Positions 1 to 64,000 of a DNA stretch of 64,000 nucleotides are shown one piece after another (within the stretch, counting starts at the first letter, position 1; every line of letters begins with the position of its first letter). Under the pieces are notes generated by a model. The model did not search any database and was not told where the DNA came from. It saw only the letters and a list, made by a program, of their open reading frames with translations. The stretch is taken from the IMG/VR virus record IMGVR_UViG_3300043411_000921, positions 124,001-188,000 of that record; one strand, given 5' to 3'. The position numbers were made by a program, and so were the translations under genes.

Positions 1-288
1 GCCAGTGTCAGCACGAACACCTAGAAACCTTCTGTTTCTTGCAACGTCACCGGGAACAGTGGAAGCCCCAGCTTCTGGTGTTCTTGCGGTTTCTTCTTGT
101 CTGTTGTTGAAGTCTCCAGTTGCCTGTTGAAGAGCAATGGCGGAAGCAACATCTTGACCAGATGTGAAACCGTAATAGTCTCCCAGAGTCCTTTTTAGCT
201 CGGAGAGTCTTTGGTTGCGGAGTGCTCTTAGAGCAGAAGGGCTTTCAACTCCTGTGGAGATTGGTGGTCTTTGACCAAGTGTCAGCAT
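1..288 (-). CDS. 5' part of a late (probably baseplate/tail) gene running off the window edge
   Basis: ATG at 288, frame open to position 1 (MLTLGQRPPIST...); TATTTA motif 6 nt upstream; follows tail genes. Confidence 0.7.
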   Translation of the reverse strand, partial: MLTLGQRPPISTGVESPSALRALRNQRLSELKRTLGDYYGFTSGQDVASAIALQQATGDFNNRQEETARTPEAGASTVPGDVARNRRFLGVRADTG

Positions 289-312
289 GTTCTGTAAATA
301 CAGAACCTTGGA

Positions 313-609
313 TTAGCCCAAATAAGCAAGAGCTTGCTGGAGATTTGGAATCACAATTCTTGTGTTTGGTTTCAGTTGAAGTCCCCAGCCAATGTCACTT
401 GCCGCTGCAATGAGCCAGTAATACCTTCCATCTCCGTAATACTGACCCGCAAGCACATCCAGCCGAATAACTTCTTGAAGGAATATGACTGTGGTTTGGA
501 TTCTTCCAGCTTTGACAGCAGCACGGATTTTCTGAACAGTGTCAGAGGTTCCATACCTGAATCCAAACTCAAGTCTTGGTGTTTGTGAATATCTGCTGAT
601 TGCTGGCAT
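313..609 (-). CDS. LysM / tail-X-like baseplate wedge protein
   Basis: RLDVLAGQYYGDGRYYWLIAAASDI...IVIP is a typical LysM/gpX pattern; tail context. Confidence 0.85.
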   Translation of the reverse strand: MPAISRYSQTPRLEFGFRYGTSDTVQKIRAAVKAGRIQTTVIFLQEVIRLDVLAGQYYGDGRYYWLIAAASDIGWGLQLKPNTRIVIPNLQQALAYLG

Positions 610-614
610 GACCC

Positions 615-3600
615 TTATCCTTTCCTGTTTACGAAGAGTGTCTTGCGTCCAGGATCGTAGTAGTCAACAGGGCTTGGATTGCCAGCAGTGGGCCTAGAAG
701 GATTATCCTGGCCGTTGTTGGCAAAGAAGGTAGAACGATGACCAACGGGCCAAATGGGCGCCCACATAATCCCTTTAGCGTCAAGACCAGGAGTGATGTC
801 GTGGATAACTGCCATTGCCATTGTGACTGTGACAAACTTTGGAGCACGAAGATAGTCACCGCCATCAGTTCCCCATTGTCCCTTGGCTTCTGAATAATCA
901 ACCTTGAAACTCGTCACAACCCCGGCAAGACCTTTTCCTCCCGAAGATTTGAAAGCACGAACGATTGGGTTTTTGCTTTCATCGTAGAACATTGCCGGAT
1001 TCATGTCCGCTGCTCTGACTTCTGAGACAGCTTCGGGATTGTTTTCATTCGTTTGCTGTGTTTCTGTGCTTTGAGAAGCTCGGAACAACTCGACTGCTGT
1101 CATTGTTCTGTTCAAACACGCCTGGGCGCCGTTTAGCTTCCCTATTGGAACTATGATTTCGTCACTTCCTCCATTTGATGGAGTGATGGGTATTGGTGTT
1201 GAGTTTTCGGAAGCAAGATATTGAAACGGTTTCAAAACGACGGTGGCTGTGGTGTTGGAATTCCCCAACGTTCTTCGACTTCTCACTCTCTCACGACCGA
1301 CTCTTGTTCCAACCCACCTTGCTTTAATACGAACTCCTCTACCGCCCCGAACAGGGACGGAACGCCCGTTTATTGTAACTCGAAAACGATTTATTCCAGG
1401 TGTGTGCGCTGGATCCAATACAACAATGTCGTCAGGTCTGAAAACGTCGGAAGGGTTTAGTGTTCTATCGTTTGAAACCCCGGCAGTGAACGGTTTCCCT
1501 GAACGAAGAAGAGCGATGCTCTGAGTTCTTGGTGCCGCATCAAGGAATTCTCTCTCTGCTGTGGAGGTTTGAGAATTTGTTGTTGGCTGAGAAACATTTC
1601 CTGCCGTCCTGGTTCTTTGGTATTGACCATTGACATTGTATTCTTCGTCCGTAGTGATACCAAACAACCTAGCAACAGCCATCTTGCTGTAATTTGACTT
1701 GAACAAGTCTCCAAGTCTCAAGCGAATAACGGGTGTTGCTCCTGGAATCTGTGAGAACGGCTGGATGAAGTGAAGGTTGCCAACTTCAATCTTTCTTCCT
1801 TGAGTCCATTGAGGGTAAATGAACATGGCGAGTCTGTTCAGCTTGTACCACATCAAATCATGGTCTTCTGGGTTGGTTGCAACCATTTTGAACGAAACGT
1901 TGATGTTCCTGGTTGCACCCTTGTAGATCTGGACCTTATCCATGCGTCCATAACCTTCTTGAGCACTGTATTCCACACTGAAATCATCAGCAACATCCTC
2001 CAGAAACGCATGAAAAGAAAGGATTTCATTTGTTCTTAGGTCTTGCATGTAGAACGGCATGTAGTCAGCTTCCAGAGTGTCTTCCATTCGTTTGACAACT
2101 TCTGCTGGAAGTCTGTCCTTTTGAAGTGTTCTCGTTTTTTCGTCTGCGGAAAGGGTTACACCACCAAGAGTATCATCTCCAATGGGAACAACCTGCAAAC
2201 CCATTTCCTGCCAGTGTCCAGCCCTTGAAGGTTGAGAACGATCAACACCAGCACCAGCAAAACTTCCATTGCCTCCCCACAAAGGAATTTGAAGCATTCC
2301 TGCCGTTCTGTTGCTCCAAGCCATCTCACCAGTGCTCAACCTGGATTTAGCAACGAGGAAGTCTCTTGAGTCTGGAAGGCTGTCAACGTATGACATCGTT
2401 CCTCCATCTCCAGACCCTTGAGGATTTTGAACGTTCGCTTGTGTTTGCTCTTCAAACCCAGTCTGGAACAGTACCTTGTCACCAACCTGCATCAACACAT
2501 TGATAAACTTGGTGATCTTCAAGTCACGAATCTTACGAACAAGGTTGCCAATTCCAGTGATGCCAACACCACCAGAAAAATCAGAAGAAGCAACCTCAAC
2601 CAGAGTGATTCCGCTTCTCAAAATCTCTCTGAGGATAACGTTGAGTCTTCCACTTTCGGAGAGAACACGCAAAGAAGTGTTTGCAACCGCGGCATTCACA
2701 GGACCATTCCCAGAGAAGCTGAATCCAAAGAATTCACGGATTCCTGCATTGAGAGCGTCTTCCGCGTTGTGTCTTGTTGTTGTGAATATGCCTTCAACAC
2801 CAAGGAATTGAGTGAGAACATCTGTTGCGGAGTTGGCAGACGTTGGATATACGCTGGAGTCTTGAAGCGTTGAGACTCCGAGCAGTTGTCTTTTTTCTTG
2901 TGCGGTGAGATTGACGAAGTTGCTTTCTTCATCTGTTGGGTTTGCAACACGAACAAGTGCCACGATTCCGTTGAGGACTGTGACATAGGAAAGGATCATT
3001 GCGATGGCAAGTGCGACTTGTCCTGTCGGGAGGAGGGAATCAAATTGAGAGTAAGCATTATAGAAGCTGCCATAGCTCATAACGGCATTATCCGTGTCAA
3101 TGAATCCAGGGTTCGAGGGTTTCTCTGCTCCGGTCATCTTCTTCAACTGATAAGCCGCTGTGAACCGCCCAAGCGATACTCTTTTTCCTATCCTCTGCTC
3201 AGAAGGAATTGTCATCCTCCTGGCTTCAGCTTCAATCACCGAAGCAGGATCTGAACTCTTGACAACAAAATCAAGTCCTGCTGCTCCTTGAACACCCTCA
3301 AACATCATGTTCAACCCAATGTCTTTGAGAGATTCAACGGTCAAAGCCCCAAAATCAGTTGGGTTCTCTCCGTTTGGAGTAGAACGAACATAGCTTCCAG
3401 TTGCATAGGTTCCTGGTTGCTTGTAGAACACAGAACCAAGTCGGATTCTGTTGTCTGGATTATCAGAACTATCCGTTGGTTGGAAGAATCGGTTGTCGCT
3501 GTTCTGTCCACGGGTTGCCAACAAAACACTATCCAGCAAATCCCCATGTGCTTTGCCAGAGTTACCATTAACAGCAGTTCTGTTGTAGAAAGCAAGCTGG

Positions 3601-4007
3601 AATGCTCTTGTCCCAGGCTCCGTTGTCTTTTGGTGAGTTCCAAGAGTGTCTGGAAAAGTTGTTTGCTCCGGGAAGAAGGTTGGTTTTGAATTTAGTTCAT
3701 TCTCGGCGTTTGGAATACCGCTAACAACTCTATCAACATACCTTCTTTGCTCCGGTTCTTGAGTGACACCAAAAGTTGCTGGGATGATAGGGAGCCCAGC
3801 GATTGGAATTGAGTTCCCTTGTGTTTGTTGTGTTGCATATTCAACCATTCTGTTGATGGTTGATTCAGCAATGTCGTGTCCGTCGTCAATCCTTGGAGAA
3901 ACGGGTGTTTCTCCATTGTCATTCCTATAAGAAATGGCGAGCCTTCTCCTTGTGGGATTGGTTGCAGCTTCGTAAAGAAGTTCAGGATCGACAGGTTGGA
4001 TAGGCAC
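615..4007 (-). CDS. large baseplate hub / tail-tube-initiator-like structural protein
   Basis: 1130 aa between tape measure and LysM gene; GYGRMDKVQIYKGATRNINVSF and PVIRLRLGDLF resemble tube-initiator segments. Confidence 0.7.
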   Translation of the reverse strand: MPIQPVDPELLYEAATNPTRRRLAISYRNDNGETPVSPRIDDGHDIAESTINRMVEYATQQTQGNSIPIAGLPIIPATFGVTQEPEQRRYVDRVVSGIPNAENELNSKPTFFPEQTTFPDTLGTHQKTTEPGTRAFQLAFYNRTAVNGNSGKAHGDLLDSVLLATRGQNSDNRFFQPTDSSDNPDNRIRLGSVFYKQPGTYATGSYVRSTPNGENPTDFGALTVESLKDIGLNMMFEGVQGAAGLDFVVKSSDPASVIEAEARRMTIPSEQRIGKRVSLGRFTAAYQLKKMTGAEKPSNPGFIDTDNAVMSYGSFYNAYSQFDSLLPTGQVALAIAMILSYVTVLNGIVALVRVANPTDEESNFVNLTAQEKRQLLGVSTLQDSSVYPTSANSATDVLTQFLGVEGIFTTTRHNAEDALNAGIREFFGFSFSGNGPVNAAVANTSLRVLSESGRLNVILREILRSGITLVEVASSDFSGGVGITGIGNLVRKIRDLKITKFINVLMQVGDKVLFQTGFEEQTQANVQNPQGSGDGGTMSYVDSLPDSRDFLVAKSRLSTGEMAWSNRTAGMLQIPLWGGNGSFAGAGVDRSQPSRAGHWQEMGLQVVPIGDDTLGGVTLSADEKTRTLQKDRLPAEVVKRMEDTLEADYMPFYMQDLRTNEILSFHAFLEDVADDFSVEYSAQEGYGRMDKVQIYKGATRNINVSFKMVATNPEDHDLMWYKLNRLAMFIYPQWTQGRKIEVGNLHFIQPFSQIPGATPVIRLRLGDLFKSNYSKMAVARLFGITTDEEYNVNGQYQRTRTAGNVSQPTTNSQTSTAEREFLDAAPRTQSIALLRSGKPFTAGVSNDRTLNPSDVFRPDDIVVLDPAHTPGINRFRVTINGRSVPVRGGRGVRIKARWVGTRVGRERVRSRRTLGNSNTTATVVLKPFQYLASENSTPIPITPSNGGSDEIIVPIGKLNGAQACLNRTMTAVELFRASQSTETQQTNENNPEAVSEVRAADMNPAMFYDESKNPIVRAFKSSGGKGLAGVVTSFKVDYSEAKGQWGTDGGDYLRAPKFVTVTMAMAVIHDITPGLDAKGIMWAPIWPVGHRSTFFANNGQDNPSRPTAGNPSPVDYYDPGRKTLFVNRKG

Positions 4008-4015
4008 CCAACTAA

Positions 4016-4186
4016 CTAGCCAATCAGGCTTTTTTGAAGGGTTTCCCCAGCTTTCTGCATAGTTTGAACCAAATCCTCAATCGCCCGGCGAGCTATTTCC
4101 CTTTGTTTCTCATCCGTAATTTGGAGAAGAGCCTCCTCCACGATCGGGTTGGTTAGCACAGAAGGTTTGGTGTTGTTGTTATCCAT
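4016..4186 (-). CDS. small hypothetical protein
   Basis: MDNNNTKPSV..., start overlaps the tape measure stop; amphipathic helices. Confidence 0.6.
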   Translation of the reverse strand: MDNNNTKPSVLTNPIVEEALLQITDEKQREIARRAIEDLVQTMQKAGETLQKSLIG

Positions 4187-7100
4187 TGTTTCTGATTGTA
4201 GCCACTGGGTTGAATGCAGCAGCAGCAAGTCTTGCTGGAGTTGGTGATGTGGCATTGGTTCTTTCTGTTTGTGTCTTCATTGCCATCACGATGTCAGCCG
4301 CACTCATTTTCACTTCAACGTTGATTGTGGCATTTACAGCAGCATTCCTGATTGTTGCTGTTTGGACACCGCCAAGACGATCACCAAGAGCGTTCAGTGT
4401 CACTTGAAGGGGTTGTGTTCCTTGTCCAAGAGTTGCAAGATCTCTGGAGAAAGTGTTGTAACTCTCAACCATTGCTCTGACATTGGCAGTGAGCCCACCG
4501 ACAAGGTTGTTTTTGACTTGCCTGATTGTTCTTTTGCTCTGGGCAAAAGTTTTTGAATCATCAGAGAAGAACTCACCAAGTTGACCGATGACACCATCTG
4601 GACCAAGCAACGTTGTGAGATGTTGATTCAGCGTTGTAACACTTCCTGCCGGGATTGTCAGAGTCAATCCAGCGATAGTGGTGGTGGAAGAAAACATTTC
4701 GCTCATCGCTGAGGCGATTGTAGTGAGTTTTGATCCTTTTCCTCTCAGGTTCCTAGCGATTTGTGGAATCCTTTCAAAGAAACTGGCATCGCTGAGAAAT
4801 GCACTCGATCTAATTTCGGAGATGGTGTTTGACAGAATTTGAAGAGGAACGCCAACAGAATCGGAGGAAGAAGATGTTGTACTTGTTCCGGCAAGATCTT
4901 TGAGGGTCTTGGTTGCTTCCACCATAACCTTGATGGATTCAAACGTCTGCTTCAACATTTGAATCTTGCTTGAAAAACTACGAGGGAAAGTCAAGTCGCC
5001 AATTCCTTTCAGAACGGCTTCAAAAGATCTTTTGTGCCCACCAGAACCAGGAACGTCTGGAAGTGCTCTATCCAGAACAAAATAAGACAGTAATGCCAAG
5101 GTTGGGACAAACACCTCAGACCAAACATTCAGTTGTCTTGAGTTTCCTCCACCAGAAGGAACTCTGAAGCTGGAGACAACCGATCCAAGCTGTGTCACCA
5201 GATCCAAAACAGATTTCACCGCTTTGACTTTGGTTGAAAGAGAAGGAGGAATGTTGATTTTTTTAACTGCTTCAACCATTTGTGGAAGTGTAGTCACCAA
5301 GTTCTGTATTGTTGAGGAAATAGATTGGATCATGAATCCAATTTGGAGCCCGATCATTTGGATTTGATCAGTGTCTGCCCCATTTCCTGCCTTGACATTC
5401 CTTGTGAGGTTTGAAACGGCTTCGATTGTTGGGGCAATCACAGAAGTCACCGTTTTGATCAACTCAGAGACAACAGAAAGACCTCTGATCTTGGCTGGGT
5501 TTGTTGGTGCGGCAGCAATCAATCCATTCAAAGAAGAAATGATGCCCTCTTTACCTTCGGAGCCAACAAGCAGAGATTGAATTGATGAAGCAAGCTGTCC
5601 AATGAAGTTTTGAACGGTTGCCATCTTGTCTCTCAACACATCAATGGAAGAACCTCCACTGATCACGTTGACCAAAGAATCAAACCCTTCCATAAAACTT
5701 CCCGAATCACTTGACAGCAAACCAGAAACTCCTGTCAGAACACTGGAGACTGTTTCAGAGATTGCCGAGAGAACTGGGCCGATCGCTTTGACGGCTTCTA
5801 TGTTCGTAATTCCTGATGCAAACCCCAGCACAGAAGTTATCACTCCAGAAAGAGCGCCTTGCAGGGAAGGAAGAACGGTTGTTGCAATGAGTCTGAGAGC
5901 ATTAGATTTTTGTTCGATGACATACTGGTCAACTCCCATCAGCCAATTACCGGCAGATACATCGAATTGGGTGAGAAGGGTTCCAACTCCACCCAACAAC
6001 GATCCAAGACCAGTGCTAACCGCTGTAAACACAGCCGCAGAAGTCCTCATCCTCTCCGAATCAGCACTTCCAATATTCATTCCATCCAACTGTCTAATCA
6101 GTACCGTAATGACTCCATCGGTTTGGTTTGTTAGCACGCCCAACAAACTGGTAAGATCGCCAACGGTACGCTGAACGGCATCGGCGGTGTTGTGTGAAAA
6201 CACACTATTTCCCACAGAAGACAAAATATGCGTCAAAGGGGCAATTAGAGCCGAAATTCCTTGAGCAACGACTTCAAAAAGCCTTGCCTTTGCCTGCAAG
6301 ACAGAAACATCTCCAGGCATGTTATTCAACATGCCCAGAATGTCAATCGCTTTTGCGGCAATCAAACTTACCATATCTTGCAAAACATTGAGAGGATTTG
6401 CATTCCTGGAAAATATTCCAGCAAAGCTACCGAGGGCGGCGAGGGGTGCAGAAACAGCCAACAAACCGATTACGGCGGCCATTCTTCCAAAAATTCCAAC
6501 AAAGGTAAGAAGAATTTCGGTTGCTTGAGTTGCAGCCCCCATTTTTTCTGGGCTGATGGCCGCGATGAGTCCACGAATTGTTACCCCGGCGAAAACTGCG
6601 ACTCCCGCAAGAACCGCACCAACAGTTAGCAATCCCCCAAAAATGAACCCGAGGCCCATGCCACCCGAAGCTTCAATTGCCGCTCCCAAACCAGCAAGAA
6701 TGGGCATTGCTGCCGCCATCCCAACCAACAACAGAGTCATCACACCAAACAGAGCAGTAACAACAGCAACGTCTTGTGGTGAAACACCCGATTTCTTGTA
6801 AAGAAGAGACAGACCAATCACGGCTGCTGCCATCAAAGAAACACCAGCAATCAAAATCAACATAGACCCAGCAAGCCTCATAAGGGATTGTCCCGTCTGC
6901 CTTGTTGTTGTTGCTTGCTTCATGATGTCTCCTGGAGACATTGCCCCAGACCCCGCTGCTCCTCCTGCTTTAGCTGCCGATGCTGCAACCGTATTCACAG
7001 ACCTAGCTGCACCAAACAAATAAGATCCAAGAGCTTTGAACATCAATGCTCCTGTTCCTCTGACAAGATCTGTTACCAATCCAGGAGCAAAGTAAGCAAG

Positions 7101-9182
7101 AAGAATTTTTCCAAGGTTTGGTTTGATGTAATCTTGGTAGAGTTTATCTGCCATGAGTTTTATCAAGCCCCACAAGGCACCAGCAGCCTCAAGAAAGACC
7201 GGCTTCAATTCTCGCTCCAGATACCCAGCCATACCGGCAAACGACCCGGAAATACCCTCCACGGTCGATTGCGCGGTATCCAAAAAGGCTCTCGGATTCT
7301 TGATAAACTCAGTGATCGTTTTCAGTGCATCTCTGAGAGAAGTCAAACCATGCTTAATTGCCGCAACGGAAATTACAAAGATCGCATTCCAATAAGCCTT
7401 CAATCCATCAACAAAACGTCTTCCTGCTGGAGAACCTGAGTTGAAGAAGTCAAAGAAATTCTTCTTCATGTTCTTCATAAAGGTTTCGACTCCACCGCGA
7501 GGATCTGTTCTCAAAGCTCTGAAGAAGGTTTGGAATTCTCCCACAACCTTTTTCATCAGGCTTCTGAATCGAGCAGGATCAAACATCTCTTTCAGAGACT
7601 TGAGGATTTCGATGACGCCTGGGAACTCTTTGACGAACATGCGTCCGACTTGTCGTCCAGCCATGAAGACAACACGCATACTTCGCTGCAACGCAATAAC
7701 AACTTCTCGAAACTCACGAGTTCGTTGCATTCCTTGCAAGAATCCATCTACAAACATATCAAGGAAGGAACCTTTTAGAGCTCCTCCTGATTGAACCAGT
7801 CTCTTAATCGACTCAGCCAGGGTCTTCATTGCTTCCGCCTGGGAAATCTGAGTTTTTTGTGCTTTCTTCATCTGAGCATCGAGTTGGGCGCCACTCAACG
7901 CTCTGTTCTTCTGAGCAAACGCAATTCTAAGAGTTTCTTCGGTCATTCCTGTGGTGTCAGCAAGGTATTTCCTTTGCGCCACAGACATGCTTTCTATGTT
8001 TTGTCCCGTCTTGAAGAAGGCTTGGCGATACATGTCCATTTTTTTGGTTGGATCTGTTTCGCTCATCAACTTCATCGCATCAATCTGGATGTTAAATGCT
8101 TCAGAAAGTTTGGCAGACTGGGAGGCAGCATCCTCGAAGTTCAGAGTCTTCTCCATGATGCCTTTCAAGGCTTCCATCGAGATTCCGAGCTTGCGAGCAT
8201 ACACGCTCACCTTCAACATCTGTTGAGGTGCCAAAATACCAAAACTTGCCGTCTCTTTCATCATGAAGTCAAGGTCTTTGCCCATTTCCTTGACTGAGAT
8301 GCCGAAAGCTCTTTCTGCCCGAGCCATGTCTTTGACCATGTTTCGGATCGCAGTTCCAGTTCTTTGACCAGAGTTTTCAGCAGTTAGTTGTATTGATTTG
8401 AATGCTTCCGCACCAAGACCTGTGGACTTGCGAAGCACAGTCATTTCTGACTCTGCACCTCGAATTCCAGCAGCAAACCTGTTGAAGATTGGCCCCATGC
8501 CCTTGGCCAACTCCATGTTTTCAGTCAAAAGCTTTGCAAGACCCTCCCTCCCATACCCAAAGACTCGACTCATGCGAAGGCCAGCTTCACCCAGTCCTTT
8601 CATGTCCTCGGTCATCCTTCTCACAGACTGAGAAGTTCCGATCTTCAAGTTACCAAATTCTTCTCTGAGATTTTCCAGAGCTTCTCGGTAAGGGTCAACA
8701 CCACTTCCAGCAGCCTTCTGGAAGAAGTCCATCAATCTTCCCGGAAGAGACAGAAGAAGCATTGCGATGTCAGCCGCCAAATCCTTGATTGGCCCAGCAA
8801 ACGACAAAATGTTTCTGAGAAGATTGTTTGAGAGCTTGATTCCAGACTTGAATCCATTGATAAATTCAAGCGGAACTGCAAGAGTTCTAACAGCAACAGC
8901 AACCTTTTGGGTTGCTGAACTCATCTTGTTGATTTGTTCTTCGGTAACGACTGCTTCTCTGCCAAAGCCTTTGGTTTTTTCCTGGGCTTCCTGAAGGTTT
9001 TCTGTGACTTCCTTGAGTTTGGAAGAGTCAAGGTTGTTGAAGCAGTCTTGTGCTTTACAAATGGCTTCTACGAACCCTGCTTGTTTCGAATAGACTTCAG
9101 CTTGCTTTTCCAGTTGCAGAGTGATCTGCTGCATGGTTGCAAGAAGCTGTTGAGTCAGTTTTAGGTTGTCAGCAGTTGCCAT
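4179..9182 (-). CDS. tail tape measure protein
   Basis: 1667 aa, helical Ala/Gly/Leu-rich with a central hydrophobic block; upstream of baseplate genes. Confidence 0.88.
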   Translation of the reverse strand: MATADNLKLTQQLLATMQQITLQLEKQAEVYSKQAGFVEAICKAQDCFNNLDSSKLKEVTENLQEAQEKTKGFGREAVVTEEQINKMSSATQKVAVAVRTLAVPLEFINGFKSGIKLSNNLLRNILSFAGPIKDLAADIAMLLLSLPGRLMDFFQKAAGSGVDPYREALENLREEFGNLKIGTSQSVRRMTEDMKGLGEAGLRMSRVFGYGREGLAKLLTENMELAKGMGPIFNRFAAGIRGAESEMTVLRKSTGLGAEAFKSIQLTAENSGQRTGTAIRNMVKDMARAERAFGISVKEMGKDLDFMMKETASFGILAPQQMLKVSVYARKLGISMEALKGIMEKTLNFEDAASQSAKLSEAFNIQIDAMKLMSETDPTKKMDMYRQAFFKTGQNIESMSVAQRKYLADTTGMTEETLRIAFAQKNRALSGAQLDAQMKKAQKTQISQAEAMKTLAESIKRLVQSGGALKGSFLDMFVDGFLQGMQRTREFREVVIALQRSMRVVFMAGRQVGRMFVKEFPGVIEILKSLKEMFDPARFRSLMKKVVGEFQTFFRALRTDPRGGVETFMKNMKKNFFDFFNSGSPAGRRFVDGLKAYWNAIFVISVAAIKHGLTSLRDALKTITEFIKNPRAFLDTAQSTVEGISGSFAGMAGYLERELKPVFLEAAGALWGLIKLMADKLYQDYIKPNLGKILLAYFAPGLVTDLVRGTGALMFKALGSYLFGAARSVNTVAASAAKAGGAAGSGAMSPGDIMKQATTTRQTGQSLMRLAGSMLILIAGVSLMAAAVIGLSLLYKKSGVSPQDVAVVTALFGVMTLLLVGMAAAMPILAGLGAAIEASGGMGLGFIFGGLLTVGAVLAGVAVFAGVTIRGLIAAISPEKMGAATQATEILLTFVGIFGRMAAVIGLLAVSAPLAALGSFAGIFSRNANPLNVLQDMVSLIAAKAIDILGMLNNMPGDVSVLQAKARLFEVVAQGISALIAPLTHILSSVGNSVFSHNTADAVQRTVGDLTSLLGVLTNQTDGVITVLIRQLDGMNIGSADSERMRTSAAVFTAVSTGLGSLLGGVGTLLTQFDVSAGNWLMGVDQYVIEQKSNALRLIATTVLPSLQGALSGVITSVLGFASGITNIEAVKAIGPVLSAISETVSSVLTGVSGLLSSDSGSFMEGFDSLVNVISGGSSIDVLRDKMATVQNFIGQLASSIQSLLVGSEGKEGIISSLNGLIAAAPTNPAKIRGLSVVSELIKTVTSVIAPTIEAVSNLTRNVKAGNGADTDQIQMIGLQIGFMIQSISSTIQNLVTTLPQMVEAVKKINIPPSLSTKVKAVKSVLDLVTQLGSVVSSFRVPSGGGNSRQLNVWSEVFVPTLALLSYFVLDRALPDVPGSGGHKRSFEAVLKGIGDLTFPRSFSSKIQMLKQTFESIKVMVEATKTLKDLAGTSTTSSSSDSVGVPLQILSNTISEIRSSAFLSDASFFERIPQIARNLRGKGSKLTTIASAMSEMFSSTTTIAGLTLTIPAGSVTTLNQHLTTLLGPDGVIGQLGEFFSDDSKTFAQSKRTIRQVKNNLVGGLTANVRAMVESYNTFSRDLATLGQGTQPLQVTLNALGDRLGGVQTATIRNAAVNATINVEVKMSAADIVMAMKTQTERTNATSPTPARLAAAAFNPVATIRNNG

Positions 9183-9238
9183 GTTTTGCGAAAATAAGTA
9201 GACAACAGACGTTTTGGAAAAGCGTACTTATGACAACC

Positions 9239-9604
9239 ATGACCGATCCAGCAAGCCCAGAAGCAGAAGAAACCAACGAGGTCTCAGAAGAAATCCTCAA
9301 GGAATATTTGAAGGTTCTTCCAATGCCAACAGGCATCGAAACCTATAAAATGACAACGCTGGGCAAGTTGGTATTTGCAAGTCTTCTTGCCTCAATGGCA
9401 ACAGGACAACGTTCACCTTTCAAGCTCTCTGGCGATCCAAAAAAACTGGAGGTTCTTGCTAAGGTTGTTCAGTCATCCAAACGTTTTCAAGATGAGATCA
9501 GGAAGCCTGGAGCTTCTGTTGACTCAGTGATTCGCGCTATGGATTTGAAGAATATCGACGCAAGAACATTCAGAGCACACTTCGGCGCTCCTTGGCCTTT
9601 GTGA
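9239..9604 (+). CDS. hypothetical protein (late)
   Basis: Clean ORF; TACTTA at 9225-9230; start 9230 or 9239. Confidence 0.7.
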   Translation: MTDPASPEAEETNEVSEEILKEYLKVLPMPTGIETYKMTTLGKLVFASLLASMATGQRSPFKLSGDPKKLEVLAKVVQSSKRFQDEIRKPGASVDSVIRAMDLKNIDARTFRAHFGAPWPL

Positions 9605-9620
9605 TCGCTGAAGAGGGTTT

Positions 9621-9809
9621 ATGTCAAGATCAATTCCAAGAAGGCAAGCACGAGTAGATCAAACAACAGCAACAGAATTCATTGTCACGGTTCCAACAAC
9701 CATTGAAGGAATCAATGTCAAGACAACCATTGAAAACTTGATTGCTGAAAACAGAAGACTCACTGCCAGAATCGTTGAACTCGAAAGAAAGACAGCCGCT
9801 CTTCCCTGA
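9621..9809 (+). CDS. small coiled-coil protein
   Basis: GAGGG RBS; LIAENRRLTARIVELERK heptads. Confidence 0.65.
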   Translation: MSRSIPRRQARVDQTTATEFIVTVPTTIEGINVKTTIENLIAENRRLTARIVELERKTAALP

Positions 9810-9824
9810 ATCAACGCTACGGGG

Positions 9825-9919
9825 TCTATACGCCTTATTACGGGCTTGGAATTGTTTTGATGGGTGAGAGGGTGTTCGGGGAATTTGCTGGCACTGCTGA
9901 GGCGTATAGAACGATTTGG
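9825..9919. repeat. ~95-bp inverted-arm element, copy 1
   Basis: tctatacgcct (9825-9835) / aggcgtataga (9900-9910) + acgattt; related copies at 29600 and 55206. Confidence 0.75.
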
Positions 9920-9926
9920 AAATGGA

Positions 9927-10544
9927 TCAGTTGAAGAACCTGAGTTTTTCTTCTTGACCTTGAACCCAGTGTGTGAGACACCTTGGTTCGTAAGTCTCAG
10001 CACCACCAATCAAAACCTGTTCAGTGCTAGAAGCTGAAAGTTTTCTGAAAGTTCTTGTTGCTGTTACTTCTCCACAGACAGAACAAATACCAACAAGTTT
10101 GAAAACGCTGTTTGCAATGGAAAGAAGTTCTGGCATGATCTTGAATGGTTTACCTTCACTGTCGAGGTCAAGACCAACCGCGATCACATCAATTCCAGAC
10201 AAGAGAACTTCTTCAATCTTTTCTGGGAAGTGAGGACCAAAGAACTGGATCTCATCAACCAGGAGAACGTCAATATTGGTGAGGAGTTCTTGAGATGGGA
10301 AGCTGTCTGTTTGGATTCGGTGAACGAAGTGTCCTGTGTGTTTCTGGAGTGAGACGCCATCGTGCGAAATGACATCTTCATCGCTGAAACGATTGTCGAT
10401 TGATGGTTTGATAACAAGAACTCTGTTTCCGTCTTCAAGACTGTCTTGCAATTCAGCAATGAGTGCTGTTGTTTTTCCAGACATCATTGGTCCAGCGTAG
10501 ATCGTCAAACGCCCAGCTTGTTTTGGTGTTGGTTGTGTTCTCAT
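9927..10544 (-). CDS. tdk: thymidine kinase
   Basis: GPMMSGKTT, KPSIDNRF, VDEIQFF, CSVC, IGGAETYEPRC. Confidence 0.95.
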   Translation of the reverse strand: MRTQPTPKQAGRLTIYAGPMMSGKTTALIAELQDSLEDGNRVLVIKPSIDNRFSDEDVISHDGVSLQKHTGHFVHRIQTDSFPSQELLTNIDVLLVDEIQFFGPHFPEKIEEVLLSGIDVIAVGLDLDSEGKPFKIMPELLSIANSVFKLVGICSVCGEVTATRTFRKLSASSTEQVLIGGAETYEPRCLTHWVQGQEEKLRFFN

Positions 10545-10855
10545 GGTTTGAATTTGTACTCCAGAATCAGGTTTGGTGCTGATTTGTTGAAAGTGATAAT
10601 CCCAACATCTTTGTGTTCGATAACACGAACGAGTGTTCCTCCTGCGTCATATTGACGAATGATCAAGCAGGCAAACCTTGTTTTTGGTTCGGCAAGAAAG
10701 ATGTGATTTGTTTGAATTGGCGCCAAAGGTCTTGTCAGCCACAGAGCAGCGAATGGATGTTCTGGTGATGATGACAAACGTGATTTGGAAGCATCGAACT
10801 CGTAGAGTTCTGGTGTGTTGGGAAGGCTTAGTGTGTAGGTGAAGTGGTTTGACAT
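10541..10855 (-). CDS. hypothetical protein
   Basis: ORF coupled to tdk by an ATGA overlap. Confidence 0.6.
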   Translation of the reverse strand: MSNHFTYTLSLPNTPELYEFDASKSRLSSSPEHPFAALWLTRPLAPIQTNHIFLAEPKTRFACLIIRQYDAGGTLVRVIEHKDVGIITFNKSAPNLILEYKFKP

Positions 10856-10896
10856 GCTGTTTGGAGTGTTCAGAGTTATGCTACAAGATGTTTCGG

Positions 10897-11173
10897 TTAG
10901 AATCTTGTGGTTTTTCCGTTCATTCCAAACTGTCTGGGTTTGCCGAGCATGGCTCTGAGGTTGGGATCGTTGTGGTGAGCACCTTTGGTTGGAATATCGG
11001 CGCCTGCTTCCACAGCTTTTGTGACTTCTTTGTTGATTCTTTCAATCAGCCAGCGGCGATAAGCAACTGGAAAGTTGTAGAAGGTAGGAATGTCCATCCC
11101 GTAGTAATATCCCAAAAGAAACATTGGTTCGAGAAGGACATCAACAATATCATTTGGCGTTAGGCCAAAAAAA
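10897..11173 (-). CDS. tail assembly chaperone C-terminal (T) frame, probably reached by frameshift
   Basis: +1 frame open from the T7 run: FFGLTPNDIVDVLLEPMFLLGYYYGMDIPTFYNFPVAYRRWLIERI. Confidence 0.7.
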
Positions 11174-12052
11174 GGAAGGACCGAGCGTAACGCTCATAAC
11201 CTCCTGATGACCACAGCCATCACATGAAAAGTCTGCTGTCATATCCAGCCCAGGCTCCGCTTCGTCCATCACCCTTCTCAGAGCAGAAGAATCCATCGCA
11301 GGCATGTGCTGACAAAACTTGTTCACAAAACTTCTATCAGAAGAACCATCAACAGAAAGAATTGAGTTCAATAGCTTGGTTGTGACTGGGCTCTCCTGTG
11401 TGAATCCCTTCTTCTTCCTCGCTTCCATATCCTGAAGGATTCTCTCTTCTTCTGCTCCTGTGAGAAACTTGAAAACCACAACCTTCTTTGTCACTGGAAG
11501 TGTGAACTCAAAAGCATTCTGAAAAGGTGCAACCTGCTTCACTTTGTCAAGATCCAGCTCCTTCACTGGAAGGTTTTCAAGATCAATTGTGTGGTCTTGC
11601 TGGAGTTCACAGGATGGGCAGGTGACTTTGCTTGTGTAGGCAGAGCCATAACCAGAAATTCTGATAGCAACCATCAAAGCGTGTTGATCCCCAGAAATCA
11701 AAGAACCAACCTCAATGGATTTGTCCATCAAACAGGACTTGATGAGTTCCTTGATAATGGTTCCTTTGCGGGCAAGAGTTCTATTCATCAGAATATCTTC
11801 TTCTCTTGCGGTCATTGCTTTGATGTCGAGGGTTTCAGAACCTTGCAGTGGTTGGTCTGGATAGACAAGTCCTCTGGATGGGAGAGGAACAACGGCCACG
11901 GGAAGTTCAAACCCGAGGTCTTTCCTTGCTGTTTGTGTTGCATCTTGGATTGCAACACCTTGCAGGGTTGGAAGTCCTCCGGCAGCGGCTTGCTGTGCTG
12001 CAAAAACACTGTTGCGATATGCCCTAAGCTCTTCTTCGTTGGATGTTGACAT
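11150..12052 (-). CDS. tail assembly chaperone / T4 gp26-like hub assembly protein
   Basis: LPSRGLVY, MTAREEDIL, GDQHALMVAIRISGYG, two CxxC, ends FFWP. Confidence 0.85.
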   Translation of the reverse strand: MSTSNEEELRAYRNSVFAAQQAAAGGLPTLQGVAIQDATQTARKDLGFELPVAVVPLPSRGLVYPDQPLQGSETLDIKAMTAREEDILMNRTLARKGTIIKELIKSCLMDKSIEVGSLISGDQHALMVAIRISGYGSAYTSKVTCPSCELQQDHTIDLENLPVKELDLDKVKQVAPFQNAFEFTLPVTKKVVVFKFLTGAEEERILQDMEARKKKGFTQESPVTTKLLNSILSVDGSSDRSFVNKFCQHMPAMDSSALRRVMDEAEPGLDMTADFSCDGCGHQEVMSVTLGPSFFWPNAK

Positions 12053-12102
12053 AGAAATTCTCTCTTATTGATGTTTGTGGATAAAGGTTTTGTGTGGAGG
12101 AT

Positions 12103-12513
12103 TTAGAGGGTTGGAAGTGAAGAGTGAACAGTGTTCCCAGAAGATGCAACCGCGGCTTCTCTGCCGCCCTTGTTTGACTTCTTGTCTTCTTCTTCTGCTG
12201 GGCGTTCGGAAAGATCTTTCACGGTTCTTGAAGCTTGAACAACCGCTTCAACCATTTTGGCGTGCATGTCTGCCATTGCTGTGGCGAACACGGATTGCTC
12301 AACATCAGAAAGATCATCTGGATCTTTAAGGTTCAATGCCTTGATAATCTCTGCTTCAAATTTCAAGGCTGTTTGCTGCGCTTGAATCGTCAAAGAACGA
12401 ATGGCGTTGAATTTCGTTCCTTCTTGCAACATTTCCATCTTCTTGTCAACAACAAGTGCAACAAGTTTTTTCAGTGCTTCCTCGTTGAGTTTCTGTTTTG
12501 TTTTCATTGTCAC
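12103..12513 (-). CDS. putative internal head protein
   Basis: N-terminal KLNE|E and MLQE|G motifs. Confidence 0.65.
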   Translation of the reverse strand: MTMKTKQKLNEEALKKLVALVVDKKMEMLQEGTKFNAIRSLTIQAQQTALKFEAEIIKALNLKDPDDLSDVEQSVFATAMADMHAKMVEAVVQASRTVKDLSERPAEEEDKKSNKGGREAAVASSGNTVHSSLPTL

Positions 12514-12803
12514 TTGGTTTTCCTTCCAGTCTTTTTTGAGTGTTCCATAACAAAGTTTGAAATCACAGTTTTCACAACGTCCTTCAGTCCAGCCTTAGAA
12601 GTGTCATCTGAATTATCAGTGACAGTTTCTGGAGTGTTTTTGCAAGAAGGGATTGCTGCTGAACCACCTTCTTCTGTTCCAAGACCAACATCACTCATAC
12701 CTGGAAACATTCCGGGAGTGTCCGAATTGCTAGATGGTTCATTAACTGCCACTACCACCGCTTCCCGAATCATTTCTTTCAACTTTTTAACCGTGAGTCT
12801 CAT
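12510..12803 (-). CDS. putative internal head protein
   Basis: MRLTVKKLKEMIRE|A leader, low-complexity body. Confidence 0.65.
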   Translation of the reverse strand: MRLTVKKLKEMIREAVVVAVNEPSSNSDTPGMFPGMSDVGLGTEEGGSAAIPSCKNTPETVTDNSDDTSKAGLKDVVKTVISNFVMEHSKKTGRKTK

Positions 12804-12809
12804 GCTTTA

Positions 12810-13457
12810 TCACTTGCCCTTCTTGGAAAAGGTTTGCTTTAGATAGGATTTCAGGTGTGCTTCCATCATCAAAGCTTCTTCTTCACCCTTTTCACCATCT
12901 TCTCCTTTTGATTTAGCTGGAAATGTGAAGTGAAAGGTTTTTTCAATCTCACCAACGGCTTGTTTGATATTGAATGGAACCTCATCATCCCCAGCCTTTG
13001 CCTGGGCAATCAAATCCTCGGCTTGCCTTCTTTTATCTCCAGCTTGAAGATCAGCAACCAATGTCTTTTTGATATCGGTGACTGTCTTAGCCCCCAAAGC
13101 ACCAATCATATCTTCAATTGGATTAGAAGATGACTCTTCACCTTCAATTCCTCCATCCACTGCACCTTCTGGGTCAAGGTCTTCCATGCCTTCCATCCCA
13201 GGCATTCCTGGTGGAGTTGATGATGTTTCATCTCCTCCAATCCCTGGCATATCCGCCAGTGGATCAGAAGGTATTTCTGGCACTGCTGGATCAGTTGGAA
13301 TTTCAGAAGGTTCTTCCGCTGGGGGGGCTGGGGATGCTTCTGGTGGTGGTGATGGTGTGGAAGATGCTGGAAGAATGCCTTGTTCGAGGAAAAGCTCGAT
13401 TTCTTCAAGGATAAGTGCAAGGATCTTGGCTTGCTTGGGTGTCTGAGAGTGGGACAT
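12810..13457 (-). CDS. Pro/acidic-rich putative head core protein
   Basis: LILEE..FLE|Q leader; TACTTA at 13468-13473. Confidence 0.65.
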   Translation of the reverse strand: MSHSQTPKQAKILALILEEIELFLEQGILPASSTPSPPPEASPAPPAEEPSEIPTDPAVPEIPSDPLADMPGIGGDETSSTPPGMPGMEGMEDLDPEGAVDGGIEGEESSSNPIEDMIGALGAKTVTDIKKTLVADLQAGDKRRQAEDLIAQAKAGDDEVPFNIKQAVGEIEKTFHFTFPAKSKGEDGEKGEEEALMMEAHLKSYLKQTFSKKGK

Positions 13458-13565
13458 GGTATCCATCTAAGTAATGCCCCTTTGAATCCCTCTTCTGGTT
13501 ATCCTCCACAACCTCATCCCCAAACACCTACAAACAAGCCCATTCGAATCCCAGGGAGACCAAAA

Positions 13566-14246
13566 CTACCCCCCGATCTGCCTGACCACCCTCCGAGCAT
13601 GAATCCAGTTTGTCAAATCTTTGTAAATTCCCTGCTCCCAACCAGATTCATCCTTCAAGTCCTTCCTCACCCAAGATTTGAACGGCCAAGTCCAATAGTA
13701 AAGCTTCGTGCAAAGTTGTTTTTCAACCCACTCATAATGATATTCCATCTCAGAATCACTCAGCTTGTCTTCTTTTCTGGCAAAGAGGAGTTGGGTTCTG
13801 TATGCCTTCAACTCAAACCAATAACGGAAAGGAGCAGGAAAAGGAGCAAGGAAAACCAGGAAGCCAAGGCACCAAAAGAACATGGGGTTTAACAGGCCCA
13901 GGAGGCTTAATAGCGCCAGTGGAGCAAGTGACTGGGGGAAGAGATATAGGAACCCGAAGAGGGCACTAGAAAGCCTCCTAGCGTCATCTGCGTGTACCGT
14001 CTCGTGTGCCAGTGTTCTGATAAAGCTGGAGGTGTTCGTGTTTTCCAGAAGGTTGTCTGGGACGTAGATCGTACTGCCGAGGGTTGTGTAGTAGTTCGTC
14101 ATGAACTGCGGAGAAATCTTTGTGATACGGAAGAACCAACCAATCAACTTCATCAAGACTGAACTTGATTTGGGTTTGATTGTTACTCCTCCATACTTCG
14201 CAGAAACATCTGACAGAAAAACTTGAATTTCCTTTGAAAGAGCCAT
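13566..14246 (-). CDS. membrane-associated HExxH zinc peptidase-like protein
   Basis: LAHETVH ... ELKAY with an intervening hydrophobic segment; GAGG RBS; TAGTTA upstream. Confidence 0.65.
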   Translation of the reverse strand: MALSKEIQVFLSDVSAKYGGVTIKPKSSSVLMKLIGWFFRITKISPQFMTNYYTTLGSTIYVPDNLLENTNTSSFIRTLAHETVHADDARRLSSALFGFLYLFPQSLAPLALLSLLGLLNPMFFWCLGFLVFLAPFPAPFRYWFELKAYRTQLLFARKEDKLSDSEMEYHYEWVEKQLCTKLYYWTWPFKSWVRKDLKDESGWEQGIYKDLTNWIHARRVVRQIGG

Positions 14247-14296
14247 GATTTACCTCGTTACCGTTGCTGTTGTTCCGTGCCGTTAACTAGAATTCC

Positions 14297-14325
14297 TTGA
14301 CGGTTGTTTTTCCGGTGTTTACAGT
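14297..14325 (+). promoter_or_regulatory. sigma70-like promoter
   Basis: TTGACG-N17-TACAGT. Confidence 0.55.
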
Positions 14326-14391
14326 CAATCCCCGAAGCCGCACAACAAATATATCAGCGGTAAACCAACACAGAAAAGGAACAGAAACATC

Positions 14392-14910
14392 ATGGGAATT
14401 TCAGATACAATGCGTTGCGAAGACTTCCTCAGCATGAGGAACCAAGAAACACAACGAAAATTGGAAGAAGAGTTGAAGAGGCTTTTTGGTGGAGCAGTTG
14501 ACCTTTCCGGTGTCTTTCTTCCTGGGTTTACTGAGTCGGAGAGAAAAGGGCAAGGATTCCTGGAATATCGAGTTGGTAGAGCAACCAAAGAAACTGATTC
14601 GCCCGTGAAAATTACGGTGGATGTTCCTGGTTGCACCAAAGCCGATGTAACCGTTGAAATTCAAGAAACAGTTTCGGCGTCAACAAAAACCAGTTTCAAA
14701 TCTTTGAAGGTGTCTGCAACCAGAAAGGACATTTTCCAAACTTCAAAACTGGAATTGAGCGTTCCAAAACTTGATGCGTCTCTGGGAGGTTATCGCTGTG
14801 ACTTGGAGAAGGTAACGGCAAAGGTGGAAAATGGAGTTCTGACACTGATTGTACCTCTGCTTTCCCCGCAGGAAAACAAGCCTTCTGTGACAAAAGTGTC
14901 GGTGCTGTAA
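14392..14910 (+). CDS. small heat-shock protein (Hsp20/alpha-crystallin)
   Basis: VDVPGCTKADVTVEI and VTAKVENGVLTLIVP. Confidence 0.9.
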   Translation: MGISDTMRCEDFLSMRNQETQRKLEEELKRLFGGAVDLSGVFLPGFTESERKGQGFLEYRVGRATKETDSPVKITVDVPGCTKADVTVEIQETVSASTKTSFKSLKVSATRKDIFQTSKLELSVPKLDASLGGYRCDLEKVTAKVENGVLTLIVPLLSPQENKPSVTKVSVL

Positions 14911-14918
14911 AAACCCTG

Positions 14919-14947
14919 TTGACCTTGGGAGGGAGCCGTGGTAGTGT
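14919..14947 (+). promoter_or_regulatory. early sigma70-like promoter
   Basis: TTGACC-N17-(TGg)TAGTGT, ATG 7 nt downstream. Confidence 0.75.
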
Positions 14948-14954
14948 TCAGAAC

Positions 14955-16331
14955 ATGAGGACTACCACAGTGAAAATGAACGCCAAGGCAAGCAAACACT
15001 CCAACTCCAACGGTCCCAACACCAAGGACCAAGTTTCCGATTTCATTCATTACAAGTTTGATCCCAGTGTTCCACCAGACGAATATGTCTTTGATCGGGA
15101 GCGGCTGGACCTGCTCCAGCAGGAACCCTTCATGGGTGGTATTTCCCTTCGCCTGCCAATGCGGGCTGATTGGAATGTTCCCACTGCTTATGTTTCTTGT
15201 GATCGTCAGGGAAACATCATTCTTGGTTACAACCCCGGCTGGATGCGGTCGCTGACTTACGAGCAGCGAAAGGGTGTTTTCAAGCATGAGGTTTTGCACA
15301 TCGCCCTGATGCACGTTGCTGGTCGTGCGGTTGCCGATCCTCGGAAAGCGCGTCTTTGGAACGTTGCCACCGACCTTGCTATCAACAGCATCATTTCCAA
15401 TGGCGGAAGCAACATGGCACCAATTGCTGATTGCCTTCTTCTGCCTGGGCGTGAGCCTAAGACGAAAGACCAAGGATTGAAGGCACTCATCAAGAGTTTC
15501 CCGCACCTGGAATCCAGTGACTTTTATATGGATGCTCTGGAGCAGTACGCTGAATCCCAGGGAAACCCAGAAGATGGCGACGGAAACATCACGATTGACA
15601 TTGGTGACGACGGTCAGTTTGATGGTCACGGCGGTTGGGGTAATATCCCCGAGGAGCTTCGAGACATCCTTCGTGAAAACGTCCGAGAACTTGTTTCTCA
15701 GGGTGTGAAGAATGCTCACCGAGCTGGGCAGTGGGGGTCCATCCCCTCTTCCACGAGTGCTCAAATTGAGGCGCTTCTCAAGCATGAACTTGATTGGAAG
15801 GCGATTCTTCGGATGTTTCTTGGTCGGGCCCGGTCGATGGATCGGAACAGCACGATCAAGCGAATCAACAAGCGTGCGCCTTACATGATGCCCGGCGTGA
15901 AGCGCAGCACCGTTGCCAACTTCCTCTGGGCGATTGACCAGTCGGGCTCTGTGTCTGACGAAAACGTGCAGCGAGGTCTTGCCGAAGCTTTCGCCTGTTC
16001 CAAGGAAGGGAAGATTGACATTGTGAACTTCGACACGGAGATTGACATGTCCAGCTTCAAGACCGTTAACAACGGGCAGGGTTTCAAATGGGAGCGGACT
16101 CGGTGCGGCGGCACTGACTTCAATGCGGTTTCTGGATTCTTGAATCGTCAGGAAAACCGTGGGAAGTATTCTGCGGTGGTGATCTTTACCGATGGTTACG
16201 CTCCGACAATGAACAATATTGTCGGGACCAAGGTTCTCTGGCTTATTACCGAAGACGGCACAATGGAAGCGCCTCGGCCTGGAGATCTCGCAGTGAAGAT
16301 GGACAAGCCGAAATCCATCAAGCGGGTCTGA
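14955..16331 (+). CDS. metallopeptidase-vWA protein (DUF2201-like)
   Basis: HEVLH, WNVATDLAIN, MIDAS DQSGS, GGTDF, FTDG. Confidence 0.9.
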   Translation: MRTTTVKMNAKASKHSNSNGPNTKDQVSDFIHYKFDPSVPPDEYVFDRERLDLLQQEPFMGGISLRLPMRADWNVPTAYVSCDRQGNIILGYNPGWMRSLTYEQRKGVFKHEVLHIALMHVAGRAVADPRKARLWNVATDLAINSIISNGGSNMAPIADCLLLPGREPKTKDQGLKALIKSFPHLESSDFYMDALEQYAESQGNPEDGDGNITIDIGDDGQFDGHGGWGNIPEELRDILRENVRELVSQGVKNAHRAGQWGSIPSSTSAQIEALLKHELDWKAILRMFLGRARSMDRNSTIKRINKRAPYMMPGVKRSTVANFLWAIDQSGSVSDENVQRGLAEAFACSKEGKIDIVNFDTEIDMSSFKTVNNGQGFKWERTRCGGTDFNAVSGFLNRQENRGKYSAVVIFTDGYAPTMNNIVGTKVLWLITEDGTMEAPRPGDLAVKMDKPKSIKRV

Positions 16332-16354
16332 AAACAAAAAACAAACGGCAGAAA

Positions 16355-16404
16355 TCCCAGAAAACATCTCGGTCGCAAAATCTAGGCTGGGATGTTTTCT
16401 GGGA
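16355..16404 (+). terminator. long stem-loop after the vWA gene
   Basis: tcccagaaaacatc/gatgttttctggga, extendable to ~20 bp with G-U pairs. Confidence 0.6.
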
Positions 16405-16422
16405 CTCTGAGCAAGAAAGTTC

Positions 16423-16451
16423 TTGACTCTCCTGGATGACTCTGATAGAGT
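16423..16451 (+). promoter_or_regulatory. early sigma70-like promoter
   Basis: TTGACT-N17-(TGa)TAGAGT. Confidence 0.8.
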
Positions 16452-16481
16452 CTGTTCATCAACTGGCTGGGAACGAAAGGA

Positions 16482-16682
16482 GTGAAAATGAGACTGATTC
16501 AACAAAGGTTTGCAGTTGGTCACAAGTGTGACAGGTGTAAGGCTGAGGGCGAGGTTGGTTGTCTCAATCTTCTGAATGGGAAGCCGATTTTTTTCACTTG
16601 TCATCAATGCCAAGAAAACGACTTTCAAGTTTTGCTTGTGGAGCTTGGAGTTGTCGATGATTGTATCTCCGCAAGCGACTGA
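16482..16682 (+). CDS. small zinc-finger protein
   Basis: CDRC...CHQC; AAGGAG RBS. Confidence 0.65.
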   Translation: MKMRLIQQRFAVGHKCDRCKAEGEVGCLNLLNGKPIFFTCHQCQENDFQVLLVELGVVDDCISASD

Positions 16683-16710
16683 CAAAAACGACAGGGACAG
16701 AAAAAAGTTC

Positions 16711-16739
16711 TTGACTCTCTCGACTGGTTCTGGTAAGGT
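16711..16739 (+). promoter_or_regulatory. early sigma70-like promoter
   Basis: TTGACT-N17-(TGg)TAAGGT. Confidence 0.7.
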
Positions 16740-16786
16740 TCAAACAACTTCAACGGCTACGAAATAAGAAAAGGATACAAAACACA

Positions 16787-18028
16787 ATGTCTCACGGTGC
16801 AATTTCTCTCGACATCAAGTCCACGGTTCGTCTGGTTCAGGCGTTCTCCCCCAACCGCGCCATCATGCTTCGTGGTGCTCACGGTATCGGGAAGTCCCAG
16901 GTGGTCTATCAGATCGCCACGACTGTCAAGAACGATTTCTACAAGGATCGTGGCAACTGTGAGCGGGTCACTGCTGCTCTCGGCAAGGATTCCGGGTTTG
17001 TTCGGGCGATGGCTGGGTTCTGGAGCAAGAATGGTTCCAAGGAGGAATACAAGGATTATCCTCGAAACCTTTGGCACTACGACATGGGCACTCCGGTTGT
17101 GGAGCGTCGCCTCTCCCAGCTTACGGAAGGTGACATGACGGGTCTCCCCTTCGAGGGCAACCGCGGCGGCACGGTGTTCCGAGCGTGTGAGTGGCTTCTG
17201 GCAACGACCGAGTTCCCTTGTTTTCTCTTCTTGGATGAGCTGAACCGAGCTATCAAGGGTGTTGAGCAGGCGACCTTCCAGCTTGCGGACAGCAAGGCTT
17301 TTGATGGCAACACTCTTCACCCGGACACCCGAGTGATTGTGGCCGTGAACATCGGTGATGAGTACGATGTGCAGGGAATGGACCTTGCGGCTCTCAGCCG
17401 GTACGCCACCATCGACCTGGAGCCTACGGTTGAAGACTGGCTCGCCTGGGCGAAGGACAACTGTCATCCCGCCCTTGGGGAATTCATCCGAGGCAACCCG
17501 CGATTCCTGGAGGTTCGTGGCGCCCAAGAGCCCAACAAGAAGACCCCGGATCGTCGTGCCTGGGGCAACCTCGACGCCGAGCTTCGCCGCCTGGAACTGT
17601 ATGATTCCGAGAACTGCAAGGATCCAATGTTTGTTCACATGGTTGCTTCGATGGTAGGGTTTGAGGCCGCAAGTGCCCTCTGGAAGTTTGTGAAGGAGCG
17701 TGAAGCTGATATCACCGCCCAGGATGTTCTTAAGTCTTGGGAGAAGGTGCAGAAGCGACTTCCGAAGGATGACGAAGCCGAGCGTCATGGAAAGTTCCTT
17801 GATATGCTCGGCAAGCTCGACAACCTTCTCAAGACTCACCTCTTGACGAAGGAGGAAGCCAAGAACTTCGCAGCCTTCATGGAAGCGGCCCCGCCCGAGA
17901 TCATGATGAGTGCTTGGAAGAGCCTGAACCAGCAGGCTGCCAACCTCGTGAAGTGTCACCCATACTGCGGCAACCTCCTTGTGAAGCGTGTCGCGGGCGG
18001 TTCGGCAAACACCGAAACCACCAAGTAA
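16787..18028 (+). CDS. MoxR-family AAA+ ATPase
   Basis: GAHGIGKS, LFLDELNRA, MDLAALSR, PDRRAW. Confidence 0.9.
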   Translation: MSHGAISLDIKSTVRLVQAFSPNRAIMLRGAHGIGKSQVVYQIATTVKNDFYKDRGNCERVTAALGKDSGFVRAMAGFWSKNGSKEEYKDYPRNLWHYDMGTPVVERRLSQLTEGDMTGLPFEGNRGGTVFRACEWLLATTEFPCFLFLDELNRAIKGVEQATFQLADSKAFDGNTLHPDTRVIVAVNIGDEYDVQGMDLAALSRYATIDLEPTVEDWLAWAKDNCHPALGEFIRGNPRFLEVRGAQEPNKKTPDRRAWGNLDAELRRLELYDSENCKDPMFVHMVASMVGFEAASALWKFVKEREADITAQDVLKSWEKVQKRLPKDDEAERHGKFLDMLGKLDNLLKTHLLTKEEAKNFAAFMEAAPPEIMMSAWKSLNQQAANLVKCHPYCGNLLVKRVAGGSANTETTK

Positions 18029-18052
18029 CACCAACAAAATCCCACCAACACT

Positions 18053-18100
18053 AAACCCCAAGCGGACAACCAACAAGTCCCTTGGGGTTTTCCCTTTTAT
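18053..18100 (+). terminator. intrinsic terminator
   Basis: aaaccccaag..ggac / gtcc cttggggttt followed by a T-rich tail. Confidence 0.65.
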
Positions 18101-18134
18101 CCCCTCTTTTCATCTTGTTATCTTCCATGTTGAG

Positions 18135-18608
18135 ATGAAAAAAGAACTCACAATCAAATTCCGCAAAACACTCCCAACCGCAAAACTTCCCACACACGCA
18201 CACGAAACCGGAGATGCTGGCTTCGACATTTATGCGGCAGAGCAAACAGACATTCTCCCAGGCCAAGTGAAGATGGTGAGAACGGGTTTGCAGTTGGCTG
18301 ATTGTCCTTCTGCTTTGGAGTGTGGATCTCAGTATTTCTTTGATATGCGTTCGAGATCTGGGTTGTCAAAGTTTTTGGTGCTCCCTATCACTGGAACAAT
18401 TGACACAAACTATCGTGGCGAGATCATAGTTGTCCTCGCAAACTTCTCTGACAAACCATACACGATCGTTCCAGGCGATCGTATCGCACAACTTGTTATT
18501 CAGAAAATTGTTGCTGCTTCCGAAACTCAGGCTGTTACATTTTCCGAAACAGATGTTGTGACAGAAACCACCAGGGGCTCTGGTGGTTTTGGGAGCACTG
18601 GACGATGA
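18135..18608 (+). CDS. dut: trimeric dUTPase
   Basis: DAGFDI, RSGL, GTIDTNYRGEI, GDRIAQL, RGSGGFGSTG. Confidence 0.95.
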   Translation: MKKELTIKFRKTLPTAKLPTHAHETGDAGFDIYAAEQTDILPGQVKMVRTGLQLADCPSALECGSQYFFDMRSRSGLSKFLVLPITGTIDTNYRGEIIVVLANFSDKPYTIVPGDRIAQLVIQKIVAASETQAVTFSETDVVTETTRGSGGFGSTGR

Positions 18609-19093
18609 CACCAGAAGAATGGCTTAGTCTTCCTGCTGGAACCCTTGTTCGTGGTTGTGAATCCATTTTGGATGAAGCCACTGGTTGTTACTTCCTCACA
18701 CCCAGCCTGAAAAAGTGGTCTGTGCCAAAAAACAAACACCCTTACTACTCGGAGGGGATCTATTTTTTGTCAGAAGGATTCGAAAGGGAATTCGGTTTGC
18801 TGGATTCAGTAGAGGCTATGAGAACTTTCACAAACAGCCAGTTTTCAACAAGGATGACCGATGGTTGTTTTCCTGCCAATACGGGTACCATAATTTGGGA
18901 TGAAGTTTTTCACATCAAAGATGTAGACCAAACGAAAATTCTTGGAATGTTGCTTGGAAAGCATTGCATCGGCTCAGGACCACAAGATTCCCCAGTGATT
19001 TGTAGCTCCATTCTTATGCCATCTGGCAAAACGTGGGCATTGATGCTGACCACGAAGCCGAACACGGGAGAAGACATAGTTCTTTACTATTAA
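18605..19093 (+). CDS. hypothetical protein (PAGTLV motif)
   Basis: Coupled to dut; motif shared with the 38-41 kb array. Confidence 0.65.
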   Translation: MTPEEWLSLPAGTLVRGCESILDEATGCYFLTPSLKKWSVPKNKHPYYSEGIYFLSEGFEREFGLLDSVEAMRTFTNSQFSTRMTDGCFPANTGTIIWDEVFHIKDVDQTKILGMLLGKHCIGSGPQDSPVICSSILMPSGKTWALMLTTKPNTGEDIVLYY

Positions 19094-19097
19094 ACCC

Positions 19098-20123
19098 ATG
19101 ACAAACTCACAGAATCTCTCCAGACCAATCATGGTTATTGACGGTCTCAACCTTTTCACCAGAAACTTTGTTGTAAACGAAACCACAACGGCAACAGGAG
19201 AACTCGTTGGTGGAGTTGTTGGTTTTATGAGGGCGCTAGGCAACCTCATAAACCAATTCCATCCAGCTTCTGTTTATGTTGTTTGGGAGCAGGGCGGACC
19301 ATCCCAGCGAAGAAAACACATCTGTCCAGAATACAAAGCGAACAGACTCACAACCGGGCAAGGGTTGAAAGAGATGTATCGTACCGATGGCAAGTTCCAA
19401 CCATCAAGCAATCCTCAAAACAAAATCTTCCAGCTTCAGCTTCTCACCAAGGCTCTTGCAACACTTCCCATTTGTCAGATTTACGTTCAAGACACAGAAG
19501 CAGATGATGTGATTGCTTATCTTGTAAAGAGGAAGTTCCAAACAGACAGCAAGACCAAACTGGTTGTGTCAAACGACAAGGACTTCTACCAGTTGCTGGA
19601 AGATCCGAACGTGAGAATTTTTGATCCTGCAACCAAAATGTTGATTGATTCCCAACACATCAAAACGAAACTGGGAATCAGTCCCAGGAACATCACACTG
19701 GCAAGAGCGGTTATTGGTGATCCCAGTGACAACTTGAAGGGTGTGGAGGGAATTGGTTTTAAGACCCTCGCAAGCCGGTTTGAAGCCTTTTCCAGGGACG
19801 ACATTGACTTGGACAGGGAATGGCTCATAAAAGAATCCAAGGCCCTGCATAATGCCTCCAAACGTCCTCTGAAGTGCTATTCCCAAATCTTCCAGGGTGA
19901 AGAGATTATCGAGAGAAACTGGAAGCTGATGTACCTCGACACCTTTTGCTTGTCTTCTCAGCAGATTGAGAAGGTGAATTTCAAGGTAGAAAACTTTGAG
20001 CCAGTTTTGAATAAAATGGAATACCTCAAAACCTTCACAGGAAACGACATTCCAATTTCACTGGAGATCGAACAGGCGTTTACGGCGGCAAAAACGCTGT
20101 TTGGTGCCTTTTCGGGTTCTTGA
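19098..20123 (+). CDS. 5'-3' exonuclease / flap endonuclease (RNase H-like)
   Basis: IDGLN, YKANR, EADDVIA, SNDKDFYQL, GDPSDNLKGVEGIG. Confidence 0.93.
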   Translation: MTNSQNLSRPIMVIDGLNLFTRNFVVNETTTATGELVGGVVGFMRALGNLINQFHPASVYVVWEQGGPSQRRKHICPEYKANRLTTGQGLKEMYRTDGKFQPSSNPQNKIFQLQLLTKALATLPICQIYVQDTEADDVIAYLVKRKFQTDSKTKLVVSNDKDFYQLLEDPNVRIFDPATKMLIDSQHIKTKLGISPRNITLARAVIGDPSDNLKGVEGIGFKTLASRFEAFSRDDIDLDREWLIKESKALHNASKRPLKCYSQIFQGEEIIERNWKLMYLDTFCLSSQQIEKVNFKVENFEPVLNKMEYLKTFTGNDIPISLEIEQAFTAAKTLFGAFSGS

Positions 20124-20168
20124 AAACTTCCAATAGTTAGCCCCACCCCTTCCCCGGCCAGCAACCGT

Positions 20169-20197
20169 TTGACCTCTGGTTAACAGTCCCATACATT
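20169..20197 (+). promoter_or_regulatory. sigma70-like promoter
   Basis: TTGACC-N17-TACATT. Confidence 0.55.
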
Positions 20198-20209
20198 GGG
20201 CAAAGGTAT

Positions 20210-21646
20210 ATGACGCAACAACAAACCGCACAAAACCCAGCCGTTTTCAACAGTCTTGGTAAGTCCTTTCAAGAGAAAGTTCTTCAAGCCCTTCTAACTG
20301 ACCGAGCATGGTCAACCCAATTCATCGAGGTTTTCAACGTTGATGAATGTCTTGAACCAGCGTACCTGAAACTCATTGCAAACAGGTACATTGGTTACTA
20401 CCACGAGTACAAAGAGTTCCCAACCATTCCCCTTCTCGTCACAATCATGAAAGATGAGTTGAGGGAAGCAAAGGATGTTGTTATTCGGGAACAATGTCAC
20501 TCTTTTCTCCAAAAGGTTATTCGCAATGAGGAGATGAATGACCTTCCTTGGGTGAAAGACAAAGCATTTACCTTCTGTCGTCAGCAGCTTCTCAAAAAAG
20601 CTTTGTCTGACAGTGTTGATATCATTCTAACTGAGAAGTACGAGAAGGTTGTTGATATCATGAAGGGGGCGATTGCCGCAGGAATGGCAACATCTCCTGG
20701 TCATGATTACAACGTTGATCTTGCAGCGAGATATAGCACGACTTTTCGCCATCCAATTCCCACTGGGATTTATGAGTTGGATGAGAAGAAGATTATGGGT
20801 GGTGGGCTTGGTGGAGGAGAAATTGGAATTGTTTGCGCACCAGCGGGTGTAGGGAAAAGTCATATTCTTACCCACTTTGGAGCACAAGCCATTCTTCTTG
20901 GAAAGAATGTCATCCATTACACAATGGAATTGAATGAGCGGTATTGCGGAGTGAGATACGACTCCAACCTCACAGGCATCAACTCCAGTGACTGCTCAGA
21001 TAACCAAGATCAAATTCAACAATTCTTCACCTCAAACGCAGATCGTTTGGGCAGACTGATCATTAAGGAATATCCGGCAAGATCTATTACCTGCAACACG
21101 ATTAGAGCACACATTGAGAAGATGTCATTGAAGGGCGTGAAGCCTGACATGATCATTATTGACTATGCTGGCCTTATTCGTTCCACAGAGAAATACGAAC
21201 TTCCTCGGCTGGAAATGCAATACGTCATTCAGGAAATTCGTTCTCTTGCAAAAGAGTTGGATGTTCCTATTTGGACTGCTCTCCAATCTAACAAGGAAGG
21301 AGCCAAGTCGGATATTGTTGACTTGACAAACCTTGCTGAGAGTTATGGACAAGCAGCCGAAGCCGATTTTGTTTTGGGTTTGCAACGCATCAGCACCCAG
21401 AAGTCAACAGGACTTGGAACTCTCTTCATTGCGAAGAACAGGTTTGGAATTGACGGTCTCCAGTTCAAGATTCACCTGGATACCGCCCGCTCAACTCTTC
21501 GTGTTCTCTCTGCTGATGAAGTTGAAGGAATGCAACAAGACCAAGAAACTCACAGAGAGCAAGTCCAAAAATCTACTCTGGACAGTTTCAAAGAAGCCAT
21601 CAAAAAAAGCAAAGCAGAGTTTCAGATGAAACCTCTGCGTTCGTGA
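20210..21646 (+). CDS. dnaB: DnaB/gp41-like replicative helicase
   Basis: APAGVGKS, IIIDYA, WTALQSN, AKNRFG. Confidence 0.92.
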   Translation: MTQQQTAQNPAVFNSLGKSFQEKVLQALLTDRAWSTQFIEVFNVDECLEPAYLKLIANRYIGYYHEYKEFPTIPLLVTIMKDELREAKDVVIREQCHSFLQKVIRNEEMNDLPWVKDKAFTFCRQQLLKKALSDSVDIILTEKYEKVVDIMKGAIAAGMATSPGHDYNVDLAARYSTTFRHPIPTGIYELDEKKIMGGGLGGGEIGIVCAPAGVGKSHILTHFGAQAILLGKNVIHYTMELNERYCGVRYDSNLTGINSSDCSDNQDQIQQFFTSNADRLGRLIIKEYPARSITCNTIRAHIEKMSLKGVKPDMIIIDYAGLIRSTEKYELPRLEMQYVIQEIRSLAKELDVPIWTALQSNKEGAKSDIVDLTNLAESYGQAAEADFVLGLQRISTQKSTGLGTLFIAKNRFGIDGLQFKIHLDTARSTLRVLSADEVEGMQQDQETHREQVQKSTLDSFKEAIKKSKAEFQMKPLRS

Positions 21647-21662
21647 AAGGAACAAAGGAACA

Positions 21663-23603
21663 ATGATTACAGACAGCCAAGGATTTATTGCAGAGCCTTA
21701 CAAGAACTTCATTCACATTTCCCGTTATGCCAGATGGCTTGACAAGGAAAAGCGTCGTGAGACCTGGACAGAGACAGTTGATCGTTATTGTAACTTCATG
21801 TCTAAACACCTGGGAAGCTCCATCGAACAAGAACTTCTTTCCAGGATTCGTGAAGCGATCTTGAATCATGAAATCATGCCTTCCATGCGTGCCCTGATGG
21901 CTGCTGGGCCTGCAATGGAAGCCGATAATATCAGTGCTTTTAACTGCGCTTTCGTCGCCGTGGACTCTCTCCGCGCATTCGACGAAACGATGTATATTTT
22001 GATGAACGGCACTGGTGTTGGTTTCTCTGTTGAGCAGTCTTACATCAACAACCTTCCAGTCATTGCCGAGGAGTTCCATTCAACAGAAACAACAATTGTT
22101 GTTGAGGATTCAAAGCTTGGCTGGGCTAAGGCGTACAAAGAGTTGATTGCTTTGCTTGTTCAGGGACAAATTCCTCGTTGGGATACAACCAAGGTTCGTC
22201 CCAAAGGTGCTCGTCTGAAAACCTTTGGTGGGCGTGCTTCTGGTCCTGAGCCTTTGCGTGAGCTTTTTGCTTTCACGGCGCGAGTGTTTTCAAACGCAAG
22301 AGGTCGTCGTCTGAAACCAATCGAAGCTCATGACATTATTTGCAAAGTGGCAGAAGTGGTTGTGGTAGGCGGCGTCCGAAGAAGCGCGACCATCTCTCTT
22401 TCCAACCTCGATGACTTCGAGATGGCAAAGGCAAAGAGTGGACAGTGGTGGGAAACACAACCACAAAGAAGCTTGGCAAACAACTCTGCTGTTTACAACT
22501 CCAAACCCAACACTGCCCAGTTCCTTCGTGAATGGAGAAACCTTTATGAATCCAAGAGCGGTGAACGTGGAATCTTCAACATGGATTCCGTTCGCAAACA
22601 CATTGATCGGTTTGGTCGTAGAGACTCCAGTAAAGTCAAAGGCGTAAATCCTTGTGCTGAAATTCTCCTTCGTCCAAATCAATTCTGCAACCTTACTGAA
22701 GTTGTTATCTCCGCATCTGATACCGCAGAAGACCTTTTTAGAAAGGTAGAACTGGCAACAATCCTTGGAACTTGGCAATCAACACTGACCAACTTCAAAT
22801 ACATTCGGAAGGTCTGGAAAACCAATTGTGAGGAAGAAAGACTTCTCGGTGTTTCTTTGACTGGAATCTTTGGAAATTCTCTTACTTCGACAAACGGCCC
22901 AGAGCTTAGGGAGCTTTTGACCAAACTGAGAGAACATGCTGTTGTGGTAAATGCGGAACACGCAAAGGGTCTGGGGATTCCCGTGAGTGCTGCTATCACT
23001 TGTGTGAAGCCTTCAGGAACAGTGTCTCAGTTGACGGGTGTTTCCAGCGGCATTCACCCCTGGTATTCACCTTATTACATTCGCACAGTCAGAGCAGACA
23101 ACAAAGATCCTCTGACTGAGTTTTTGAAGAACCAAGGGGTGCCAAATGAGCCAGATGTCATGCGTCCAGACTCCACAACTGTTTTCTCTTTCCCAATCAA
23201 GGCTCCAGAGAACGCTGTTGTAACCTCCGATCTTTCAGCGATTGAACACTTGGAGATTTGGAAGTCTTATCGTGAGTGCTTCACAGAACATAATCCTTCA
23301 GTGACAATCAACGTGAAAGAAGACGAGTGGATGGATGTTGGCGCTTGGGTTTATAGAAACTTTGATTCGGTTGGTGGTATTTCCTTCTTGCCAGCGACAG
23401 AACACACTTATCGCCAAGCTCCTTATCAAGCAATTGACAAGGAGAAGTATGAAGAATTGAAAGCTGCTTTCCCAGAAGATATTCAGTGGAGTTGGCTTGT
23501 TCACTTTGAGAAGGAAGACACCACAACCGGAACCCAAGAGCTTGCTTGTGTTGGTGGTGTTTGCAGCGCAGATGATGATGTGTCCAAACTCCTAAAACAG
23601 TGA
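21663..23603 (+). CDS. nrdJ: class II (B12-dependent) ribonucleotide reductase
   Basis: PSMRAL, FNCAF, GTGVGFS, NPCAEI, CVKPSGTVSQL, C-terminal CVGGVC. Confidence 0.93.
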   Translation: MITDSQGFIAEPYKNFIHISRYARWLDKEKRRETWTETVDRYCNFMSKHLGSSIEQELLSRIREAILNHEIMPSMRALMAAGPAMEADNISAFNCAFVAVDSLRAFDETMYILMNGTGVGFSVEQSYINNLPVIAEEFHSTETTIVVEDSKLGWAKAYKELIALLVQGQIPRWDTTKVRPKGARLKTFGGRASGPEPLRELFAFTARVFSNARGRRLKPIEAHDIICKVAEVVVVGGVRRSATISLSNLDDFEMAKAKSGQWWETQPQRSLANNSAVYNSKPNTAQFLREWRNLYESKSGERGIFNMDSVRKHIDRFGRRDSSKVKGVNPCAEILLRPNQFCNLTEVVISASDTAEDLFRKVELATILGTWQSTLTNFKYIRKVWKTNCEEERLLGVSLTGIFGNSLTSTNGPELRELLTKLREHAVVVNAEHAKGLGIPVSAAITCVKPSGTVSQLTGVSSGIHPWYSPYYIRTVRADNKDPLTEFLKNQGVPNEPDVMRPDSTTVFSFPIKAPENAVVTSDLSAIEHLEIWKSYRECFTEHNPSVTINVKEDEWMDVGAWVYRNFDSVGGISFLPATEHTYRQAPYQAIDKEKYEELKAAFPEDIQWSWLVHFEKEDTTTGTQELACVGGVCSADDDVSKLLKQ

Positions 23604-23630
23604 CCACGAAATAACCCAGAAGGGTGAATG

Positions 23631-23670
23631 AGAAGAGGGGAGAGGCTAAAAACCTCTCCCCTCTTCTGTT
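23631..23670. terminator. terminator between convergent genes
   Basis: agaagaggggagagg / cctctcccctcttct 15-bp stem. Confidence 0.8.
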
Positions 23671-23707
23671 TGGATAGTGTTAGAACCTTCTGGAAGGTTT
23701 ATCTGTG

Positions 23708-25189
23708 TCAGTGGAACATGAGGTAGACACCAGCAACGTGAATATCTTTTGCTGGTCTGTCATTTTCTCCTGGGAGGATGATAACGTTCACTCTGTCATC
23801 ATCACCAAGATCATCTTCGACTTGCTCATATTCTGCCATTGTAAGCATTGGGAAGCTGTTTTTGAATTTGACCTTTGAAGAGTTCAAGATCGCCATTTTG
23901 ACTTCCTCCTCTCTGTTGGGCGCATAGGTCCATGCCGAGTCCCCTTCCACGCCAGATTCTTTTTTGCCCACCTCACTCTTTTTGACGATCGCTCCAGTTT
24001 TCATAAGCAGTGTTTTCACAGACTTTGGAACAATTTGGGAGAACATGTCCTTGGTTGGGTCTATTTGGCGTTCTTCTTCTGGGGTGGCACCAAGGGATTT
24101 GCGAAGCAAGAGGTCTTTGTGTGGCATTTTTGCGGCCAGGGATGGCCGCTTTGTATAAGCGTAAAACTTAACGAAATTTTGGAGAGATGCGGGGAGTTCA
24201 CTCTTTACTCTGTCGATGATGTGGTGGGCGAGTTTAAGATAATCTTCCGAATAGAAATCCCCGGAGTCATGCCAACGAATGACAGTCCTGATTTTTTCTT
24301 GAGCATATTTTTGCACGTTTTGAAGGATCTCGTTCACCAATCTTTCCTGATACATTTCTGGATGGTTGTAAAGCATGTTGAGAGTGATGTTCCTGTTTTC
24401 TGAACTGCCCTTGTATTGCACATACCCGCCTTTCGTGGCATAACAAACCTGCATACAACTTCCGGCACCCGGACAAGTGTTGATAACCTTGAACTTGTTA
24501 TCCCGTTCGTCGTATACAAGACCCATGATGGCCGGGATGCCGATATTGAAAAAGGCTTCAAGCTCTCCGGTAGTGCTCTTTTTCATTTTGTCGTTCTGAT
24601 TTAGAAGAGTAAATTTTGGTTTGTTGTAGTTGGTAACAATGGTTTTTAATACCGAGAGGTCAATTTGTTTTTCATTTTGATCAACAACTGGAACAGCCCC
24701 CGTTTCAGTGTCCCTGTTCCTTCTGTTGAGCGCCGAGGCAGGAACAATGGTGTTTGTTGCTGTTGATGGGTGAAGATACGGAAAAGCATTTGGCAATCCT
24801 CCAGCCACTCCTTTTACAACTTTCCCCTTCTTGTTGATTCTATCTGGCCCCCTCTCAGATCTTTTTCCCAGAACCCCAGCCAAATATGCTGGGTCAACTT
24901 CCGTTCCGCGAATATCACTCCCTGGAGTCAGTGGTTTTTGTGGTGGCTTTGGAAACCTCTTAACATAAGGCGCTTCCGAAAGCAACTTGTCCAGCAGTTT
25001 GGTTTGGACTCTGCGGGCGAACATCTCTTGGATTGTTTCGGATTCACCAGGAACTTCTGGTGGCATGTTTCCTGAATACTTTTGGACAAACTCTTCTGGA
25101 GACATAACCTCGGCATTTGCGAAGATACCAGCACCTGAAACTGCTCCCTCGTTCAAGATCAAATAACGAAGTTTCTTTTTCATTGTCAT
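23708..25189 (-). CDS. Gp88-like (radical-SAM-related) protein with putative head-targeting leader
   Basis: TCPGAGSCMQVCYA, IRWHDSGDF, FYAYTK; leader YLILNE|G. Confidence 0.75.
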   Translation of the reverse strand: MTMKKKLRYLILNEGAVSGAGIFANAEVMSPEEFVQKYSGNMPPEVPGESETIQEMFARRVQTKLLDKLLSEAPYVKRFPKPPQKPLTPGSDIRGTEVDPAYLAGVLGKRSERGPDRINKKGKVVKGVAGGLPNAFPYLHPSTATNTIVPASALNRRNRDTETGAVPVVDQNEKQIDLSVLKTIVTNYNKPKFTLLNQNDKMKKSTTGELEAFFNIGIPAIMGLVYDERDNKFKVINTCPGAGSCMQVCYATKGGYVQYKGSSENRNITLNMLYNHPEMYQERLVNEILQNVQKYAQEKIRTVIRWHDSGDFYSEDYLKLAHHIIDRVKSELPASLQNFVKFYAYTKRPSLAAKMPHKDLLLRKSLGATPEEERQIDPTKDMFSQIVPKSVKTLLMKTGAIVKKSEVGKKESGVEGDSAWTYAPNREEEVKMAILNSSKVKFKNSFPMLTMAEYEQVEDDLGDDDRVNVIILPGENDRPAKDIHVAGVYLMFH

Positions 25190-25214
25190 TTTATCGTTCC
25201 CTCTGTGGAAATGG

Positions 25215-25226
25215 TAGTTATAGGTA
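25215..25226. promoter_or_regulatory. abutting late motifs for two divergent genes
   Basis: TAGTTA (+, 25215-25220) and TACCTA (-, 25226-25221). Confidence 0.55.
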
Positions 25227-25558
25227 TGACATCAACACTCGTATCTCTCTCCTCCCTCCTGTTCAAAGAAGCTATGGCTCTATCGACCGGAGGTGCCTCA
25301 TTAGGGGCCTCAAGCCAAGTCGTTGGGGTTGGACCCGTTGCAAAAAAAGGAACGCTCGCAAAAGCCTCCCAGGCCCCTTCCCGGTCACTTGAAGAAATCA
25401 CTGACGAGGAGTTGCAGGAATCTTTTGGTGCGATGCACGAACCTGATTTTGATGGACCTTCGATGCCTGGACTTTGGGCTGGACTCGAAGATGTCAACGC
25501 TCCAGTGAAAACAGACTCACCAGAGCTTCATCCAAAGCGTTCAAGAAACAAACGATAG
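25226..25558 (+). CDS. putative internal head protein
   Basis: LSSLLFKE|A leader, LQE|S; ATG 5 nt after TAGTTA. Confidence 0.6.
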   Translation: MTSTLVSLSSLLFKEAMALSTGGASLGASSQVVGVGPVAKKGTLAKASQAPSRSLEEITDEELQESFGAMHEPDFDGPSMPGLWAGLEDVNAPVKTDSPELHPKRSRNKR

Positions 25559-26619
25559 GCAGCTTCCTCTATCTCAACAATCACACTTCCCTTTGTCCTT
25601 CCAGCAGCAGAAGCAAGAGCAGCAATCATTTCCTTCCCTTCTGAATAAAGGGAATCAGAGTTCAGTTGTTTCTTGAGTTGATAAGCCCAAAGATTTCCAA
25701 GAACACCTGAATCAATTGTTGCTGCTGGAACAAACCTTCTCAAGGTTTCTTCGTCCATTGGGGAAGACAGTCCCAAACTGGTGTAATCAATCATCTTCCT
25801 GAAAGCTTCGTGGATTTCTGGTGGAAGTTTTGAAGCTCTTACCGCCGTCATCAGTTCCATTGGACCGAAATCCCCAAGAAACTTTCTGTCGTAGAGATCT
25901 TGAAGTTTGAACATCTGAATCCAGATGTTGGCTGCTTCTTTGGAAAGAAAAACGTCTGATCTGAGCCAGCCAGGATGAACTGCTTTCATGACAAGTTGAT
26001 AGAGAAGTGGTCCATATCCCTTCTCAGCAACAGAAGCTTTCACAAGAAAAAGTCCTGGAGTTGATTCCGACTCTCTGTATCCGATCATTCCAGCCAAAGC
26101 TTCGCTGGGAATTGTTCCGTCTTCTGGATTCAGGACTGCTTTATCAGAGAACACGAGTGTGATTGATTTTCCTTTGAGTGATCCTCTTGGAATAGCAACA
26201 ACCTTTTCTTTGGAAGTATCCGTCAGAGATTTTGGTCCTTCAAAAAGGATGTCGGAGAGAGATGGATTTTTGAGGAAGAGCCTCTGGCCCTTTATTACGC
26301 CCTTGTCCTTGCACCAACCCCCTCTGACCTCAACAACATTTTTCACAGCCCGCATAAAGCTCCTAGAGGCCGTATCATTTGCCTTGAGGTGCATAACCTC
26401 AACAACCCGATCATCCTCATCAAACCCAATGCAGTCCAAGTCAAAAGGAACGTTCTTCATCCAAAAAGATTGAGGTCTTACCTTTGAGTTTTGGAACAAC
26501 AGCCCGAATCCATCTGGGGGAGGCGTTGTCGAACCCATGAAACCCTTCTTTTTCTGCTCATTTGTGGTGAGTGGCTCAAGGGTTAGTGGAACATAACCAA
26601 GAAAGGCAGGGAAGGGCAT
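25528..26619 (-). CDS. DUF192 domain fused to a GNAT-like C-terminal domain
   Basis: KGFMG, FWMKNVPFDLD, VVEVRGGW; then LSDILFE|G linker and KGYGPLLY. Confidence 0.75.
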   Translation of the reverse strand: MPFPAFLGYVPLTLEPLTTNEQKKKGFMGSTTPPPDGFGLLFQNSKVRPQSFWMKNVPFDLDCIGFDEDDRVVEVMHLKANDTASRSFMRAVKNVVEVRGGWCKDKGVIKGQRLFLKNPSLSDILFEGPKSLTDTSKEKVVAIPRGSLKGKSITLVFSDKAVLNPEDGTIPSEALAGMIGYRESESTPGLFLVKASVAEKGYGPLLYQLVMKAVHPGWLRSDVFLSKEAANIWIQMFKLQDLYDRKFLGDFGPMELMTAVRASKLPPEIHEAFRKMIDYTSLGLSSPMDEETLRRFVPAATIDSGVLGNLWAYQLKKQLNSDSLYSEGKEMIAALASAAGRTKGSVIVEIEEAAYRLFLERFG

Positions 26620-26654
26620 CTTATTTCCAGAATATGTATCCCCAAGCACTCAAG

Positions 26655-26987
26655 ATGTTTTTCCAACGGTTTTCTAAGCCAAATCCTCAACCAAGCTCTT
26701 CCAAACTGGCTCCGTTGAAAACAAGACTGCTCGAACTCAAGGCTGGAGAGTGTGTGAGATTCATCTTTGCAGAAGAGATGGTTTCCCAACTTCTTGCTGC
26801 CAACAGTCCCAGATTTGACAAGGGAAGCCTTGAAAGAGGAACGTTTCTTGCAGTGGTGAAGAGTGTTGGAACAACAAGGATTGGAATTGTTGTTGTTGAG
26901 GTAGTTTGTGTTTCTGGAGGGAGAGTGAAGGAGACTGTTGTAATGGAAACAGACTTGTGTGGGATGGAAGTGATTGGTAAGCCGTGA
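26655..26987 (+). CDS. hypothetical protein
   Basis: beta-rich ORF coupled to the next gene. Confidence 0.6.
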   Translation: MFFQRFSKPNPQPSSSKLAPLKTRLLELKAGECVRFIFAEEMVSQLLAANSPRFDKGSLERGTFLAVVKSVGTTRIGIVVVEVVCVSGGRVKETVVMETDLCGMEVIGKP

Positions 26988-27235
26988 AAGACCTGATTCA
27001 ATTGTTGGTTTTGGAAGCGGCTTATGACGTTGGGCTGTTGAAGCGCATGGGTTACACACACCTTGGAAAAAATCATCGTGTTGGCTCTGATGCTTTCATT
27101 CACACCAAGGACGACGATGACCCAGAATATCACAAAGGTCTCCAAAACAAGATCAATGCAAACCTGGACAAAAAAGATACTCTGAAAGATCCACCAGCGG
27201 TTGGTATATCTCTTCCGAAGAGGATGAAGGGATAA
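26984..27235 (+). CDS. small putative head protein
   Basis: MKDLIQLLVLE|A leader. Confidence 0.55.
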   Translation: MKDLIQLLVLEAAYDVGLLKRMGYTHLGKNHRVGSDAFIHTKDDDDPEYHKGLQNKINANLDKKDTLKDPPAVGISLPKRMKG

Positions 27236-27275
27236 TGCCTTGATCCTCAAATCTTTTTTCTGATACATCGGTCTT

Positions 27276-28109
27276 ATGACCGACACATCCACAGACCAAC
27301 CATATCACGTCGATAGAATCTACTTCTCCCTCGTCAAAGACGTTCTTGAAAACGGAATTGACAAATCAGATAGAACAGGAACAGGAACAAGAAGCGTCTT
27401 TGGAAGGCAGGTTCGATATGATCTTTCCAAAGGCTTCCCCATTCTCACATCAAAACGAGTTCACTGGAAATCCGTTGTTGGTGAGCTTCTCTGGTTTCTC
27501 CAGGGAAACACCAATGTCAAGTGGCTGAATGAGAATGGAATCACCATCTGGGATGAATGGGCAGACAAGGATGGAAACCTTGGACCTGTTTATGGGAAAC
27601 AATGGAGATCGTGGGAATCAGACGACGGGTTGAATGTGTATGATCAAATCAAACAAGTGATTGAACAGATCAAATCCAACCCAGACTCACGAAGGTTGAT
27701 TGTGAGTGCTTGGAATGTTGGAGATATTCCTCACATGGCACTTGCTCCTTGCCACACCATGTTCCAGTTTTACGTTGTAGACGGCAAGCTTTCGTGTCAA
27801 CTTTATCAAAGAAGTTGCGATTTGGGATTGGGCGAGCCCTATAATGTTGCTTCCTATGCACTTCTAACACACATGATTGCACATGTGTGTGATCTGGAAG
27901 TCGGAGAGTTCGTTCACACCTTTGGTGATCTTCATGTTTATTCAAACCACATTGAAGCACTCTCGCAGCAGCTTCACAGAACACCTTATCCAATGCCAAG
28001 GTTGATTCTGGATCCAAGCGTCAAGGATATTGATGGTTTTGGGTTTGACAATATTCTGCTTGACAGTTATCAGCATCATGCTACAATCAAGTTGCCAGTG
28101 GCAGTATAA
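27276..28109 (+). CDS. thyA: thymidylate synthase
   Basis: [36 protein letters not shown], dUMP-specifying Asn retained. Confidence 0.97.
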
Positions 28110-28121
28110 GGAGCAAAACCA

Positions 28122-28475
28122 GTGAAATATGATTGCAACAAATTTAACAGAGAGCGGCAAGTGATCTTCCGGGAAGAAAGTTTGGACGATCATGTTACCA
28201 TTCCAAATCTCTTGAAGATGATTGGCGATGCGGACAACCAAAAAGACGCATCCATTCGGTTGAGCTATTATGGTGACAACCCCGAAATGGTCTTGGTCAC
28301 AAAATCACTGGAAACGGATGAGGAATGGGCGGCTAGACTCCGAGAAATGGATCGCAAAGCAGAAGCCAGCAGGAAACGAAAAGAGGCTGCTGAAAAGAAA
28401 GAACTTGCAGAACTCGCAAGATTGAAGGCCAAATACGAATCAGGTAATCCTGGAAAGGAAAATGGTAATGAGTAA
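28122..28475 (+). CDS. hypothetical coiled-coil protein (paralogue A)
   Basis: ETDEEWAARL...ELARLKAKY. Confidence 0.7.
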   Translation: MKYDCNKFNRERQVIFREESLDDHVTIPNLLKMIGDADNQKDASIRLSYYGDNPEMVLVTKSLETDEEWAARLREMDRKAEASRKRKEAAEKKELAELARLKAKYESGNPGKENGNE

Positions 28476-28842
28476 AGCCAAGGCAAATTGGCATCTGGGT
28501 CAAAGCCGAGAGAGATTGGTGAGTGTGGAACGCACGAAAGACATACTCTCTGGCGACACAACAATCAATGACGTGATCAAACACGTTAAAGAAAACGATG
28601 GTGATTTGGATTCTGTTTACTTTGACATAACAACTAGTTGGAATGGTCCAACCATGTTTTTTGCCTTCACCTCCCCAGAGACTGATGAAGAATGGGCATT
28701 CCGTCTAAAACAATTGGACGAACTCGAAGCTCGTGAAAAAGCAAGGGAAATGAAAGAAGCCGCTGACAAGAAACTTGCCAAGCAAAAGAAAGAAGAGAAC
28801 GAGCGAGCAGAATACGAGAGACTGAAAGCCAAGTTTGGCTAG
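28462..28842 (+). CDS. hypothetical coiled-coil protein (paralogue B)
   Basis: ETDEEWAFRL...EYERLKAKF. Confidence 0.7.
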   Translation: MVMSKAKANWHLGQSRERLVSVERTKDILSGDTTINDVIKHVKENDGDLDSVYFDITTSWNGPTMFFAFTSPETDEEWAFRLKQLDELEAREKAREMKEAADKKLAKQKKEENERAEYERLKAKFG

Positions 28843-28871
28843 CCAACACCAAGGTTTCATACCTATTCTGG

Positions 28872-29570
28872 ATGAAACTCTATCAGTTCCTATTTGAAAA
28901 CTCTGTTCCAGAAGTCGAGTTCGATCGTGCTGGAACAGAGTTTGTCCCGCCCACCAAAACCATCAAAGCCTACAAACTCTTTCGTGTGAATCCAGCAAAA
29001 CCTGGAGAACTCTTTCCTCTGTTCGTCAATGCCAACCAATCCTTGAAAATTGGTGTTTGGTATGAAGCAGAAGAAGGAGAAAAAGTTATTGACTCCAAGA
29101 CAGGAAAACCCGGAGTCAAGTCGAAGTTGGGAAGGTTGGCTTATAGACCAGGATGGCACGCAGGGGATTATCCCTTTTCCACACACATTGGAATTGAACC
29201 AAAACCCAGTGAAATTTCTGGGAGGATGGCACCTTCGGCCAGGGCAGACAATCAAGTGTGGGCAGAAGTAGAAATGCCAGCAGATTTTGATTGGCAAGAA
29301 GTTGCTGATAGCAGAGCGGAAAAGATCAAGTCTGGTCCCAAGAAAGGACAGATTAGATCTGATACTGCTCACATCACCGATCAAATCCCCAAAGGCGGAC
29401 ATTATCGGTACAAAACCAATCCCAACATGACAGGAAACTGGATCATTGGTGGTGCAATGAAAATCATTCGTGTTCTCTCCGATGAAGAAGTTGAGAAGAT
29501 CAACTCCTCTGCCGGATACAAAGACCTTCCCAGAAAATCTCCCTTCGATCTAAAACGTTACGGCTTCTGA
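28872..29570 (+). CDS. conserved-looking globular protein with head-targeting leader
   Basis: MKLYQFLFE|N; AYKLFR, LAYRPGWH, VWAEVE; TACCTA 6 nt upstream. Confidence 0.75.
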   Translation: MKLYQFLFENSVPEVEFDRAGTEFVPPTKTIKAYKLFRVNPAKPGELFPLFVNANQSLKIGVWYEAEEGEKVIDSKTGKPGVKSKLGRLAYRPGWHAGDYPFSTHIGIEPKPSEISGRMAPSARADNQVWAEVEMPADFDWQEVADSRAEKIKSGPKKGQIRSDTAHITDQIPKGGHYRYKTNPNMTGNWIIGGAMKIIRVLSDEEVEKINSSAGYKDLPRKSPFDLKRYGF

Positions 29571-29599
29571 TCTACCATCACCCCTTTTCTTCCGAACAG

Positions 29600-29701
29600 A
29601 ATCGTTCCAGGATGCCCCTTCCGTGTCAGAGAATCATCTGAACGGGTGAGAGTGGCTTGGAACATTTGGGGGCCGCAATAAGGCGTATAGAGCGATTTAG
29701 G
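29600..29701. repeat. ~95-bp inverted-arm element, copy 2
   Basis: aatcgttccaggatgcc ... aggcgtatagagcgatttagg. Confidence 0.75.
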
Positions 29702-29728
29702 AATCTTGGCTGCTGACAACGAATGTTG

Positions 29729-29757
29729 TTGACCCTGAGACGTGGAAGTGGTAGAGA
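29729..29757 (+). promoter_or_regulatory. early sigma70-like promoter
   Basis: TTGACC-N17-(TGg)TAGAGA, ATG 6 nt downstream. Confidence 0.7.
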
Positions 29758-29763
29758 TAGGGC

Positions 29764-31266
29764 ATGTCATACATTCCAGTAAAACTGAAAGTTTTTCATC
29801 CGAAGAAGGTTGTCTCTTACACGGTGGAAGATGCCGACGAGAAGCCACAGCAGATCGACGTGTTTCCAGGGTTCGCCACTGATGCTGTTGAAGGGAACTC
29901 CCACGAGACAGCAAGGAACTGGGCTGCTGGATATCGGTGGCAGCAAAATGAATATGGCGAGACAGAGTTCAACAATGAACCTGTTGAATCCATTCGTGTT
30001 GTTGGGCTGGAACATCGTCGCAACGGTGGGCGTGCTTGGAAGATCGTTGACCGTGGATTTCTCTTTGATCTTCGTGAACAAGCTTTGCTTGATCTAGTGA
30101 TGAATGGTGCTGGAGTATTTTCCCAGGGAATCGTATCTGGTCCTTTTATTTGGATCAGCAACTCTGGAATGCGCCTTGTCCGTGTGGGTTCAACCCAGCA
30201 CTTGGAGGCAACAAAGGGAAAGCCAAAGGATCCAACTCTGTCTCTACTGAGCCAGGGCGATGTTTTCAAACAGAAGCCAGGAAAGTTTTTGGTGTTGATT
30301 ACAGAGCAATCCCGAAAGGAAGAGATGTGGTTGACCTTTAAGGAAGAGCCGACCCAAGAAGACCTTTCCCCAGAAAAGATTGCGGAACTTCTGATTACTG
30401 GGAAAGTGTTTCAGCCGACAAAGCGGCCTGTTCTTCCTGCCAATTCTCTGATTGGGAACTTGAAGGTAGATTTGGAAGAGGTTTACTGTGTCATTACCAG
30501 GAAGGTTTTGAATGAGCCTGTGAAGTGGGTGGGGAACGGGCACAAACTGTTCACTCAACTTTCCAAAAAGACCGAACTGCGTTATTCGGCTGGGGTCGGC
30601 TCTTTTGTCAACAGTGTTTCCACACTGCAAAACGCCATTAGCAGCATTCTTTTTCCAAACAAGAGGGACGAAGGGGTTGATCAAAGGAATTACAAGGTTA
30701 GCCAGTATTACACTGAGATTGAGAGGGCATGTGATTTGATCGGTCATGATTCTTACGGATACGGCACCCATTTCGCAAAATCCAAATCCATCAAGGTAAA
30801 ACCGATTGATTTTGTTTGGATGATTTGGAAGAAAAAAGAGCAATTGGACTCCGCTGGATTTCAGTCATACTCAGGGAATGAATTGGCCGACATGCAGTTT
30901 GATTGCCCCGAATGCGCGAAGACTGCTAAAGAGTTCGTCCTTTATGATCAGGGTCGTGGTCAAAACGGCTGGGAAAAGCGTGGTGTTTTTCTTGAGAAGG
31001 TGTCAAACCATTTTGTTCACTGTGGCAAACAGACGGCAGAGAATAAGATGAAGATTTTTGAGCAGGCATTTCCAGGAGGCGTTGAGCGGTTTCAACTGAA
31101 GCCTCATCACTTTGAGGATATTGTGCCGCCTTATATCAAAGGGCAGTTCACATATAACGATTACGCTCGTCAGGTAAAGGAAATGATGGGAAGCATTTGG
31201 GCTCGGGATCTGGAACCCAAGCTGATTTCATCCTTTGATTACCCAGAACTCAAGAACAAAGAGTGA
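29764..31266 (+). CDS. early hypothetical protein
   Basis: 500-aa ORF directly after an early promoter. Confidence 0.8.
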   Translation: MSYIPVKLKVFHPKKVVSYTVEDADEKPQQIDVFPGFATDAVEGNSHETARNWAAGYRWQQNEYGETEFNNEPVESIRVVGLEHRRNGGRAWKIVDRGFLFDLREQALLDLVMNGAGVFSQGIVSGPFIWISNSGMRLVRVGSTQHLEATKGKPKDPTLSLLSQGDVFKQKPGKFLVLITEQSRKEEMWLTFKEEPTQEDLSPEKIAELLITGKVFQPTKRPVLPANSLIGNLKVDLEEVYCVITRKVLNEPVKWVGNGHKLFTQLSKKTELRYSAGVGSFVNSVSTLQNAISSILFPNKRDEGVDQRNYKVSQYYTEIERACDLIGHDSYGYGTHFAKSKSIKVKPIDFVWMIWKKKEQLDSAGFQSYSGNELADMQFDCPECAKTAKEFVLYDQGRGQNGWEKRGVFLEKVSNHFVHCGKQTAENKMKIFEQAFPGGVERFQLKPHHFEDIVPPYIKGQFTYNDYARQVKEMMGSIWARDLEPKLISSFDYPELKNKE

Positions 31267-31583
31267 CCAAAGCAATGGATTGCCCGTTTAGGATTGGTGG
31301 ATTGTATCGGTGGAAGGGATTGACTCCTCCTTACAGCCCAGAGAATTTTTTCCACCTTTACCCTTGCGGACACGGAAGCAACAATTCTCGCAATTCTACA
31401 AACTCTTCGTATCGAGCCGCCCCAGGCACATGGTTTGTTTTCTTGGCGGTGATTCCCAGCGGACCAAACTTTTTTGCAACTTGTTTGGCACCCGATGGAA
31501 CCGTTCACGAAGCATCTATTCCTCACAGTGGATTGTATTGTTGGGAAGAAGTAACGGAACAAGAAGGAATGGAAAAACAATGA
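31263..31583 (+). CDS. small hypothetical protein (FRIGGLY motif)
   Basis: 4-nt overlaps with both neighbours. Confidence 0.65.
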   Translation: MTKAMDCPFRIGGLYRWKGLTPPYSPENFFHLYPCGHGSNNSRNSTNSSYRAAPGTWFVFLAVIPSGPNFFATCLAPDGTVHEASIPHSGLYCWEEVTEQEGMEKQ

Positions 31584-32512
31584 CATTCAAATATATCACA
31601 AGAAACACAATCCCGAATGTGACCAATTGTCCATCGCATCGAATTGGTTACACAAATCCCGACGGTTCAAACAACACCATTTTCTATGCCTGTGAGTTTG
31701 TAAACCACCGCGATTCTTTCTTCAAATTACATGCAAGTGAAGAAGAGTTGGTTGAGAATACACTCACTCTAATGGAACAAGAAGGTTTTTTGAGGTGGAC
31801 ATTGGAACCATGTAAAATCCAAGTTGTTTCATTCCCAAACTCTTTGGTTGACTGGTATGCTCACGAAACGGAAACGGAGGTGTATCGTCTTGTGAAAGAT
31901 ACAACATTACACCGCGCAGTGGACTACTACAACCAATTTAACAGACTTCCGAGCGGGTTCTCCTTCACCAAACCAAGCCAATCCAGAAAATTACGGCTTG
32001 CAGACAAAAAGCGAATGTTGGGATTTCGTGGCGCTAATGGCGGCCTCGATTTTTACTGCAAAGAACTCTGGTTCAATGGAGACAAGAAAACATTGCTAAA
32101 ACGTTTCCTTTCAAATTTTACGGAAGGAAAAGGAACAGGGGGTGTGAGAGTCGAAACAGTTGAAAGGCGTGGGAAACCTTCGCTCGCTCCACAGCCAATA
32201 GTTTTAGAAAATGTGTTCGCAGTGCTAGTAGAAGATTATCCAAACCACATTGATTATGTTCCCAAATGTTCATACCACCCCGTTCTGATTGATTGGGGAA
32301 GAGAAACAACGCTGAATCACGAGCTTCTTCAGGAAGAATACATTTTGTTTTGGTTTGAAAAACTGACGAAATGTGGCAACGCCAAACAGAAGCTGGAAGC
32401 TGAATATGAGAAGCTTGGGGCGTTGGATAGGGAGAGGAGGCGTTTGGAAGACGAAGAGCAGAGTCGAAAAAACAACGACGAAATCAAAGAGTTTTTTGGA
32501 GAAGGAGAATAG
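31580..32512 (+). CDS. hypothetical protein
   Basis: Start at an ATGA overlap (MTFKY). Confidence 0.7.
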   Translation: MTFKYITRNTIPNVTNCPSHRIGYTNPDGSNNTIFYACEFVNHRDSFFKLHASEEELVENTLTLMEQEGFLRWTLEPCKIQVVSFPNSLVDWYAHETETEVYRLVKDTTLHRAVDYYNQFNRLPSGFSFTKPSQSRKLRLADKKRMLGFRGANGGLDFYCKELWFNGDKKTLLKRFLSNFTEGKGTGGVRVETVERRGKPSLAPQPIVLENVFAVLVEDYPNHIDYVPKCSYHPVLIDWGRETTLNHELLQEEYILFWFEKLTKCGNAKQKLEAEYEKLGALDRERRRLEDEEQSRKNNDEIKEFFGEGE

Positions 32513-32517
32513 CAAAG

Positions 32518-32916
32518 ATGACTAACAAGAGCACAAAGCTACACACAATTGTTTTCAGGGCTGGGGATTCTAGTGGTGATGGCCATGAGAAACACCGCGA
32601 TTGGACTGTTTGCAGCAATCTTTCCAAAGCTGAGATCAATGACGCCTACCTTGCTGCTGTTAAAAAGCTAAGGTTTGATCCAACGGACAATTTTGACGAA
32701 TACAAGGCAAATCGTCTGCCATCGGATCAGGCAGAGAAGTTGATTGCAAGCGGATTTGTGCCAAAAGACAGAGACGAAGACGGAACGGTCTATTTCTATC
32801 CACAAGCCCTACTCCACCTTTTCCTCTTTATGGTAAAGCTTGGAAACCCTGAGTTTGAATATGAGGAAGTGAAAGCCAGCGTGATCTACATTGGCGGATA
32901 TGGATTGTTTCGATAA
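32518..32916 (+). CDS. hypothetical protein
   Basis: GDSSGDGHEKH ... IGGYGLF; GGAG RBS. Confidence 0.75.
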   Translation: MTNKSTKLHTIVFRAGDSSGDGHEKHRDWTVCSNLSKAEINDAYLAAVKKLRFDPTDNFDEYKANRLPSDQAEKLIASGFVPKDRDEDGTVYFYPQALLHLFLFMVKLGNPEFEYEEVKASVIYIGGYGLFR

Positions 32917-32931
32917 TCTTCGGCTGAAATC

Positions 32932-34200
32932 TCAGTCAAAGAACTTCAGATACCCTTCGGGTCCATTCCTTTGGATCCCAATGTTCCCTTCGTGAAAATC
33001 TGTTGGAATCTTGTTCTTCACCATATGAACAATGTCTTGTGCTAGCTTCACATGCCAATCTCCTGCCAACCTCAAAGCAGCTTCCACATCTAACCCAATC
33101 ATTTTTTTGATCGGAATTGAGATGGCTTTGATGAAATTTTTGTTGAGCAAATCTGGGTTGACTTTGTAGTATTTGAGTTTGCTCGGGCTTGGTTCAAATC
33201 CATCGAAATGGACTTTCAAAATGTCCACCAAACCATTCAATCTTCCGAACATATCAGCAGGGAGAATGTTCTCCATCTTGGTTTCACCACTTCCAGTTTC
33301 CAATCGTTCGGTCAAGAACCAGTCAACTCGCAATGCTCCTTTGAAAACCTTGAAGGTTCCGTGGTCATAAACCATTGGCTGGGAAGTTCCGGCTGGGTCT
33401 CCGCTCCTTTGTTGCTGAGCGCCTGGAATCTTTTTGTGCTTGGTTGCGGCGCCGTGACCAGAATCGGTTTCCATCTTAAAAACATATTCGTGTTCATCTG
33501 AGTCTTTGACGAGGAACGCAAGACCAATTACTCCTGCTCCCATAAAAGAAACCGAAGCTGCATCTGAACCAACCGCTTGCATCAAGTAGGGCGTTGCTTC
33601 TTTTGTGAATGTGGCAACGCATTCTTTGTCTTCCTTGCAATTGGCAAAGGTTTTTCCATCATTAATGATCGCGGTCATTGTGTCATTGTTATACCATTCT
33701 CCATAGGCTGGATGATGCTTCCTGGTACGTTTGAGAGCTTCCATCATAGCATCGAACCATTCCGCCCAAGTAACTCCACCATCCTCTGGTTGCACCTGCT
33801 CAAGAAACAAAATTCTGGAAAGGCTTGTTCTAAACTCTCTTTTCTCAACCAATGAAACGAGCTTGTCAACTTTTCCTGCCAAGTCACCAACCCTGGCAGA
33901 CAACTCTTCTGTACCTTCTCCAGACCCAGGTGTGATTGTTCCTGGGCCTTTTGGAATTGATGTTGTTGCCGGTTTGGTTGCACCAGAGGTTGATCTTGCA
34001 TTTGTTGGATCTTGTTTCTTTTGTCCTTGAGCTTGCTGGATAACCTTCACATCATTCCCGATCTGTTTGACTTGTTTTGTCAATGGTTCAAGAGTGTCTG
34101 TGATGGTCTTTCCAATGTCAGAAAGAGCAGAAGTGTCTTCTGGTGCAGGTTGGACTTGTTCTGACAAAAACAGTAGTGAAGAGAGAAGATGTTGTTTCAT
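32932..34200 (-). CDS. protein-kinase-like fold protein with head-targeting leader
   Basis: MGAGVIGLAF, YVFK, DFHEGNI, KFFD; LFLSE|Q and ILFLE|Q; TATTTA at 34220-34215. Confidence 0.72.
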   Translation of the reverse strand: MKQHLLSSLLFLSEQVQPAPEDTSALSDIGKTITDTLEPLTKQVKQIGNDVKVIQQAQGQKKQDPTNARSTSGATKPATTSIPKGPGTITPGSGEGTEELSARVGDLAGKVDKLVSLVEKREFRTSLSRILFLEQVQPEDGGVTWAEWFDAMMEALKRTRKHHPAYGEWYNNDTMTAIINDGKTFANCKEDKECVATFTKEATPYLMQAVGSDAASVSFMGAGVIGLAFLVKDSDEHEYVFKMETDSGHGAATKHKKIPGAQQQRSGDPAGTSQPMVYDHGTFKVFKGALRVDWFLTERLETGSGETKMENILPADMFGRLNGLVDILKVHFDGFEPSPSKLKYYKVNPDLLNKNFIKAISIPIKKMIGLDVEAALRLAGDWHVKLAQDIVHMVKNKIPTDFHEGNIGIQRNGPEGYLKFFD

Positions 34201-34291
34201 GGGGAGGGTGTTGGTAAATACCAATATTCGTGGGATGGAGCATGTTAGACTGCTGGAGTCTAGCAACACCAAGAAAGGGAAGCCACAAACA

Positions 34292-34921
34292 ATGTTTGAA
34301 ATCACAACAGATAGCCCCAATTTTTCAAAGCCAGAACAATCTGAAACCGGAGATATTCTCCTCCGATACCGTTCTCCTGGAATCATCTATGTCAACCGAT
34401 TCAACGAGGAAGCAGCTAAGGAGTTCCACCAGGAAATGATTAACGCTCAAAACACTGGGCAAACCGTTATTCCCATTGTGGTTGATTCTTACGGTGGGGA
34501 AGTTTATTCCCTTCTCAAGATGATTGATGTCATCAAAGCTTCAAAGATTCCAGTTTCAACCATTTGTCTTGGGAAAGCAATGTCTTGTGGAGCAGTTCTC
34601 TTGAGTTGTGGATCTCCAGGAATGAGATATGCTGCTCCTTATGCAACAGTCATGATTCACGATGCTGCTTCTTACGCTGCCGGAAAGTGTGAGGAAATCA
34701 AAGCAGAAGCAAAGGAAGTCGAACGTTTGAACAAGATGATTTTCAGAATCATGGCTGAGAATGCCAGTAAGCCAGCGGATTATTTCTCAAAAATCGTTCA
34801 CGAGAAGGGACATGCCGATTGGTACCTCGAACCAGAAGAAGTTAAGGAACATGGTCTGATTGATTTTGTTTCTGTTCCCAAGTTGAAGGTTGAGTTCAAG
34901 GCAACGGTGAGTTTCCAATGA
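34292..34921 (+). CDS. clpP: ClpP-family serine protease
   Basis: DSYGG, GKAMSCG, MIH, DWY, GLID. Confidence 0.92.
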   Translation: MFEITTDSPNFSKPEQSETGDILLRYRSPGIIYVNRFNEEAAKEFHQEMINAQNTGQTVIPIVVDSYGGEVYSLLKMIDVIKASKIPVSTICLGKAMSCGAVLLSCGSPGMRYAAPYATVMIHDAASYAAGKCEEIKAEAKEVERLNKMIFRIMAENASKPADYFSKIVHEKGHADWYLEPEEVKEHGLIDFVSVPKLKVEFKATVSFQ

Positions 34922-35910
34922 CCAATGCAACTCCTGAAAATCCTGATATCATCCTGATTGCCGCCGCTTCTTTGGATGGTTACATCGGAATTGACAACAA
35001 GTTGCCCTGGCATTCCCCAGCCGACATGAAACACTTCCGCCAACAGACAGAGGGTCATGTCGTGATCATGGGAAGAAAAACCTTTGATAGCCTTGGCGGA
35101 AAACCACTGAAAAACAGGGTCAACATCATTTTGACCCGGAATGGAAATCTTGAGACTCATGGCACCGAACCCCTGTTTGCCAGCTCAAAACAGCAAGCAT
35201 TGATGATTGCAAAAACACAATGCGAGTTCTTAAACTCGAAAAAAATCTTTGTCATTGGAGGCGAAGAGATTTACGCCCAGTTCCTTGAAGATGCCACAGA
35301 AATTCTTCTAACGACATTCAACGTGCGATTGGGCCCGCTTGGACCTCTTATCGACGCATACACATACACTCCCAGACTTTCTAAGTTTCCCAATTGGGAA
35401 ACGTTTCAAAAGGATGGCGGCTGGATTCCTTATGCTTATTGTTCCGATGAGTTTGATTCAAACGCAACACTGACTCCAAGCGGGGAAGAAGTGTTTGAAA
35501 CTCTTGAAAAAGAGAACAATGGATTGAGTTACACAATTTCTCCTCTTCAGAAACTCGTAAGAGATGTTGGATATCTTGTGAAAGAGAAGCCAACACCAAC
35601 TCCTGAGCTTGGTCAATATGAAAAACTGGCTTTAGAGATCGGATCGTTGGTTCAGTCCAAGAACAAGACTTATGGTTCTGCTTTTGACAAGGCTGGAGAG
35701 TTTTTGTCTGTGTTGTTTCCGAACGGTGTTCCTGTTGACCGATACAAAGACATGCTCTGTTTGGTCAGGATGTTCGACAAGATGATGAGGATTTCAACCT
35801 CTGAGTTTGAAGGAACAGATGAAAAGAGAGAAGAGGCTTACCGCGATCTGGCTGGATATTCTCTTCTTGGTTTGAACTCTGAAAAGATGAGCAAGGAGAA
35901 GAAAGCATGA
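34918..35910 (+). CDS. folA: dihydrofolate reductase fused to a DUF1599/Nmad1-like helical domain
   Basis: IGIDNKLPW, MGRKTF, LKNRVN, IGGEEIY; C-terminal KNKTYG, DKMMRI, DLAGY. Confidence 0.88.
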   Translation: MTNATPENPDIILIAAASLDGYIGIDNKLPWHSPADMKHFRQQTEGHVVIMGRKTFDSLGGKPLKNRVNIILTRNGNLETHGTEPLFASSKQQALMIAKTQCEFLNSKKIFVIGGEEIYAQFLEDATEILLTTFNVRLGPLGPLIDAYTYTPRLSKFPNWETFQKDGGWIPYAYCSDEFDSNATLTPSGEEVFETLEKENNGLSYTISPLQKLVRDVGYLVKEKPTPTPELGQYEKLALEIGSLVQSKNKTYGSAFDKAGEFLSVLFPNGVPVDRYKDMLCLVRMFDKMMRISTSEFEGTDEKREEAYRDLAGYSLLGLNSEKMSKEKKA

Positions 35911-36140
35911 AAGTTTTGAACGAAAGGGTTTTGGGGGTTCAAGGGCCTTGGCTTATCAAGGGTCGCTATGTCCAATACTCAACAAGGGAACAAGGAACCT
36001 TTCACAGGCCCGAACTTGTTTTTGAAAAGCAGCCTGGGATTCAGCAGGGCCTAGAGGTTGGCTTCTCCCTTGAAGATATTGGAAGATTTCAAGCATTGTT
36101 GAAACAATATGCTGCTGAGAACTATCACTCCACTTCCTAG
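35907..36140 (+). CDS. hypothetical protein
   Basis: ATGA-coupled, GGAG RBS. Confidence 0.6.
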   Translation: MKVLNERVLGVQGPWLIKGRYVQYSTREQGTFHRPELVFEKQPGIQQGLEVGFSLEDIGRFQALLKQYAAENYHSTS

Positions 36141-36904
36141 AACAATCCTTCCAACTCACTCCTGATCTGCTCTCTGCTCTTCCTAATCGAATCCACAACC
36201 TTCCTCTCTTGATAAGAAAGAGGGGAAACAGGAATGGATTTATCTCCCAATCCCAGAGAAGCAGGATACCTTAACACCTTCTCTCCATTCTCTTCTGCCG
36301 CTTCCAACAAGGATGTTGTTTCGTAGTAGGTGCAAACAGGTTCATTTAAGAACCATTGCTTTAACTCGGAGTAGTGTTCCAGGTACCCATCCAGGGTATT
36401 TCCGATCAAGTAGCTGGAAAACATCCTTCCTCCAGACTCCCCTCTTTTCCTTGTGGTGTCGATACTCAGTTCTTTTGGTGCATACACGGAGAGGTACAAC
36501 AACTCATATCCGTTCACCTTGCAGAACTCAATTTCGTCTCTATACCTTCTCTGCCCTGTGCCTTCGATAACAAAAGACTTGAGCTGACTTTCAAACCCTC
36601 GCTGAAGGCCCTTGGCGTGTTTTCTGGAGTCGTCTCTGTATCTTTTCAGGGTCGCATCCACATCGGGAGGTTATCGCCCAGAAAAGGCGTTTTGAACCGT
36701 TATGCCCCTGCTTCTCAAATCCTCATCCGAGTTAATCAAATCCTCTAGCTTTTCATCCAGGTTCACAAAACCCACATTGGCCTTCTTCAAGATTTCTTTG
36801 ACGAAGAATGTTTTACCTGCCCCCAGTGGTCCTTGAAGCAACAAGATTTTGGGTTTGGTATTGCTTGAACTCTCGAACAGAAGGCGTGCTAAACTGGTAT
36901 TCAC
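36137..36904 (-). pseudogene. zeta-toxin/AAA_33-like P-loop kinase interrupted by one in-frame TAA (36671-36673)
   Basis: GPLGAGKT, FVNLD, FVIEGT, RKRGESGGR all in one frame; leader ARLLFE|S. Confidence 0.7.
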
Positions 36905-36914
36905 CAAGTTAGAT

Positions 36915-37814
36915 ATGAAAAAACACAACCACCTTTATTCCATCCTGGGTGTAGAACCATCTGCAACCCAAGAACAAATCAAAACCGCTTACAGAGCAAA
37001 AGCTCTCAAGACACATCCTGATCGCAACCAAAACAATCCCAAGGCAGAAGAGGAATTCAAGGAAATCACTTCGGCCTATGAAACTCTCTCCAACCCAGAG
37101 AAGAGAACCGAATATGATTTGTTGCAAAATCCACCTGTTCATCCGTTTCCAAACACTGATGAGTTTTTCTCTTACAGGTGGTCAACGCAACAGGCTCGCA
37201 ATCGCTCAGAAAGGGTCCATGCGGGCGACGTAAGGATTGGTATGGGTGAGACCCTAACAGAACAAATCCGTGACGTAGAAATGGCGATTAGAGCCTCCTG
37301 CACCAAATGCCTCGGTCTTGGGATGAGAGGCATGGAAGATTTCTGCTCCAACTGCGAGGGAAGAGGTTGGAATTTTACCAATAGAAGCTTCCCTGTGAAA
37401 ATTCCCGCTGGTGTTTTTGACGGTTATACCGTTTCAACAAAGGTTCCAGGTGTTGGAGAACTTCAAACCAAGGTGTTGCTGGACATCCCAGAAAACATCA
37501 AACTTGGGCCAACGGGAAAAGTTGTGATGTCCCTGGATATTCCTTATCATCTTGCAGTGCTCGGTGGCCCATTGAAGTTGGACTTGTTTGATGGATCCAG
37601 TGTAACTGTGAAAGTTCCACCATTGAAGAAGCCAAAACAGATGTTGAAGTTGGCTGGGAAGGGGTTGGTGGTCCAGCCAGGAGGGAAGAGTCGAGGGGAT
37701 TTGTTTTTGAGTTTTGGGATTGAGTACCCACCAACGAACTTGTCTGACGAGTACAAGACAACCGTTGAGAAGCTTGCCACATTGTACTCACAAGAACAGG
37801 AAGGTAACAAATGA
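36915..37814 (+). CDS. dnaJ: DnaJ co-chaperone
   Basis: J-domain HPD, two CxxCxGxG repeats, C-terminal GKG..RGDL. Confidence 0.92.
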   Translation: MKKHNHLYSILGVEPSATQEQIKTAYRAKALKTHPDRNQNNPKAEEEFKEITSAYETLSNPEKRTEYDLLQNPPVHPFPNTDEFFSYRWSTQQARNRSERVHAGDVRIGMGETLTEQIRDVEMAIRASCTKCLGLGMRGMEDFCSNCEGRGWNFTNRSFPVKIPAGVFDGYTVSTKVPGVGELQTKVLLDIPENIKLGPTGKVVMSLDIPYHLAVLGGPLKLDLFDGSSVTVKVPPLKKPKQMLKLAGKGLVVQPGGKSRGDLFLSFGIEYPPTNLSDEYKTTVEKLATLYSQEQEGNK

Positions 37815-38062
37815 AACAGACATACAAACTCAGTTATAGATTCATCGCTCAATTGGCAAAACTGGTTCAACTCAGCATGTTGACTGGTGAGCCTCTCAAG
37901 GAAAACATGCTGCAAATGCGTGTTGAGGTTGGTGGAGAAGATGGAAATGAGATTGTTCTGACTCCAGAATACGAGGAGTATTTCGAGAACTGTCTTGAAA
38001 CTCTGCTCCAGCAAGCTGATGCAATCCAAGAGAATATGCGAAACACTCCCGCCGAAGCCTGA
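37811..38062 (+). CDS. hypothetical protein
   Basis: Coupled to dnaJ. Confidence 0.7.
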   Translation: MKQTYKLSYRFIAQLAKLVQLSMLTGEPLKENMLQMRVEVGGEDGNEIVLTPEYEEYFENCLETLLQQADAIQENMRNTPAEA

Positions 38063-38063
38063 T

Positions 38064-38270
38064 CTATTTCGTTCGTTTCATCACAAGCCCAAAAATCAGG
38101 GCTGCAAATCCAAACAAAGAAAAACACAGGAACTCACCGTTACTGATCTTTCCAAAATAGTGAAGGAACATGACAGTGATCAAAATGACAATGCCAAAAA
38201 AACCAGTTAGGAGAATAATTGCGTTCTCCTGACGGTCTTCTGGGGCGGTATTATTGTCGTTGTTATTCAT
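38064..38270 (-). CDS. small two-TM membrane protein
   Basis: Two hydrophobic helices; last gene of an early operon. Confidence 0.65.
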   Translation of the reverse strand: MNNNDNNTAPEDRQENAIILLTGFFGIVILITVMFLHYFGKISNGEFLCFSLFGFAALIFGLVMKRTK

Positions 38271-38499
38271 CGACTGTCTCTCCTGGAAATATCAGTTCTT
38301 TAATCCCAGAGGTGAACCACAAGCCAAAAATACGAGTTGTGATCCTATCTTCACACAGCAACTCGCATTCGATGCAAGTTTTTCCGCCAGGAAGATGAAT
38401 GGTTCTCGAAGAAAGAACCAACATGTAACTGGATTCGAGATAGGGCGACTCGTACAATAACAAAGTGCCTGCTGGATATAAGTCGCTTGTTTTACTCAT
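38263..38499 (-). CDS. PG-x-LL array protein
   Basis: YPAGTLL. Confidence 0.65.
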   Translation of the reverse strand: MSKTSDLYPAGTLLLYESPYLESSYMLVLSSRTIHLPGGKTCIECELLCEDRITTRIFGLWFTSGIKELIFPGETVDE

Positions 38500-38746
38500 A
38501 ATCATTTGGGTTTACTTCCCTCAAACCGAGGGCAACCCAACCGTCCCCTTTTGCATTTTCAACATTTCCATCTGGAGACAAGATGTCGTACTGAGTAAGG
38601 GATTCTCCATTTTGGAAATTAAACACTTTTGAAGAAAGGATTAGATAGAAACCTCTTGGGAACACATGCTCGCTGTATTTCAAGGCCCAGTCCGTCAACT
38701 CCAGCAAAGTTCCAGGTGAATACAGCTTGTTTGGATCAGTCATCAT
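38492..38746 (-). CDS. PG-x-LL array protein
   Basis: YSPGTLL. Confidence 0.65.
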   Translation of the reverse strand: MMTDPNKLYSPGTLLELTDWALKYSEHVFPRGFYLILSSKVFNFQNGESLTQYDILSPDGNVENAKGDGWVALGLREVNPNDYE

Positions 38747-38993
38747 AATCCGTTGTTTCCACTTTCTCAAAAATTTCAAACATGCCTACCACGTCCCACA
38801 CCATTTCCTTTCCCGTTTTGGCAAAAAGCAAGGTGACTTGCTCAAAAGTTGGATGGTGTGCAACTACCACACAGTAATCTCCAAGTCCTTCATCTTCCCA
38901 ACTGCTTTCTTCGACATCTTTGACACGCAAGAGGGTTCCGATGGGAAATTCTCGAAACGTTTGTGCCCACCATTTGTCAGCTTTTTTCATCAC
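38736..38993 (-). CDS. PG-x-LL array protein
   Basis: FPIGTLL. Confidence 0.65.
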   Translation of the reverse strand: MMKKADKWWAQTFREFPIGTLLRVKDVEESSWEDEGLGDYCVVVAHHPTFEQVTLLFAKTGKEMVWDVVGMFEIFEKVETTDYDD

Positions 38994-39241
38994 TGTTCAA
39001 CGTCTCCATCTTCCAACTCGACAACCGCCATATGTTTTACTGGTGAACCATCCCCGTATGTCAGGCTCCAAGTTTGGACTTCCCCACACTTGTCCAAAGC
39101 AAGGATAGTTTTGTGCTTTCCTTGCGGTGGTAAAACCATTACGACGAGAAGAAATCCTTTTCTGAGAGAGTATGGATGAGAGTAATCCAGCAACATCCCA
39201 GCGATTAAATCTTCATCAGATCCTATTGGTCTTGTTTTCAT
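38990..39241 (-). CDS. PG-x-LL array protein
   Basis: MKTRPI..LIAGMLL. Confidence 0.65.
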   Translation of the reverse strand: MKTRPIGSDEDLIAGMLLDYSHPYSLRKGFLLVVMVLPPQGKHKTILALDKCGEVQTWSLTYGDGSPVKHMAVVELEDGDVEQ

Positions 39242-39501
39242 TCTTCATCCGTTGTCTCGACTACAACAAAACCTTCGTACTGCATTAGTTTCCAATTCCA
39301 TTCATGCAATTCCCCCGAAGGTTCCAAAAAAGTAAACAATTCAAAATTTCCTGACGAATACCTCCCGTCCGGTTTGCGATCTACTAGCAAGTAAAACCCC
39401 AAATCCCAAGCAACAAGACAGGTGGTGCTGGCCTCCTCACCTCCACGATACAGGAGAATCCCCAGCCTGGGTTCAACTTTTGATAACGGCTTGGTTTTCA
39501 T
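39238..39501 (-). CDS. PG-x-LL array protein
   Basis: MKTKPL..RLGILL. Confidence 0.65.
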   Translation of the reverse strand: MKTKPLSKVEPRLGILLYRGGEEASTTCLVAWDLGFYLLVDRKPDGRYSSGNFELFTFLEPSGELHEWNWKLMQYEGFVVVETTDEE

Positions 39502-39504
39502 TCT

Positions 39505-39777
39505 TTATTGTTCTTCTGTGTCTTCTGGGAATGCCACCAACAGAGTTTCTTTGATCAACATTTGTACGTTCCAAAAATAGACTTTGCAATCATCTTCCAA
39601 GACACAAATCTCTCCAAGTCTAAGATCTTCACCTACCCCAACAACGAGGTAGAATTGCATTTGCCCATCTTCTCTCGGTGTGTAATGGTAACTCGTAGGA
39701 TTAGCCATCAATAGCACCCCCGAAAAGATTTCTTCCTCTTTGGGAGGCAGGAATGGTAAAGATGTTGTTGGTGTCAT
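39505..39777 (-). CDS. PG-x-LL array protein
   Basis: IFSGVLL. Confidence 0.6.
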   Translation of the reverse strand: MTPTTSLPFLPPKEEEIFSGVLLMANPTSYHYTPREDGQMQFYLVVGVGEDLRLGEICVLEDDCKVYFWNVQMLIKETLLVAFPEDTEEQ

Positions 39778-40115
39778 GTTTGTGATGCTGGGGTGTAGGC
39801 ATATCGCCAAGTGTTGTTGCTGCAAATCAACCTGTTACCATTCGGATCTAAGAACTCTTGAAATCTAGCAGAAGTCGGCGCAATGACTTCTCTTAAAAAA
39901 ACCAAGTGGTATGGGAGTGCTCCACAAAGATAGCCATAAAGATAGCTTTCCCCGTAGAGGATATCAAAAAACTCTCGCTCGGTTAGTTTAGAATAGTCGG
40001 CTGGGAGTTTAGAATTATACCATACTCTAAAGACGAAATGTGTTTCCTCTTTATAGGCATTGAGTTCAAGGAGTTCCCCTGGGCTTAGGCGTTGTACCAT
40101 GCCTGTTTTTACCAC
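39774..40115 (-). CDS. PG-x-LL array protein
   Basis: LSPGELL. Confidence 0.65.
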   Translation of the reverse strand: MVKTGMVQRLSPGELLELNAYKEETHFVFRVWYNSKLPADYSKLTEREFFDILYGESYLYGYLCGALPYHLVFLREVIAPTSARFQEFLDPNGNRLICSNNTWRYAYTPASQT

Positions 40116-40390
40116 GAATCCTCAAGGACTTCAATGAAAACAGGGGGATGTCCTGGTCCGGGCGTTTCTTCTCCGCCCATAGGAACCAAACAATCCCAGT
40201 CGAACCACCTTTCTTGACCTTCTGAGTTTACCACCTCACCAGGAAAGTTGGGCTTGATGTAGCCGAGGAATTTGAGATATGCGCCGGTTTTTTTGGCAAC
40301 AATTCCAACCATCTCAGTTCGATCAAAATACCCAGCGGGGAAAAATACAACACGAACCAAAGCTCCTAGTTTGAACTTGTCCGGGTTCAT
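40109..40390 (-). CDS. PG-x-LL array protein
   Basis: FKLGALV. Confidence 0.65.
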   Translation of the reverse strand: MNPDKFKLGALVRVVFFPAGYFDRTEMVGIVAKKTGAYLKFLGYIKPNFPGEVVNSEGQERWFDWDCLVPMGGEETPGPGHPPVFIEVLEDSW

Positions 40391-40611
40391 GGATCTTCTT
40401 GCGGCTCTGCGATCTGAACGATTCGATAATCAGAGTCAAGGTATCTTTCCGTACATGCCATTGGGAGATGAGTCGGACTAATCGTGTCAATCATTTTTGA
40501 CACTTCTCCATTCCTAAACTTATGCCAACCCAGACAAACACGAAAGATGTCGGGGCTGTCAATATTTTGAAGTAGGGTTCCTGGAGGGTATTTTGCGGGA
40601 ACTGGTTTCAT
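40387..40611 (-). CDS. PG-x-LL array protein
   Basis: YPPGTLL. Confidence 0.65.
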   Translation of the reverse strand: MKPVPAKYPPGTLLQNIDSPDIFRVCLGWHKFRNGEVSKMIDTISPTHLPMACTERYLDSDYRIVQIAEPQEDP

Positions 40612-40832
40612 TCCACAGCCTCTTCATCATCATCGCAAATAATTTCTTGCTGATAAAGTGCGCTAAATCGAGTTTCCATGATCTCTCCTTTGTGAACCCA
40701 CAAAGACCAATATACTCTTCGTTCTTTGTCCACTCTGATAATCGTCTCGATTTCATCTGTTGGATCTTCTACATCCACCAGCAACATACCCGGATGGAGG
40801 TCGTCAAAAGATTTGATTGGCCTTGTTTTCAT
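40608..40832 (-). CDS. PG-x-LL array protein
   Basis: MKTRPI..LHPGMLL. Confidence 0.65.
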   Translation of the reverse strand: MKTRPIKSFDDLHPGMLLVDVEDPTDEIETIIRVDKERRVYWSLWVHKGEIMETRFSALYQQEIICDDDEEAVE

Positions 40833-41029
40833 TGTGAATCTTCATCCTCTTCCATTGGAACGATCTCATACCAATCTTCCACATAGTTTTTACTTACCAC
40901 AATGACATTGAACCCATTGGAGTCTGCTGCGAGAAGGCGAACGGTGTTTTTTAGTGGATCTTCGTCAAGATATACACGGAACCGCGAAGGAATGTTGTAC
41001 TTGTTTTTGAGCAGCGTTCCTGGTTTCAT
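40829..41029 (-). CDS. PG-x-LL array protein
   Basis: MKPGTLL, TAATG-coupled to the upstream gene. Confidence 0.65.
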   Translation of the reverse strand: MKPGTLLKNKYNIPSRFRVYLDEDPLKNTVRLLAADSNGFNVIVVSKNYVEDWYEIVPMEEDEDSQ

Positions 41030-42093
41030 TATCGGCGTGGGAAGGTGTGACGGCCACGATTGTAGGAATAAGCGGGGAAAACCGGCATGTTGACCATTGA
41101 AGTTTGAATCTCTTCGGTGAAACAAAAGCCAGCAGCTTTGATGCAATCGAGCACAGATGCCTTTTCCGTGGCACGGAACACCCAGGTGCGGGTAGAGTCC
41201 ACATAAGACCGATTGGACGCCTGGATATTCTTCTTGAGGGCTTCCACGAGCTTTGGAGTCTTGCCAGCAACCCAGGGAACGTCCAGGGTGATAACCGTGG
41301 GCCAGCAAACCACCCTTGCACCATCTCGGGCTGCTGCAATAGAGTTTTGCTGAGGATTTACAGCGATCCACTCCTCACACATCTTGATGATGTTGGGAAC
41401 ATCCCCCTCAAAGCACGGCCAATACTCCATCACAACTTCAACAAAAGCCTTGTGAGACTTCGCTGGACAAGTGAAAGTCCGACCGGAGAGCTTGGGAAAA
41501 ACAACTCCGGGAATCTTGCGCATCGCATTCCACCCAGCCTTGTTCTTGCTTCCAGTCAAACTGATAAGGCCATTTTCAAACTTCAGGGTTGCTTCACCCG
41601 TGCTGCTCTTTCCAGCAAGCACGCCAGCAAGGCCAGGATAACCCAGAGACTTGACAACTTGAATCAAGCAAGTCTTGTTTTGGGTGCTGATTCCAACGAA
41701 GGAGAGCATGAAGTCTACGATCTTGACAATGGGACGATAATCCTCACCAGCAAGATAAAACCCACTGTCGCCCTCGTTCTTTTCCTGGAGCTTCTCGTTC
41801 TTCTGCATGAGGAGTTCGAGGGTTGCAGCCCAGATGGGTTGAATGGCGAGGGGAAGTCCGTCAGGAACCACAGACATTCCATAGAGTGTGGCTGCTGAGA
41901 AATTTGCGGGAACAGTGCGAGCAAAAAGCGCGGTGTCCTTCTTCGCGCAGATGGGGCCGATGCCACGCTCCCAGGAAGCGGGATCGGTCAATGCGGCGAA
42001 GCATCGAGAACAATGACGGACATCATTGCAACTCCGAGTGATGCTCGGAAACATGTTGAGGATATCTTGAAAGCTGGTCGTGGCGTTCTTCAT
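41029..42093 (-). CDS. DUF6011-type zinc-finger early protein
   Basis: CSRC..LTDPASWERGIGPIC. Confidence 0.8.
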   Translation of the reverse strand: MKNATTSFQDILNMFPSITRSCNDVRHCSRCFAALTDPASWERGIGPICAKKDTALFARTVPANFSAATLYGMSVVPDGLPLAIQPIWAATLELLMQKNEKLQEKNEGDSGFYLAGEDYRPIVKIVDFMLSFVGISTQNKTCLIQVVKSLGYPGLAGVLAGKSSTGEATLKFENGLISLTGSKNKAGWNAMRKIPGVVFPKLSGRTFTCPAKSHKAFVEVVMEYWPCFEGDVPNIIKMCEEWIAVNPQQNSIAAARDGARVVCWPTVITLDVPWVAGKTPKLVEALKKNIQASNRSYVDSTRTWVFRATEKASVLDCIKAAGFCFTEEIQTSMVNMPVFPAYSYNRGRHTFPRR

Positions 42094-42099
42094 GACCAG

Positions 42100-42128
42100 A
42101 CTCTATCACGGCTTCTCGGGTGGGTCAA
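42100..42128 (-). promoter_or_regulatory. early sigma70-like promoter
   Basis: TTGACC-N17-(TGa)TAGAGT, ATG 6 nt downstream. Confidence 0.82.
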
Positions 42129-42134
42129 GAGCCT

Positions 42135-43322
42135 TTATCTGGCCTGTGCGATTTTTTCTGGGAGGGCTACATTCCAGAGATTTGCCTTGGCTGTCCTTGA
42201 CTTGGTAAACCCCAAAGACTCCAACTTCTTTGCCATTAGCTGAGGCTTATAGTTCGAAACATGAACCAAGCATTTCTCTTCCTTCAAAAACAACATCCTC
42301 GCTTGGATAATCTCCTGAAGGGAAGACTTGGGCTCTTTATCTGTCCAGGGTCGAAGGGAAGAAAAAAACTCCCGGTCCCCATCCTTCAAAGCTCGAACCT
42401 CTTCCAACCCAATCTTCAAATTAGGCTTGTTCTTCTTCAACCAAGAGAAGTAAATCTCATTGACCTTCTCAAAAGATGTATTGAATGCCGGATACTTCGT
42501 TACCGAGTCAATAACTTGTGTAGCTTCATCAAAAAATTCACAATAGTTTTCAAAATGTTTTAGGTAAGCGGAGCAAAGTTTTTCTAGTTGAGCACGTTCT
42601 GCCCCTTTGGCTCTGTCAGAGGAAAGAAGTCTGTGGAGAACAATGTTTCTAACGCCAACTGGGACGGGTTCGGTTTTCATTTTTTCTCTGACATGCTCGA
42701 TTGTTCCAGTTGACCAGTCAGACAGAGAGGACTTAGCCGCCATCTTTGATTTGGTCGTTGTTGTTTTTTGTGTCTTGGTTGATTTCCTTGATTTTAGTGC
42801 GTTGAGGAATTTTTCTGGTAGGTCTTGAATTTCATTCGGACAGACTTCGCCATAAGTGCCACGAGTATGTTTGCTTGGTGGAATAACAACATAACCGTCT
42901 TGGCCTCGTGTATCTACCTTGTCCGCCAAATGGGATGCAGTGTTTTTTGTCGGGGTCGATGTCCAAAACCAAAAATGCCACCCACCAGATCCAGTCCGAT
43001 AGTGAAAAGTCGAAGAAAGTTCCTTTATGATTGGGTGATCTGCCGCATCAACATCAACAACAATAAGATATTTCCCAGTTTTTTCAGATTTTCGTCCTGT
43101 TGCGAGGCCAAAGTTCATTTTGTGACTGAGAGAAAACCACTCTTCAACCTTTTCTGGTTTATTGCTGGCAATGATTTTCCAATTGTAACGAAAGAGTGGG
43201 TGTTTTCCAGGAGAAGCGCAGTTTTGTTCGCCACACGAACAAGTGTTGTTAAGCCGAATCGAATAAAGTGGAAGTATGTGAAATTTGTTTTCCAGAATGA
43301 TTTGTTTAATTGATGATGGCAT
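42135..43322 (-). CDS. bifunctional DNA primase/polymerase (Prim-Pol)
   Basis: CSCG..C.SPGKHP, NFGLATG, VVDVD, TGSGGWH, DTRGQDGYVVIPPS, GVRN. Confidence 0.9.
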   Translation of the reverse strand: MPSSIKQIILENKFHILPLYSIRLNNTCSCGEQNCASPGKHPLFRYNWKIIASNKPEKVEEWFSLSHKMNFGLATGRKSEKTGKYLIVVDVDAADHPIIKELSSTFHYRTGSGGWHFWFWTSTPTKNTASHLADKVDTRGQDGYVVIPPSKHTRGTYGEVCPNEIQDLPEKFLNALKSRKSTKTQKTTTTKSKMAAKSSLSDWSTGTIEHVREKMKTEPVPVGVRNIVLHRLLSSDRAKGAERAQLEKLCSAYLKHFENYCEFFDEATQVIDSVTKYPAFNTSFEKVNEIYFSWLKKNKPNLKIGLEEVRALKDGDREFFSSLRPWTDKEPKSSLQEIIQARMLFLKEEKCLVHVSNYKPQLMAKKLESLGFTKSRTAKANLWNVALPEKIAQAR

Positions 43323-43360
43323 TTCAACCTCAAAGTATCAGGTTGAAATGCCATCATCAA
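43310..43360. repeat. perfect 21-bp inverted repeat covering the Prim-Pol start codon and promoter
   Basis: ttgatgatggcatttcaacct-N9-aggttgaaatgccatcatcaa. Confidence 0.9.
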
Positions 43361-43575
43361 GAGACTCTTTCGACCACCGCGCCCGCAGGGATCGCCCCCG
43401 CGTCCGTGGTGGAGCCGCGAGTGCCGCCGCTCGTGCGGTAGTAGTAGGTCGTCGAGGGCGCGGGAGCGCCGACGCGCGGGGCGAAGGCCCCGCGGAGGGG
43501 CGCAGGGATGGGCTTATACAGCCCAGGGGCGATCGATGGCGAGGGCGGGGCGAGGCCTGCGGTATAGGTGCTCAT
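43357..43575 (-). CDS. small Pro-rich protein (high-GC island)
   Basis: GAGGT RBS, GC-rich codons. Confidence 0.65.
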   Translation of the reverse strand: MSTYTAGLAPPSPSIAPGLYKPIPAPLRGAFAPRVGAPAPSTTYYYRTSGGTRGSTTDAGAIPAGAVVERVS

Positions 43576-44660
43576 GGCGGCACCTCACGAGAGCGTCGGG
43601 GTCGAGGAGTCCCACCGCAGCCACAGGCCCGCGGCATAAATCCAGTACTCGGTCGTGCCGTCGAGCGTCTGGCCATTGGCCCGGCCCGCCACGGTGGCCC
43701 ACCGGATGCCGCGCGCAAATCCGACCCACCCCGTCGTGGTGGACGGCGCGCCCGCACACATCACGGGGACCGGCAGCGGCACCTCGTACCCGCTGCTAGG
43801 CAGCGCGCCGCCCTGCTCGCCTTCGGGCGGCGCCAGCCGCCCGTAGGTGCCGAAGAGCGACGCGAAGGTGACCCGCTGGTTGCTGCCAGCCCCGACGAAT
43901 CGCTTGTAGATCAGGGCGTAACCCGTCTGGAGGGCCACCCCGGCTGCCGCGTAGACCGTCAAACCCGTGGCGTTGTAGTACCCGACCCACAGGGGTGGGT
44001 CCGTGTCGCTCGGGTCGGGCGAGTCGAGGGGTACGTCGGCAAGGAGAGTGCGGACATTGCCGCCACCGCTCGGGAGGCACATGAGTCGCCAGCCGAAGTC
44101 GTCGATGTCGTCTGCCGAGATGAAGAGCCGCCCGGGCGTTGCCGTGAATGCCGACGCTGCCGAGAAAAGCTCCGTCGCGTCCGTCGCCGTAGGCAGCACC
44201 GTAGCGGTGCCACCCGTGACGAACCCCGCCGCGCTGCGAGAGATGGTCCACGCGGCATCGCTCGCGCCGCGCTGGAAGAGCCACTCGCGGCTTGAATCCG
44301 GCGAACGCACGGTGAACCACGCGGAGGTGTTGCCGAGGTTGCCCGCGCCGCTACCGCCGCTGCCGTAGGGGTTGGCGCTGAGCGGTGGGTTGGCGCTGAG
44401 CGGTGCGCCGGTGCGGTCGGTGTAGGTGGTCGCGTCCGACCATCGCGTGATGACCCACCCCGCGGAGAGCAGGGTGTCGATGAGCGCGTCGACGGCGACA
44501 GCGCCCGACGCGGGCGAGGATACGTGTGTGATAGTGGCCATGTGTCAGCTCCCGATCATCGAGGCAGCGGCGCAGATAAGCCAACGGTATGAGCCATCGG
44601 TGGGCAAGAGTTGCGCCGCCGAGATGAGGGTCTGCTGGTCGGCTGCCGTTGGGGCTGGTG
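43370..44660. other. high-GC horizontally acquired island
   Basis: Counted 60-nt lines inside are 65-80% GC versus 30-47% just to the left. Confidence 0.85.
43585..44541 (-). CDS. putative tail/receptor-binding accessory protein (high-GC island)
   Basis: Gly/Ala/Thr/Trp-rich beta protein downstream of the tail fibre; GGAG RBS. Confidence 0.7.
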   Translation of the reverse strand: MATITHVSSPASGAVAVDALIDTLLSAGWVITRWSDATTYTDRTGAPLSANPPLSANPYGSGGSGAGNLGNTSAWFTVRSPDSSREWLFQRGASDAAWTISRSAAGFVTGGTATVLPTATDATELFSAASAFTATPGRLFISADDIDDFGWRLMCLPSGGGNVRTLLADVPLDSPDPSDTDPPLWVGYYNATGLTVYAAAGVALQTGYALIYKRFVGAGSNQRVTFASLFGTYGRLAPPEGEQGGALPSSGYEVPLPVPVMCAGAPSTTTGWVGFARGIRWATVAGRANGQTLDGTTEYWIYAAGLWLRWDSSTPTLS

Positions 44661-44685
44661 TAGTGAGATTTTCCAAGTATGCCAT
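44545..44685 (-). CDS. 46-aa chimeric mini-ORF at the island junction
   Basis: MAYLENLTTPAPTAADQQTLISAAQLLPTDGSYRWLICAAASMIGS; TAGTTA at 44703-44698. Confidence 0.45.
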   Translation of the reverse strand: MAYLENLTTPAPTAADQQTLISAAQLLPTDGSYRWLICAAASMIGS

Positions 44686-44708
44686 TGTGTTAAAATCTAA
44701 CTACAGTT

Positions 44709-47111
44709 TCACCCAAAAAACACGGCTGAAAATAGCGCATAGTCGGAAATGCCTCCTCCGCTCTTGTTGACCCTCAATTCCAAAACTCTTGAAGAACCAG
44801 TGGCAACAAAAGAAGCTGTTTTGTGCGTTGGGGTTGTCTCAGTCCATGACAAAGAAGAAAGAGATGATGAGTTAACAAGATCATACAATTCCACACTTCC
44901 AGTGACTCCGGCTACGGAAGCAAAACCAATGCCTTCGAGTGTGTAGGATGGAGAATTTAGATCTGTAAAAAGAGCGTAACCCGCGATGGTGCTTGCAGAA
45001 AGGGTTGTTGTGACAACCCCAGCCAGAATTGGGATTTTACTTGAGGCAGAGAGTTCCCACTGACCAATTGTGTTGTAGTTTGCTGTAATGCCGGAACTTC
45101 CTGTCAAGAAAGGATTTCCGTTTGTAGTAGTGTTCAAAGAACCCGTTATGCCACCAAAGACTTCAAATGAACCTGTTACTTGAACGGAGCCGGAAGCAAC
45201 TCTAAAAACATCGTGCCGATTAAAACTACTATCCCCGTCCCCGACAACAAAAAGAGAGGAAGCATCTTGAATGTTGAATTTTCCGAATGCGGCTTGTGTC
45301 GTTGTGGGGTCAAGATTCCCAGCGGTTTCTCCTTCTGCGATTGTTCCAAGCCCCGCAGCGAAGCTTCCACTGCCATTCGCAATCGTTTGCCAACCTGTGG
45401 TGTGGGAGGCTGGGCCGTTCGTTAAAGTGTAGTAGCCTTCGGCGTGGGAATAGCTGCCGTTGGTTGATGAACCAACCCCTTCTGCGTGGGAATGCTCTGC
45501 GCCAGTGGTTGTTCCATTTCCCTCAGCGTGAGAAAAATTACCATTTGCTGTTGAAAAAAAGCCTTCAGCGTGCCCACCGAGAGCGTTAGATTTTGCGAAA
45601 TAACCTTCTGCGTGTGCAGCGTATGCTGCTGCTGTTGTAAACACACCTTCCGCATGGGAAAAGAACCCAGATGCTTGTGTGCTTGAACCTTCGGCGTGAG
45701 TGGCTTGGCTTGATGCAATAGTGTCTTGGCCTTCGGCGTGAGAGTTGTCACCGGATGCAATGTTTCTTATTCCCTGGGTTACGCTTCCAGTGATTTCGGC
45801 CCCCAAAGAGGCACTTAGTTTTGCAATTTCGATAGAGCTGGTCGTGTAAATGATTGTGCTGTTTATTTCAGACCAGAGGCTTGTTCCACCAGAAGAGCCA
45901 GAAATTTCCCACTGGCCGTTTGTGTTGTAGACTGTTGTGATACCCGGCCCACCAATCAAAAACGGACTACCATCGACGGTACCACTCAAAGAACCAGTGA
46001 TTTTTGAAGAGATGAACGACCCAGTTACTTCAACCGAGGTGTCATTAACTCTGAAAATATCAGATCTGAGAAAATCATCATCATCTGTTCCGTTTCCAAC
46101 AACGAACAATGAGAAATCGTTGTTGCGAAGATTATACTTTCCAACTACATTTTGTCCAGAGCCAGATGCGATTGTTCGGATACCGGAAGCGTGTGAAAAG
46201 TCGCCTGGGGTGTCGGTGTAGGAACCTTCGGCATGTGACCAGTTTCCAATAGCGTTTGTCTCAAATCCTTCAGCGTGCGATCCCACCCCAAACGCTTCTG
46301 CGCCTTCCCCTTCTGCGTGGTTATAATCGGCATGTGCTCTTGTCATTCTCCCTTCTGCGTGGGAATAATCGCCAGAAGCAATTGTCATTGTGCCTTCTGC
46401 ATGGGAACCAAGACCTGAAGAAGTCGCCATTCTCCCTTCTGCGTGGGAATTGATTCCACTGGCGAGTGTACCATCTCCCTCCGAGTGACCACCAGCACCT
46501 GATGCCGTTGTTGCAAAACCTTCTGCGTGCGAATGATTTCCAGAAGCAGTAGAATTGTACCCTTCCGAATGAGAATAGTCGCCCGAAGCGACTCCATATT
46601 GGCCTTCCGAGTGACTACACAAACCCGAAGCCACTGTTTCTTCTCCTGATGCGACAGAAGATCCGGTGGCATAGCTGCCAATTCCAGCGATCACACTAGA
46701 TCCTGTGACAACGAGACTGATTTCCCCAACAAATTCATTTCGGATTTGAACAGATCCAGTGGAGTAGGTACTACCTGAGATGTCTGAGAACCAGATTTGG
46801 GCACTGCCCCCACTTGCGCCAGAACCATCAACAGACAGGTTCCCAGAGACGTGTAGATCCCCTCCAAAAACCGCAATAGTAGGCGTGCTACCTCCCTTGC
46901 CCCCAACCGATCCAGAGACGTAGAAAAAGGCGTCAGAGCCGATTGGCGAGGTGTCAAAAATAGCAGGGTTGATATTCCCCTGGTTGGCTGGAGTTCCTTG
47001 AGCACTCAAAGGATAAACAAGAAGGCATTCGGCGGAACCCGCATTGGCTCCGCTGACAATCAGCTTGTTTACTTGAATTTGATCGGAACGAAAATCTGGT
47101 GAGTTTGGCAT
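44709..47111 (-). CDS. tail fibre / adhesin with YadA-head-like 14-aa SHAEG repeats
   Basis: Two blocks of (S/G)HAEG..T.A.G repeats and many VTGS motifs; TAGTTA upstream. Confidence 0.85.
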   Translation of the reverse strand: MPNSPDFRSDQIQVNKLIVSGANAGSAECLLVYPLSAQGTPANQGNINPAIFDTSPIGSDAFFYVSGSVGGKGGSTPTIAVFGGDLHVSGNLSVDGSGASGGSAQIWFSDISGSTYSTGSVQIRNEFVGEISLVVTGSSVIAGIGSYATGSSVASGEETVASGLCSHSEGQYGVASGDYSHSEGYNSTASGNHSHAEGFATTASGAGGHSEGDGTLASGINSHAEGRMATSSGLGSHAEGTMTIASGDYSHAEGRMTRAHADYNHAEGEGAEAFGVGSHAEGFETNAIGNWSHAEGSYTDTPGDFSHASGIRTIASGSGQNVVGKYNLRNNDFSLFVVGNGTDDDDFLRSDIFRVNDTSVEVTGSFISSKITGSLSGTVDGSPFLIGGPGITTVYNTNGQWEISGSSGGTSLWSEINSTIIYTTSSIEIAKLSASLGAEITGSVTQGIRNIASGDNSHAEGQDTIASSQATHAEGSSTQASGFFSHAEGVFTTAAAYAAHAEGYFAKSNALGGHAEGFFSTANGNFSHAEGNGTTTGAEHSHAEGVGSSTNGSYSHAEGYYTLTNGPASHTTGWQTIANGSGSFAAGLGTIAEGETAGNLDPTTTQAAFGKFNIQDASSLFVVGDGDSSFNRHDVFRVASGSVQVTGSFEVFGGITGSLNTTTNGNPFLTGSSGITANYNTIGQWELSASSKIPILAGVVTTTLSASTIAGYALFTDLNSPSYTLEGIGFASVAGVTGSVELYDLVNSSSLSSLSWTETTPTHKTASFVATGSSRVLELRVNKSGGGISDYALFSAVFFG

Positions 47112-47153
47112 AGTTTGTGTGGGTAACTATGCCAAAACAAGGCCAGAAAGGTT

Positions 47154-48020
47154 TTAGAGGATTTCGGAGGAGATCGTTGCGAGCGACCAGCCTTTCGTGG
47201 ATTTGCGGCGCCCTTTTAGAACCGCGCACAATTTTGTTGGCGCAAGACCGTACAAACGACAAAAAGCTGCCAAGCATTGAATTTCTGTTATCACAACCCC
47301 ATCGGGGCCGATCAGTTGTAATCCCAAATAGGTTTTTGAATTATGATGTTCTGTTCCCATCTTCTTACCCAAATGGGCCAAACGATTTTTTTGCTTGGAT
47401 TCTTCGGTGTGATGTTTGTTGAAATTAGGATGCTTCGAACCTTTCAACACATTTTTTGGACCAAGCTTTTTCTTTTCCGTGCCAACCAAAGTCCACCCTT
47501 TTGTGCTGGGGGCTTGTCGATTTAGCAACTTCCACAAACACTTCGGATTCAAATGGTGTTCTTCTGCAAAACTTGTAACGGAATCGACACTTGTATACAG
47601 AATTAAATCCGGTGAGAGTAGTTGAATATTGCTGTATTGTTTTCCCACCTTCTTGGATCCGTGCGGGGAAGAAGCATCTTTTCTGAGATTGTAACACTTG
47701 TTCTTACCAAAAGAAGAATCAATGTAGCGTTGTTCTACCAACAAACGATCTTCCTTGGTACCACCAACGACTTCCAGAACCTCAAACACGAATACCTCTT
47801 CCCCGCATTTGTCAAAATCGGCTTGCAGATAACGGTTAGAATGCTTCCCTCTTCTTAGGGAAGCGGTGTGCTGATTCCAGCGGACCTTGAAGCATTTTGC
47901 CGAACCAACATAGACTCTTTCGTTGAGTTTGTTTCTGAGTCTATACACACCGCCTTCATTCGATTTCCCTCCGAACTTGTATTCCACAGGACGTAACCTT
48001 TCATGGAATACATAGTTCAA
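47154..48020 (-). mobile_element. free-standing GIY-YIG homing endonuclease
   Basis: GVY..YVGS..R, NUMOD3-like HTEESKQK, two SPD/GPD..KGW repeats. Confidence 0.9.
47156..47184. repeat. 29-bp direct repeat (copy of the phoH 3' end)
   Basis: 28/29 identical to 48043-48071. Confidence 0.9.
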
Positions 48021-48040
48021 AAACCCCTGTTTTCCAGGCT

Positions 48041-49432
48041 TCAGAGGATTTCGGAGGAGATTGTTGCGAGCAAACTCCTTTCCCCGCGCAAAAATGTCAC
48101 ATGTCCGGCAATATCTTGATCTTTGAAGCGTTCAATAACAATTGAGAGACCATTGGAAACTGAGTCAACGTAGGTGTTGTCGATCTGCTCCAAGTCTCCA
48201 GTCAAAACAATCTTGGTGTTTTCTCCAACACGAGTCAATATTGTTTTCATTTCGTGCAGGTTCGTGTTTTGAGCTTCGTCAATAATCACGAAAGCGTTGG
48301 CGATGGAACGTCCACGAATGAAGGTCATTGCTTGAACTTCAATGATTCCTTCGTCGAAGTAACTCTGAAGAACTTGCTCGTCATGTCGTGGTTGTTTTTT
48401 CTTTCCACCTTCTTGCATTGAATTGCCGATGAGAAAGCGAAGGTTGTCTTTGATTGGAGCAAGCCACGGTTCCAGTTTTTCATTCAAATCTCCTGGAAGG
48501 AACCCAACGTCTTTTCCGAGGGGCATGATTGGACGGCAGATGAGCAGACTTCTGTACCGTTTTGTGTTCAAGACTTGTTCAAGTCCAGCGTTGATTGCGC
48601 TAAGTGTTTTTCCCACACCGGCTTTTCCAGCAAGAGTGACAAGTTTCACGGCTGGGTCAAAGAGAAGGTCGGCAGCAAATTCTTGTTCTTTGTTTCTTGG
48701 TTGAAGTTTTCCAGGAGAAGGGGTCAATTGTCGCAATGGTTTGTTTTTGGACACGAACCTTGCAACTGCGGACTGTTGTCCGTCTTTGATAACAACAAAC
48801 TGGTTAGGATGAAGGTCTTGTTGGAGGTCTTCGGGAAGTGTGTAATCATTTTTGTTGTCATGGAAGTCATCAACCACAGTTTCATCGCGGCTGGAAACAT
48901 CAATCGTTTTTACGCCCGAGTAAAGACTGTTCACGCTTGTTGCGACATTGAACTTACGGTAATCCTCACAGGGAATTCCGAGGGCCTGAGCTTTCAATCG
49001 AAGGATTGTATCTCTTGTGACAAGGAATGCGGTTTCACCAGCAGCTTTTGCCATATCCAAGTAGTTTTGACAGAAGTGAACAATGGTGTTGTCACCGCTC
49101 TTCTTTGTCTCCAATTCAGATGGCAAACCGATTGCTGTTTTCTCATCGGCACACAAATCGGAGAGTGCAAGGATACGGAGGGTTCCCAACTTCTTTCCGA
49201 GTGGAATTCCAGCTTTGAAATCTTTGTGGACCTTGGTCAAGTCAGCAAGTTTTCTGACAACTTCTCTGGCGTTTCTGCCGACTTCATCTTGACGGTCTTT
49301 GTGTCTGTCAAGTTCCTCCAGCACAATGAGAGGAATCACCAAGTCATGCTCTTCGAAACCAAACAGGCTGTTGCTGTCAGTCAACAGAACGTTTGTGTCA
49401 AGAATGTAAGTCTTGCGGGCTTTTTTTGTCAT
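48041..49432 (-). CDS. phoH: PIN-PhoH (PhoH2) protein
   Basis: ILDTNVLL, EELD, GKAGVGKT, GFLPG, IRGRS, IDEAQN, GDLEQID. Confidence 0.95.
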   Translation of the reverse strand: MTKKARKTYILDTNVLLTDSNSLFGFEEHDLVIPLIVLEELDRHKDRQDEVGRNAREVVRKLADLTKVHKDFKAGIPLGKKLGTLRILALSDLCADEKTAIGLPSELETKKSGDNTIVHFCQNYLDMAKAAGETAFLVTRDTILRLKAQALGIPCEDYRKFNVATSVNSLYSGVKTIDVSSRDETVVDDFHDNKNDYTLPEDLQQDLHPNQFVVIKDGQQSAVARFVSKNKPLRQLTPSPGKLQPRNKEQEFAADLLFDPAVKLVTLAGKAGVGKTLSAINAGLEQVLNTKRYRSLLICRPIMPLGKDVGFLPGDLNEKLEPWLAPIKDNLRFLIGNSMQEGGKKKQPRHDEQVLQSYFDEGIIEVQAMTFIRGRSIANAFVIIDEAQNTNLHEMKTILTRVGENTKIVLTGDLEQIDNTYVDSVSNGLSIVIERFKDQDIAGHVTFLRGERSLLATISSEIL

Positions 49433-49475
49433 TGGTTTGTGCTTTTCTTTCTGTTTGTCACTTGACGGTTGAAAC

Positions 49476-49507
49476 TAAAAAGGGGGTGACGTTATGCCAC
49501 CCCCTCC
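49476..49507 (-). terminator. intrinsic terminator
   Basis: GC stem followed by TTTTT on the minus strand. Confidence 0.6.
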
Positions 49508-49534
49508 ATTAGTTAGACTACCTTTTGTTTGAAA

Positions 49535-49849
49535 TCACTCGGTTTCGTCTTCGTCTCCGTCGTCTGTGGGAGTCTCAACAGGTGCAACAACGGCTTTCTT
49601 GTGTTCGAGACGTGCGAGTCGGGTTTCTTCCCTTGCGGCCAGAGTTGCTTTTCCAACGAGCACACCCAGAGTGCGCAGAGCCCTCGTTCCCTTCCTCACA
49701 CGAACACCGGCAGACTGATTTCCCTTCACCGCAAGCTTGTTGACTTCTGCATCAACCTGCTCAACCAAAACCCTAAATTCAGTCCACAAGTCCAAAACTT
49801 GCTTCTCACCAGCAGTCATTTCCCTAGCAGCCTTTGTCTTCTTTGCCAT
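49535..49849 (-). CDS. histone H1/Hc1-like small DNA-binding protein
   Basis: KGNQSAGVRVRKG motif in a helical hairpin. Confidence 0.75.
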   Translation of the reverse strand: MAKKTKAAREMTAGEKQVLDLWTEFRVLVEQVDAEVNKLAVKGNQSAGVRVRKGTRALRTLGVLVGKATLAAREETRLARLEHKKAVVAPVETPTDDGDEDETE

Positions 49850-49956
49850 GTTCTTTCTCTTTTCTTAGTGTTTCCCAATGGTTCGGGATTACACAAGAAT
49901 AAATTCCAAGTAGAAATGGCGTTTGTATAGGTCGTGGAAGGGTTTTGGGGGGAAAA

Positions 49957-50409
49957 TTAGCGGCGGGTGATGACTTGGTAGAGAACGGAACCGACAAAGG
50001 CAAGAACGCTAGCAACGAGCGTCCAGTAAATTCTGGAAAGGTGTTTGCGGAGCCTCACAAGGTCATTGAGTTCTTCAAGTTGTTTTCCAGCGACACGCTC
50101 AATGGAATCCTTGAACTTCTTCATGTCTGTGACATCGACAACAATTGCGGGCATCTCTTTAACTTTTCCTTCGAGATCGCTGAGGTTGTTGTCGAGCTTT
50201 GACTCAATCGTTTTGACTCTGGAGAACAAGCCGTTGTCCGGTCCGTAAAGAGCTTCTGCGACCTTATCCAACTTTTTCCCCGACTCCTCTTGTTTGTCCT
50301 GGATGTGTTCAATCATAACACACATACGGTCAAACCCACCATTCAACGCCTTGGATTCCCTTATTTTCCTAGCGATACTCTCCAGAAGTTCTCTTTCACT
50401 TTGAGTCAT
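49957..50409 (-). CDS. coiled-coil protein with C-terminal TM anchor (late)
   Basis: GAGGTG RBS, TATTTA upstream, C-terminal hydrophobic helix. Confidence 0.7.
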   Translation of the reverse strand: MTQSERELLESIARKIRESKALNGGFDRMCVMIEHIQDKQEESGKKLDKVAEALYGPDNGLFSRVKTIESKLDNNLSDLEGKVKEMPAIVVDVTDMKKFKDSIERVAGKQLEELNDLVRLRKHLSRIYWTLVASVLAFVGSVLYQVITRR

Positions 50410-50456
50410 ATCGTCACCTCGCCGGAATAAATACACCAGGAAAAAGGTTGACAAAA

Positions 50457-51830
50457 ATGTCGCACAATTATTTCGCTGAGAAACAAGAGGTTCAAGACAA
50501 TCTAATTCGGGCTGTTGACAAGCTGGAGAGACAAATGAGTGCGATCACTCTTGCTATCAGTTCTCCAAACCAAACATATCTCACCGAAAATTCTTTTCAA
50601 CTTCTTACCAAACTTCTTCTTCCGTCCAACCCTTGGGAAAGAATGCTCTATCAGGAGCTTGTTCAGAAGTGTTATCAATTGGAAATGCGTTGTCAGGGTT
50701 CATCCCCGATGTTTCTCAGAGCCTTTGCTGCTGCTGCAAGAGAAATCACGAGGAAACAAGGGTCTTACCGTGAGCTTGTGGAGGATAACCAGAAGAGCAA
50801 CCAAAGATACTCTCAAGAAATACTTCCTCACTGCTACCCTTCCTCCCCATCTTTCATCAAAGAAGAAATACAAAAAGCCTGTCAAAACCTCTCAATCCCA
50901 GCAACCGCTGTCGAAGAGGCAATCAAGTTGGCTGGGGTTGAGGGAAATATTGTCTTGGCAGAGGAAGAAGTCCCATCTGTTCTGGTTGAGTTGCAATTTG
51001 GCTATAACTTCTCAATGAACCCATTCAAAGGTTTCATCCCAACAAATGGAACTTGGACGAGAGCGGAAACAAAAATCATGCTGGTAGACGGAATGCTAGA
51101 ATCTGTTTCTGAAATTGACAAGCTTCTAAATGGCTGCTATTCCAGCAAAATCCCGGTGATCTTGATTGCACAAGGTTTTTCAGAAGAGGTAGTTGCAACC
51201 CTTCATGCAAATTACTCCCGAGGTTCTTTGGATGTTTTTCCTTTGAGAACTCAACAGAACTTGGAAGCAATCAACATTATGAATGACATTGCTGTTGTTT
51301 CTGGAACTGATGTTATCAGCACGCTCAAAGGAGAACGTTTGGGAACAGTGGGTTTGGATTCCCTTGGTTCGGTTGAAAAGGCTTCAATCACCGGAAACGT
51401 TTTGACAATTCACAATTCCAGAACCAGAGGAAATGTTCTTTCTCACCTTGGTTATCTGGAGAAGAGAAGGGTTGAGCAAGCAGAAACATCACAGGTTTCA
51501 GATTTGGCAGATTTGACTTCAAAGAGGATTCAGAATCTTTTGGCACATCTTGTGAAGGTAACGATTCCAAAGGGGGACGTTAATCGCTTCAGGGGGATTA
51601 TAGACAACGCCATTCGGGCTTGTCGTACTTCCATCACCTACGGTTATTGCAAGCCGCTAGAAATCAACCTGGAGCGATTGGAGCCCATGTGGAGAAAAGC
51701 TCACCTGGGTGCGATCAAAAATCTGGAAGGTGAGAAAGTTTCGAGTGTTGGTTTGTGGTTGTCTGTGAGGATGGGAGTGGAACTTGCAACGGCTTATTTC
51801 ACTGCTGCTGGGGCATTGGTCAGGAACTAA
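50457..51830 (+). CDS. divergent GroEL/Cpn60-like chaperonin
   Basis: Apical-domain-like DGMLESVSEI..PVILIAQGFSEEVVATL..N, DIAVVSG, LGSVEK; no GDGTTT. Confidence 0.7.
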   Translation: MSHNYFAEKQEVQDNLIRAVDKLERQMSAITLAISSPNQTYLTENSFQLLTKLLLPSNPWERMLYQELVQKCYQLEMRCQGSSPMFLRAFAAAAREITRKQGSYRELVEDNQKSNQRYSQEILPHCYPSSPSFIKEEIQKACQNLSIPATAVEEAIKLAGVEGNIVLAEEEVPSVLVELQFGYNFSMNPFKGFIPTNGTWTRAETKIMLVDGMLESVSEIDKLLNGCYSSKIPVILIAQGFSEEVVATLHANYSRGSLDVFPLRTQQNLEAINIMNDIAVVSGTDVISTLKGERLGTVGLDSLGSVEKASITGNVLTIHNSRTRGNVLSHLGYLEKRRVEQAETSQVSDLADLTSKRIQNLLAHLVKVTIPKGDVNRFRGIIDNAIRACRTSITYGYCKPLEINLERLEPMWRKAHLGAIKNLEGEKVSSVGLWLSVRMGVELATAYFTAAGALVRN

Positions 51831-52392
51831 GAACGGTCTTTGCCAACTCTTTGTGTGTCTTCATTGAGACATAAAGCTTCATGGATGGCATTGACTCACA
51901 CAGAACTCCCAGATCCAACATTGTCATCTTTGACAGTTCTTCAGCGATCATTGAAACAAGTTGCTCGGAACCAACCAGGAAGCTGTGTGAGTTCGCTTTG
52001 GAGATGCAAAACTCCAGAAGTTTTTGTGAATCTTTTCCGTAAGCCTCTTGGAGTGTTTGCTTTGGACTATGTTTTTTCTGAAGCATCTTGACGGCTTCAC
52101 CAACACATTTCCCGACAGCTTCAGAGACAAAGGTATAATTCAAGAGAGTGGATTCAACCAAGGCTGGATCCCTTCTTGACTCACTCAAATTCTTTCCTGT
52201 TTCCATTGTAAGGTGAAAGAGGGTTGGAATTTGTTTTTGGTATTTGGAAACAACCTCCTCCAGCTTCTCGATTGATTCTGCTACGGCCAAGGTTTCTGTT
52301 TGTTCGTGGAGGAAGAGGTCAATTGGGTAGATTCCTTTTGAAACCAGAGCCTCTTGTGCTTCAACCAATCTGTTTGCGTATTCTTTCCACAT
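51820..52392 (-). CDS. putative internal head protein
   Basis: TACTTA at 52437-52432; RLVE|A, LSE|S, LQE|A. Confidence 0.6.
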   Translation of the reverse strand: MWKEYANRLVEAQEALVSKGIYPIDLFLHEQTETLAVAESIEKLEEVVSKYQKQIPTLFHLTMETGKNLSESRRDPALVESTLLNYTFVSEAVGKCVGEAVKMLQKKHSPKQTLQEAYGKDSQKLLEFCISKANSHSFLVGSEQLVSMIAEELSKMTMLDLGVLCESMPSMKLYVSMKTHKELAKTVLSS

Positions 52393-52501
52393 TGCGGGGT
52401 TTTCCTTTTTCTCGTGTTTTGAGAGTGCTGGTAAGTATCTTTTGAGACCTGAACACGTTTTTGCTTGCCTCGCATGAAAGACTGTGTTAGAAAGGGTAAG
52501 C

Positions 52502-53170
52502 ATGAAAATCCAGTACAAGGGTTCTGTTTCTCCAGAAGTTTTGGAGTCAGAATCAACCAGATCGGTTTCGGAAGAACAAGTAACCTCTTCTGAAGCTTCA
52601 ATCAAAACCCAGAAGGATAGGTTTTATCTTCCTGTGTTGAATATCAATCACAACCACGAGTGGCCTTCAAAGCCACTGGAGGATCGTAAGCATTTTACTG
52701 ATGAGGTGGCAACTGAAACGTGTCTTGGGAATTGTTGTGGCGTTGAAGGTTTGAAAGGTGCTTGTTGTCATCTTGATCCTTATGATACCGAACACGTTCT
52801 TGGACCTTTGAAGGGTTCAGATAAGGATGAGTGGATTCGAGACATTCTCGCTTGGTTCAGGAAGCGGGGATTGAATTTGACAAGAGCAGATGTAGTGATT
52901 GACTACGAAGAGGGAAAAATCATTGGTGAAACACTATTCAAAGATGCACCAAACAACGGTATTTTCCAGGAGCCTAGTGCATATCCGATGCTCAGGTTTC
53001 AAGTGATTGGTCCGAGATACGCTTGCAAGTTCATGAATCCAGTGACTTACAAGTGTGGGATTTACGCAATGAGACCAAATATGTGCAGAACATATCTTTG
53101 CAACTATGTCTTGACGAACTTCCTTGTTAAGACAAAGAGCAAACCAAACACATGGCAGAAGGTCCGATAG
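52502..53170 (+). CDS. YkgJ-like cysteine-cluster (Fe-S/Zn) protein
   Basis: CLGNCC, ACC, CKFM..CGIYAMRPNMCRTYLC. Confidence 0.8.
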   Translation: MKIQYKGSVSPEVLESESTRSVSEEQVTSSEASIKTQKDRFYLPVLNINHNHEWPSKPLEDRKHFTDEVATETCLGNCCGVEGLKGACCHLDPYDTEHVLGPLKGSDKDEWIRDILAWFRKRGLNLTRADVVIDYEEGKIIGETLFKDAPNNGIFQEPSAYPMLRFQVIGPRYACKFMNPVTYKCGIYAMRPNMCRTYLCNYVLTNFLVKTKSKPNTWQKVR

Positions 53171-53199
53171 AAAGAAAGGGTATTGAGAGTTGAACGACA

Positions 53200-53796
53200 A
53201 TGAAAACCAGTACATCAACAGTTGGAGCAGTTTGGAAAGACGCAGACGGTAAGACCTTAACCGACGAAGGACTTTATCAATGGGTGAAGTCTTCTGTCCT
53301 GGGCATGGACTCTGAATATGAATTGATTGTGGGTGTTGACTCACATCGTCACAAGAAATTCTTTCAGTTTATCACGGTTGTTTGCATTTATCGCAAGGGT
53401 CGTGGAGGTTACTACTTTTACAAGAGATCAGCACGTCCTGCGTCTGATTACAAGGGAACGTATCCAGTAAGAGTTAGAACCCGCATGTTTTACGAGGCTT
53501 CCTTGGCTCTTGAAACAGCGCAGAACATTTTTGATCACACTGAGGCTTTGCCTGTCATTCACCTTGACGCATCTCCTCCAGGTGGAACAGAAGTGACTTC
53601 TGCTTTCTCTGATCAGTTGAATGGTTACATTGTTGGTTCAGGTTTTGAGTGTGTTTTGAAGCCTTGGGCGTTTGTCGCAAGTGGAATTGCTGACAAACAT
53701 AGCAAGTCTTCGTGCTGGGTTATTCCAAACACTTTGGACATCGGAAACCCAAGAGACAAAGGTAAAAACACGATTGCTAAGGAAATTCAAAAATGA
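53200..53796 (+). CDS. RNase H-like YkuK (DUF458) protein
   Basis: IVGVDS, GRGG, EASLALE, IHLD, KPWAFVASGIAD. Confidence 0.85.
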   Translation: MKTSTSTVGAVWKDADGKTLTDEGLYQWVKSSVLGMDSEYELIVGVDSHRHKKFFQFITVVCIYRKGRGGYYFYKRSARPASDYKGTYPVRVRTRMFYEASLALETAQNIFDHTEALPVIHLDASPPGGTEVTSAFSDQLNGYIVGSGFECVLKPWAFVASGIADKHSKSSCWVIPNTLDIGNPRDKGKNTIAKEIQK

Positions 53797-54125
53797 GCAA
53801 AGATGAACGCAGAGTAAAGCTTGATACCGCCATCGAAAGAAACATTCACCAACTGGTCAAAAACATCTCCGAAGGAATGTTTGACGCCGTTCAACTGAGT
53901 TGTCGGAAGAACAACATTCCTGTCGAACCAGAAGTGCTAACGCATATTTTGAAGACAGCCCAGATTGTCATTTCTGGGCTGGAGCTTCAGAACCTCGATG
54001 CTTTTCACAGAAGCATCAAGACATTGCTGGATGATTATGCTGGAGAGGATGGGGAAGGCTCGCTTGCAAAACTTTCCGAGGCAACCGTTCTCCCAAAATC
54101 CCGTGGCAATCAAAAATCAGCTTGA
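53793..54125 (+). CDS. hypothetical protein
   Basis: ATGA-coupled helical ORF. Confidence 0.7.
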   Translation: MSKDERRVKLDTAIERNIHQLVKNISEGMFDAVQLSCRKNNIPVEPEVLTHILKTAQIVISGLELQNLDAFHRSIKTLLDDYAGEDGEGSLAKLSEATVLPKSRGNQKSA

Positions 54126-54192
54126 GCCTTCAAAAGCTTGAAAAGATTCCCTTCCTCTTGGCATTTCTTGCCATAGTTCTCTTTAGAAACGC

Positions 54193-54678
54193 ATGACAAC
54201 TTCATCCTCTCCACTGGTCGAAGGTGTGAAACACCTCGTCACCTGTACCTGCACACTTCCACAGTTTGAATCGCTGGATCCGCCAGTCTTCCACAAATTC
54301 ATTGTGTTCTCGTTAATCAATGCAGACGGAAGCATTCAACCAAGCATTGCAAGATGTAACAACTGTGAAGGGTTGCATCGAGTAACAGAAGTTGGACTTT
54401 CTCAAAAACTCAAGAAAGAAACCTCTGCCGTTCTTCCCGATGTGGAGGAAATAAAAACAGGATTGCCTGAAAAACTCGTTCAACTCGTTGAACGCTACAA
54501 ACTTGACCTGCCTTCCTGGCAAGAGATTCAGTTTGTTTTTGAGAATGAGAAATGGGGCAGACCAATCATTCTCACCAAAGAACAAGGAGACAATCCAGAT
54601 GATGTCTCTGGAAAATACCTCCTGATCTCCAGCAAATCTCTCTGGAGAATTCAAACCTTCTCAACGGAAAACCTATGA
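54193..54678 (+). CDS. hypothetical zinc-binding protein
   Basis: CTC..H..CNNC..H. Confidence 0.7.
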   Translation: MTTSSSPLVEGVKHLVTCTCTLPQFESLDPPVFHKFIVFSLINADGSIQPSIARCNNCEGLHRVTEVGLSQKLKKETSAVLPDVEEIKTGLPEKLVQLVERYKLDLPSWQEIQFVFENEKWGRPIILTKEQGDNPDDVSGKYLLISSKSLWRIQTFSTENL

Positions 54679-55025
54679 CAACAGACAACAACAACATCCC
54701 AGAAACAGAAAAAGCCTCATTTCTTACAGACGAATCAGAAAAAGAGGAAGGTGTCTCTTACGTCGTTCCAAACTACATTGAAACCAAACTCACAAAAGCG
54801 AGCAAACAAAAGTGCCGTGGCATTGTGAGAACCATCAATGATTTCGGAATCTCTCAGAGAGAGAAACTATTCCTCATCTATCTCTTGAGTTTGGAACTTG
54901 AACACCGAGATTCGATGTTGAAAATTTCCAAAACAATTGGAGAATGTCAAGCTTCGATTGAAGCACCCAAGGTTATTGTCTCTGAGGACCAGCCACAGCA
55001 GAAAAAACAAATCCTGCTTGGTTGA
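54675..55025 (+). CDS. hypothetical protein
   Basis: ATGA-coupled. Confidence 0.7.
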   Translation: MTTDNNNIPETEKASFLTDESEKEEGVSYVVPNYIETKLTKASKQKCRGIVRTINDFGISQREKLFLIYLLSLELEHRDSMLKISKTIGECQASIEAPKVIVSEDQPQQKKQILLG

Positions 55026-55205
55026 CACCAATCTTCTCTGCCACTTGTAAATCAATTCTCGTTATCACTTTCCCGTTCTCTTCAATGGTAACAAACCTAG
55101 TCGTTACCTTCTCTGGAAGAATCCCAGTTCCCCTCGAAACATAACAAACCTCAGTAGATGTTTGGATCATCAGAATGGCACCTATAACCTTCGCCCAAAC
55201 AGGGC

Positions 55206-55300
55206 CTATACGCCTTATCTGTGACAGCAAATCATTTCGATGGCTCGGAGGACGTTGGAGAAATTTGGAGCCCGTATAAGGCATCCTGGAGCGATTTAGG
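55206..55300. repeat. ~95-bp inverted-arm element, copy 3
   Basis: ctatacgcctta ... taaggcatcctggagcgatttagg. Confidence 0.75.
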
Positions 55301-56117
55301 GGATGGTGATAAGTGTGTCGATGGTTCTTGGGACAATCATCCCATGTTTCTTACCAGATTGCAGAAGAAGTTTTGTCGTTTGCGGTCCTGGAACACCATC
55401 ACATTCTTCTGGTTTCAAACCGAGTTTTAGTTGTTCGGCTTTCCAAAAGGCTTTGTCTTCGTTTTTGTCGAAGTTGAAAGGAAGGTATCCAGCAGCTTTG
55501 AGTGCTGCTGGAAGCCAAGGACCACAATCTCCTGGACCTCGGTTTGATGTTTGGTTGCTGTGATTGTAAACACCAACGACATCTCTTCCCTTTCCATCCC
55601 CAGAAATACGATTAACCAACCTCAGCATTGGTTTGTCTTTCTCGGTGTCCCAGGGAATTTGTCGTTGGATGCCAAGAATGGCAGTTAAGAAGTCAATGAA
55701 CAACACTGCCTTTTGGATTTGATCTTCATACAGATCGCCATTGTCATGCTGAACCATTTCTAGTCCACAAGTGTGGGCATTGACTGCTCCCGCTTGCCAA
55801 GTGAAGAATTCCAATGGATCATTCTGGATGATCCAGTCGCCGCTGAAATCTTCAGTAAAATCCCAACTCACTTGTCTTTCCGTATTGGTTTGATATCTTG
55901 CATATCTTAAGTCCAAGTCTGTGTTTGGCCCATAGCCGGGAAGAAGCTTTCCCAGTTTTCCATGAACAGTGTGGCAAACGATGGATCGAATCCATGTTTT
56001 CCTGGGACTTTTATCTGTGACTTGTTTGATTTTGAGGGCAGGAGCTTCTGGATCGAGCCAGGATGTTGTTTTCAACCCTGGAATTCCCAGCTTTCTGCCT
56101 TTGATGATGATGGACAT
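55296..56117 (-). CDS. endolysin (amidase_2 plus peptidoglycan-binding domain)
   Basis: IVCHT, TWQAG..N..GLE, NH..GDCG; Q..LGL..DGVPGPQT. Confidence 0.85.
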   Translation of the reverse strand: MSIIIKGRKLGIPGLKTTSWLDPEAPALKIKQVTDKSPRKTWIRSIVCHTVHGKLGKLLPGYGPNTDLDLRYARYQTNTERQVSWDFTEDFSGDWIIQNDPLEFFTWQAGAVNAHTCGLEMVQHDNGDLYEDQIQKAVLFIDFLTAILGIQRQIPWDTEKDKPMLRLVNRISGDGKGRDVVGVYNHSNQTSNRGPGDCGPWLPAALKAAGYLPFNFDKNEDKAFWKAEQLKLGLKPEECDGVPGPQTTKLLLQSGKKHGMIVPRTIDTLITIP

Positions 56118-56158
56118 AAAAGAGAATGCCTCCGGCTGTAAATAGCCGGAGGCATCTC
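56118..56158 (-). promoter_or_regulatory. terminator/RBS-occluding hairpin with late motif in the loop
   Basis: 12-bp stem 56126-56155, TATTTA in the loop, GGAGG in the 3' arm, T tract before ATG. Confidence 0.7.
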
Positions 56159-56186
56159 AGGGGTTTAGAATTGGTGTTGTGTTGGA

Positions 56187-56654
56187 TCAGGTGCCGCTGA
56201 TAACAACGGAACCGGAAGCGCCAATGACGAGGAAATTCTTTCCGTCAGACATCAAAGCAACGGAAGGTCCGCCGCCAGTTGTTGCACCAGCCAAACCACC
56301 AACAGGGAAGGTCAACTTGGAGCCTTTTGTTGCACTGGAGCCGGAAGCAAGAAGGGCAAACACTCTTGTTCCTTCTGCTTCTTGTGAACCTGTCAGAGCG
56401 TGTGCGTGGTTGCTGAGTGTCCTGATCGCAAAGATTGCACCGGGGCATTCATCAGCTTTCGGCATCACGAGTGTCAGAGCTGTTGAGCCGGACACAGTGA
56501 TGACACCAGCTTCGGCTGGTGTGAGTGTCACTGCGGAGGTTTTTGCTTTGATGTTTGGAAGCTTGTATGGAGAGAAACCGGAACTGCCTGCTTGAGCAGT
56601 GTCCAGATCTGTCACAACACCGTTGTCGCCAATTGTTGTTTTAGTTGCTGGCAT
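56187..56654 (-). CDS. putative virion structural protein
   Basis: Thr/Ser/Gly-rich beta protein; TATTTA upstream. Confidence 0.65.
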   Translation of the reverse strand: MPATKTTIGDNGVVTDLDTAQAGSSGFSPYKLPNIKAKTSAVTLTPAEAGVITVSGSTALTLVMPKADECPGAIFAIRTLSNHAHALTGSQEAEGTRVFALLASGSSATKGSKLTFPVGGLAGATTGGGPSVALMSDGKNFLVIGASGSVVISGT

Positions 56655-56715
56655 GATCGTCTATATCCTTCTACCCAAGTGGGCTGGGAATAAATATACA
56701 GGTTTTGCTGGAAAA

Positions 56716-56982
56716 TCAGTCTGCTGAGGAAGATGAGGGTTCGGTTGTGGTAGTGGTGGCCGAAGTGTTCTTTTGCACTTGATTCTCATTCCAGCGTCTA
56801 CCGAAGTAGAGAGCAAGAAGAGGAGTAAGAAACCCAGTGGCAATTGTCACATCAAACGCACGAATGTGTGGCGTAGAGAAGATGTTGAGAATGAACCAGA
56901 GAAGGGTTGCGGCAAAGGAAGTGTAAACCATTGTAAAGCTCAAACTGTCCTTTCCTTGGCTGTTTTTGAGAAGAAGTTTCAT
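56716..56982 (-). CDS. holin-like two-TM protein
   Basis: Two TM helices, polar tail, lysis context. Confidence 0.6.
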   Translation of the reverse strand: MKLLLKNSQGKDSLSFTMVYTSFAATLLWFILNIFSTPHIRAFDVTIATGFLTPLLALYFGRRWNENQVQKNTSATTTTTEPSSSSAD

Positions 56983-56990
56983 GTAGTCTC

Positions 56991-57620
56991 CTACTGGCTA
57001 AGTACAATAGCAGCGGAAACACCAACACCCAACAAAACCCCAGCACCAACCAATCCAACATAAACCCAAGGAGACCTTTGTCCTGTTCTCTCCAAAGCTT
57101 GGATTGTCCTCTCTGCACTCGTAAGTTCAATATCCCTTGAACGAACCTGGGCTTGATAAAAAGCTCTCATCAGCCTCATGTCCGAATTTAGAATGGAAAC
57201 GTCTCTGATTGCTGTGGTAGCAAGAGTAGCAATCGCAAGCCTGTGGTTTGCATCTATTGTCCTTGTGATTTCCCCCAGAGAAACAGTCAGGTGATTGATG
57301 GCCGGTTCGTTCAAACAGATTCCATTCCAAGGACCATAAACTGTTTGGTCGGCTGGAGAGGTTTGTGGATTCCTGAGCATTGGGATAGCAAACGCTCCAG
57401 CATCCCTAGCCCTCTCTTCGTTGAAGATTTCTCTCAATGAAACAGAAGAGCCTGATTCTACTGAAGAATCGAGGATTTGTTGATAAGGTGTGAGATCAAC
57501 ACTCGAATCTTCTTGAAGAAAAGAAGAGTCCGGGGAAGGCGTTGATATGACTGGAGTTGTTGAAACTGTGGAGGAGCAGCCGAGGGAGAGGAGGATTAGG
57601 ATGGATGCGATTCGCTTCAT
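56991..57620 (-). CDS. spanin-like lipoprotein with C-terminal TM
   Basis: Lipobox LSLG-C, helical middle, C-terminal WVYVGLVGAGVLLGVGVSAAIVL. Confidence 0.65.
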   Translation of the reverse strand: MKRIASILILLSLGCSSTVSTTPVISTPSPDSSFLQEDSSVDLTPYQQILDSSVESGSSVSLREIFNEERARDAGAFAIPMLRNPQTSPADQTVYGPWNGICLNEPAINHLTVSLGEITRTIDANHRLAIATLATTAIRDVSILNSDMRLMRAFYQAQVRSRDIELTSAERTIQALERTGQRSPWVYVGLVGAGVLLGVGVSAAIVLSQ

Positions 57621-57625
57621 GCGAA

Positions 57626-58054
57626 TCAGTTTTGTGGCTTGAAGAGAGGAATGCCGAAAACTTCATTGATGGTTTCAGCCATCTTCTCAGGATTGTCGTG
57701 GTGTTTCTCGACCAAAGCACGAATTTCTTTGCTTCGCAGAGAGGCAATCTCTTTCAAGGTTGCATCGTGTTGTTCACTGATCTGACGAACAATGTTAGCG
57801 TGCTCCCTTTCAATGTTTTGTCTTCGCTGGATTTCCTGTTCAACTTGTTGCTGAAGGACTTCCAAGTTTTTCTTGTGAGCTTCTCTTGTTTCTTTTTGCT
57901 GTTTGACAAGCGATTCAACAATATCATTGCGTTGTTTGACAAGAAGGATCGTGTAAACAAGAGCAGCACCAAGAAGAATCTCTGTTCCATAAAGTTTGAG
58001 AAATGACCAAACCTTCATGATGAAGGTTTTTGTTTTCAATAGGATTAATTCCAT
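57626..58054 (-). CDS. i-spanin-like protein
   Basis: N-terminal TM plus long coiled coil, upstream of the lipoprotein. Confidence 0.65.
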   Translation of the reverse strand: MELILLKTKTFIMKVWSFLKLYGTEILLGAALVYTILLVKQRNDIVESLVKQQKETREAHKKNLEVLQQQVEQEIQRRQNIEREHANIVRQISEQHDATLKEIASLRSKEIRALVEKHHDNPEKMAETINEVFGIPLFKPQN

Positions 58055-58431
58055 TTTTTACTTTCTTCGCTAAATGGAGTTGGGTTGATGTCAGCATCTG
58101 GATAATCACCATCAGCTTCATCGTCGATCAGACCAGACATCTCTTCCCCGAAAAAGTATTGAAGTTCTTGAATGGAAGTTGAGAGATCGTTCATCTGCCC
58201 AAGGATTTCTTCAAGGAGTTTCTTGTTTGCCATTTGTTGTTTGTTGGTGATAGTCACCATGCGTTCTAGGACTTTCAGTCTATCCAACAACACCTTGTTT
58301 TCAAACTCCCTCATTCTCTCCAGAAGCTCGGCTGCATTGATTGTGGTTGAATCAACAATCAGTTCATCGGCTTGTTCGTCTGGGGAAGGTGGTGGGGGAA
58401 GAATGACTTCGGTTCTTGGTTTTCTTGACAT
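58045..58431 (-). CDS. hypothetical coiled-coil protein
   Basis: AGGAG RBS. Confidence 0.7.
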   Translation of the reverse strand: MSRKPRTEVILPPPPSPDEQADELIVDSTTINAAELLERMREFENKVLLDRLKVLERMVTITNKQQMANKKLLEEILGQMNDLSTSIQELQYFFGEEMSGLIDDEADGDYPDADINPTPFSEESKKWN

Positions 58432-58435
58432 GACA

Positions 58436-58732
58436 CTACTCCTTTGTTCTTGTTTTCAGGGGATCATCAGCTTCCATAGCTGCGTACAACGAAGCTGGAG
58501 TGCTGAACACATACGTTCTCTTCACATTGGCTATCTTATTCTTCTTCGCCTCCTCTATGACTGCTAGAATTTTCGGATCGTTCCTCTCCAACATCTCCAG
58601 CACCTGTGAAAACATTTCCTGAATGTTCAGTCCGTTCTTGTAAAGTAAACGTTTACAAGCAACGAAGCTCTCAATGGGAAGACCCACTTTCACGGATTGA
58701 AACACACGGCTGGAGAAGTTACGAATTTCCAT
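58436..58732 (-). CDS. hypothetical protein
   Basis: Clean ORF within an operon. Confidence 0.65.
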   Translation of the reverse strand: MEIRNFSSRVFQSVKVGLPIESFVACKRLLYKNGLNIQEMFSQVLEMLERNDPKILAVIEEAKKNKIANVKRTYVFSTPASLYAAMEADDPLKTRTKE

Positions 58733-58734
58733 TG

Positions 58735-59505
58735 TTAGCTCGTTGAGGATGATCCTACGCTACCACCACCAGAAGGAACACCGCCACCATTATCTGGACC
58801 AGAGTTGCCAGCCCTTGGAGCAGCAGGATAATCACCTTCAACCTGCTTCTTCGTCTTGGCTGTAAGATCAAAGTCACGCTCCAAAATATTCACCATCTCT
58901 TTAGCAAGTCTTGGCGAGTAGTTCTTTGAAATGTAAAACATTGCTCGATTTAGAATCAAGGATTTTGGATCAATGAGTGTTTGATAGTTGTTCACAAGCC
59001 TAGCAACGCCTTCAGCAAACTTCCTGATGTTGATTTTTGGAACGGGAACAACTTCTGGGGGATTGCTTTCAGTGTCGTCTCCTCCATCGTCACCGCCACC
59101 AAACGGATCATCTCCACCACCCATGTCCATATCACCAGCATCATCGACAGGTGGTTCTGGTGGAGCTTCTTGCTCAAACAAGAACTTTCCCATCGAGAAC
59201 AAACGTTTTCCTTTTTTCCTTTCGGTCAATGGGGGTGTTTGAATGTTGTCTTTGACTTGTGCAGGATCAACAGGAAGTGCCCCATCCGTTTCCGGCATAT
59301 CCAGAGGGACTGACTCTCTTTCAAACTGCATGAGATACTTGTCAATCTTCTGATCAACAGAAGCTTCTGTCTCTGACAAGGAATCAGAAACACTGGGAAG
59401 CTGAAGAATCTGTTCTGGGCTGGAGACATAGGGCTTTCCATCTCCACCACCCTCTTCCTGTTCTCTCAACAAGAACTCGCTGAAACGTTTCTTTCTCATA
59501 ATCAA
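58735..59505 (-). CDS. acidic putative head core protein
   Basis: FLLRE|Q, LTE|R, FLFE|Q; Asp/Gly-rich linkers. Confidence 0.7.
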   Translation of the reverse strand: MIMRKKRFSEFLLREQEEGGGDGKPYVSSPEQILQLPSVSDSLSETEASVDQKIDKYLMQFERESVPLDMPETDGALPVDPAQVKDNIQTPPLTERKKGKRLFSMGKFLFEQEAPPEPPVDDAGDMDMGGGDDPFGGGDDGGDDTESNPPEVVPVPKINIRKFAEGVARLVNNYQTLIDPKSLILNRAMFYISKNYSPRLAKEMVNILERDFDLTAKTKKQVEGDYPAAPRAGNSGPDNGGGVPSGGGSVGSSSTS

Positions 59506-60317
59506 AGGATCCTTCCACCAAGAACTTCAACTGGAGGAGATGATTGTGGCAATCCAACGCTCGTCTCCTTCTCATTTGAAACAACAGCTTGGACAGAGTA
59601 AAGCTGGTGGAGCTTCGCCATCTCAGCAATCAACATTCTCATTTCAACAACATTCCAATTGATTTCTCGCATGGAGCGATTGAGATATTCAAGCTTCTCT
59701 CCTGGGAAATCAAGGAACCAAGCGTGGTGCCATGTGTCAAGAACCAGCACTGGAATTGCCATCAATGGAAGATGAAGGGTATGACCTTCAACAAAAGTGT
59801 TGAAATAACGTTGTTTGAACGGATCGAAGTAACAAACAGCCCAACCTTCTCTGGACGCCATTCCGCAAGCTCTGAAATCCAATTGCCACTGGTCGAAGGT
59901 TCCCCAATCCCTTGAAAGACGCATAAAAGGAATGCTGTCAGCACGAATCTCGGAGTTCAAATCTCCCGTGTTGGTGAACAACAACTCGTGGAACTTCACT
60001 CCGTTCATGTTGTGAGTCTCATCAATCTTCAACCTTCTGAACTCTGAATCGTTTGGGTTATCTGCATCTGTCTTTGGAACAGAATCCAGCTTCGCAGAAA
60101 TTTTGTTGTGACTTGTGACGTAGCTGTTATACAGCTTTTCGTGGTTTTCCTTTGTTGTGGGGGATGAAACATCGCCCTTCAAAATAAATGAACGAGGCAT
60201 CAACACAGCCGCTTCTGAAACAACAGCTTTTGCCGCTTGTGCTACCTTTCCATCCAAAACTGTTCCAACAGCTTCTCGAATGATCTTCTGGAGATCTTTT
60301 GCATTGAGGGTCGTCAT
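59502..60317 (-). CDS. Fe/Mn superoxide dismutase-like protein with head-targeting leader
   Basis: NHEKLY, FHELLF, GWA, PVLVLDTWHHAW, INW; leader DLQKIIRE|A. Confidence 0.85.
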   Translation of the reverse strand: MTTLNAKDLQKIIREAVGTVLDGKVAQAAKAVVSEAAVLMPRSFILKGDVSSPTTKENHEKLYNSYVTSHNKISAKLDSVPKTDADNPNDSEFRRLKIDETHNMNGVKFHELLFTNTGDLNSEIRADSIPFMRLSRDWGTFDQWQLDFRACGMASREGWAVCYFDPFKQRYFNTFVEGHTLHLPLMAIPVLVLDTWHHAWFLDFPGEKLEYLNRSMREINWNVVEMRMLIAEMAKLHQLYSVQAVVSNEKETSVGLPQSSPPVEVLGGRIL

Positions 60318-60323
60318 GTGTTC

Positions 60324-61352
60324 TTACTTCTTCTTCCTTGATCTTACAGTCTCTGTAAATAGACCAGAAAGGGGTGCATGAGCATCATCATCCAATCCAA
60401 GCCTGTCTGCAATGTTCAGCATTCCTCTATCTTCCGCAGCATCCCCAGCCCTTGAAACTCTTGTGTCTCCGAGGGAAGGGAACACCCCCTGATAACTCGG
60501 ACCCGACTCCCCAAGAGGGAACAGGATTTCTCTTATTGATTCCCCTTTGGATCCCTCTTCTGGTAATGTTCCACTAGACAACATCCCTGACAACTTTCTC
60601 ATCGGGTTTTCTCGTGTGTTCTCCAAGAAGACGTAAGCGAGGGCATCACACGTCACGGATCCTTTTGCGAGCACCTCTTGTTGATATTCGTAGGTGTCCT
60701 CCCCGACCTCCAGGTACTTCGCAGCCTCAAACATGTTGAAAAAGAAGCTGTTTTCCTCGGTCTTGCACCTTCCAAGGACAACAAATCCCTTGGGAATATC
60801 ACCTTCCATGCGAACCTGACCAAAAAGCTTGGGCATGGACTCTTCCCTCCTGGACCAACTGGTGATATTATTCCCGGCTCTAGGTGACATAATAGCGCCA
60901 CGAACGACTCCTTCCTTACCAGGAGTCGTCAAGCCTGTTAGACGCCTCAGATAATCCTCCTGGATGCCAAAGAGAACCCTCCAGGCATATCCCTCTCTCA
61001 CCTGAAAGAATTTCTTGTACCAACCCTGCTCCTTCATCTTCCACATCAGGTCAACCATTTTTTCCAGGCCATCCCTGTTGTTCCATGAATAGTAGTTGCC
61101 AAGAGCAGCAATCAACCTCTTTTCTTCGGGAGAATCCTCTTCCTGAATATTTTCCTCGTAAACGTTCTTCCTCATCCACCCAAAAAGATATTCCCCAAAA
61201 GGTGCGTCTTTCGGAGCTTCTGGTGGAGGAGAATCCTTCACAACAGCAACCTTCTTTTTTGGTTTGGGTGGCAGCCAAGGCTTGTCTGGATCAAACTCCC
61301 AATCATCCCATCCGTCACTTTCCCATAAAAACCTTGAAATTCTAGGCGTCAT
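60324..61352 (-). CDS. putative ADP-ribosyltransferase-like protein with head-targeting leader
   Basis: AWR...TSWS...YQQEVL in R-S-E order; leader SRFLWE|S. Confidence 0.55.
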   Translation of the reverse strand: MTPRISRFLWESDGWDDWEFDPDKPWLPPKPKKKVAVVKDSPPPEAPKDAPFGEYLFGWMRKNVYEENIQEEDSPEEKRLIAALGNYYSWNNRDGLEKMVDLMWKMKEQGWYKKFFQVREGYAWRVLFGIQEDYLRRLTGLTTPGKEGVVRGAIMSPRAGNNITSWSRREESMPKLFGQVRMEGDIPKGFVVLGRCKTEENSFFFNMFEAAKYLEVGEDTYEYQQEVLAKGSVTCDALAYVFLENTRENPMRKLSGMLSSGTLPEEGSKGESIREILFPLGESGPSYQGVFPSLGDTRVSRAGDAAEDRGMLNIADRLGLDDDAHAPLSGLFTETVRSRKKK

Positions 61353-61397
61353 CGAAATAACTAGAATCCCTCAAATACCCACGCCACACTCGTTCCC

Positions 61398-62567
61398 ATG
61401 AAGTTGAAATACCAAAATCAGACAGTAGACATCGTTCTAGGAATGGCCTTCGGTGATGAAGGAAAGGGAAAAGTGGTTGACTATCTTGCTGAGAATTATG
61501 ACTATGTTGTTCGGTTCAATGGAGGGAACAACGCTGGGCACAGTTTGAAGGTTGGCAACTTCAAGACTTCCGTTCATGCACTTCCTTCCGGGGTTTTGCA
61601 TCCACACGTTTTCAACGTGATTGGGAACGGCTGTGTTGTGAACCCAAACCAATTGGCAGATGAGATTCAAAAGATTGGGGCTGGGAGTTTGCAAGGGAGA
61701 GTTTTTGTTTCAGATGCTGCTCATGTGATCACACCTCAGAATATTGAGGAAGATTGCAAAGGTGGAAGCAAAGAGAGGATTGGAACAACGGGAAGAGGGA
61801 TTGGTCCGACTTATGCAGCAAAGATGAATAGAACGGGACTGAGAATGGGAGACCTTCTCAAAGGGGAAGGGAGAGAACTCTTTTCCCAAGATGTTCTGGA
61901 TGTTGTTCTTCCTTTGATCACAAACACCACGAAGCTGCTAAGAACAGCTTGTGATTCTGATGCGAGGATTTTGTTGGAAGGAGCACAAGGTTGTGCTTTG
62001 GATATTGACCACGGGACTTATCCATACGTCACCAGCAGCAATTGTTCCGTTGCTGGAGCACTTTCTGGCACTGGGCTTTCTCACAAAAACATTCGACGTG
62101 TGATTGGAGTTACCAAAGCTTATTCAACAAGAGTTGGAGAAGGTCCATTCCTTTCTGAAATTTTTGGGGAAGAAGCAGAAAGACTTCGTGCTGCTGGAAA
62201 TGAGTACGGAACAACCACTGGAAGACCTCGTAGAGTTGGTTGGTTGGATGCCAAACAACTTCGTGAAGCTTGTCAAATGAATGGTGTTGATCAACTCGTT
62301 GTAACCAAACTTGATGTGCTTTCAGGATTGCCTTATGTTGAAATTGATCACGGTGGGCCAAAGGAAACGAAATCGGGGGCACTCGTTTTCAAAATGAAAA
62401 ACCCACAATATTCTAGCTGGGTTTCTATCCCTGAAACCACAACGAAATACTCTGACCTTCCCAAAGAAGCACAGAACTTTGTTGATATCATTGAAAGTGC
62501 AGCATCAGTTCCAGTAACACACGTCTCCATCTCTCCAGATAGATCTGGAACTCTTCCCAGACCATGA
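61398..62567 (+). CDS. purA: adenylosuccinate synthetase
   Basis: GDEGKGK, GGNNAGH, IGTTGRGIGP, EGAQG, YPYVTSS, GTTTGRPRRVGW, TKLD. Confidence 0.97.
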   Translation: MKLKYQNQTVDIVLGMAFGDEGKGKVVDYLAENYDYVVRFNGGNNAGHSLKVGNFKTSVHALPSGVLHPHVFNVIGNGCVVNPNQLADEIQKIGAGSLQGRVFVSDAAHVITPQNIEEDCKGGSKERIGTTGRGIGPTYAAKMNRTGLRMGDLLKGEGRELFSQDVLDVVLPLITNTTKLLRTACDSDARILLEGAQGCALDIDHGTYPYVTSSNCSVAGALSGTGLSHKNIRRVIGVTKAYSTRVGEGPFLSEIFGEEAERLRAAGNEYGTTTGRPRRVGWLDAKQLREACQMNGVDQLVVTKLDVLSGLPYVEIDHGGPKETKSGALVFKMKNPQYSSWVSIPETTTKYSDLPKEAQNFVDIIESAASVPVTHVSISPDRSGTLPRP

Positions 62568-62941
62568 CAACAACTGAAGATTGGTCATTCAAACCAGGAG
62601 ACATTTTCATTATCCCCGCTTCGCATTCATCTGATTGGCAGAATCTATACGACAACATTGGTCGGTACTCTGGCAGCAAATACTTGCAGTTGACCTATCC
62701 TGCTGAGACTCGTCAACAGCCAATCCTTTCCGAAATTGAGATTGATGAACTTTGTTTCTTCTTCAACACCAGAACCCTTGGTCCGAATGGGAAAATCGTC
62801 TTTCTAGGCTTCTCACAGAAAAACCCAGAGACAATGGGTTTGTTCATCAACTCAGAAGGAGCAGTGATTGAAATTGAATTGCTGTTTTTCGAGGAAGATG
62901 TTGTTGGATATCTCCAGAAAATAGAAGTGGAAAGTGATTAA
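62564..62941 (+). CDS. hypothetical protein (FLGF..NSEG family)
   Basis: FKPGDIF; KIVFLGFS..GLFINSEG. Confidence 0.7.
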   Translation: MTTTEDWSFKPGDIFIIPASHSSDWQNLYDNIGRYSGSKYLQLTYPAETRQQPILSEIEIDELCFFFNTRTLGPNGKIVFLGFSQKNPETMGLFINSEGAVIEIELLFFEEDVVGYLQKIEVESD

Positions 62942-63275
62942 GCCCGGAGATGTTTTCGTTGAGATCATCGGCAAACGCATACGAAAGTCGCAAAGAAAAC
63001 TGAGAGTTTCTTGGTCTGTCGAAATGAGAGACGATATGAGGGCATTCTATAACGTCATCGGACCAGTGATTCCCATTAATTTCCTTCACCCAGAAGGTTG
63101 TGAAAACAACAAAGTCGTTTTCTTGGGATTTAGTAAAACCAGACCCAAGACAACTGGCATGTTCATCAACTCTGAAGGTTCAATTGAGGAAATTGACTTA
63201 GAGTTCTTTGTTGAAGAGATCGTTGGCAAATTCATAACAAAGCTGGAAACAGAGGATAATGAAGATGTTGAATGA
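62934..63275 (+). CDS. hypothetical protein (FLGF..NSEG family)
   Basis: IKPGDVF; KVVFLGFS..GMFINSEG. Confidence 0.7.
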   Translation: MIKPGDVFVEIIGKRIRKSQRKLRVSWSVEMRDDMRAFYNVIGPVIPINFLHPEGCENNKVVFLGFSKTRPKTTGMFINSEGSIEEIDLEFFVEEIVGKFITKLETEDNEDVE

Positions 63276-63621
63276 AAGCGAAGAATCGTTTCTTGGTGTT
63301 TTTGAATTGAATCCGCAAAGAAAGTTTGGTTTGGAAATTGGTGCGGCGGTCATGGTTGCGGTCATGGTTGTTGCTGACCAAGATGTTGTTGGAACAAGTC
63401 CAGAAGGATTTCCTCTTGTTTTGAGAAATCTACAAAGCGTTCAAATTCCAAGTCGGCTGATTGATTTTGTTCTTGGTTCTCCGATCACGGCCATCACAAA
63501 ACATCCAACATACTACATTTGCATCAACAAAACTGGCGATACAATCGCCATTGAAAAACATCTTTGGGAAACCACGGTCAAACAGAAGTTGCAACGAGTG
63601 GCAGAAACAACGAGCGTATAG
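63259..63621 (+). CDS. hypothetical protein
   Basis: GAGG RBS, overlapping operon gene. Confidence 0.6.
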   Translation: MKMLNESEESFLGVFELNPQRKFGLEIGAAVMVAVMVVADQDVVGTSPEGFPLVLRNLQSVQIPSRLIDFVLGSPITAITKHPTYYICINKTGDTIAIEKHLWETTVKQKLQRVAETTSV

Positions 63622-63630
63622 AAAGAAAAA

Positions 63631-63966
63631 ATGGAAAACGAATACAATCTCACCCCTGGAAAAGTCTTTTCAGTCGAACCAAACATTTCAAAAAATCTAT
63701 TCAAAGCCTTTCATAAACCGGGAACGATGTCATGTGCCATCATGGCACATGCTCAATTGTCGCCACCTGGATTTGCTGAGAATCTTGTGAAAACTGGGAA
63801 GCTGTTGGGTGGAGCTGATGCGATTACCTTCCTTGGTTTTGTGGATGATTCATTCGAGAAAGGTTTGTTTGAAAATTCTCGTGGAGAAAGGGCAGAAGTT
63901 TTCTTGGGACCAGAGATTGACCCACACCTCGAACTTGTTTTAACGGACAAGGCAGAAACTCCTTGA
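63631..63966 (+). CDS. hypothetical protein (FLGF..NSRG family)
   Basis: LTPGKVF; ITFLGF..GLFENSRG. Confidence 0.7.
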   Translation: MENEYNLTPGKVFSVEPNISKNLFKAFHKPGTMSCAIMAHAQLSPPGFAENLVKTGKLLGGADAITFLGFVDDSFEKGLFENSRGERAEVFLGPEIDPHLELVLTDKAETP

Positions 63967-63991
63967 CCGGATCGTGGGAGTGTGGTAGAGT
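63963..63991 (+). promoter_or_regulatory. early sigma70-like promoter
   Basis: TTGACC-N17-(TGg)TAGAGT, ATG at 63998. Confidence 0.8.
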
Positions 63992-64000
63992 CCACACATG

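What the first reader, a model, noticed from the sequence alone, without database searches (positions are those of the whole stretch)
9825..55300. Three copies of a ~95-bp inverted-arm non-coding element with swapped arm types
Seen at 9825-9919, 29600-29701 and 55206-55300. There are two arm types, A (AGGCGTATAGA[AG]CGATTT) and B (AGGCATCCTGGA[AG]CGATTT). They are arranged as inverted pairs A'/A, B'/A and A'/B at nearly constant spacing, with partly shared spacers (gtgtcagagaatcat vs gtgacagcaaatcat; gggtgagag in two copies; attt-g before the right arm). All three lie just downstream of late-type genes, about 20-25 kb apart. Mismatched arms in two copies argue for DNA-level protein sites rather than RNA hairpins. 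Inference: recombination/resolution, origin, or genome-organising sites.
Basis: seen in the sequence. Interest (0 to 1): 0.66.

Follow-up and report, generated by a model that had tools for sequence, protein, structure and literature searches.

The report
Oriented two-module intergenic repeats, T4-like phage
The three sites are real members of a family of about 18 conserved, roughly 105-base boundary elements in an uncultivated T4-like giant phage; selection keeps their sequence rather than a hairpin, they sit between the end of one gene and the start or end of the next, and their job is unknown.

Summary
Observation confirmed and extended. They belong to a family of at least 17-18 well-supported copies in the 241-kb record, a 66%-complete T4-like myovirus, and the family recurs at orthologous places in related contigs.

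Each element is two diverged, inverted copies of a ~50-bp module (L and R) around an asymmetric G-rich core. No RNA or DNA hairpin is conserved: RNAalifold finds no pairs, arms of one copy pair no better than arms of different copies, folding energies are near shuffled controls, and Rfam gives nothing.

Orthologous copies are 85-100% identical where third codon positions are about 50% diverged. So the sequence is under selection.

Elements lie after stop codons: 5 of 22 convergent junctions, 7 of 211 tandem, about 0 of 23 divergent. In tandem settings 11 of 13 point the way the genes do, and the R tail (GGAG plus 6 nt) can run straight into the next start codon. Arms have been shuffled among copies (PHI p=0.0005). 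Some indels and divergence steps coincide with elements.

No recombinase or transposase was found. The neighbours are not late genes.

Best reading (moderate confidence): protein-read DNA punctuation cassettes at gene boundaries, analogous to PeSL cassettes but lacking their promoter and stem-loop.

The parts
9810..9925 (+). Element copy s1. L module from about 9810, core GGGTGAGAGGGTG near 9867-9879, and an atypical R module with a TATAC-type box ending ...GAACGATTT at 9917. It fills the whole 117-nt gap between two converging genes.
   Evidence: Sequence. R1 67 bits, E 5e-20. Arm motifs. RNA fold z -1.18.
29596..29704 (-). Element copy s2, nearly two-sided: both ends carry ...CGATT tails. 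It scores best on the minus strand (54.5 bits) and 33.6 bits on the plus strand. It lies between two plus-strand genes and is one of 2 exceptions among the 13 tandem settings, 11 of which are co-oriented with their genes.
   Evidence: RNA fold z -0.88. Context.
55191..55305 (+). Element copy s3, close to the typical L/R type: left box CTATAC, right arm GGCATCCTGGAGCGATTT. The stop codon of the converging 273-aa gene (55296-55298) lies inside the R tail.
   Evidence: 74.7 bits, E 2e-22. Only one difference in the element against a 95.6%-identical relative. RNA fold z +0.60.
25295..25370 (+). Weak, partial element-like match between two minus-strand genes. Possibly a decayed copy; not counted in the robust set.
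   Evidence: R1 16.3 bits, E 3.4e-4. nhmmer first pass E 0.06.
9621..9809 (+). 62-aa ORF whose TGA stop (9807-9809) abuts the L module of s1.
   Evidence: No PHROG family.
9927..10544 (-). Thymidine kinase gene converging on s1. Its stop codon is 2-4 nt from the R end.
   Evidence: Pfam PF00265, E 5.5e-38. Positions.
28872..29570 (+). 232-aa gene of unknown function ending 26 nt before s2.
   Evidence: phrog_30118, E 4e-58..
29764..31266 (+). 500-aa gene of unknown function starting 60 nt after s2.
   Evidence: No Pfam or PHROG family.
54675..55025 (+). 116-aa gene upstream of s3. It is shown to be coding by third-position substitutions against a relative.
   Evidence: 14 of the 15 differences in this gene are at third codon positions.
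55026..55190 (.). 165-nt stretch between that gene and s3, with no convincing ORF and no difference from a 95.6%-identical relative. Nature unknown; it may belong to the same boundary region.
55296..56117 (-). 273-aa gene converging on s3. Real by third-position substitution pattern. The overlapping 86-aa plus-strand ORF that starts right after the R arm is not supported.
   Evidence: Weak amidase-like PHROG hit.

Best explanation
The three sites belong to a clade-restricted family of oriented intergenic elements of about 105 bp in an uncultivated T4-like giant myovirus.

Anatomy. Each element is two diverged, inverted copies of a ~50-bp module. The L module is typically ACGGCAC, then a box (YTATAC or CCAGAA), then GCCTTAT. 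The R module, read inward, is AAATCGCTC, then CAGGA, then KGCTTTT. The two flank a 10-13 bp asymmetric G-rich core that can lie in either direction.

Proposed function. The elements are kept by selection as sequence, not as a hairpin. I propose they are read as double-stranded DNA by a protein not yet identified, from phage or host, and serve as punctuation at gene and transcription-unit boundaries. L begins at or a few bases after the stop codon of the upstream gene. R ends in one of three things: a GGAG-plus-6-nt ribosome-binding region and the next start codon, a sigma-70-like promoter, or the stop codon of a converging gene.

Side effect. The shared arms give short patches of homology. At these patches arms are swapped between copies, and small gene cassettes are gained or lost between related phages. 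That is how PeSL cassettes behave in other T4-type phages.

Shown here: family membership, anatomy, absence of conserved pairing, selective constraint, position and polarity, and arm shuffling.

Inferred only: protein binding, the boundary function, and any causal role in recombination.
For: Family and specificity:
- nhmmer and the R1 model.
- No false hits in 427 kb of unrelated viral loci.
- Copies in relatives G001 and G002, in two further IMG/VR contigs and in metagenome contigs.

Two-module anatomy: left halves and reverse-complemented right halves align as one unit.

No hairpin.

Selection:
- Orthologous elements are 88-100% identical against flanks of 80-98%.
- Third codon positions between G000 and G002 are about 50% diverged.
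- At c204242 the element aligns at 85% while the intergenic DNA beside it no longer aligns.

Position:
- 5 of 22 convergent, 7 of 211 tandem and about 0 of 23 divergent junctions.
- The L start lies 0-17 nt from the upstream stop codon in 7 copies.
- A co-oriented ORF starts within -9 to +15 nt of the R end in 7 copies.
- c19084 reads GGAA+CGATCT+ATG and c21420 reads GGAG+CGATTT+GTG.
- Sigma-70-like TTGACA/TTGACC-N17-TAAGGT/TAAGTT motifs directly follow c27678 and c59777.

Polarity: 11 of 13 tandem settings are co-oriented with the genes, p=0.022.

Terminator swap: in c251 and c6222 a canonical GC hairpin with a T run stands where L should be.

Shuffling and exchange:
- PHI test on 28 half-units, p=0.0005.
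- A 1.36-kb two-gene cassette in G002 is bounded by a repeated R arm.
- G001 lacks the core, R arm and a small ORF at c19084.
- The step in divergence across elements is larger than across other gene boundaries: median 0.0725 against 0.0225, p=0.006.
Against: - No binding protein is identified.
- 50-bp half-sites are very large for a simple operator.
- Information content shows no helical periodicity.
- Positions that are not family-conserved are also conserved between orthologues. A plain consensus-binding model does not predict that.
- Polarity with transcription and the GGAG-start arrangement fit an RNA-level role as well.
- The recombination link is modest. There are 39 sharp mosaic breakpoints in 77 kb of G000/G001 alignment and only 1-2 fall at elements.
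- The coincidence of indels with elements is no greater than expected if indels are simply intergenic.
- The record is 66% complete, so absence of genes proves little.
Confidence: 0.35

Rival explanations
1. RNA-level intercistronic or 3'-UTR element. It would be transcribed with the upstream gene and act as a linear or weakly structured signal for attenuation, processing or mRNA stability. Its R tail would form the translation-initiation region of the next gene.
For: - L starts at the stop codon, and elements are enriched at convergent junctions.
- 11 of 13 tandem copies are co-oriented with the genes.
- A canonical terminator hairpin replaces L in c251 and c6222.
- GGAG plus 6 nt plus a start codon at c19084 and c21420.
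- A few copies fold well: c237299 z -4.8, c21420 z -2.9.
Against: - No consensus structure for the whole element or for the modules on either strand.
- No excess complementarity within a copy.
- The three window copies fold like shuffled sequence.
- On one RNA strand L and R are complements, not the same motif. Their family-level likeness is therefore unexplained unless they pair, and they do not.
- Genes that start immediately after R (c19084, c21420) need read-through, so the element cannot be an efficient terminator.
- Canonical hairpin terminators are used elsewhere in the genome.
- No RegB homologue.
Confidence: 0.25
2. A true PeSL-type regulatory cassette. L would be the terminator or attenuator and R a promoter of a class that is not sigma-70-like, for example one read with a phage-encoded factor.
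For: - The genome is T4-like (Gp23; gp13, sheath and gp19 in relatives).
- The layout from stop codon to Shine-Dalgarno and start matches the published PeSL layout (PMC2839356).
- Some copies lie near indels.
- Many R modules carry TATAAAGC- or TAAAAAGC-like words that recall the T4 late box TATAAATA (the T4 box is from my own knowledge).
Against: - No -35/-10 pair and no terminator-like hairpin inside s1-s3.
- The TATAAA-like word is not conserved across copies.
- In five convergent settings such a promoter would fire antisense into a gene's 3' end.
- The phage has separate sigma-70-like TTCTTGAC promoters, two of which lie right after elements.
- No MotA.
Confidence: 0.15
3. [quoted passage not shown] The arms would be decayed terminal inverted repeats, the copies sit where insertions are tolerated, and they have no present function.
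For: - Size of about 100 bp, inverted arms with conserved outer ends, many dispersed copies and a preference for 3' intergenic DNA.
- Chimeric arms.
Against: - Strong purifying selection along the whole length.
- All copies in alignable regions are present at orthologous sites in relatives of 80-98% identity. None shows whole-element presence/absence.
- I saw no target-site duplication in the flanks.
- No transposase in the record.
- Polarity with transcription.
Confidence: 0.12
4. Sites for site-specific recombination or resolution, or replication origins.
For: - Inverted arms around an asymmetric core resemble recombinase core sites.
- The swapped arm pattern B'/A followed by A'/B is what a crossover between an A'/A site and a B'/B site would leave.
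- One element-like sequence lies inside a gene under synonymous constraint. Some phage origins are embedded in genes in this way (from my own knowledge, e.g. lambda ori in gene O).
Against: - No tyrosine or serine recombinase and no Y1 transposase.
- About 18 or more copies is far more than any resolution system uses.
- Arm types are mixed at a finer scale than one central crossover explains.
- Indel junctions show no fixed crossover point.
- There are no AT-rich unwinding regions or iterons; the elements are 52% GC against 45.7% for the genome.
Confidence: 0.08

Closest known systems
PeSL (promoter-early stem-loop) cassettes of T4-type phages (Arbiol et al. 2010, PMC2839356; Comeau et al. 2014, PMC4122927)
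   Same: - Dispersed, conserved intergenic cassettes in T4-like genomes.
- They run from the stop codon of one gene to the Shine-Dalgarno and start codon of the next and are oriented with the genes.
- They lie near indels and replacements between close relatives.
- A cassette bounded by two direct copies, as in G002, is the arrangement from which PeSL mini-circles arise.
   Different: - PeSLs are defined by a sigma-70-like promoter plus a stable stem-loop. These elements have neither.
- These are about 105 bp and built of two inverted modules.
- They also sit between converging genes.
- This phage has separate TTCTTGAC-type promoters.
Start-associated sequences and extended SAS of Cluster K mycobacteriophages (Pope et al. 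2011, PMC3203893)
   Same: - A repeated motif that includes the ribosome-binding region just upstream of start codons.
- It is preceded by an imperfect inverted repeat with a variable spacer.
- It is oriented with the genes and conserved across related phages at the same genes.
- Its function is unknown.
   Different: - SAS is 13 bp and its inverted repeats are 17 bp with a 4-13 bp spacer. Here the modules are about 50 bp.
- SAS is always start-linked. About a third of these elements face a converging stop codon instead.
- There is no sequence likeness.
17-bp dyad repeats of Cluster O mycobacteriophages (Cresawn et al. 2015, PMC4351075)
   Same: - More than 30 dispersed copies.
- Dyad symmetry, taken by the authors as sites for a dimeric DNA-binding protein.
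- Mostly intergenic, with some inside genes.
- Not tied to promoters. Function unknown.
   Different: - They are short and nearly invariant, whereas these are long and 57% alike on average.
- The authors saw little link to insertions.
Bacterial MITE / REP-BIME / ERIC-type intergenic repeats
   Same: Imperfect palindromic dispersed repeats of about 100 bp, found mostly downstream of genes and between converging genes. Some are known to bind proteins such as IHF or gyrase (from my own knowledge).
   Different: - Those elements form hairpins or have clear terminal repeats with target duplications, and they vary in presence between strains.
- These show no conserved pairing, no presence/absence variation and no transposase.
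- They are in a phage, not a bacterial chromosome. One scan of 185,579 species genomes with a two-arm pattern gave only a chance match.

Membership tests
PeSL cassette (T4-type phages) | Lies in a T4-like genome and spans the intergenic space from the upstream stop codon to the downstream Shine-Dalgarno and start codon | tested here: met
   Gp23 in the record. Distances from stop to L and from R to start. c19084 and c21420 read base by base. This holds for tandem settings only; five copies face converging genes.
PeSL cassette (T4-type phages) | Contains a sigma-70-like -35/-10 early promoter | tested here: not met
   No promoter-like pair inside s1, s2 or s3. The genome's enriched TCTTGAC / ATAGTTA promoter words are not part of the element.
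PeSL cassette (T4-type phages) | Contains a stable stem-loop acting as terminator or attenuator | tested here: not met
   No consensus pairs. z-scores of s1-s3 are -1.2, -0.9 and +0.6. No terminator-like pattern. Only the variant copies c251 and c6222 carry a GC hairpin in place of L.
PeSL cassette (T4-type phages) | Sits at indels and replacements between close relatives; forms mini-circles | tested here: inconclusive
   Cassette bounded by a repeated R arm in G002. Deletion starting inside c19084 in G001. Larger divergence step across elements, p=0.006. But only 1-2 of 39 sharp breakpoints fall at elements. Circles could not be tested because no reads were available.
MITE / REP-like mobile repeat | Terminal inverted repeats | tested here: met
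   Left halves and reverse-complemented right halves align as one unit with conserved outer ends. This holds at family level only: within-copy identity of the two halves is 43%.
MITE / REP-like mobile repeat | Presence/absence of whole copies between related genomes, target-site duplications, and a cognate transposase | tested here: not met
   All copies in alignable regions are present in G001/G002. No Y1 transposase, integrase or resolvase (the record is 66% complete). No flank duplication seen when reading.
Rickettsia-palindromic-element-like in-frame insertion | The element adds an extra in-frame segment that homologous proteins lack | tested here: not met
   For the two in-gene matches tested, the encoded stretch aligns with homologues of equal length (A2; A3).
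Intrinsic (rho-independent) terminator | GC-rich hairpin followed by a U tract | tested here: not met
   Canonical examples exist elsewhere in the genome, e.g. window 23604-23707.
Known structured RNA family (Rfam 15) | Match to a covariance model | tested here: not met
   No match at gathering score in the window, and none at E<=1 on 15 copies.
Site-specific recombination site (att / res / attC-like) | A cognate recombinase gene, and a fixed crossover point in a conserved core | tested here: not met
   No PF00589 or PF00239 in the record. The core is variable and lies in either direction. Indel junctions lie at different places. For attC, the defining folded strand is absent.
SAS/ESAS-like start-associated repeat | A conserved motif including the ribosome-binding region a few bases before start codons, with an inverted repeat upstream | tested here: inconclusive
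   True for 7 of 23 copies, where an ORF starts within 15 nt of the R end. Two of these were verified. It is false for copies that face converging genes.

The most novel reading that the evidence does not exclude
A new class of cis-element: a bipartite, polar 'boundary word' of about 105 bp that a phage protein reads as duplex DNA. It marks the limits of gene cassettes throughout a giant T4-like genome and can even be written into an essential tail gene under synonymous constraint. Its exchangeable arm boxes (TATAC / CAGGA / CAGAA) would set which boundaries pair or recombine. In effect it would be a built-in address system for cassette exchange, without a dedicated recombinase.
Probability: 0.15. 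Interest if true: 0.75.

Novelty: new variant of a known kind. Interest (0 to 1): 0.5.

Why it matters
Dispersed, conserved non-coding repeats are among the least understood features of large phage genomes. Examples are PeSL cassettes, SAS/ESAS and the Cluster O repeats.

This family is unusually long, polar and strongly constrained, and yet it has none of the usual readable signals: no hairpin, no promoter and no terminator. If a protein reads it, finding that protein would reveal how an uncultivated lineage of T4-like giant phages punctuates expression or organises its DNA. If the arms guide exchange, it would extend the PeSL idea of mobile regulatory cassettes to a structurally different element.

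Practically, the elements mark gene boundaries and likely assembly break points in metagenomic contigs of this clade.

Tried and rejected
- **Long RNA or DNA hairpin.** Rejected: no consensus pairs, no within-copy excess of complementarity, z-scores near zero for the window copies.
- **Known RNA family or tRNA.** None.
- **Small protein gene.** No frame is open in all copies, and an orthologue pair differs by a stop codon.
- **In-frame palindromic insertions in genes (RPE-like).** Rejected by protein alignments. Several iterated-HMM hits inside genes (c46687 in a QueC-like gene, c15815, c107046, c143768, c215502) are treated as doubtful or false.
- **Helical (10.5-bp) periodicity of conserved blocks.** None, permutation p 0.7.
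- **HIP1 palindromes.** Zero in the genome.
- **Promoter classes.** Sigma-54, Bacteroidetes-type, MotA-box and T4 late-promoter readings of the R module were examined by eye. None is conserved across copies. No MotA or RegB gene.
- **Host-derived repeat.** A two-arm pattern scan of the species genome collection gave one chance hit in a coding region.
- **Indel boundaries enriched at elements.** 5 of about 26 events or contig ends lie within 100 nt of an element. That is about what is expected if indels are confined to intergenic DNA, so it is not claimed.
- **Sharp mosaic breakpoints.** Abundant everywhere; only 1-2 of 39 fall at elements.
- **Public phage records.** No nucleotide or protein match. 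A flanking gene found no relatives in viral contigs.

Full report
**The observation.** Arm A (AGGCGTATAGARCGATTT) occurs at window 9900 and 29681, and arm B (AGGCATCCTGGARCGATTT) at 55279. The inverse of B is at 29599 with two mismatches. The inverse of the A core is at 9826 and 55206. A sequence-only covariance model built from 16 copies scores the three at 67, 54.5 and 74.7 bits (E 5e-20, 4e-16, 2e-22). The next window hit has 16 bits. The same model finds nothing at E<=0.001 in 427 kb of unrelated viral loci, so the likeness is not chance.

**The genome.** The window is bases 124001-188000 of a single 241,399-bp virus record with 45.7% G+C. CheckV rates the record 66% complete. It encodes a T4-type major capsid protein (Gp23). 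More distant relatives show the T4 order gp23, gp13, sheath, gp19, with HNH and GIY-YIG genes in between. Public phage records hold no match by DNA or protein. This is an uncultivated T4-like giant myovirus.

The genes beside the three sites are a 62-aa ORF and thymidine kinase (site 1), two unknown genes (site 2), and a 116-aa and a 273-aa unknown gene (site 3). Elsewhere the neighbours are small unknown ORFs and nucleic-acid enzymes such as RNA ligase, a RuvC-like resolvase and an exonuclease. 'Late-type genes' is not supported.

**Extent of the family.** An nhmmer profile from ten copies finds 14 loci at E<1e-8 and 18 at E<=1.3e-5 in the record. Iteration reaches 24, but the extra ones are doubtful (and below).

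Two IMG/VR contigs carry the family at about one copy per 8-10 kb:
- G001, 82.5 kb, 90-98% identical to bases 6.4-93 kb of the record.
- G002, 87 kb, 80-85% identical to bases 189-241 kb.

Two further IMG/VR contigs from the same two samples also carry it. So do several metagenome contigs, one of them a more distant relative. Relatives whose tail protein is only 67% identical show no copy in 42 kb. A scan of bacterial and archaeal species genomes gave only a chance hit. The family is restricted to one clade.

**Anatomy.** Left halves and reverse-complemented right halves align with one another as a single unit of about 50 nt. The two positions nevertheless differ systematically:
- The left (L) module is mostly ACGGCAC, then YTATAC or CCAGAA, then GCCTTAT, then ctGTGCC.
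- The right (R) module, read inward, is mostly AAATCGCTC, then CAGGA, then KGCTTTT.

Left-left and right-right identities (52% and 59%) exceed left-right identity (47%). The 10-13 nt core (GGGTGAGAG-like) is asymmetric and occurs in either direction relative to the arms. A PHI test on 28 half-units is significant (observed 2.05, permuted 2.23 +/- 0.05, p=0.0005). Pieces of arms have therefore been exchanged among copies, in both orientations.

**Not a hairpin.**
- RNAalifold finds no consensus pair for the whole element or for the module on either strand.
- Left/right complementarity within a copy is 43%, not higher than between different copies at 47% +/- 9. There is no selection for a copy's arms to match each other.
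- Folding z-scores against dinucleotide shuffles average about -1.35 over 14 copies and the folds are heterogeneous. The three window copies give -1.18, -0.88 and +0.60.
- Rfam gives nothing even at E<=1.
- No reading frame is open in all copies.

**Selection.** Every copy that lies in a region alignable with G001 or G002 is present at the orthologous place. Element identity exceeds flank identity in nearly all pairs: 96 against 90%, 98 against 95%, 88 against 80%, 95 against 80%. Third codon positions between the record and G002 are about half diverged. At c204242 the element aligns at 85% while the intergenic DNA next to it does not align at all. Positions that are not conserved across the family are also conserved between orthologues.

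**Position and polarity.** With crude gene calls, elements occupy 5 of 22 convergent junctions, 7 of 211 tandem junctions and at most 1 of 23 divergent ones. In tandem settings 11 of 13 copies have L towards the upstream gene, counting five copies unique to G002 (p=0.022).

L begins 0-17 nt after the upstream stop codon in seven copies. A co-oriented ORF starts within -9 to +15 nt of the R end in seven copies. At c19084 the R tail reads GGAA, CGATCT, ATG. At c21420 it reads GGAG, CGATTT, GTG, and that ORF joins an overlapping gene chain. After c27678 and c59777 a sigma-70-like TTGACA/TTGACC-N17-TAAGGT/TAAGTT follows R. This matches the TCTTGAC word that is enriched upstream of genes.

Between converging genes, the stop codon of the second gene lies in or beside the R tail. 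At site 3 that stop is at 55296-55298, and the gene is validated by third-position substitutions. In c251 and c6222 a canonical GC hairpin with a T run replaces L. Ordinary hairpin terminators also stand at other convergent junctions, e.g. window 23604-23707. The scans find no sigma-70 promoter pattern and no terminator pattern inside the three window elements.

**Matches inside genes.** Several weaker matches fall in ORFs. Two were tested with protein searches. The stretch encoded by c215502 and the stretch encoded by c200429 both align with homologues of the same length, so neither is an insertion. c46687 lies in a QueC-like gene that matches its family profile end to end, and it shows no extra conservation. 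I treat most in-gene matches as false.

c200429 is the exception and remains unexplained. It resembles both arms and the core. It lies antisense in a conserved tail gene. Divergence at synonymous sites falls from about 11 to 3 per 60 nt exactly over it (binomial P 2.5e-6).

**Recombination.** In G002 a 1.36-kb cassette of two minus-strand genes follows the c204242 orthologue. It is bounded on the far side by a second copy of the R arm plus part of a module. In G001 the core, the R arm and a 99-aa ORF at c19084 are missing, and the junction lies inside the element. At c70630 homology with G001 breaks within the R arm.

The change in divergence from one side of an element to the other is larger than across other gene boundaries (median 0.0725 against 0.0225, Mann-Whitney p=0.006). 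Three elements sit at a switch from about 0% to about 8-10% divergence. Against this, sharp mosaic breakpoints are common (39 in 77 kb) and only one or two lie at elements. The indel coincidence is no more than expected if indels are simply intergenic.

Three of six contig ends lie within 250 nt of an element (P about 0.004). No tyrosine or serine recombinase, Y1 transposase, MotA or RegB is found in the partial record.

**Most likely mechanism.** Inverted, related modules that are kept by selection without pairing are what a protein reading duplex DNA would maintain. Polarity, the stop-to-start layout and the hairpin-for-L substitution place the element at the limits of genes and transcription units. 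I therefore favour a protein-read boundary or punctuation cassette, with exchange at the shared arms as a by-product (confidence about 0.35).

The rivals are:
- An RNA-level intercistronic signal (0.25).
- A true terminator-promoter cassette with an unrecognised promoter class (0.15).
- Inert MITE-like relics (0.12).
- Site-specific recombination sites or origins (0.08).

Protein binding and the boundary function are inferred, not shown.

**Comparison with known systems.** The closest analogue is the PeSL cassette of T4-type phages: same kind of genome, same stop-to-start layout, same association with plastic loci (PMC2839356, PMC4122927). Its two defining parts, a sigma-70-like promoter and a stem-loop, were tested here and are absent, so this is not a PeSL.

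The SAS/ESAS repeats of Cluster K mycobacteriophages share the link to start codons and an upstream imperfect inverted repeat (PMC3203893). The 17-bp dyad repeats of Cluster O share the idea of dispersed protein sites of unknown role (PMC4351075). Neither resembles these elements in size or sequence. MITE, REP and RPE membership fails on mobility, hairpin and insertion tests.

I class the family as a new variant of a known kind, namely dispersed conserved intergenic cassettes of phage genomes.

**Limits.**
- Gene calls were made with a simple codon-score script.
- The record is incomplete.
- Only two relatives give long alignments.
- No expression or read data could be used.

Noticed in passing
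genome 200429-200545 (outside the window; locus L022, gene in L004:436-1635 minus strand): An element-like sequence lies antisense inside a conserved ~400-aa tail gene. It is not an insertion, yet synonymous divergence drops sharply exactly over it. It is absent from the same gene in relatives that are 67% identical at protein level.
   Followed up: partly
contig ends: record base 1 (250 nt from copy c251); end of G001 (50 nt from c6222); start of G002 (33 nt from c189192): Three of six contig ends lie next to elements (P about 0.004). This could reflect strain-level variation that breaks assemblies, or physical DNA ends or nicks.
   Followed up: no
window 55026-55190: A 165-nt stretch without a convincing ORF, just upstream of site 3. 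It shows no difference from a relative that differs at 15 positions in the preceding 350-nt gene.
   Followed up: no
window 23604-23707: A perfect 15-bp GC-rich hairpin lies between the converging ribonucleotide reductase and GP88-like genes, flanked by CCAGAAGG / CCTTCTGG words that recall the element's CCAGAA arm box. It is a classic two-way terminator.
   Followed up: partly
window 16413-16447, 16701-16735 and 42089-42135 (reverse strand): Repeated AAAGTTCTTGACTC... motifs. TCTTGAC and ATAGTTA are the most enriched words upstream of genes genome-wide. These are probably the phage's sigma-70-type early promoters.
   Followed up: partly
window 45436-46617, inside the 800-aa ORF 44709-47111 (minus strand): At least 12 copies of a 42-nt (14-aa) repeat within a G+C-rich gene. 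This suggests a repetitive fibre- or beta-helix-like protein. No Pfam family was found.
   Followed up: no
L028:1610-2859 (G002, between the c204242 orthologue and a solo R arm): A two-gene cassette absent from this record: a 187-aa protein and a 186-aa pentapeptide-repeat-like protein, both on the minus strand.
   Followed up: partly
window 47149-47184 and 48036-48071: A 36-nt repeat, 92% identical, at the 3' ends of two adjacent minus-strand genes (47154-48020 and 48041-49432). The two genes are probably paralogues with a shared C-terminus.
   Followed up: no
window 62829-62907 and 63148-63226: A 79-nt repeat, 71% identical, in neighbouring small plus-strand ORFs. It is a tandem pair of paralogous small genes.
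   Followed up: no
genome 46561-47715 (L001:562-1716 minus strand): A QueC-like gene (phrog_1741, E 9e-66). It hints that the phage modifies its DNA with a 7-deazaguanine derivative.
   Followed up: no

Follow-up and report, generated by a model that had tools for sequence, protein, structure and literature searches.

Probable T4-like capsid-targeting leaders on a dispersed set of genes in an uncultured 241-kb phage

The window analyzed here, a stretch of 64,000 nucleotides, comes from an uncultured, T4-like phage with a genome of 241 kb that is known from metagenomes only. It raises the question of whether the similar N-terminal sequences of a number of otherwise unrelated proteins are leaders that load these proteins into the phage head.

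Leader sequences and their statistics

The leader comprises the first 9 to 21 residues of the protein, a short amphipathic helix with Lys/Arg residues that terminates in (L/I/F)-x-E (in the sequences below, a slash follows this Glu). The leader genes are dispersed over the structural, nucleotide-metabolism, and replication regions of the genome. A preliminary description listed ∼14 such ORFs, and all 13 of the 13 N termini that it quoted were found at the positions and on the strands given; independent JGI gene calls concur for the 493-, 422-, 342-, 271-, 254-, 232-, and 83-aa ORFs. Its observation of single genes lying against the local strand is true of the GP88, 422-aa, and P-loop genes.

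The shared N termini might reflect chance or composition, if short amphipathic MK...L..E helices are a frequent feature of N termini with no common function in this phage. Such an explanation agrees with the counts of the loose motif [ILVFM]-x-E within residues 1 to 22, which is not enriched in the window (31 of 81 N termini versus 26.6 expected; p = 0.18), and with the abundance of the core motif inside unrelated enzymes, as internal matches are equally common within PurA, RNR, and DnaB as in the candidates. However, φ-φ-x-E, a definition that was set post hoc, is found at 20 N termini versus 9.1 expected (p = 5e-4), and at 15 versus 4.1 expected (p = 1e-5) when a small or polar P1' residue is included. 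With an external matrix of 12 columns, trained on 198 nonidentical leaders of homologues from other phages, 11 of the 81 N termini exceeded the 99th percentile of internal windows (0.8 expected), and 9 of 78 still did so once the 3 training families were removed. A matrix score of at least 7.0 was reached by 12 of the 81 N termini, compared to 1.9 ± 1.3 (maximum, 8) in 1,000 composition-preserving shuffles of residues 2 to 28 with the initiator Met masked. None of the 70 N termini of phage lambda was flagged. Together with the position-fixed conservation in the homologues and the near-identical leaders of head-module proteins described below, these figures make a chance origin, already disfavored, very unlikely.

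In a partial T4 proteome, 7 of 66 proteins were flagged by the matrix: gp24, IPII, and IPIII, which are established cleavage substrates, and gp30, e.7, vs.5, and vs.7, for which we know of no substrate status or packaging. A leader match alone is therefore only moderately predictive; given the shortness of the motif and the flagging of these four T4 proteins and of the Prim-Pol in the window, single calls may err. Judged by sequence, about 10 ORFs are well supported as leader bearing and 5 are doubtful; the initial observation holds in a narrower form. The doubtful ORFs include a TAA-broken P-loop gene, the Prim-Pol, and a DUF192 fusion. The motif had also been reported at domain linkers; all 4 cited sites exist, but given how common the core motif is in unrelated enzymes, this claim holds only for conserved sites, such as those of the superoxide dismutase (SOD)-like and GP88 proteins.

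Head genes and the prohead protease

The prohead protease that was to be sought elsewhere in the genome is encoded on the parent contig ∼25 kb past the end of the window, where Portal_T4, Peptidase_S77, and Gp23 genes were found. The S77 protease is of the gp21 type: it aligns with T4 gp21 at the GELDH/GELNH and SSRALG/SSRGLG motifs and matches PDB entry 5JBL (4.8e-15). PDB 5JBL itself carries the GELNH and SSRGLG motifs in mutated form. T4 gp21 cleaves C-terminally to L/I-X-E, and T4 gp23 sheds a 65-residue propeptide (PMC9026906). The GGSSMLNE/SL sequence of the phage capsid protein aligns with GSFLTE/AE of gp23, the T4 cleavage site, and the protease N terminus contains LLLKE/V at the same place where T4 gp21 has LLIE/T. 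A scaffold-like protein of 712 aa contains ALIE/A and AVLE/A. The same leader, with a matrix score of at least 7, is present on four proteins of the head module (84, 122, 203, and 297 aa), reading MKITVKQLKTLIRE/A in that of 84 aa, and none of the tail, sheath, and neck proteins carries a leader with such a score. The T4 internal proteins IPII and IPIII start with MKTYQEFIAE/A, which can be compared with MKLYQFLFE/N in the 232-aa protein of the window and MKSFQEFIAE/E in one of its homologues. The T4-like capsid-targeting and cleavage leader, the central inference of the preliminary description, is strongly supported in silico by the S77 protease, the T4-type portal and Gp23, the aligned capsid site, the head-module leaders, and four families (SOD-like, GP88, 232-aa, and 342-aa) in which the leader is seen as a portable module.

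Candidate leader proteins of the window

Three of the leader genes form an operon on the minus strand. Its first gene (60324..61352) encodes a 342-aa protein with the leader MTPRISRFLWE/S and is preceded by TAGTTA at 61358-61363, with the ATG 5 nt further on. The matrix score of this protein is low (1.1); nonetheless, many of its homologues in other phages have leader starts, such as MKLYEILF, MIKLYNLLFE/A, MILRDILFE/E, and MRITESQLRRIVRSSLLE/R. Its annotation as an ADP-ribosyltransferase found no support in Pfam, PDB, or profile comparisons with T4 Alt, ModA, and ModB. What is left of that label, a lead only, are the invariant Arg125 and Glu226 of the family, SWT and ExE in its consensus, and the language-model atlas leads DRAT, ADPrib_exo_Tox, and Mod_ADP_RT.

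The second gene (59502..60317), with TATTTA at 60356-60361, encodes a 271-aa Fe/Mn-SOD-like protein (Pfam Sod_Fe_C, 1.1e-14; matrix score, 10.0) that retains the metal-ligand motifs HELLF and DTWHHA. Its N-terminal extension of ∼45 aa contains the predicted sites IIRE/A (residue 14) and VVSE/A (residue 35) and lies outside the folded domain, as the alignment with PDB 1COJ (3.7e-23) begins only at residue 50. Of the 120 homologues listed (41 to 99% identity), 113 offered the K[ED]xH motif as an anchor, and all 113 have [LIV]-x-E ∼20 residues before it, with Ala at P1' in 101. This invariant (L/I)-x-E-A preceding the SOD fold might owe its retention to structure rather than to cleavage.

The third gene (58735..59499) abuts the SOD-like gene in the same orientation. 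Its 254-aa product is an acidic Gly/Asp/Pro-rich protein with the leader MRKKRFSEFLLRE/Q (matrix score, 8.7 to 9.8) and an internal KFLFE/Q, in which FLFE/Q is the highest-scoring internal site in the window. Family searches with this protein gave no match, and it resembles an internal or core protein.

The GP88-family (PF17338) protein of 493 aa is encoded by a lone minus-strand gene (23708..25189), with RNR on one side and plus-strand genes on the other. It has the leader MTMKKKLRYLILNE/G (matrix score, 12.1) and KLLSE/A at residue 72; the Pfam GP88 match (1.5e-25) covers residues 196 to 378. Among GP88 homologues, 102 of 112 (91%) have φ-x-E in the first 15 residues, as in MKLYRFLFE/Q, MRYYELLE/S, and MKITELLRE/S, compared to 23% of background windows, and a second site, φ-φ-x-E[AVGS], is present in 23 of 25 close relatives.

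The top matrix score (16 to 19) belongs to the 232-aa protein (28872..29570, plus strand), a candidate cargo in which the leader MKLYQFLFE/N and a linker precede a conserved ∼200-aa "KAYKLFR" domain. The match to phrog_30118 starts only at residue 29, and the leader forms a separate low-confidence helix in the AF2 model (pLDDT, 88.8), so the leader again lies outside the folded domain. The homologues either have T4-like leaders (MKSFQEFIAE/E, MKTFKEFVSE/E, or MLSYKEYITE/Q), are leaderless, or are embedded in multidomain proteins; the contig of the MKSFQEFIAE homologue also encodes T4 gp59, gp32, and Trans_coact. A PDB search gave no match, and the BFVD matches fall within viral proteins of 1,383 to 1,442 aa. 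In the Roseobacter podophage CRP-212, this domain lies within a 1,203-aa protein adjoining the portal.

Three consecutive small Pro/Glu-rich proteins of 218, 97, and 134 aa (12103..13466, minus strand) have leaders ...ILALILE/E, MRLTVKKLKEMIRE/A, and MKTKQKLNE/E with matrix scores of 9.5, 12.6, and 10.7, respectively; that of the 97-aa protein is near-identical to the leader of the 84-aa head-module protein. Their operon is headed by TAGTTA at 14284-14289 and runs on into a T4_baseplate gene (PF12322; 11150-12052). An additional candidate absent from the initial list is a 150-aa protein (49957..50409, minus strand; MTQSERELLE/SIARKIRE/S; matrix score, 8.5 to 9.2) with TATTTA 24 nt upstream, at 50428-50433.

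Kinases had been proposed as cargo, a label that is a lead only for both genes concerned. The 422-aa protein (32932..34200, minus strand; matrix score, 9.3), with TATTTA at 34215-34220, has the leader MKQHLLSSLLFLSE/QVQP and a near-repeat, RILFLE/QVQP, at residue 134. Its kinase label is a language-model lead (Phage_T7_kinase and Pkinase); the C-terminal domain is possibly kinase-like, and AF2 modeling from the single sequence gave no usable structure (pLDDT, 33). The other is the P-loop NTPase gene (36137..36904, minus strand), which has a GTG start, the sequence ARLLFE/S, and an in-frame TAA at 36671-36673. Its P-loop Pfam matches are on a 77-aa piece; JGI calls two genes at this locus, and a near-identical contig has no called gene there. 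This gene is probably decaying.

The remaining candidates are weak. A 190-aa ORF (51820..52392, minus strand; MWKEYANRLVE/A) has an uncertain start, a matrix score of 2.4 (shuffle p = 0.32), and no match in family searches. The 110-aa ORF (25226..25558, plus strand; 115 aa in the JGI version), with LLFKE/A and TAGTTA at 25215-25220, scores 1.0; its sequence after the Glu, AMALSTGGASLGASSQVVGV, resembles the mature N terminus of the capsid protein, SLSLSTGGAGLASSGQVAGF. The JGI-called 83-aa ORF (26984..27235, plus strand; GTG start, VKDLIQLLVLE/A) scores 6.0 and has no promoter-like hexamer upstream. The DUF192 fusion (25528..26649, minus strand; Pfam DUF192 at residues 24 to 124), described as tagged cargo, has no N-terminal leader; its internal DILFE/G at residue 137 scores 9.9, and similar sites are common in unrelated proteins. 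The Prim-Pol (42135..43322, minus strand; MPSSIKQIILE/N; matrix score, 13.3) is probably a false positive, its Pfam domain already beginning at residue 11. T4 ligase gp30 scores close to it in the control.

Late hexamer, proposed mechanism, and comparison with T4

The TAnnTA late motif could be refined to TA[GT]TTA, a candidate late promoter. Its count in the window is that expected by chance (14 versus 14.2), and 12 of the 14 copies sit 6 to 70 nt 5' of a same-strand start. A late motif of their own was described for most leader genes; an exact TA[GT]TTA is present at 5 of 13, more commonly than at other genes (6 of 67; Fisher p = 0.014), but most leader genes, including the GP88 and 232-aa genes, lack one. 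Four further leader genes lie downstream of a TA[GT]TTA within the same operon. The portable unit of promoter plus leader thus applies to some genes and not to the rest. Late-type hexamers are also found in front of the genes for the capsid protein, gp13, the sheath, and the tail spike.

Several hexamers are only ∼5 nt from the ATG, which would make the mRNA nearly leaderless, and initiation could depend on the first codons. The N-terminal sequence might then be a nucleotide feature for translation of such mRNAs, or else a degron or tag for a phage ClpP-like protease. A 240-aa protein of this type (PF00574; 34199..34921, plus strand), called by JGI and missing from our own gene calls, is a second protease besides S77; its gene starts back-to-back with the 422-aa leader gene, and a distant relative likewise has ClpP. 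However, conservation is seen at the amino acid level, with residues and lengths varying, and the second sites lie 35 to 130 residues in, distant from the start codon. The leaders match the T4 capsid-targeting and gp21 consensus and co-occur with an S77 protease, while the tail spike and sheath, behind the same hexamer, have no leader. A signal of either kind is very unlikely.

Judging from these sequences, it is quite probable that T4-style leaders load late proteins into the prohead, where they would be cleaved by the S77 protease and from which they would probably be ejected. Transcription would occur late, in several cases from a TA(G/T)TTA hexamer belonging to the gene itself, and the leader would dock on the scaffold core while the prohead assembles. 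After closure of the shell, the gp21-type serine protease would cut after the leader Glu; a second cut, 20 to 120 residues further on, would free the mature protein in the head in the case of the SOD-like, GP88, and 422-aa proteins. We infer that the mature proteins remain with the DNA. Ejection would probably bring them into the host, where a role in host takeover or antidefense can be envisaged.

Alternatively, the leader may target the prohead while many of its carriers have a structural part, as proteins of the core, the scaffold, or the head interior, and are expelled after degradation or serve as head filler, and the enzymes act in the particle (e.g., the SOD-like protein shielding packaged DNA) or not at all. 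The three small proteins encoded at 12103-13466 and that of 254 aa are acidic, Pro/Gly-rich, of low complexity, and devoid of enzyme domains, and they resemble T4 gp67, gp68, and internal proteins; most T4 core fragments exit the head once cleaved (PMC9026906), and double cleavage sites are consistent with disposable propeptides. However, a globular domain that is well conserved follows the leader in the SOD-like, GP88, 232-aa, and 342-aa proteins, and in other phages the 232-aa domain recurs within large virion-associated multidomain proteins, a class for which injection has been predicted (PMC5512222). T4 Alt and internal proteins are ejected (PMC9026906). This alternative is therefore considered unlikely, and delivery of the cargo with the DNA remains the preferred reading.

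Since ∼10 unrelated genes share the T4 head-loading tag, the enzyme set, including the SOD-like protein, is probably carried inside the capsid. By its sequence features, the system is assigned to the T4-type class of capsid targeting with propeptide cleavage, here with a large enzyme cargo; the mechanism is already known from T4, and what is new is the size of the set and its cargo.

N-terminal leaders in the window

According to the preliminary description, ~14 unrelated late genes of the window share a leader, i.e., a predicted N-terminal capsid-targeting sequence (CTS) ending in hydrophobic-x-E, and encode a candidate set of packaged effectors. Every N terminus quoted there was found at its coordinate and on its strand. 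The loose motif, hydrophobic-x-E near the N terminus, did not hold up as a marker: it is found in 31 of the 81 N termini versus 26.6 expected and was dropped as evidence because this frequency is that of chance. Two hydrophobic residues before x-E are seen in 20 N termini (9.1 expected), and the same motif followed by a small or polar residue at P1' is seen in 15 (4.1 expected), this definition having been set after the examples were seen. Therefore, a position-specific matrix was built from the leaders of other phages. It consists of 12 columns, from P10 to P2', and was derived from 198 non-identical leaders of homologues of three window families, metagenomic proteins only. With this matrix, 11 of the 81 N termini scored above the 99th percentile set by internal windows (0.8 expected), and 9 of 78 still did so after the three training families were left out. 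Scores of at least 7.0, counted here as matches, were obtained for 12 N termini, compared to 1.9 ± 1.3 (maximum, 8) in 1,000 shuffles in which the initiator Met was masked and residues 2 to 28 were permuted within each protein.

Among 70 N termini of phage lambda, which lacks a T4-type protease, none was matrix positive. In T4, there were 7 matches among 66 proteins, including gp24, IPII, and IPIII, which scored near the top; Alt and gp67 fell just under the threshold. The ligase gp30, e.7, vs.5, and vs.7 of T4 were also positive (e.g., MILKILNE/I, where the slash, here and below, marks the predicted cleavage point after Glu), though they have no known role in the head. The leader signal is thus real and associated with T4-type phages, and a single match by itself is only moderately predictive. 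The Prim-Pol protein encoded at 42135-43322 (-) illustrates this point. Its N terminus, MPSSIKQIILE/N, is among the best matches to the matrix, and its domain starts at residue 11. Given that T4 gp30 behaves alike in the control, this match is likely a false positive, with a packaged primase-polymerase as the possible alternative.

The recurrence of the motif at internal domain linkers had also been described; as a general signal, such internal sites were rejected. In the SOD-like, 232-aa, and GP88 proteins, leaders of ~7 to 20 residues ending in L/I-x-E precede the folded domain. Examples of leaders in the set are MKLYQFLFEN (232-aa protein) and MRLTVKKLKEMIREA.

Leader-bearing protein families

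The SOD-like protein (271 aa; 59502-60317, minus strand) matches the Sod_Fe_C domain with an E value of 1.1e-14 and the structure 1COJ with an E value of 3.7e-23 over residues 50 to 228. Its motifs NHEKLY, FHELLF, and DTWHHAW align with the 1COJ motifs that supply the metal ligands (three His and one Asp), and its sequence-based identification appears solid; the N-terminal domain is too diverged to be recognized by Pfam, and residues beside the ligands differ (H30/H31 are replaced by L/Y). SODs from the PDB align with this protein only from residue 50 on, with the metal-ligand motifs kept. The 120 homologues listed are 41 to 99% identical to it, and the full-length ones carry N-terminal extensions of up to ~60 residues. 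The K[ED]xH motif could be used as an anchor in 113 homologues, and every one of these has (L/I/V)-x-E ~20 residues upstream of that motif, followed by Ala in 101 of them. The closer relatives also retain the first site, (I/V)I(Q/K/R)E/A.

The 493-aa protein encoded at 23708-25189 (-) belongs to the Pfam family GP88, an assignment that looks equally solid at the sequence level. Hydrophobic-x-E is present within the first 15 residues in 102 of its 112 homologues, as opposed to 23% of background windows, in leaders that are very diverse (MKLYRFLFE/Q, MRYYELLE/S, MKITELLRE/S, MNFKELFE/G). A second site, KLLSE/A in this protein and LYEILFE/A in its relatives, was found in 23 of 25 close relatives.

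The 232-aa protein (28872-29570, plus strand; leader, MKLYQFLFE/N) contains a conserved ~200-aa domain that shows ~55 to 60% identity across hundreds of proteins. Elsewhere, this domain occurs behind T4-like leaders (MKSFQEFIAE/E, MKTFKEFVSE/E, MLSYKEYITE/Q), without a leader, or 60 to 200 residues deep in multidomain proteins. The contig with the MKSFQEFIAE version also encodes T4 gp59, gp32, and the late co-activator, and a 1,203-aa protein of the Roseobacter podophage CRP-212, encoded beside the portal gene, also includes the domain. In the AF2 model of the 232-aa protein (pLDDT of 88.8), the leader forms a separate helix, and the only structural matches are to the interior of viral proteins of 1,383 to 1,442 aa. 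The possibility that this protein is an ADP-ribosyltransferase (ART) was considered and dropped, as a Foldseek search against the PDB returned nothing below an E value of 0.3, and Cholix and Arr gave TM scores of only ~0.2. Together with the 342-aa family described next, these families provide comparative evidence suggesting that selection maintains the leader as a module.

The 342-aa protein (60324-61352, minus strand) had been labeled an ART. Many of its relatives begin with MKLYEILF, MIKLYNLLFE/A, or MRITESQLRRIVRSSLLE/R. Neither this protein nor 41 of its relatives had a match in Pfam, a profile search of the PDB gave none for the 342-aa protein, and its hhalign comparison with T4 ModA, ModB, and Alt returned a probability of 0.2. 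The leads from a protein-atlas language model were DRAT, ADPrib_exo_Tox, and Mod_ADP_RT (scores of 0.85 to 0.91, TM of at most 0.46). In the family consensus (41 sequences), R125 and E226 are invariant, and SWT and ExE motifs are present, an order that fits R-S-E. As the Pfam, PDB, and T4 profile comparisons were all negative, the ART label is kept as a lead only. The kinase label of the 422-aa protein (32932-34200) has a similar standing: the C-terminal 289 residues have Phage_T7_kinase and Pkinase neighbors in the protein atlas, and AF2 modeling from the sequence alone gave no usable structure (pLDDT of 33). The 422-aa gene is arranged back-to-back with a ClpP-family protease gene (34199-34921, plus strand; 240 aa; PF00574), with the two start codons overlapping at 34199/34200, so that the presumed late hexamer of the 422-aa gene falls within the region coding for ClpP. 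ClpP is likewise encoded by a distant relative (L009:699-1367).

Taken together, the 342-aa, SOD-like, 254-aa, GP88, 232-aa, and 422-aa proteins, as well as the trio encoded at 12103-13466, are well supported as leader proteins. The gene at 49957-50409, in which the hexamer and the leader are both present, is a plausible addition; the ORFs at 25226, 26984, and 52392 are doubtful. Searches of Pfam and PHROGs gave no match for the 254-, 422-, 190-, 134-, 97-, and 218-aa proteins. The DUF192 fusion, previously counted in the set, has no N-terminal leader and is probably not a member. The same is probably true of the P-loop NTPase gene at 36137-36904 (-), which starts with GTG and is interrupted in frame by TAA at 36671-36673 (...NAFSGR-stop-PPDVDATLKRY...). 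It is split into a 77-aa and a 174-aa gene in the JGI annotation, and a near-identical contig from a different sample lacks a gene call at this position. Gene decay seems a better explanation than recoding.

Head module and a presumed late-expression signal

The window is part of UViG_3300043411_000921, the 241,399-bp JGI contig Ga0451708_0000004; other samples hold near-identical contigs. A megablast search with 20 kb of the window revealed no close relative among cultured phages. As judged from our own gene map, Pfam and PHROGs searches, and the JGI gene calls, a T4_baseplate gene and other large genes for structural proteins occupy the left part of the window, and a long nucleotide metabolism and replication stretch encodes TK, dUTPase, FEN, DnaB, RNR, ThyA, DHFR, DnaJ, Prim-Pol, PhoH, and PurA. 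The window also has a tail-spike gene, along with numerous ORFs that match nothing in the databases. Past the right end of the window are genes for the gp19 tube protein, two sheath paralogues, gp13, a Gp23-family capsid protein, a Peptidase_S77 protease, and a T4-type portal protein. The capsid protein shares only 30 to 42% identity with its counterparts in cultured phages, among them Microcystis phage Mel-JY01, Flavobacterium phage immuto, and cyanophages, and the phage is therefore a distant, large member of the T4-like group.

Several other features of this genome were noted. The tail sheath paralogues (1,047 and 1,008 aa), adjacent at L004:6750-13027, a locus outside the window, are each ~1.5 times as long as T4 gp18, and a histone deacetylase family gene is located between the tube gene and PurA at L004:14226-15095, just outside the window. 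The Prim-Pol gene, a 318-aa ORF, and the tail-spike gene form a G+C-rich island at 42-46 kb (52 to 55% versus ~45% elsewhere). The tail-spike gene is immediately followed by a GIY-YIG/NUMOD homing endonuclease gene at 47154-48020 (-), and a histone H1-like Hc1 protein (PF07432) is encoded at 49535-49849 (-). The segment 38263-41029 (-) contains ~11 small ORFs of 66 to 113 aa, arranged head-to-tail, most of which begin with MK(T/P)xP, have PG(T/M)LL near residues 12 to 16, and end in acidic C termini. BLASTP detected similarity in only one pair of them (38% identity); they probably represent a fast-diverging tandem gene family.

A prohead protease, expected elsewhere in the genome, is indeed present in the head module, the capsid/protease/portal region ~25 kb beyond the window (locus L007). 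This protein of the gp21 family (Peptidase_S77, PF03420; L007:3722-4342) contains the motifs GELDH and PGISSRALGS, which align with GELNH and PGVSSRGLGS around the catalytic His and Ser of the T4 enzyme. It matches PDB entry 5JBL with an E value of 4.8e-15; 5JBL is a crystallized mutant gp21 in which the GELNH and SSRGLG motifs are present in mutated form. The proteins encoded beside the protease were left out of the matrix training, so their leaders provide independent support. An 84-aa protein begins with MKITVKQLKTLIRE/A, similarly to the 97-aa protein of the window, which begins with MRLTVKKLKEMIRE/A; a 122-aa protein begins with MKKILKQIIKE/A, and a 203-aa protein begins with MKKSLNQIISE/S. 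None of the sheath, tube, and neck proteins scores with the matrix. At its N terminus, the protease has LLLKE/V in the place of LLIE/T in T4 gp21, a scaffold-like 712-aa protein contains ALIE/A and AVLE/A, and, in a pairwise alignment, GGSSMLNE/SL of the capsid protein falls on GSFLTE/AE of T4 gp23. The capsid, scaffold-like, and protease proteins thus carry the same motif at their predicted processing sites. In T4, gp21 cuts after L/I-X-E, and the propeptide removed from gp23 comprises 65 residues; an Asp at P1 prevents processing there but leaves targeting intact (PMC9026906).

The ORF at 25226-25558 (+), with a perfect TAGTTA 5 nt ahead of its ATG, continues after LLFKE/A with AMALSTGGASLGASSQVVGV, in which 12 of 20 residues are identical to the predicted mature N terminus of the capsid protein, SLSLSTGGAGLASSGQVAGF (L007:7904-9871). 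Its product may be a mimic or a derivative of the capsid N-arm.

The presumed late motif, initially described as TAnnTA, can be refined to TA(G/T)TTA, whose placement is nonrandom. Its count in the window, 14 versus 14.2 in dinucleotide-preserving shuffles, is that of chance, so the hexamer is not avoided. Of these copies, 12 are located 6 to 70 nt upstream of a same-strand start, a territory that makes up ~4% of positions; the head module has 12 copies, 8 of which are situated ahead of genes for the capsid protein, gp13, both sheath proteins, and other late proteins. The window genes behind the hexamer include the 1,130-aa structural gene, the tail-spike gene, those for the 342-aa, SOD-like, and 422-aa proteins, and the 150- and 110-aa leader ORFs. 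Only some of the leader genes have their own copy: an exact hexamer is found ahead of 5 of 13 leader genes versus 6 of 67 other genes (P = 0.014), and 4 more leader genes are presumably cotranscribed. The GP88 and 232-aa genes have no copy, and the proposed portable combination of (putative) promoter and leader thus applies to only part of the set. The gap between the hexamer and the ATG is often only ~5 nt (e.g., for the hexamers at 61358-61363, 25215-25220, and 4013-4018 and at L007:11692), and most genes are preceded by no recognizable Shine-Dalgarno sequence. This arrangement suggests that the late mRNAs are leaderless or nearly so.

Predicted packaging and comparison with known systems

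The best reading of these leaders, judged by sequence, is the T4 scheme. The leader would bind to the scaffold core and be removed by the S77 protease; in some proteins, a longer propeptide reaching to a second site would be lost with it. The mature protein would then stay in the head, and its ejection with the DNA is probable. The N termini predicted to arise in this way are A15 or A36 in the SOD-like protein (mature form, residues 36 to 271), G15 or A73 in GP88, N10 in the 232-aa protein, and S67 in the capsid protein. Packaging, cleavage, ejection, and a role in host takeover or anti-defence are what we infer for the set. The scheme itself is already known; it is the cargo that is unusual. 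In a broader and rather tentative reading, the CTS in a large uncultured branch of T4-like phages could have turned into an all-purpose address label by which an entire kit of enzymes is brought into the capsid, a kit that would include metal-binding SOD-like, GP88, kinase-like, ART-like, and polyvalent-type domains. If so, the leader alone would reveal the injected "first-strike" proteome from metagenomic sequence, and the presence of a SOD in virions would imply that phages are under selection from oxidative stress, either within the particle or just after infection of a cell, and respond to it with a premade protein.

Should the leaders work as they do in T4, sequence alone would be enough to predict which proteins are packaged, and probably injected, in uncultured T4-like phages, for which virion proteomics is impossible. 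The Pfam GP88 family, phrog_30118, and the 342-aa family would obtain their first functional context, as head-delivered proteins, and a SOD-like enzyme, possibly along with a kinase and an ART, would join the proteins delivered into cells by phages as an unusual cargo. The natural, varied leaders could also be compared with the T4 CTS, which has already been used for packaging in engineered T4 particles.

As in IPI, IPII, IPIII, and Alt of T4, an N-terminal leader of ~10 residues, ending in L/I-x-E and followed by a small residue, is attached to otherwise unrelated cargo; IPII and IPIII (from NC_000866) begin with MKTYQEFIAE/A, compared to MKLYQFLFE/N in the 232-aa protein. The S77 protease is homologous, the aligned cleavage site of the capsid protein has the same motif, and T4 also has enzyme cargo, Alt. 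In the T4 literature, the CTS has already been proposed as an evolutionary device to load varied proteins (PMC9026906; PMC3012670). Compared to T4, candidates are much more numerous (~10 in 64 kb, in addition to 4 from the head module), their leaders have a greater length and basicity (MRLTVKKLKEMIRE), and a second site delimits a propeptide of 35 to 130 residues in several of the proteins. Part of the cargo has no known T4 counterpart, namely, the SOD-like, GP88, kinase-like (a lead), and polyvalent-protein-type domains; the leader genes are dispersed among replication and nucleotide metabolism genes, and the presumed late hexamer is TA(G/T)TTA, with no copies of TATAAATA.

Large sets of propeptide-bearing head proteins, predicted in the phage described here, are shared with the giant phages phiKZ, 201phi2-1, and SPN3US, in which a diverged gp21 homologue (gp175/gp245) is reported to cut the propeptides of many head proteins, including inner-body and ejection proteins, after Glu, with redundant sites per propeptide, and a protein bolus is ejected (PMC9026906; PMC5694885; PMC10052503). 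The proteases of those phages cut after S/A(/G)-x-E, whereas P3 is L/I/V/F here, as in T4. A small residue at P3 was not encountered, P3 being L/I/V in 113 of 113 sites of the SOD family and hydrophobic in the leaders of the window; the predicted processing is not of the phiKZ type, defined by its small P3 (PMC9026906). In addition, unlike in the phiKZ-type phages, the head genes directly match the T4 families in Pfam, and the portions of the genome examined revealed no virion RNA polymerase.

Finally, delivery of (predicted) effector domains with the DNA is a likeness to the polyvalent proteins (Iyer et al. 2017), which are predicted to be injected (PMC5512222), and to the Dar proteins of P1. 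The "KAYKLFR" domain of the 232-aa protein is likewise found in multidomain proteins, some of which contain PF18760, PF19846, PF13151, or PF04266 domains, and next to a portal gene. In contrast to the polyvalent proteins, in which such domains are parts of one giant polypeptide, the domains here are encoded one by one, in small individual genes that each carry their own tag.

What the first reader, a model, noticed from the sequence alone, without database searches (positions are those of the whole stretch)
38263..41029. Array of 11 coupled mini-genes sharing a [FLY]-x-P-G-x-L-L start motif
Seen: eleven consecutive 66-113 aa ORFs, nearly all overlapping their neighbour by a few nt, behind one early promoter (42100-42128) and a DUF6011 zinc-finger gene. 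Each has a variant of PGTLL/PGMLL/IGTLL, then beta-strands and an acidic tail; three start MKT(R/K)P(I/L). No long DNA repeats were apparent, so these look like old, diversified paralogues. Related starts occur at 18605, 31263, 62564, 62934 and 63631. Inference: an expanded SH3/KOW-like small beta-barrel family used as a diversified library of host-binding or anti-defence proteins.
Basis: partly seen in the sequence, partly recalled or inferred. Interest (0 to 1): 0.68.

Follow-up and report, generated by a model that had tools for sequence, protein, structure and literature searches.

The report
Eleven-gene array of small barrel proteins
An uncultured jumbo phage carries eleven back-to-back small genes that are old, fast-diverging copies of one acidic SH3/Tudor-like barrel protein, in a genome slot that is empty or differently filled in related phages; this is the usual signature of host-interaction accessory genes, and their function is unknown.

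Summary
On the minus strand, 38263-41029 holds eleven consecutive ORFs of 66-108 aa. Nine of the eleven junctions overlap by 1-14 nt. All eleven carry G-x-L-(L/V) near the start, against 3 of 157 background ORFs.

They are real genes: dN/dS is 0.09-0.47 across 16 related contigs. They are acidic (pI 4.1-5.6) with acidic tails. Profile comparisons link seven members directly. m9 is recovered by leave-one-out HMM searches. m5 is recovered by an HMM built only from arrays in distant relatives. m4 and m6 rest on motif, pattern and position.

AlphaFold gives m10 a confident five-strand small barrel (pLDDT 87) of the SH3/Tudor/KOW class. The m4 model is weak (pLDDT 63) but has the same kind of neighbours.

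An exhaustive profile search of 1.84 billion proteins found only alleles of this array. Close relatives (flanks 93-99% identical) carry about 50%-identical replacement alleles of m1 and m7, chimeric alleles, and three layouts of the m10/m11 end. In distant relatives the same slot, between the DUF6011 gene and p83/DnaJ, holds 0, 1, 3+1 or 6+1 genes.

The host-binding or anti-defence function remains inference. The "related starts" elsewhere in the window are not shown to be members.

The parts
42100..42128 (-). Sigma-70-like promoter with extended -10 (TTGACC, 17 nt, TAGAGT, TG upstream). It sits 6 nt before the DUF6011 ATG, so the mRNA is probably leaderless.
   Evidence: Scan hit with 9 of 12 matches plus TG; sequence read. 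The same layout (-35-like, TGn-TAnnnT, 6-8 nt, ATG) lies upstream of DUF6011 homologues at 43-51% identity in L018, L019, L021 and L022. Function is not tested.
41029..42093 (-). First gene of the operon: a 354-aa protein with an N-terminal DUF6011 Cys-rich motif. It is the conserved anchor of the slot.
   Evidence: PF19474, E 2.3e-8. 66 homologue clusters down to 31% identity, on jumbo-size contigs. Its stop overlaps the m1 start as TAATG.
40829..41029 (-). m1, 66 aa, pI 4.6, starts MKPGTLL.
   Evidence: HHalign with m3: 71%. Leave-one-out E 0.005, rank 1. A roughly 50%-identity replacement allele in L005 and L009-L011 and a chimeric allele in L006. dN/dS 0.47.
40608..40832 (-). m2, 74 aa, pI 4.5, starts MKTRPI.
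   Evidence: HHalign with m8: 94%. dN/dS 0.09. ATGA overlap with m1.
40387..40611 (-). m3, 74 aa, pI 5.5.
   Evidence: HHalign with m1 71% and with m10 52%. Alleles at 81-86% identity. dN/dS 0.16.
40109..40390 (-). m4, 93 aa, pI 4.8, motif GALV. This is the least supported member.
   Evidence: Not recovered by leave-one-out HMMs. AF2 model has pLDDT 63 with strands 11-16, 25-34, 38-45 and 84-90. Its neighbours are Sm/LSm, bL19 and Tudor barrels at Z 5.0-5.6. dN/dS 0.22.
39774..40100 (-). m5, 108 aa from the ATG (113 aa from the GTG at 40115), pI 5.6. It has an insertion after strand 1 and no acidic tail.
   Evidence: Weak within the window, but it is the top hit of 1060 window ORFs (E 0.0012) for an HMM built only from the L031 and L022 arrays. 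dN/dS 0.38. Gene callers often missed it in relatives, but the ORF is intact in every locus that covers it.
39505..39777 (-). m6, 90 aa from the ATG that gives an ATGA overlap with m5, pI 4.1.
   Evidence: Sequence links are weak (rank 11-12 in leave-one-out). It has the motif GVLL, the family's hydrophobic pattern and the acidic tail. Alleles down to 64% identity. dN/dS 0.30.
39238..39501 (-). m7, 87 aa, pI 4.7, starts MKTKPL.
   Evidence: HHalign with m10 60% and with m8 23%. A 53%-identity replacement allele in L002-L004, L006, L008 and L009, and a chimera in L013-L017. dN/dS 0.41.
38990..39241 (-). m8, 83 aa, pI 5.1, starts MKTRPI.
   Evidence: HHalign with m2: 94%. Leave-one-out E 0.026, rank 1. 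dN/dS 0.44.
38736..38990 (-). m9, 84 aa, pI 4.5.
   Evidence: Leave-one-out rank 1 (E 0.028 and 0.042). Rank 2 for the HMM built from the distant arrays. dN/dS 0.38.
38492..38743 (-). m10, 83 aa, pI 4.5. This is the structurally modelled reference member.
   Evidence: AF2 pLDDT 86.7, pTM 0.75, five strands. SH3/Tudor/KOW-class neighbours. HHalign with m11: 97%. Alleles at 54-57% identity, and a truncated 59-aa copy in L013-L017.
38263..38505 (-). m11, 80 aa, pI 4.7.
   Evidence: HHalign with m10: 97%. Absent from L009 and L010, and replaced in L013-L017. dN/dS 0.42.
38064..38270 (-). TM68, a 68-aa ORF with two hydrophobic helices. It is the last gene of the operon, is coupled to m11 by an 8-nt overlap, and is not a family member.
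   Evidence: Present in all close relatives, with one diverged allele. Distant relatives often have a single 148-192 aa ORF in this slot instead; the two inspected (L018, L021) are membrane, Pro/Ala-rich proteins.
37811..38062 (+). Convergent 83-aa gene (p83), followed upstream on its strand by the phage DnaJ gene (36849-37814). This is the conserved right-hand border of the slot.
   Evidence: p83 and DnaJ flank the slot in L018, L019, L021, L022, L025-L029 and L031.

Best explanation
This is a lineage-specific tandem expansion of one family of small, acidic, SH3/Tudor-like beta-barrel proteins. It sits in a hyperplastic slot of an uncultured jumbo phage, between a conserved DUF6011 gene and a convergent p83-DnaJ pair.

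Shown:
- The eleven genes plus a terminal small membrane gene form one translationally coupled operon. It lies behind a promoter whose layout is conserved and probably yields a leaderless mRNA.
- The genes are under purifying but relaxed selection.
- Co-circulating relatives exchange whole or partial gene bodies, while gene ends and junctions stay constant.
- The slot holds 0 to 11 family members in different lineages.

Inferred: each paralogue is a stand-alone binding module, a barrel with variable loops plus a flexible acidic tail. The modules are made together, probably early from a host-type promoter, and each engages a different or variant host protein or nucleic-acid complex. The purpose would be host takeover or counter-defence. 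Duplication, divergence and cassette exchange would track variation in the host targets.

The confidence given (0.6) is for the whole statement. The structural and evolutionary part alone I put at about 0.85, and the host-binding function at about 0.4.
For: Paralogy:
- The start motif is in 11 of 11 members against 3 of 157 background ORFs.
- In leave-one-out HMM searches, 8 of 11 members rank first among about 1050 other ORFs.
- HHalign gives m10-m11 97%, m2-m8 94%, m1-m3 71%, m7-m10 60% and m3-m10 52%.
- An HMM built only from the distant arrays ranks m5, m9 and m2 as the top 3 of 1060 window ORFs.

Fold:
- The m10 model has pLDDT 86.7 and is a five-strand barrel.
- PDB neighbours are CarD (Z 6.4), FeoA (6.1), UvrD/PcrA Tudor domains (5.7-5.9), EF-P, Mfd (4.7) and NusG KOW (4.6).
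- Many small uncharacterised phage proteins appear as weak neighbours in BFVD, with no match at E <= 0.001.

Coding and selection:
- dN/dS is 0.09-0.47, against 0.05-0.14 for flanking genes.
- Maximum dN is 0.26-0.35 for m1, m6, m7 and m10, against 0.02-0.05 for flanks.

Cassette exchange:
- There are alleles of about 50% identity inside genomes that are 93-99% identical.
- Chimeric alleles exist, and gene ends are invariant.
- Junction repeats are 22-35 nt long.

Accessory status:
- Only 11 clusters were found in 1.84e9 representatives, all of them alleles of this array.
- Slot content is 0, 1, 3+1, 6+1 or 11+1 genes across relatives.

Acidity:
- pI is 4.1-5.6.
- Tails hold 3.4 acidic residues in the last 10, against 1.25 for other coupled genes (p = 0.002).

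Promoter: the layout is conserved across relatives at 43-51% DUF6011 identity.

Background: SH3/Tudor-like barrels are the largest phage-specific fold clusters (PMC12487901). Variable early small-gene regions are established in T4-type phages (PMC2839356, PMC4122927).
Against: - No functional evidence exists. There is no meaningful match in Pfam, PHROGs, PADLOC or PDB sequences.
- Structural Z scores are below 8, so they give a fold class only.
- Only one member has a confident model. m4 has pLDDT 63, and its alignment contained the other members.
- m4 and m6 are tied to the family only by motif, pattern and position.
- Expression timing, the host and any target are unknown. There is no cultured relative.
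- dN/dS is below 1 everywhere, so positive selection is not demonstrated. The pairwise estimates are also not independent of one another.
Confidence: 0.6

Rival explanations
1. The proteins are replication accessory factors. The barrels would work with the upstream Prim-Pol and DUF6011 proteins, for example as Tudor/SH3 adaptor domains like those at the C-termini of UvrD/PcrA, RecD2 or TraI. The acidic tails would act like SSB tails that recruit replisome partners.
For: - The genes share a strand with Prim-Pol and lie directly downstream of it, and they are coupled to the DUF6011 gene.
- The region encodes DnaB, RNR, ThyA, DHFR and an exonuclease.
- Structural neighbours include helicase-associated Tudor/SH3 domains.
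- The acidic tail is a family trait.
Against: - Relatives with the same DUF6011 gene, and mostly the same Prim-Pol neighbour, have no array at all (L019, L029) or only a membrane ORF (L018, L021, L025-L028).
- Replacement alleles at about 50% identity and copy-number change in near-identical genomes are unlike core replication parts.
- dN/dS is 2-4 times that of the flanking genes.
Confidence: 0.12
2. The paralogues are subunits of one hetero-oligomer, such as an Sm/LSm-like ring of related small barrels. Translational coupling would then serve stoichiometric production.
For: - The genes are tightly coupled translationally.
- The m4 model's best neighbours are Sm/LSm proteins.
- Eukaryotic LSm rings are built from paralogues (general knowledge).
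Against: - Member number varies (3, 6, 10, 11) and members are swapped for alleles at about 50% identity. This fits poorly with a fixed assembly.
- The m4 model is of low confidence.
- The m10 model's neighbours are monomeric Tudor/SH3 domains.
- The one complex prediction gave no verdict and counts neither way.
Confidence: 0.08
3. The proteins are packaged, injected internal proteins like the T4 IP family. The shared N-terminus would be a capsid-targeting leader, and its conserved DNA would serve cassette shuffling.
For: - The proteins share N-terminal motifs, and three start MKT(R/K)P.
- The T-even IP locus is a known hypervariable locus of small proteins with a shared leader (own knowledge, not checked in a paper here).
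- Junction DNA repeats coincide with the MKT starts.
Against: - In the m10 model the motif G-T-L-L runs into strand 1 of the barrel, so it is structural and not a detachable leader.
- The locus lies among replication and nucleotide-metabolism genes, not head genes.
- No prohead-protease cleavage motif was identified.
Confidence: 0.07
4. The array is a near-neutral gene nursery: tandem duplicates drifting under weak constraint, with little individual function.
For: - dN/dS is raised relative to flanking genes.
- The array is absent from many relatives.
- A truncated 59-aa copy exists in L013-L017.
- Gene callers skip some members.
Against: - All eleven ORFs are intact in every locus that covers them.
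- dN/dS is well below 1 for every member.
- Divergent alleles keep the barrel core positions.
- The m10 fold is predicted with confidence from only 25 sequences.
- Arrays persist in lineages separated by more than 50% divergence in the anchor protein.
Confidence: 0.13

Closest known systems
Hyperplastic regions of T4-type phages (small early ORFan genes shuffled between close relatives; PMC2839356, PMC4122927)
   Same: - A block of small, non-core genes lies between conserved modules.
- Gene content and alleles differ between otherwise near-identical phages.
- Exchange appears to occur at short conserved boundary sequences.
- A sigma-70-like promoter lies upstream.
   Different: - Here there is one upstream promoter and translational coupling. 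There is no promoter/stem-loop (PeSL) cassette before each gene.
- All members belong to one paralogous family rather than being unrelated ORFans.
- The conserved boundaries are the coding ends of the genes themselves.
SH3/Tudor-like small beta-barrel proteins of phages (the largest phage-specific fold clusters in the Viral AlphaFold Database, PMC12487901), and bacterial RNAP-lobe-binding Tudor domains (CarD/CdnL N-domain, UvrD/PcrA C-domain, Mfd RID)
   Same: - A five-strand small barrel of about 60 residues, with a glycine leading into strand 1.
- These are the best structural neighbours of m10 (Z 4.7-6.4).
- The proteins are small, stand-alone and uncharacterised, like many BFVD hits.
   Different: - There is no sequence match to CarD_TRCF, KOW, Tudor or SH3 Pfam models.
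- Z scores are in the range where only a common arrangement can be claimed.
- No evidence of RNA polymerase binding exists.
- An eleven-fold tandem array was not found in the literature searches.
Phage anti-defence or host-takeover gene clusters (anti-CRISPR loci with aca genes; SPO1 host-takeover module; T4 IP locus)
   Same: - Clusters of small, acidic, fast-evolving, lineage-restricted early proteins.
- High turnover between related phages.
   Different: - No HTH aca-like regulator lies in the operon.
- There is no hit to any known anti-defence or defence-related model.
- Activity is untested.

Membership tests
SH3/Tudor/KOW-class small beta-barrel (fold class) | Five-stranded, strongly bent antiparallel barrel of about 60 residues | tested here: met
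   m10 only. AF2 pLDDT 86.7, strands at 13-16, 32-42, 48-55, 61-65 and 74-76. The top 50 PDB neighbours are nearly all small barrels of this class.
SH3/Tudor/KOW-class small beta-barrel (fold class) | The same fold in all eleven members | tested here: inconclusive
   The m4 model has pLDDT 63, with four strands and Sm/Tudor/bL19 neighbours. Shared hydrophobic pattern in alignments A2 and A5.
CarD_TRCF RNAP-interacting domain (PF02559) | Sequence match to the family model | tested here: not met
   hmmscan of all 11 members against Pfam at E <= 1 gave no CarD_TRCF hit.
CarD_TRCF RNAP-interacting domain (PF02559) | Binds the beta1 lobe of RNA polymerase | not testable with these tools
   The host and its RNAP are unknown. 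The only link is fold similarity at Z 6.4.
KOW motif / NusG-Spt5, EF-P domain I | KOW sequence motif (Pfam PF00467) | tested here: not met
   No Pfam hit. Structural Z is only 4.6-5.3.
Sm/LSm | Sm1/Sm2 sequence motifs and ring oligomers | tested here: inconclusive
   No Pfam LSM hit. Sm neighbours appear only for the low-confidence m4 model. The complex prediction gave no verdict.
T4-type hyperplastic region with PeSL cassettes | Gene content and alleles vary between close relatives | tested here: met
   There are m1 and m7 replacement alleles and three layouts of the m10/m11 end in contigs with 93-99% identical flanks.
T4-type hyperplastic region with PeSL cassettes | A repeated promoter plus stem-loop cassette between genes | tested here: not met
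   Genes overlap or are 3-8 nt apart. No repeated promoter/terminator unit was found: promoter-like sites number 12 against 6.2 expected, terminator-like sites 7 against 7.7. The only repeats are coding junctions.
Anti-CRISPR / anti-defence locus | Homology to a known anti-defence protein, or an adjacent aca-type HTH regulator | tested here: not met
   PHROGs gave no hit. PADLOC gave only chance-level hits, E >= 0.002 in 2 of 25 sequences. No HTH gene lies in the operon.
Diversity-generating retroelement target | A template/variable DNA repeat pair and a reverse transcriptase nearby | tested here: not met
   No repeats longer than 35 nt in 38000-41100. No RT domain was found among the flanking ORFs that were scanned.
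DUF6011 (PF19474), for the anchor gene only | Match above the Pfam gathering score | tested here: met
   33.9 bits against a cut-off of 26.6, residues 26-52.

The most novel reading that the evidence does not exclude
The slot downstream of the DUF6011 gene may be a dedicated expansion site in this jumbo-phage clade. There, a stand-alone barrel module is duplicated, diverged and swapped at conserved gene ends, building a co-expressed library of binders with 3, 6 or 11 members. Each member would neutralise a different host factor or defence variant. This would be a protein-level counterpart of cassette arrays, and it would extend to independent expansions of other families, as in L023.
Probability: 0.25. 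Interest if true: 0.7.

Novelty: new member of a known kind. Interest (0 to 1): 0.45.

Why it matters
Small SH3/Tudor-like proteins are the commonest phage-specific fold, and almost none has a known role. This locus offers eleven natural variants of one such module in a single operon. It also offers naturally swapped alleles and relatives with 0, 3 and 6 copies, which together make a ready comparative series for asking what these modules bind. If the members prove to be host-takeover or counter-defence binders, the array would show how a phage widens its target range by tandem duplication and cassette exchange. If not, it remains an ordinary hypervariable accessory region with an unannotated protein family.

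Tried and rejected
- Nucleotide search of 36000-44000 against cultured phage records gave no match. The DUF6011 protein has no tblastn hit there. The best DnaB hit is 34.5% identical. No cultured relative or host could be named. No tRNA genes lie in the window.
- Pfam, PHROGs, PADLOC and PDB sequence searches of the mini-proteins gave nothing meaningful.
- The family profile search of 1.84e9 representatives and two word-seeded searches returned only alleles of this array, plus L022's own protein. No outside relatives were found.
- I considered that the acidic tails are merely a by-product of encoding the next gene's ribosome-binding site, because GA-rich tails lie upstream of most starts. I rejected this as the sole cause: 20 other coupled genes of the window have ordinary tails.
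31263-31580 has a family-like C-terminal half but no statistical support.
- Complex prediction on m9 + m11 with m10 as partner gave no verdict (ipSAE 0.01). It is evidence neither for nor against binding.
- Literature searches for DUF6011 and for tandem small-protein paralogues in jumbo phages found nothing. One search failed on a term that was too short.

Full report
**Source.** The window is part of IMGVR_UViG_3300043411_000921, a 241-kb viral contig. It encodes Prim-Pol, DnaB, a class II RNR, ThyA, DHFR, PurA, PhoH, DnaJ, a 5'-3' exonuclease and a GIY-YIG endonuclease. It is therefore a jumbo phage. No cultured relative was found.

**The observation.** On the minus strand the order is:
- Prim-Pol (42135-43322);
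- a 41-nt gap;
- a 354-aa gene with a DUF6011 motif (41029-42093);
- eleven small ORFs, m1-m11 (38263-41029);
- a 68-aa two-helix membrane ORF (38064-38270).

This block ends head-on against a plus-strand 83-aa gene (p83) and the phage DnaJ gene. With refined starts the members are 66-108 aa. Junctions are -1, -4, -4, -4, +8, -4, +3, -4, -1, -8, -14 and -8 nt. The first junction reads TAATG. G[TMVIAE]L[LV] occurs within the first 45 residues of all eleven members, against 3 of 157 other ORFs. DNA repeats are limited to 22-35 nt at junctions, where the MKT(R/K)P starts and ETTD-type tails recur.

**Are they genes?** Sixteen related contigs (L002-L017) carry the array. Every ORF is intact in every locus that covers it, although gene callers often skipped m5 and m11. 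Nei-Gojobori dN/dS is 0.09-0.47 for the members, against 0.14 for DUF6011, 0.05 for p83 and 0.10 for DnaJ. The members are therefore coding sequences under purifying but relaxed selection. The pairwise estimates are not independent of one another.

**Are they one family?** Pairwise signals are weak: m2-m8 1e-4, m10-m11 6e-3, m1-m3 0.01. Three further tests add support:
- In leave-one-out HMM searches, 8 of 11 left-out members rank first among about 1050 non-member ORFs.
- Profiles built from ortholog groups link m10-m11 (97%), m2-m8 (94%), m1-m3 (71%), m7-m10 (60%) and m3-m10 (52%).
- An HMM built only from arrays in distant relatives (six L031 and three L022 proteins) puts m5 (E 0.0012), m9 and m2 at ranks 1-3 of 1060 window ORFs, and m10, m1 and m3 at ranks 10, 11 and 17.

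m4 and m6 remain tied to the family only by motif, hydrophobic pattern, tail and position.

**Fold.** With a 25-sequence family alignment, AlphaFold2 gives m10 a pLDDT of 86.7 and pTM of 0.75. The model has five strands and a short helix after strand 1, and G-T-L-L leads into strand 1.

PDB neighbours are small barrels of the SH3/Tudor/KOW class:
- CarD N-domain, Z 6.4;
- FeoA, 6.1;
- TraI translocation-signal domain, 5.9;
- UvrD and PcrA C-terminal Tudor domains, 5.7-5.9;
- RecD2 SH3, 5.5;
- EF-P, 5.1-5.3;
- Mfd, 4.7;
- NusG KOW, 4.6.

All Z values are below 8, so only the fold class can be claimed. The apparent enrichment for RNA-polymerase-lobe binders is a lead, not a result. BFVD returns many small uncharacterised phage proteins, including a T4 ORF from the motB-dexA region, but no match at E <= 0.001. 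The m4 model is weak (pLDDT 63.4). It has four strands, and its neighbours are Sm/LSm, bL19 and Tudor barrels. That is compatible with the family fold but is not proof, and its alignment included the other members.

**Other shared traits.** All members are acidic, with pI 4.1-5.6. Tails hold on average 3.4 acidic residues in the last ten. Twenty other translationally coupled genes of the window average 1.25 (p = 0.002). The tail is therefore a family trait and not only a side effect of coding the next ribosome-binding site.

**Evolution within the lineage.** Flanking genes are 93-99% identical across the close relatives. Within that background:
- m1 has a second allele at about 50% identity (L005, L009-L011).
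- m7 has a second allele at 53% identity (L002-L004, L006, L008, L009).
- m3-m6 range from 64% to 100% identity.
- The distal end has three layouts: m10 plus m11; a single 80-aa m10-like gene (L009, L010); or a truncated 59-aa copy plus an 85-aa m10-like gene (L013-L017).

Chimeric alleles occur, namely m7 in L013-L017 and m1 in L006. The first 12-15 and last 10-12 residues stay constant while the middles differ. This points to recombination within or near the conserved gene ends.

**Evolution beyond the lineage.** The exhaustive profile search of 1.84 billion representatives found 11 clusters, all of them alleles of this array. The DUF6011 protein has homologues at 31-51% identity on other jumbo-size contigs. 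Where the DUF6011...p83/DnaJ synteny is kept (DUF6011 identity 43-51%), the slot is 147-2970 bp long and holds:
- nothing (L019, L029);
- one 148-192 aa ORF (L018, L021, L025-L028), which is a membrane, Pro/Ala-rich protein in the two inspected (L018, L021);
- a 171-aa gene plus three small genes with the x-P-G-x-hydrophobic-hydrophobic start (L022);
- a 160-aa gene plus six such genes (L031);
- eleven such genes plus TM68 (this phage).

The array is therefore an accessory feature of an old, plastic slot.

**Promoter.** The site at 42128-42100 reads TTGACC, 17 nt, TAGAGT, with TG two bases before the -10. It lies 6 nt before the ATG. A scan hit alone means little here: 12 were found against 6.2 expected. 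However, the same layout precedes the DUF6011 homologues of L018, L019, L021 and L022, where the surrounding sequence has diverged. The spacing implies a leaderless or nearly leaderless mRNA. 'Early' is an inference from the host-type promoter.

**Interpretation.** The structural and evolutionary description is well supported. The function is not. Several features fit accessory host-interaction proteins better than replication parts, a fixed hetero-oligomer, packaged internal proteins or neutral drift. These are small size, acidity, a binding-domain fold, co-expression, lineage restriction, relaxed constraint, allele replacement and copy-number change. Each rival keeps some probability (see the rival explanations).

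**Comparison with what is known.**
- Hyperplastic regions of T4-type phages (PMC2839356, PMC4122927) are the closest known phenomenon. This array differs in being a single coupled operon of paralogues without PeSL cassettes.
- SH3/Tudor-like barrels are already known as the largest phage-specific fold clusters (PMC12487901).
- The family itself is unannotated.

I class the finding as a new member of a known kind, with moderate interest.

Noticed in passing
window 42094-42128 (minus); L018, L019, L021, L022 just upstream of position 6001: The promoter-like element before the DUF6011 gene keeps a -35-like hexamer, a TGn extended -10 and only 6-8 nt to the ATG in relatives whose protein is 43-51% identical. 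This suggests a conserved leaderless transcript.
   Followed up: partly
window 62564-62941, 62934-63275, 63631-63966 (plus strand): This is a second small paralogue set. The 125-aa and 113-aa ORFs overlap by 8 nt and are clearly related (phmmer E 7e-15; shared FLGFS...G-F-INSEG block; K-P-G-D-hydrophobic start). The 111-aa ORF is a weak third (E about 0.06). None matches the m-family HMM.
   Followed up: partly
L023 7217-11070: In another jumbo-phage contig (DUF6011 43% identical), the DUF6011 gene is followed by 13 small genes. Five of them form a different paralogous family (phmmer 1e-6 to 0.03; shared G-W-I block), and one has a KTSC domain. This looks like an independent expansion at the same place.
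   Followed up: partly
window 43285-46000: This stretch has 52-55% GC against about 45% elsewhere. It covers a 318-aa Ala/Gly/Thr-rich ORF (43585-44541, minus) with no family hit and the start of an 800-aa ORF (44709-47111) that matches phrog_25468 in five stretches. Relatives differ here: L004 has another gene on the other strand. This may be a horizontally acquired or fibre-like variable region.
   Followed up: partly
window 31263-31580 (plus): A solo 105-aa ORF has a C-terminal half that resembles the family (hydrophobic strand, L-A-P-D-G turn, W, acidic tail). HMM support is only E about 6-9, so membership is unproven.
   Followed up: partly
window 47154-48020 (minus): A GIY-YIG/NUMOD3 homing-endonuclease-like gene lies between the 800-aa ORF and the PIN-PhoH gene.
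   Followed up: no
L002-L008 (for example L002 4653-5054 and 6252-6474): Public gene calls in relatives leave gaps where intact m5 and m11 ORFs lie, and they call m6 from an internal Met. The array is therefore under-annotated in the databases.
   Followed up: yes
window 40559-40756 (minus, alternative frame over m2/m3): A 65-aa ORF in another frame is kept open in all close relatives (65-92 aa). This is probably incidental, given the high nucleotide identity, and it was not tested.
   Followed up: no
L022 7160-7675; L031 7158-7664: The arrays in the two distant lineages both begin with a related 160-171 aa gene that has no counterpart in the window. The shared D-P-D-N-S-D-Y-C-Y-V and P-T-E-F/Y-F-D-F blocks were seen by eye and no comparison was run.
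   Followed up: no
window 59502-60317, 61398-62567, 27276-28109, 34918-35910, 36849-37814: The auxiliary gene set is unusual in breadth for a phage: a Fe/Mn superoxide-dismutase C-domain protein, adenylosuccinate synthetase, thymidylate synthase, DHFR and a full DnaJ. Relatives also carry ClpP next to DHFR.
   Followed up: no
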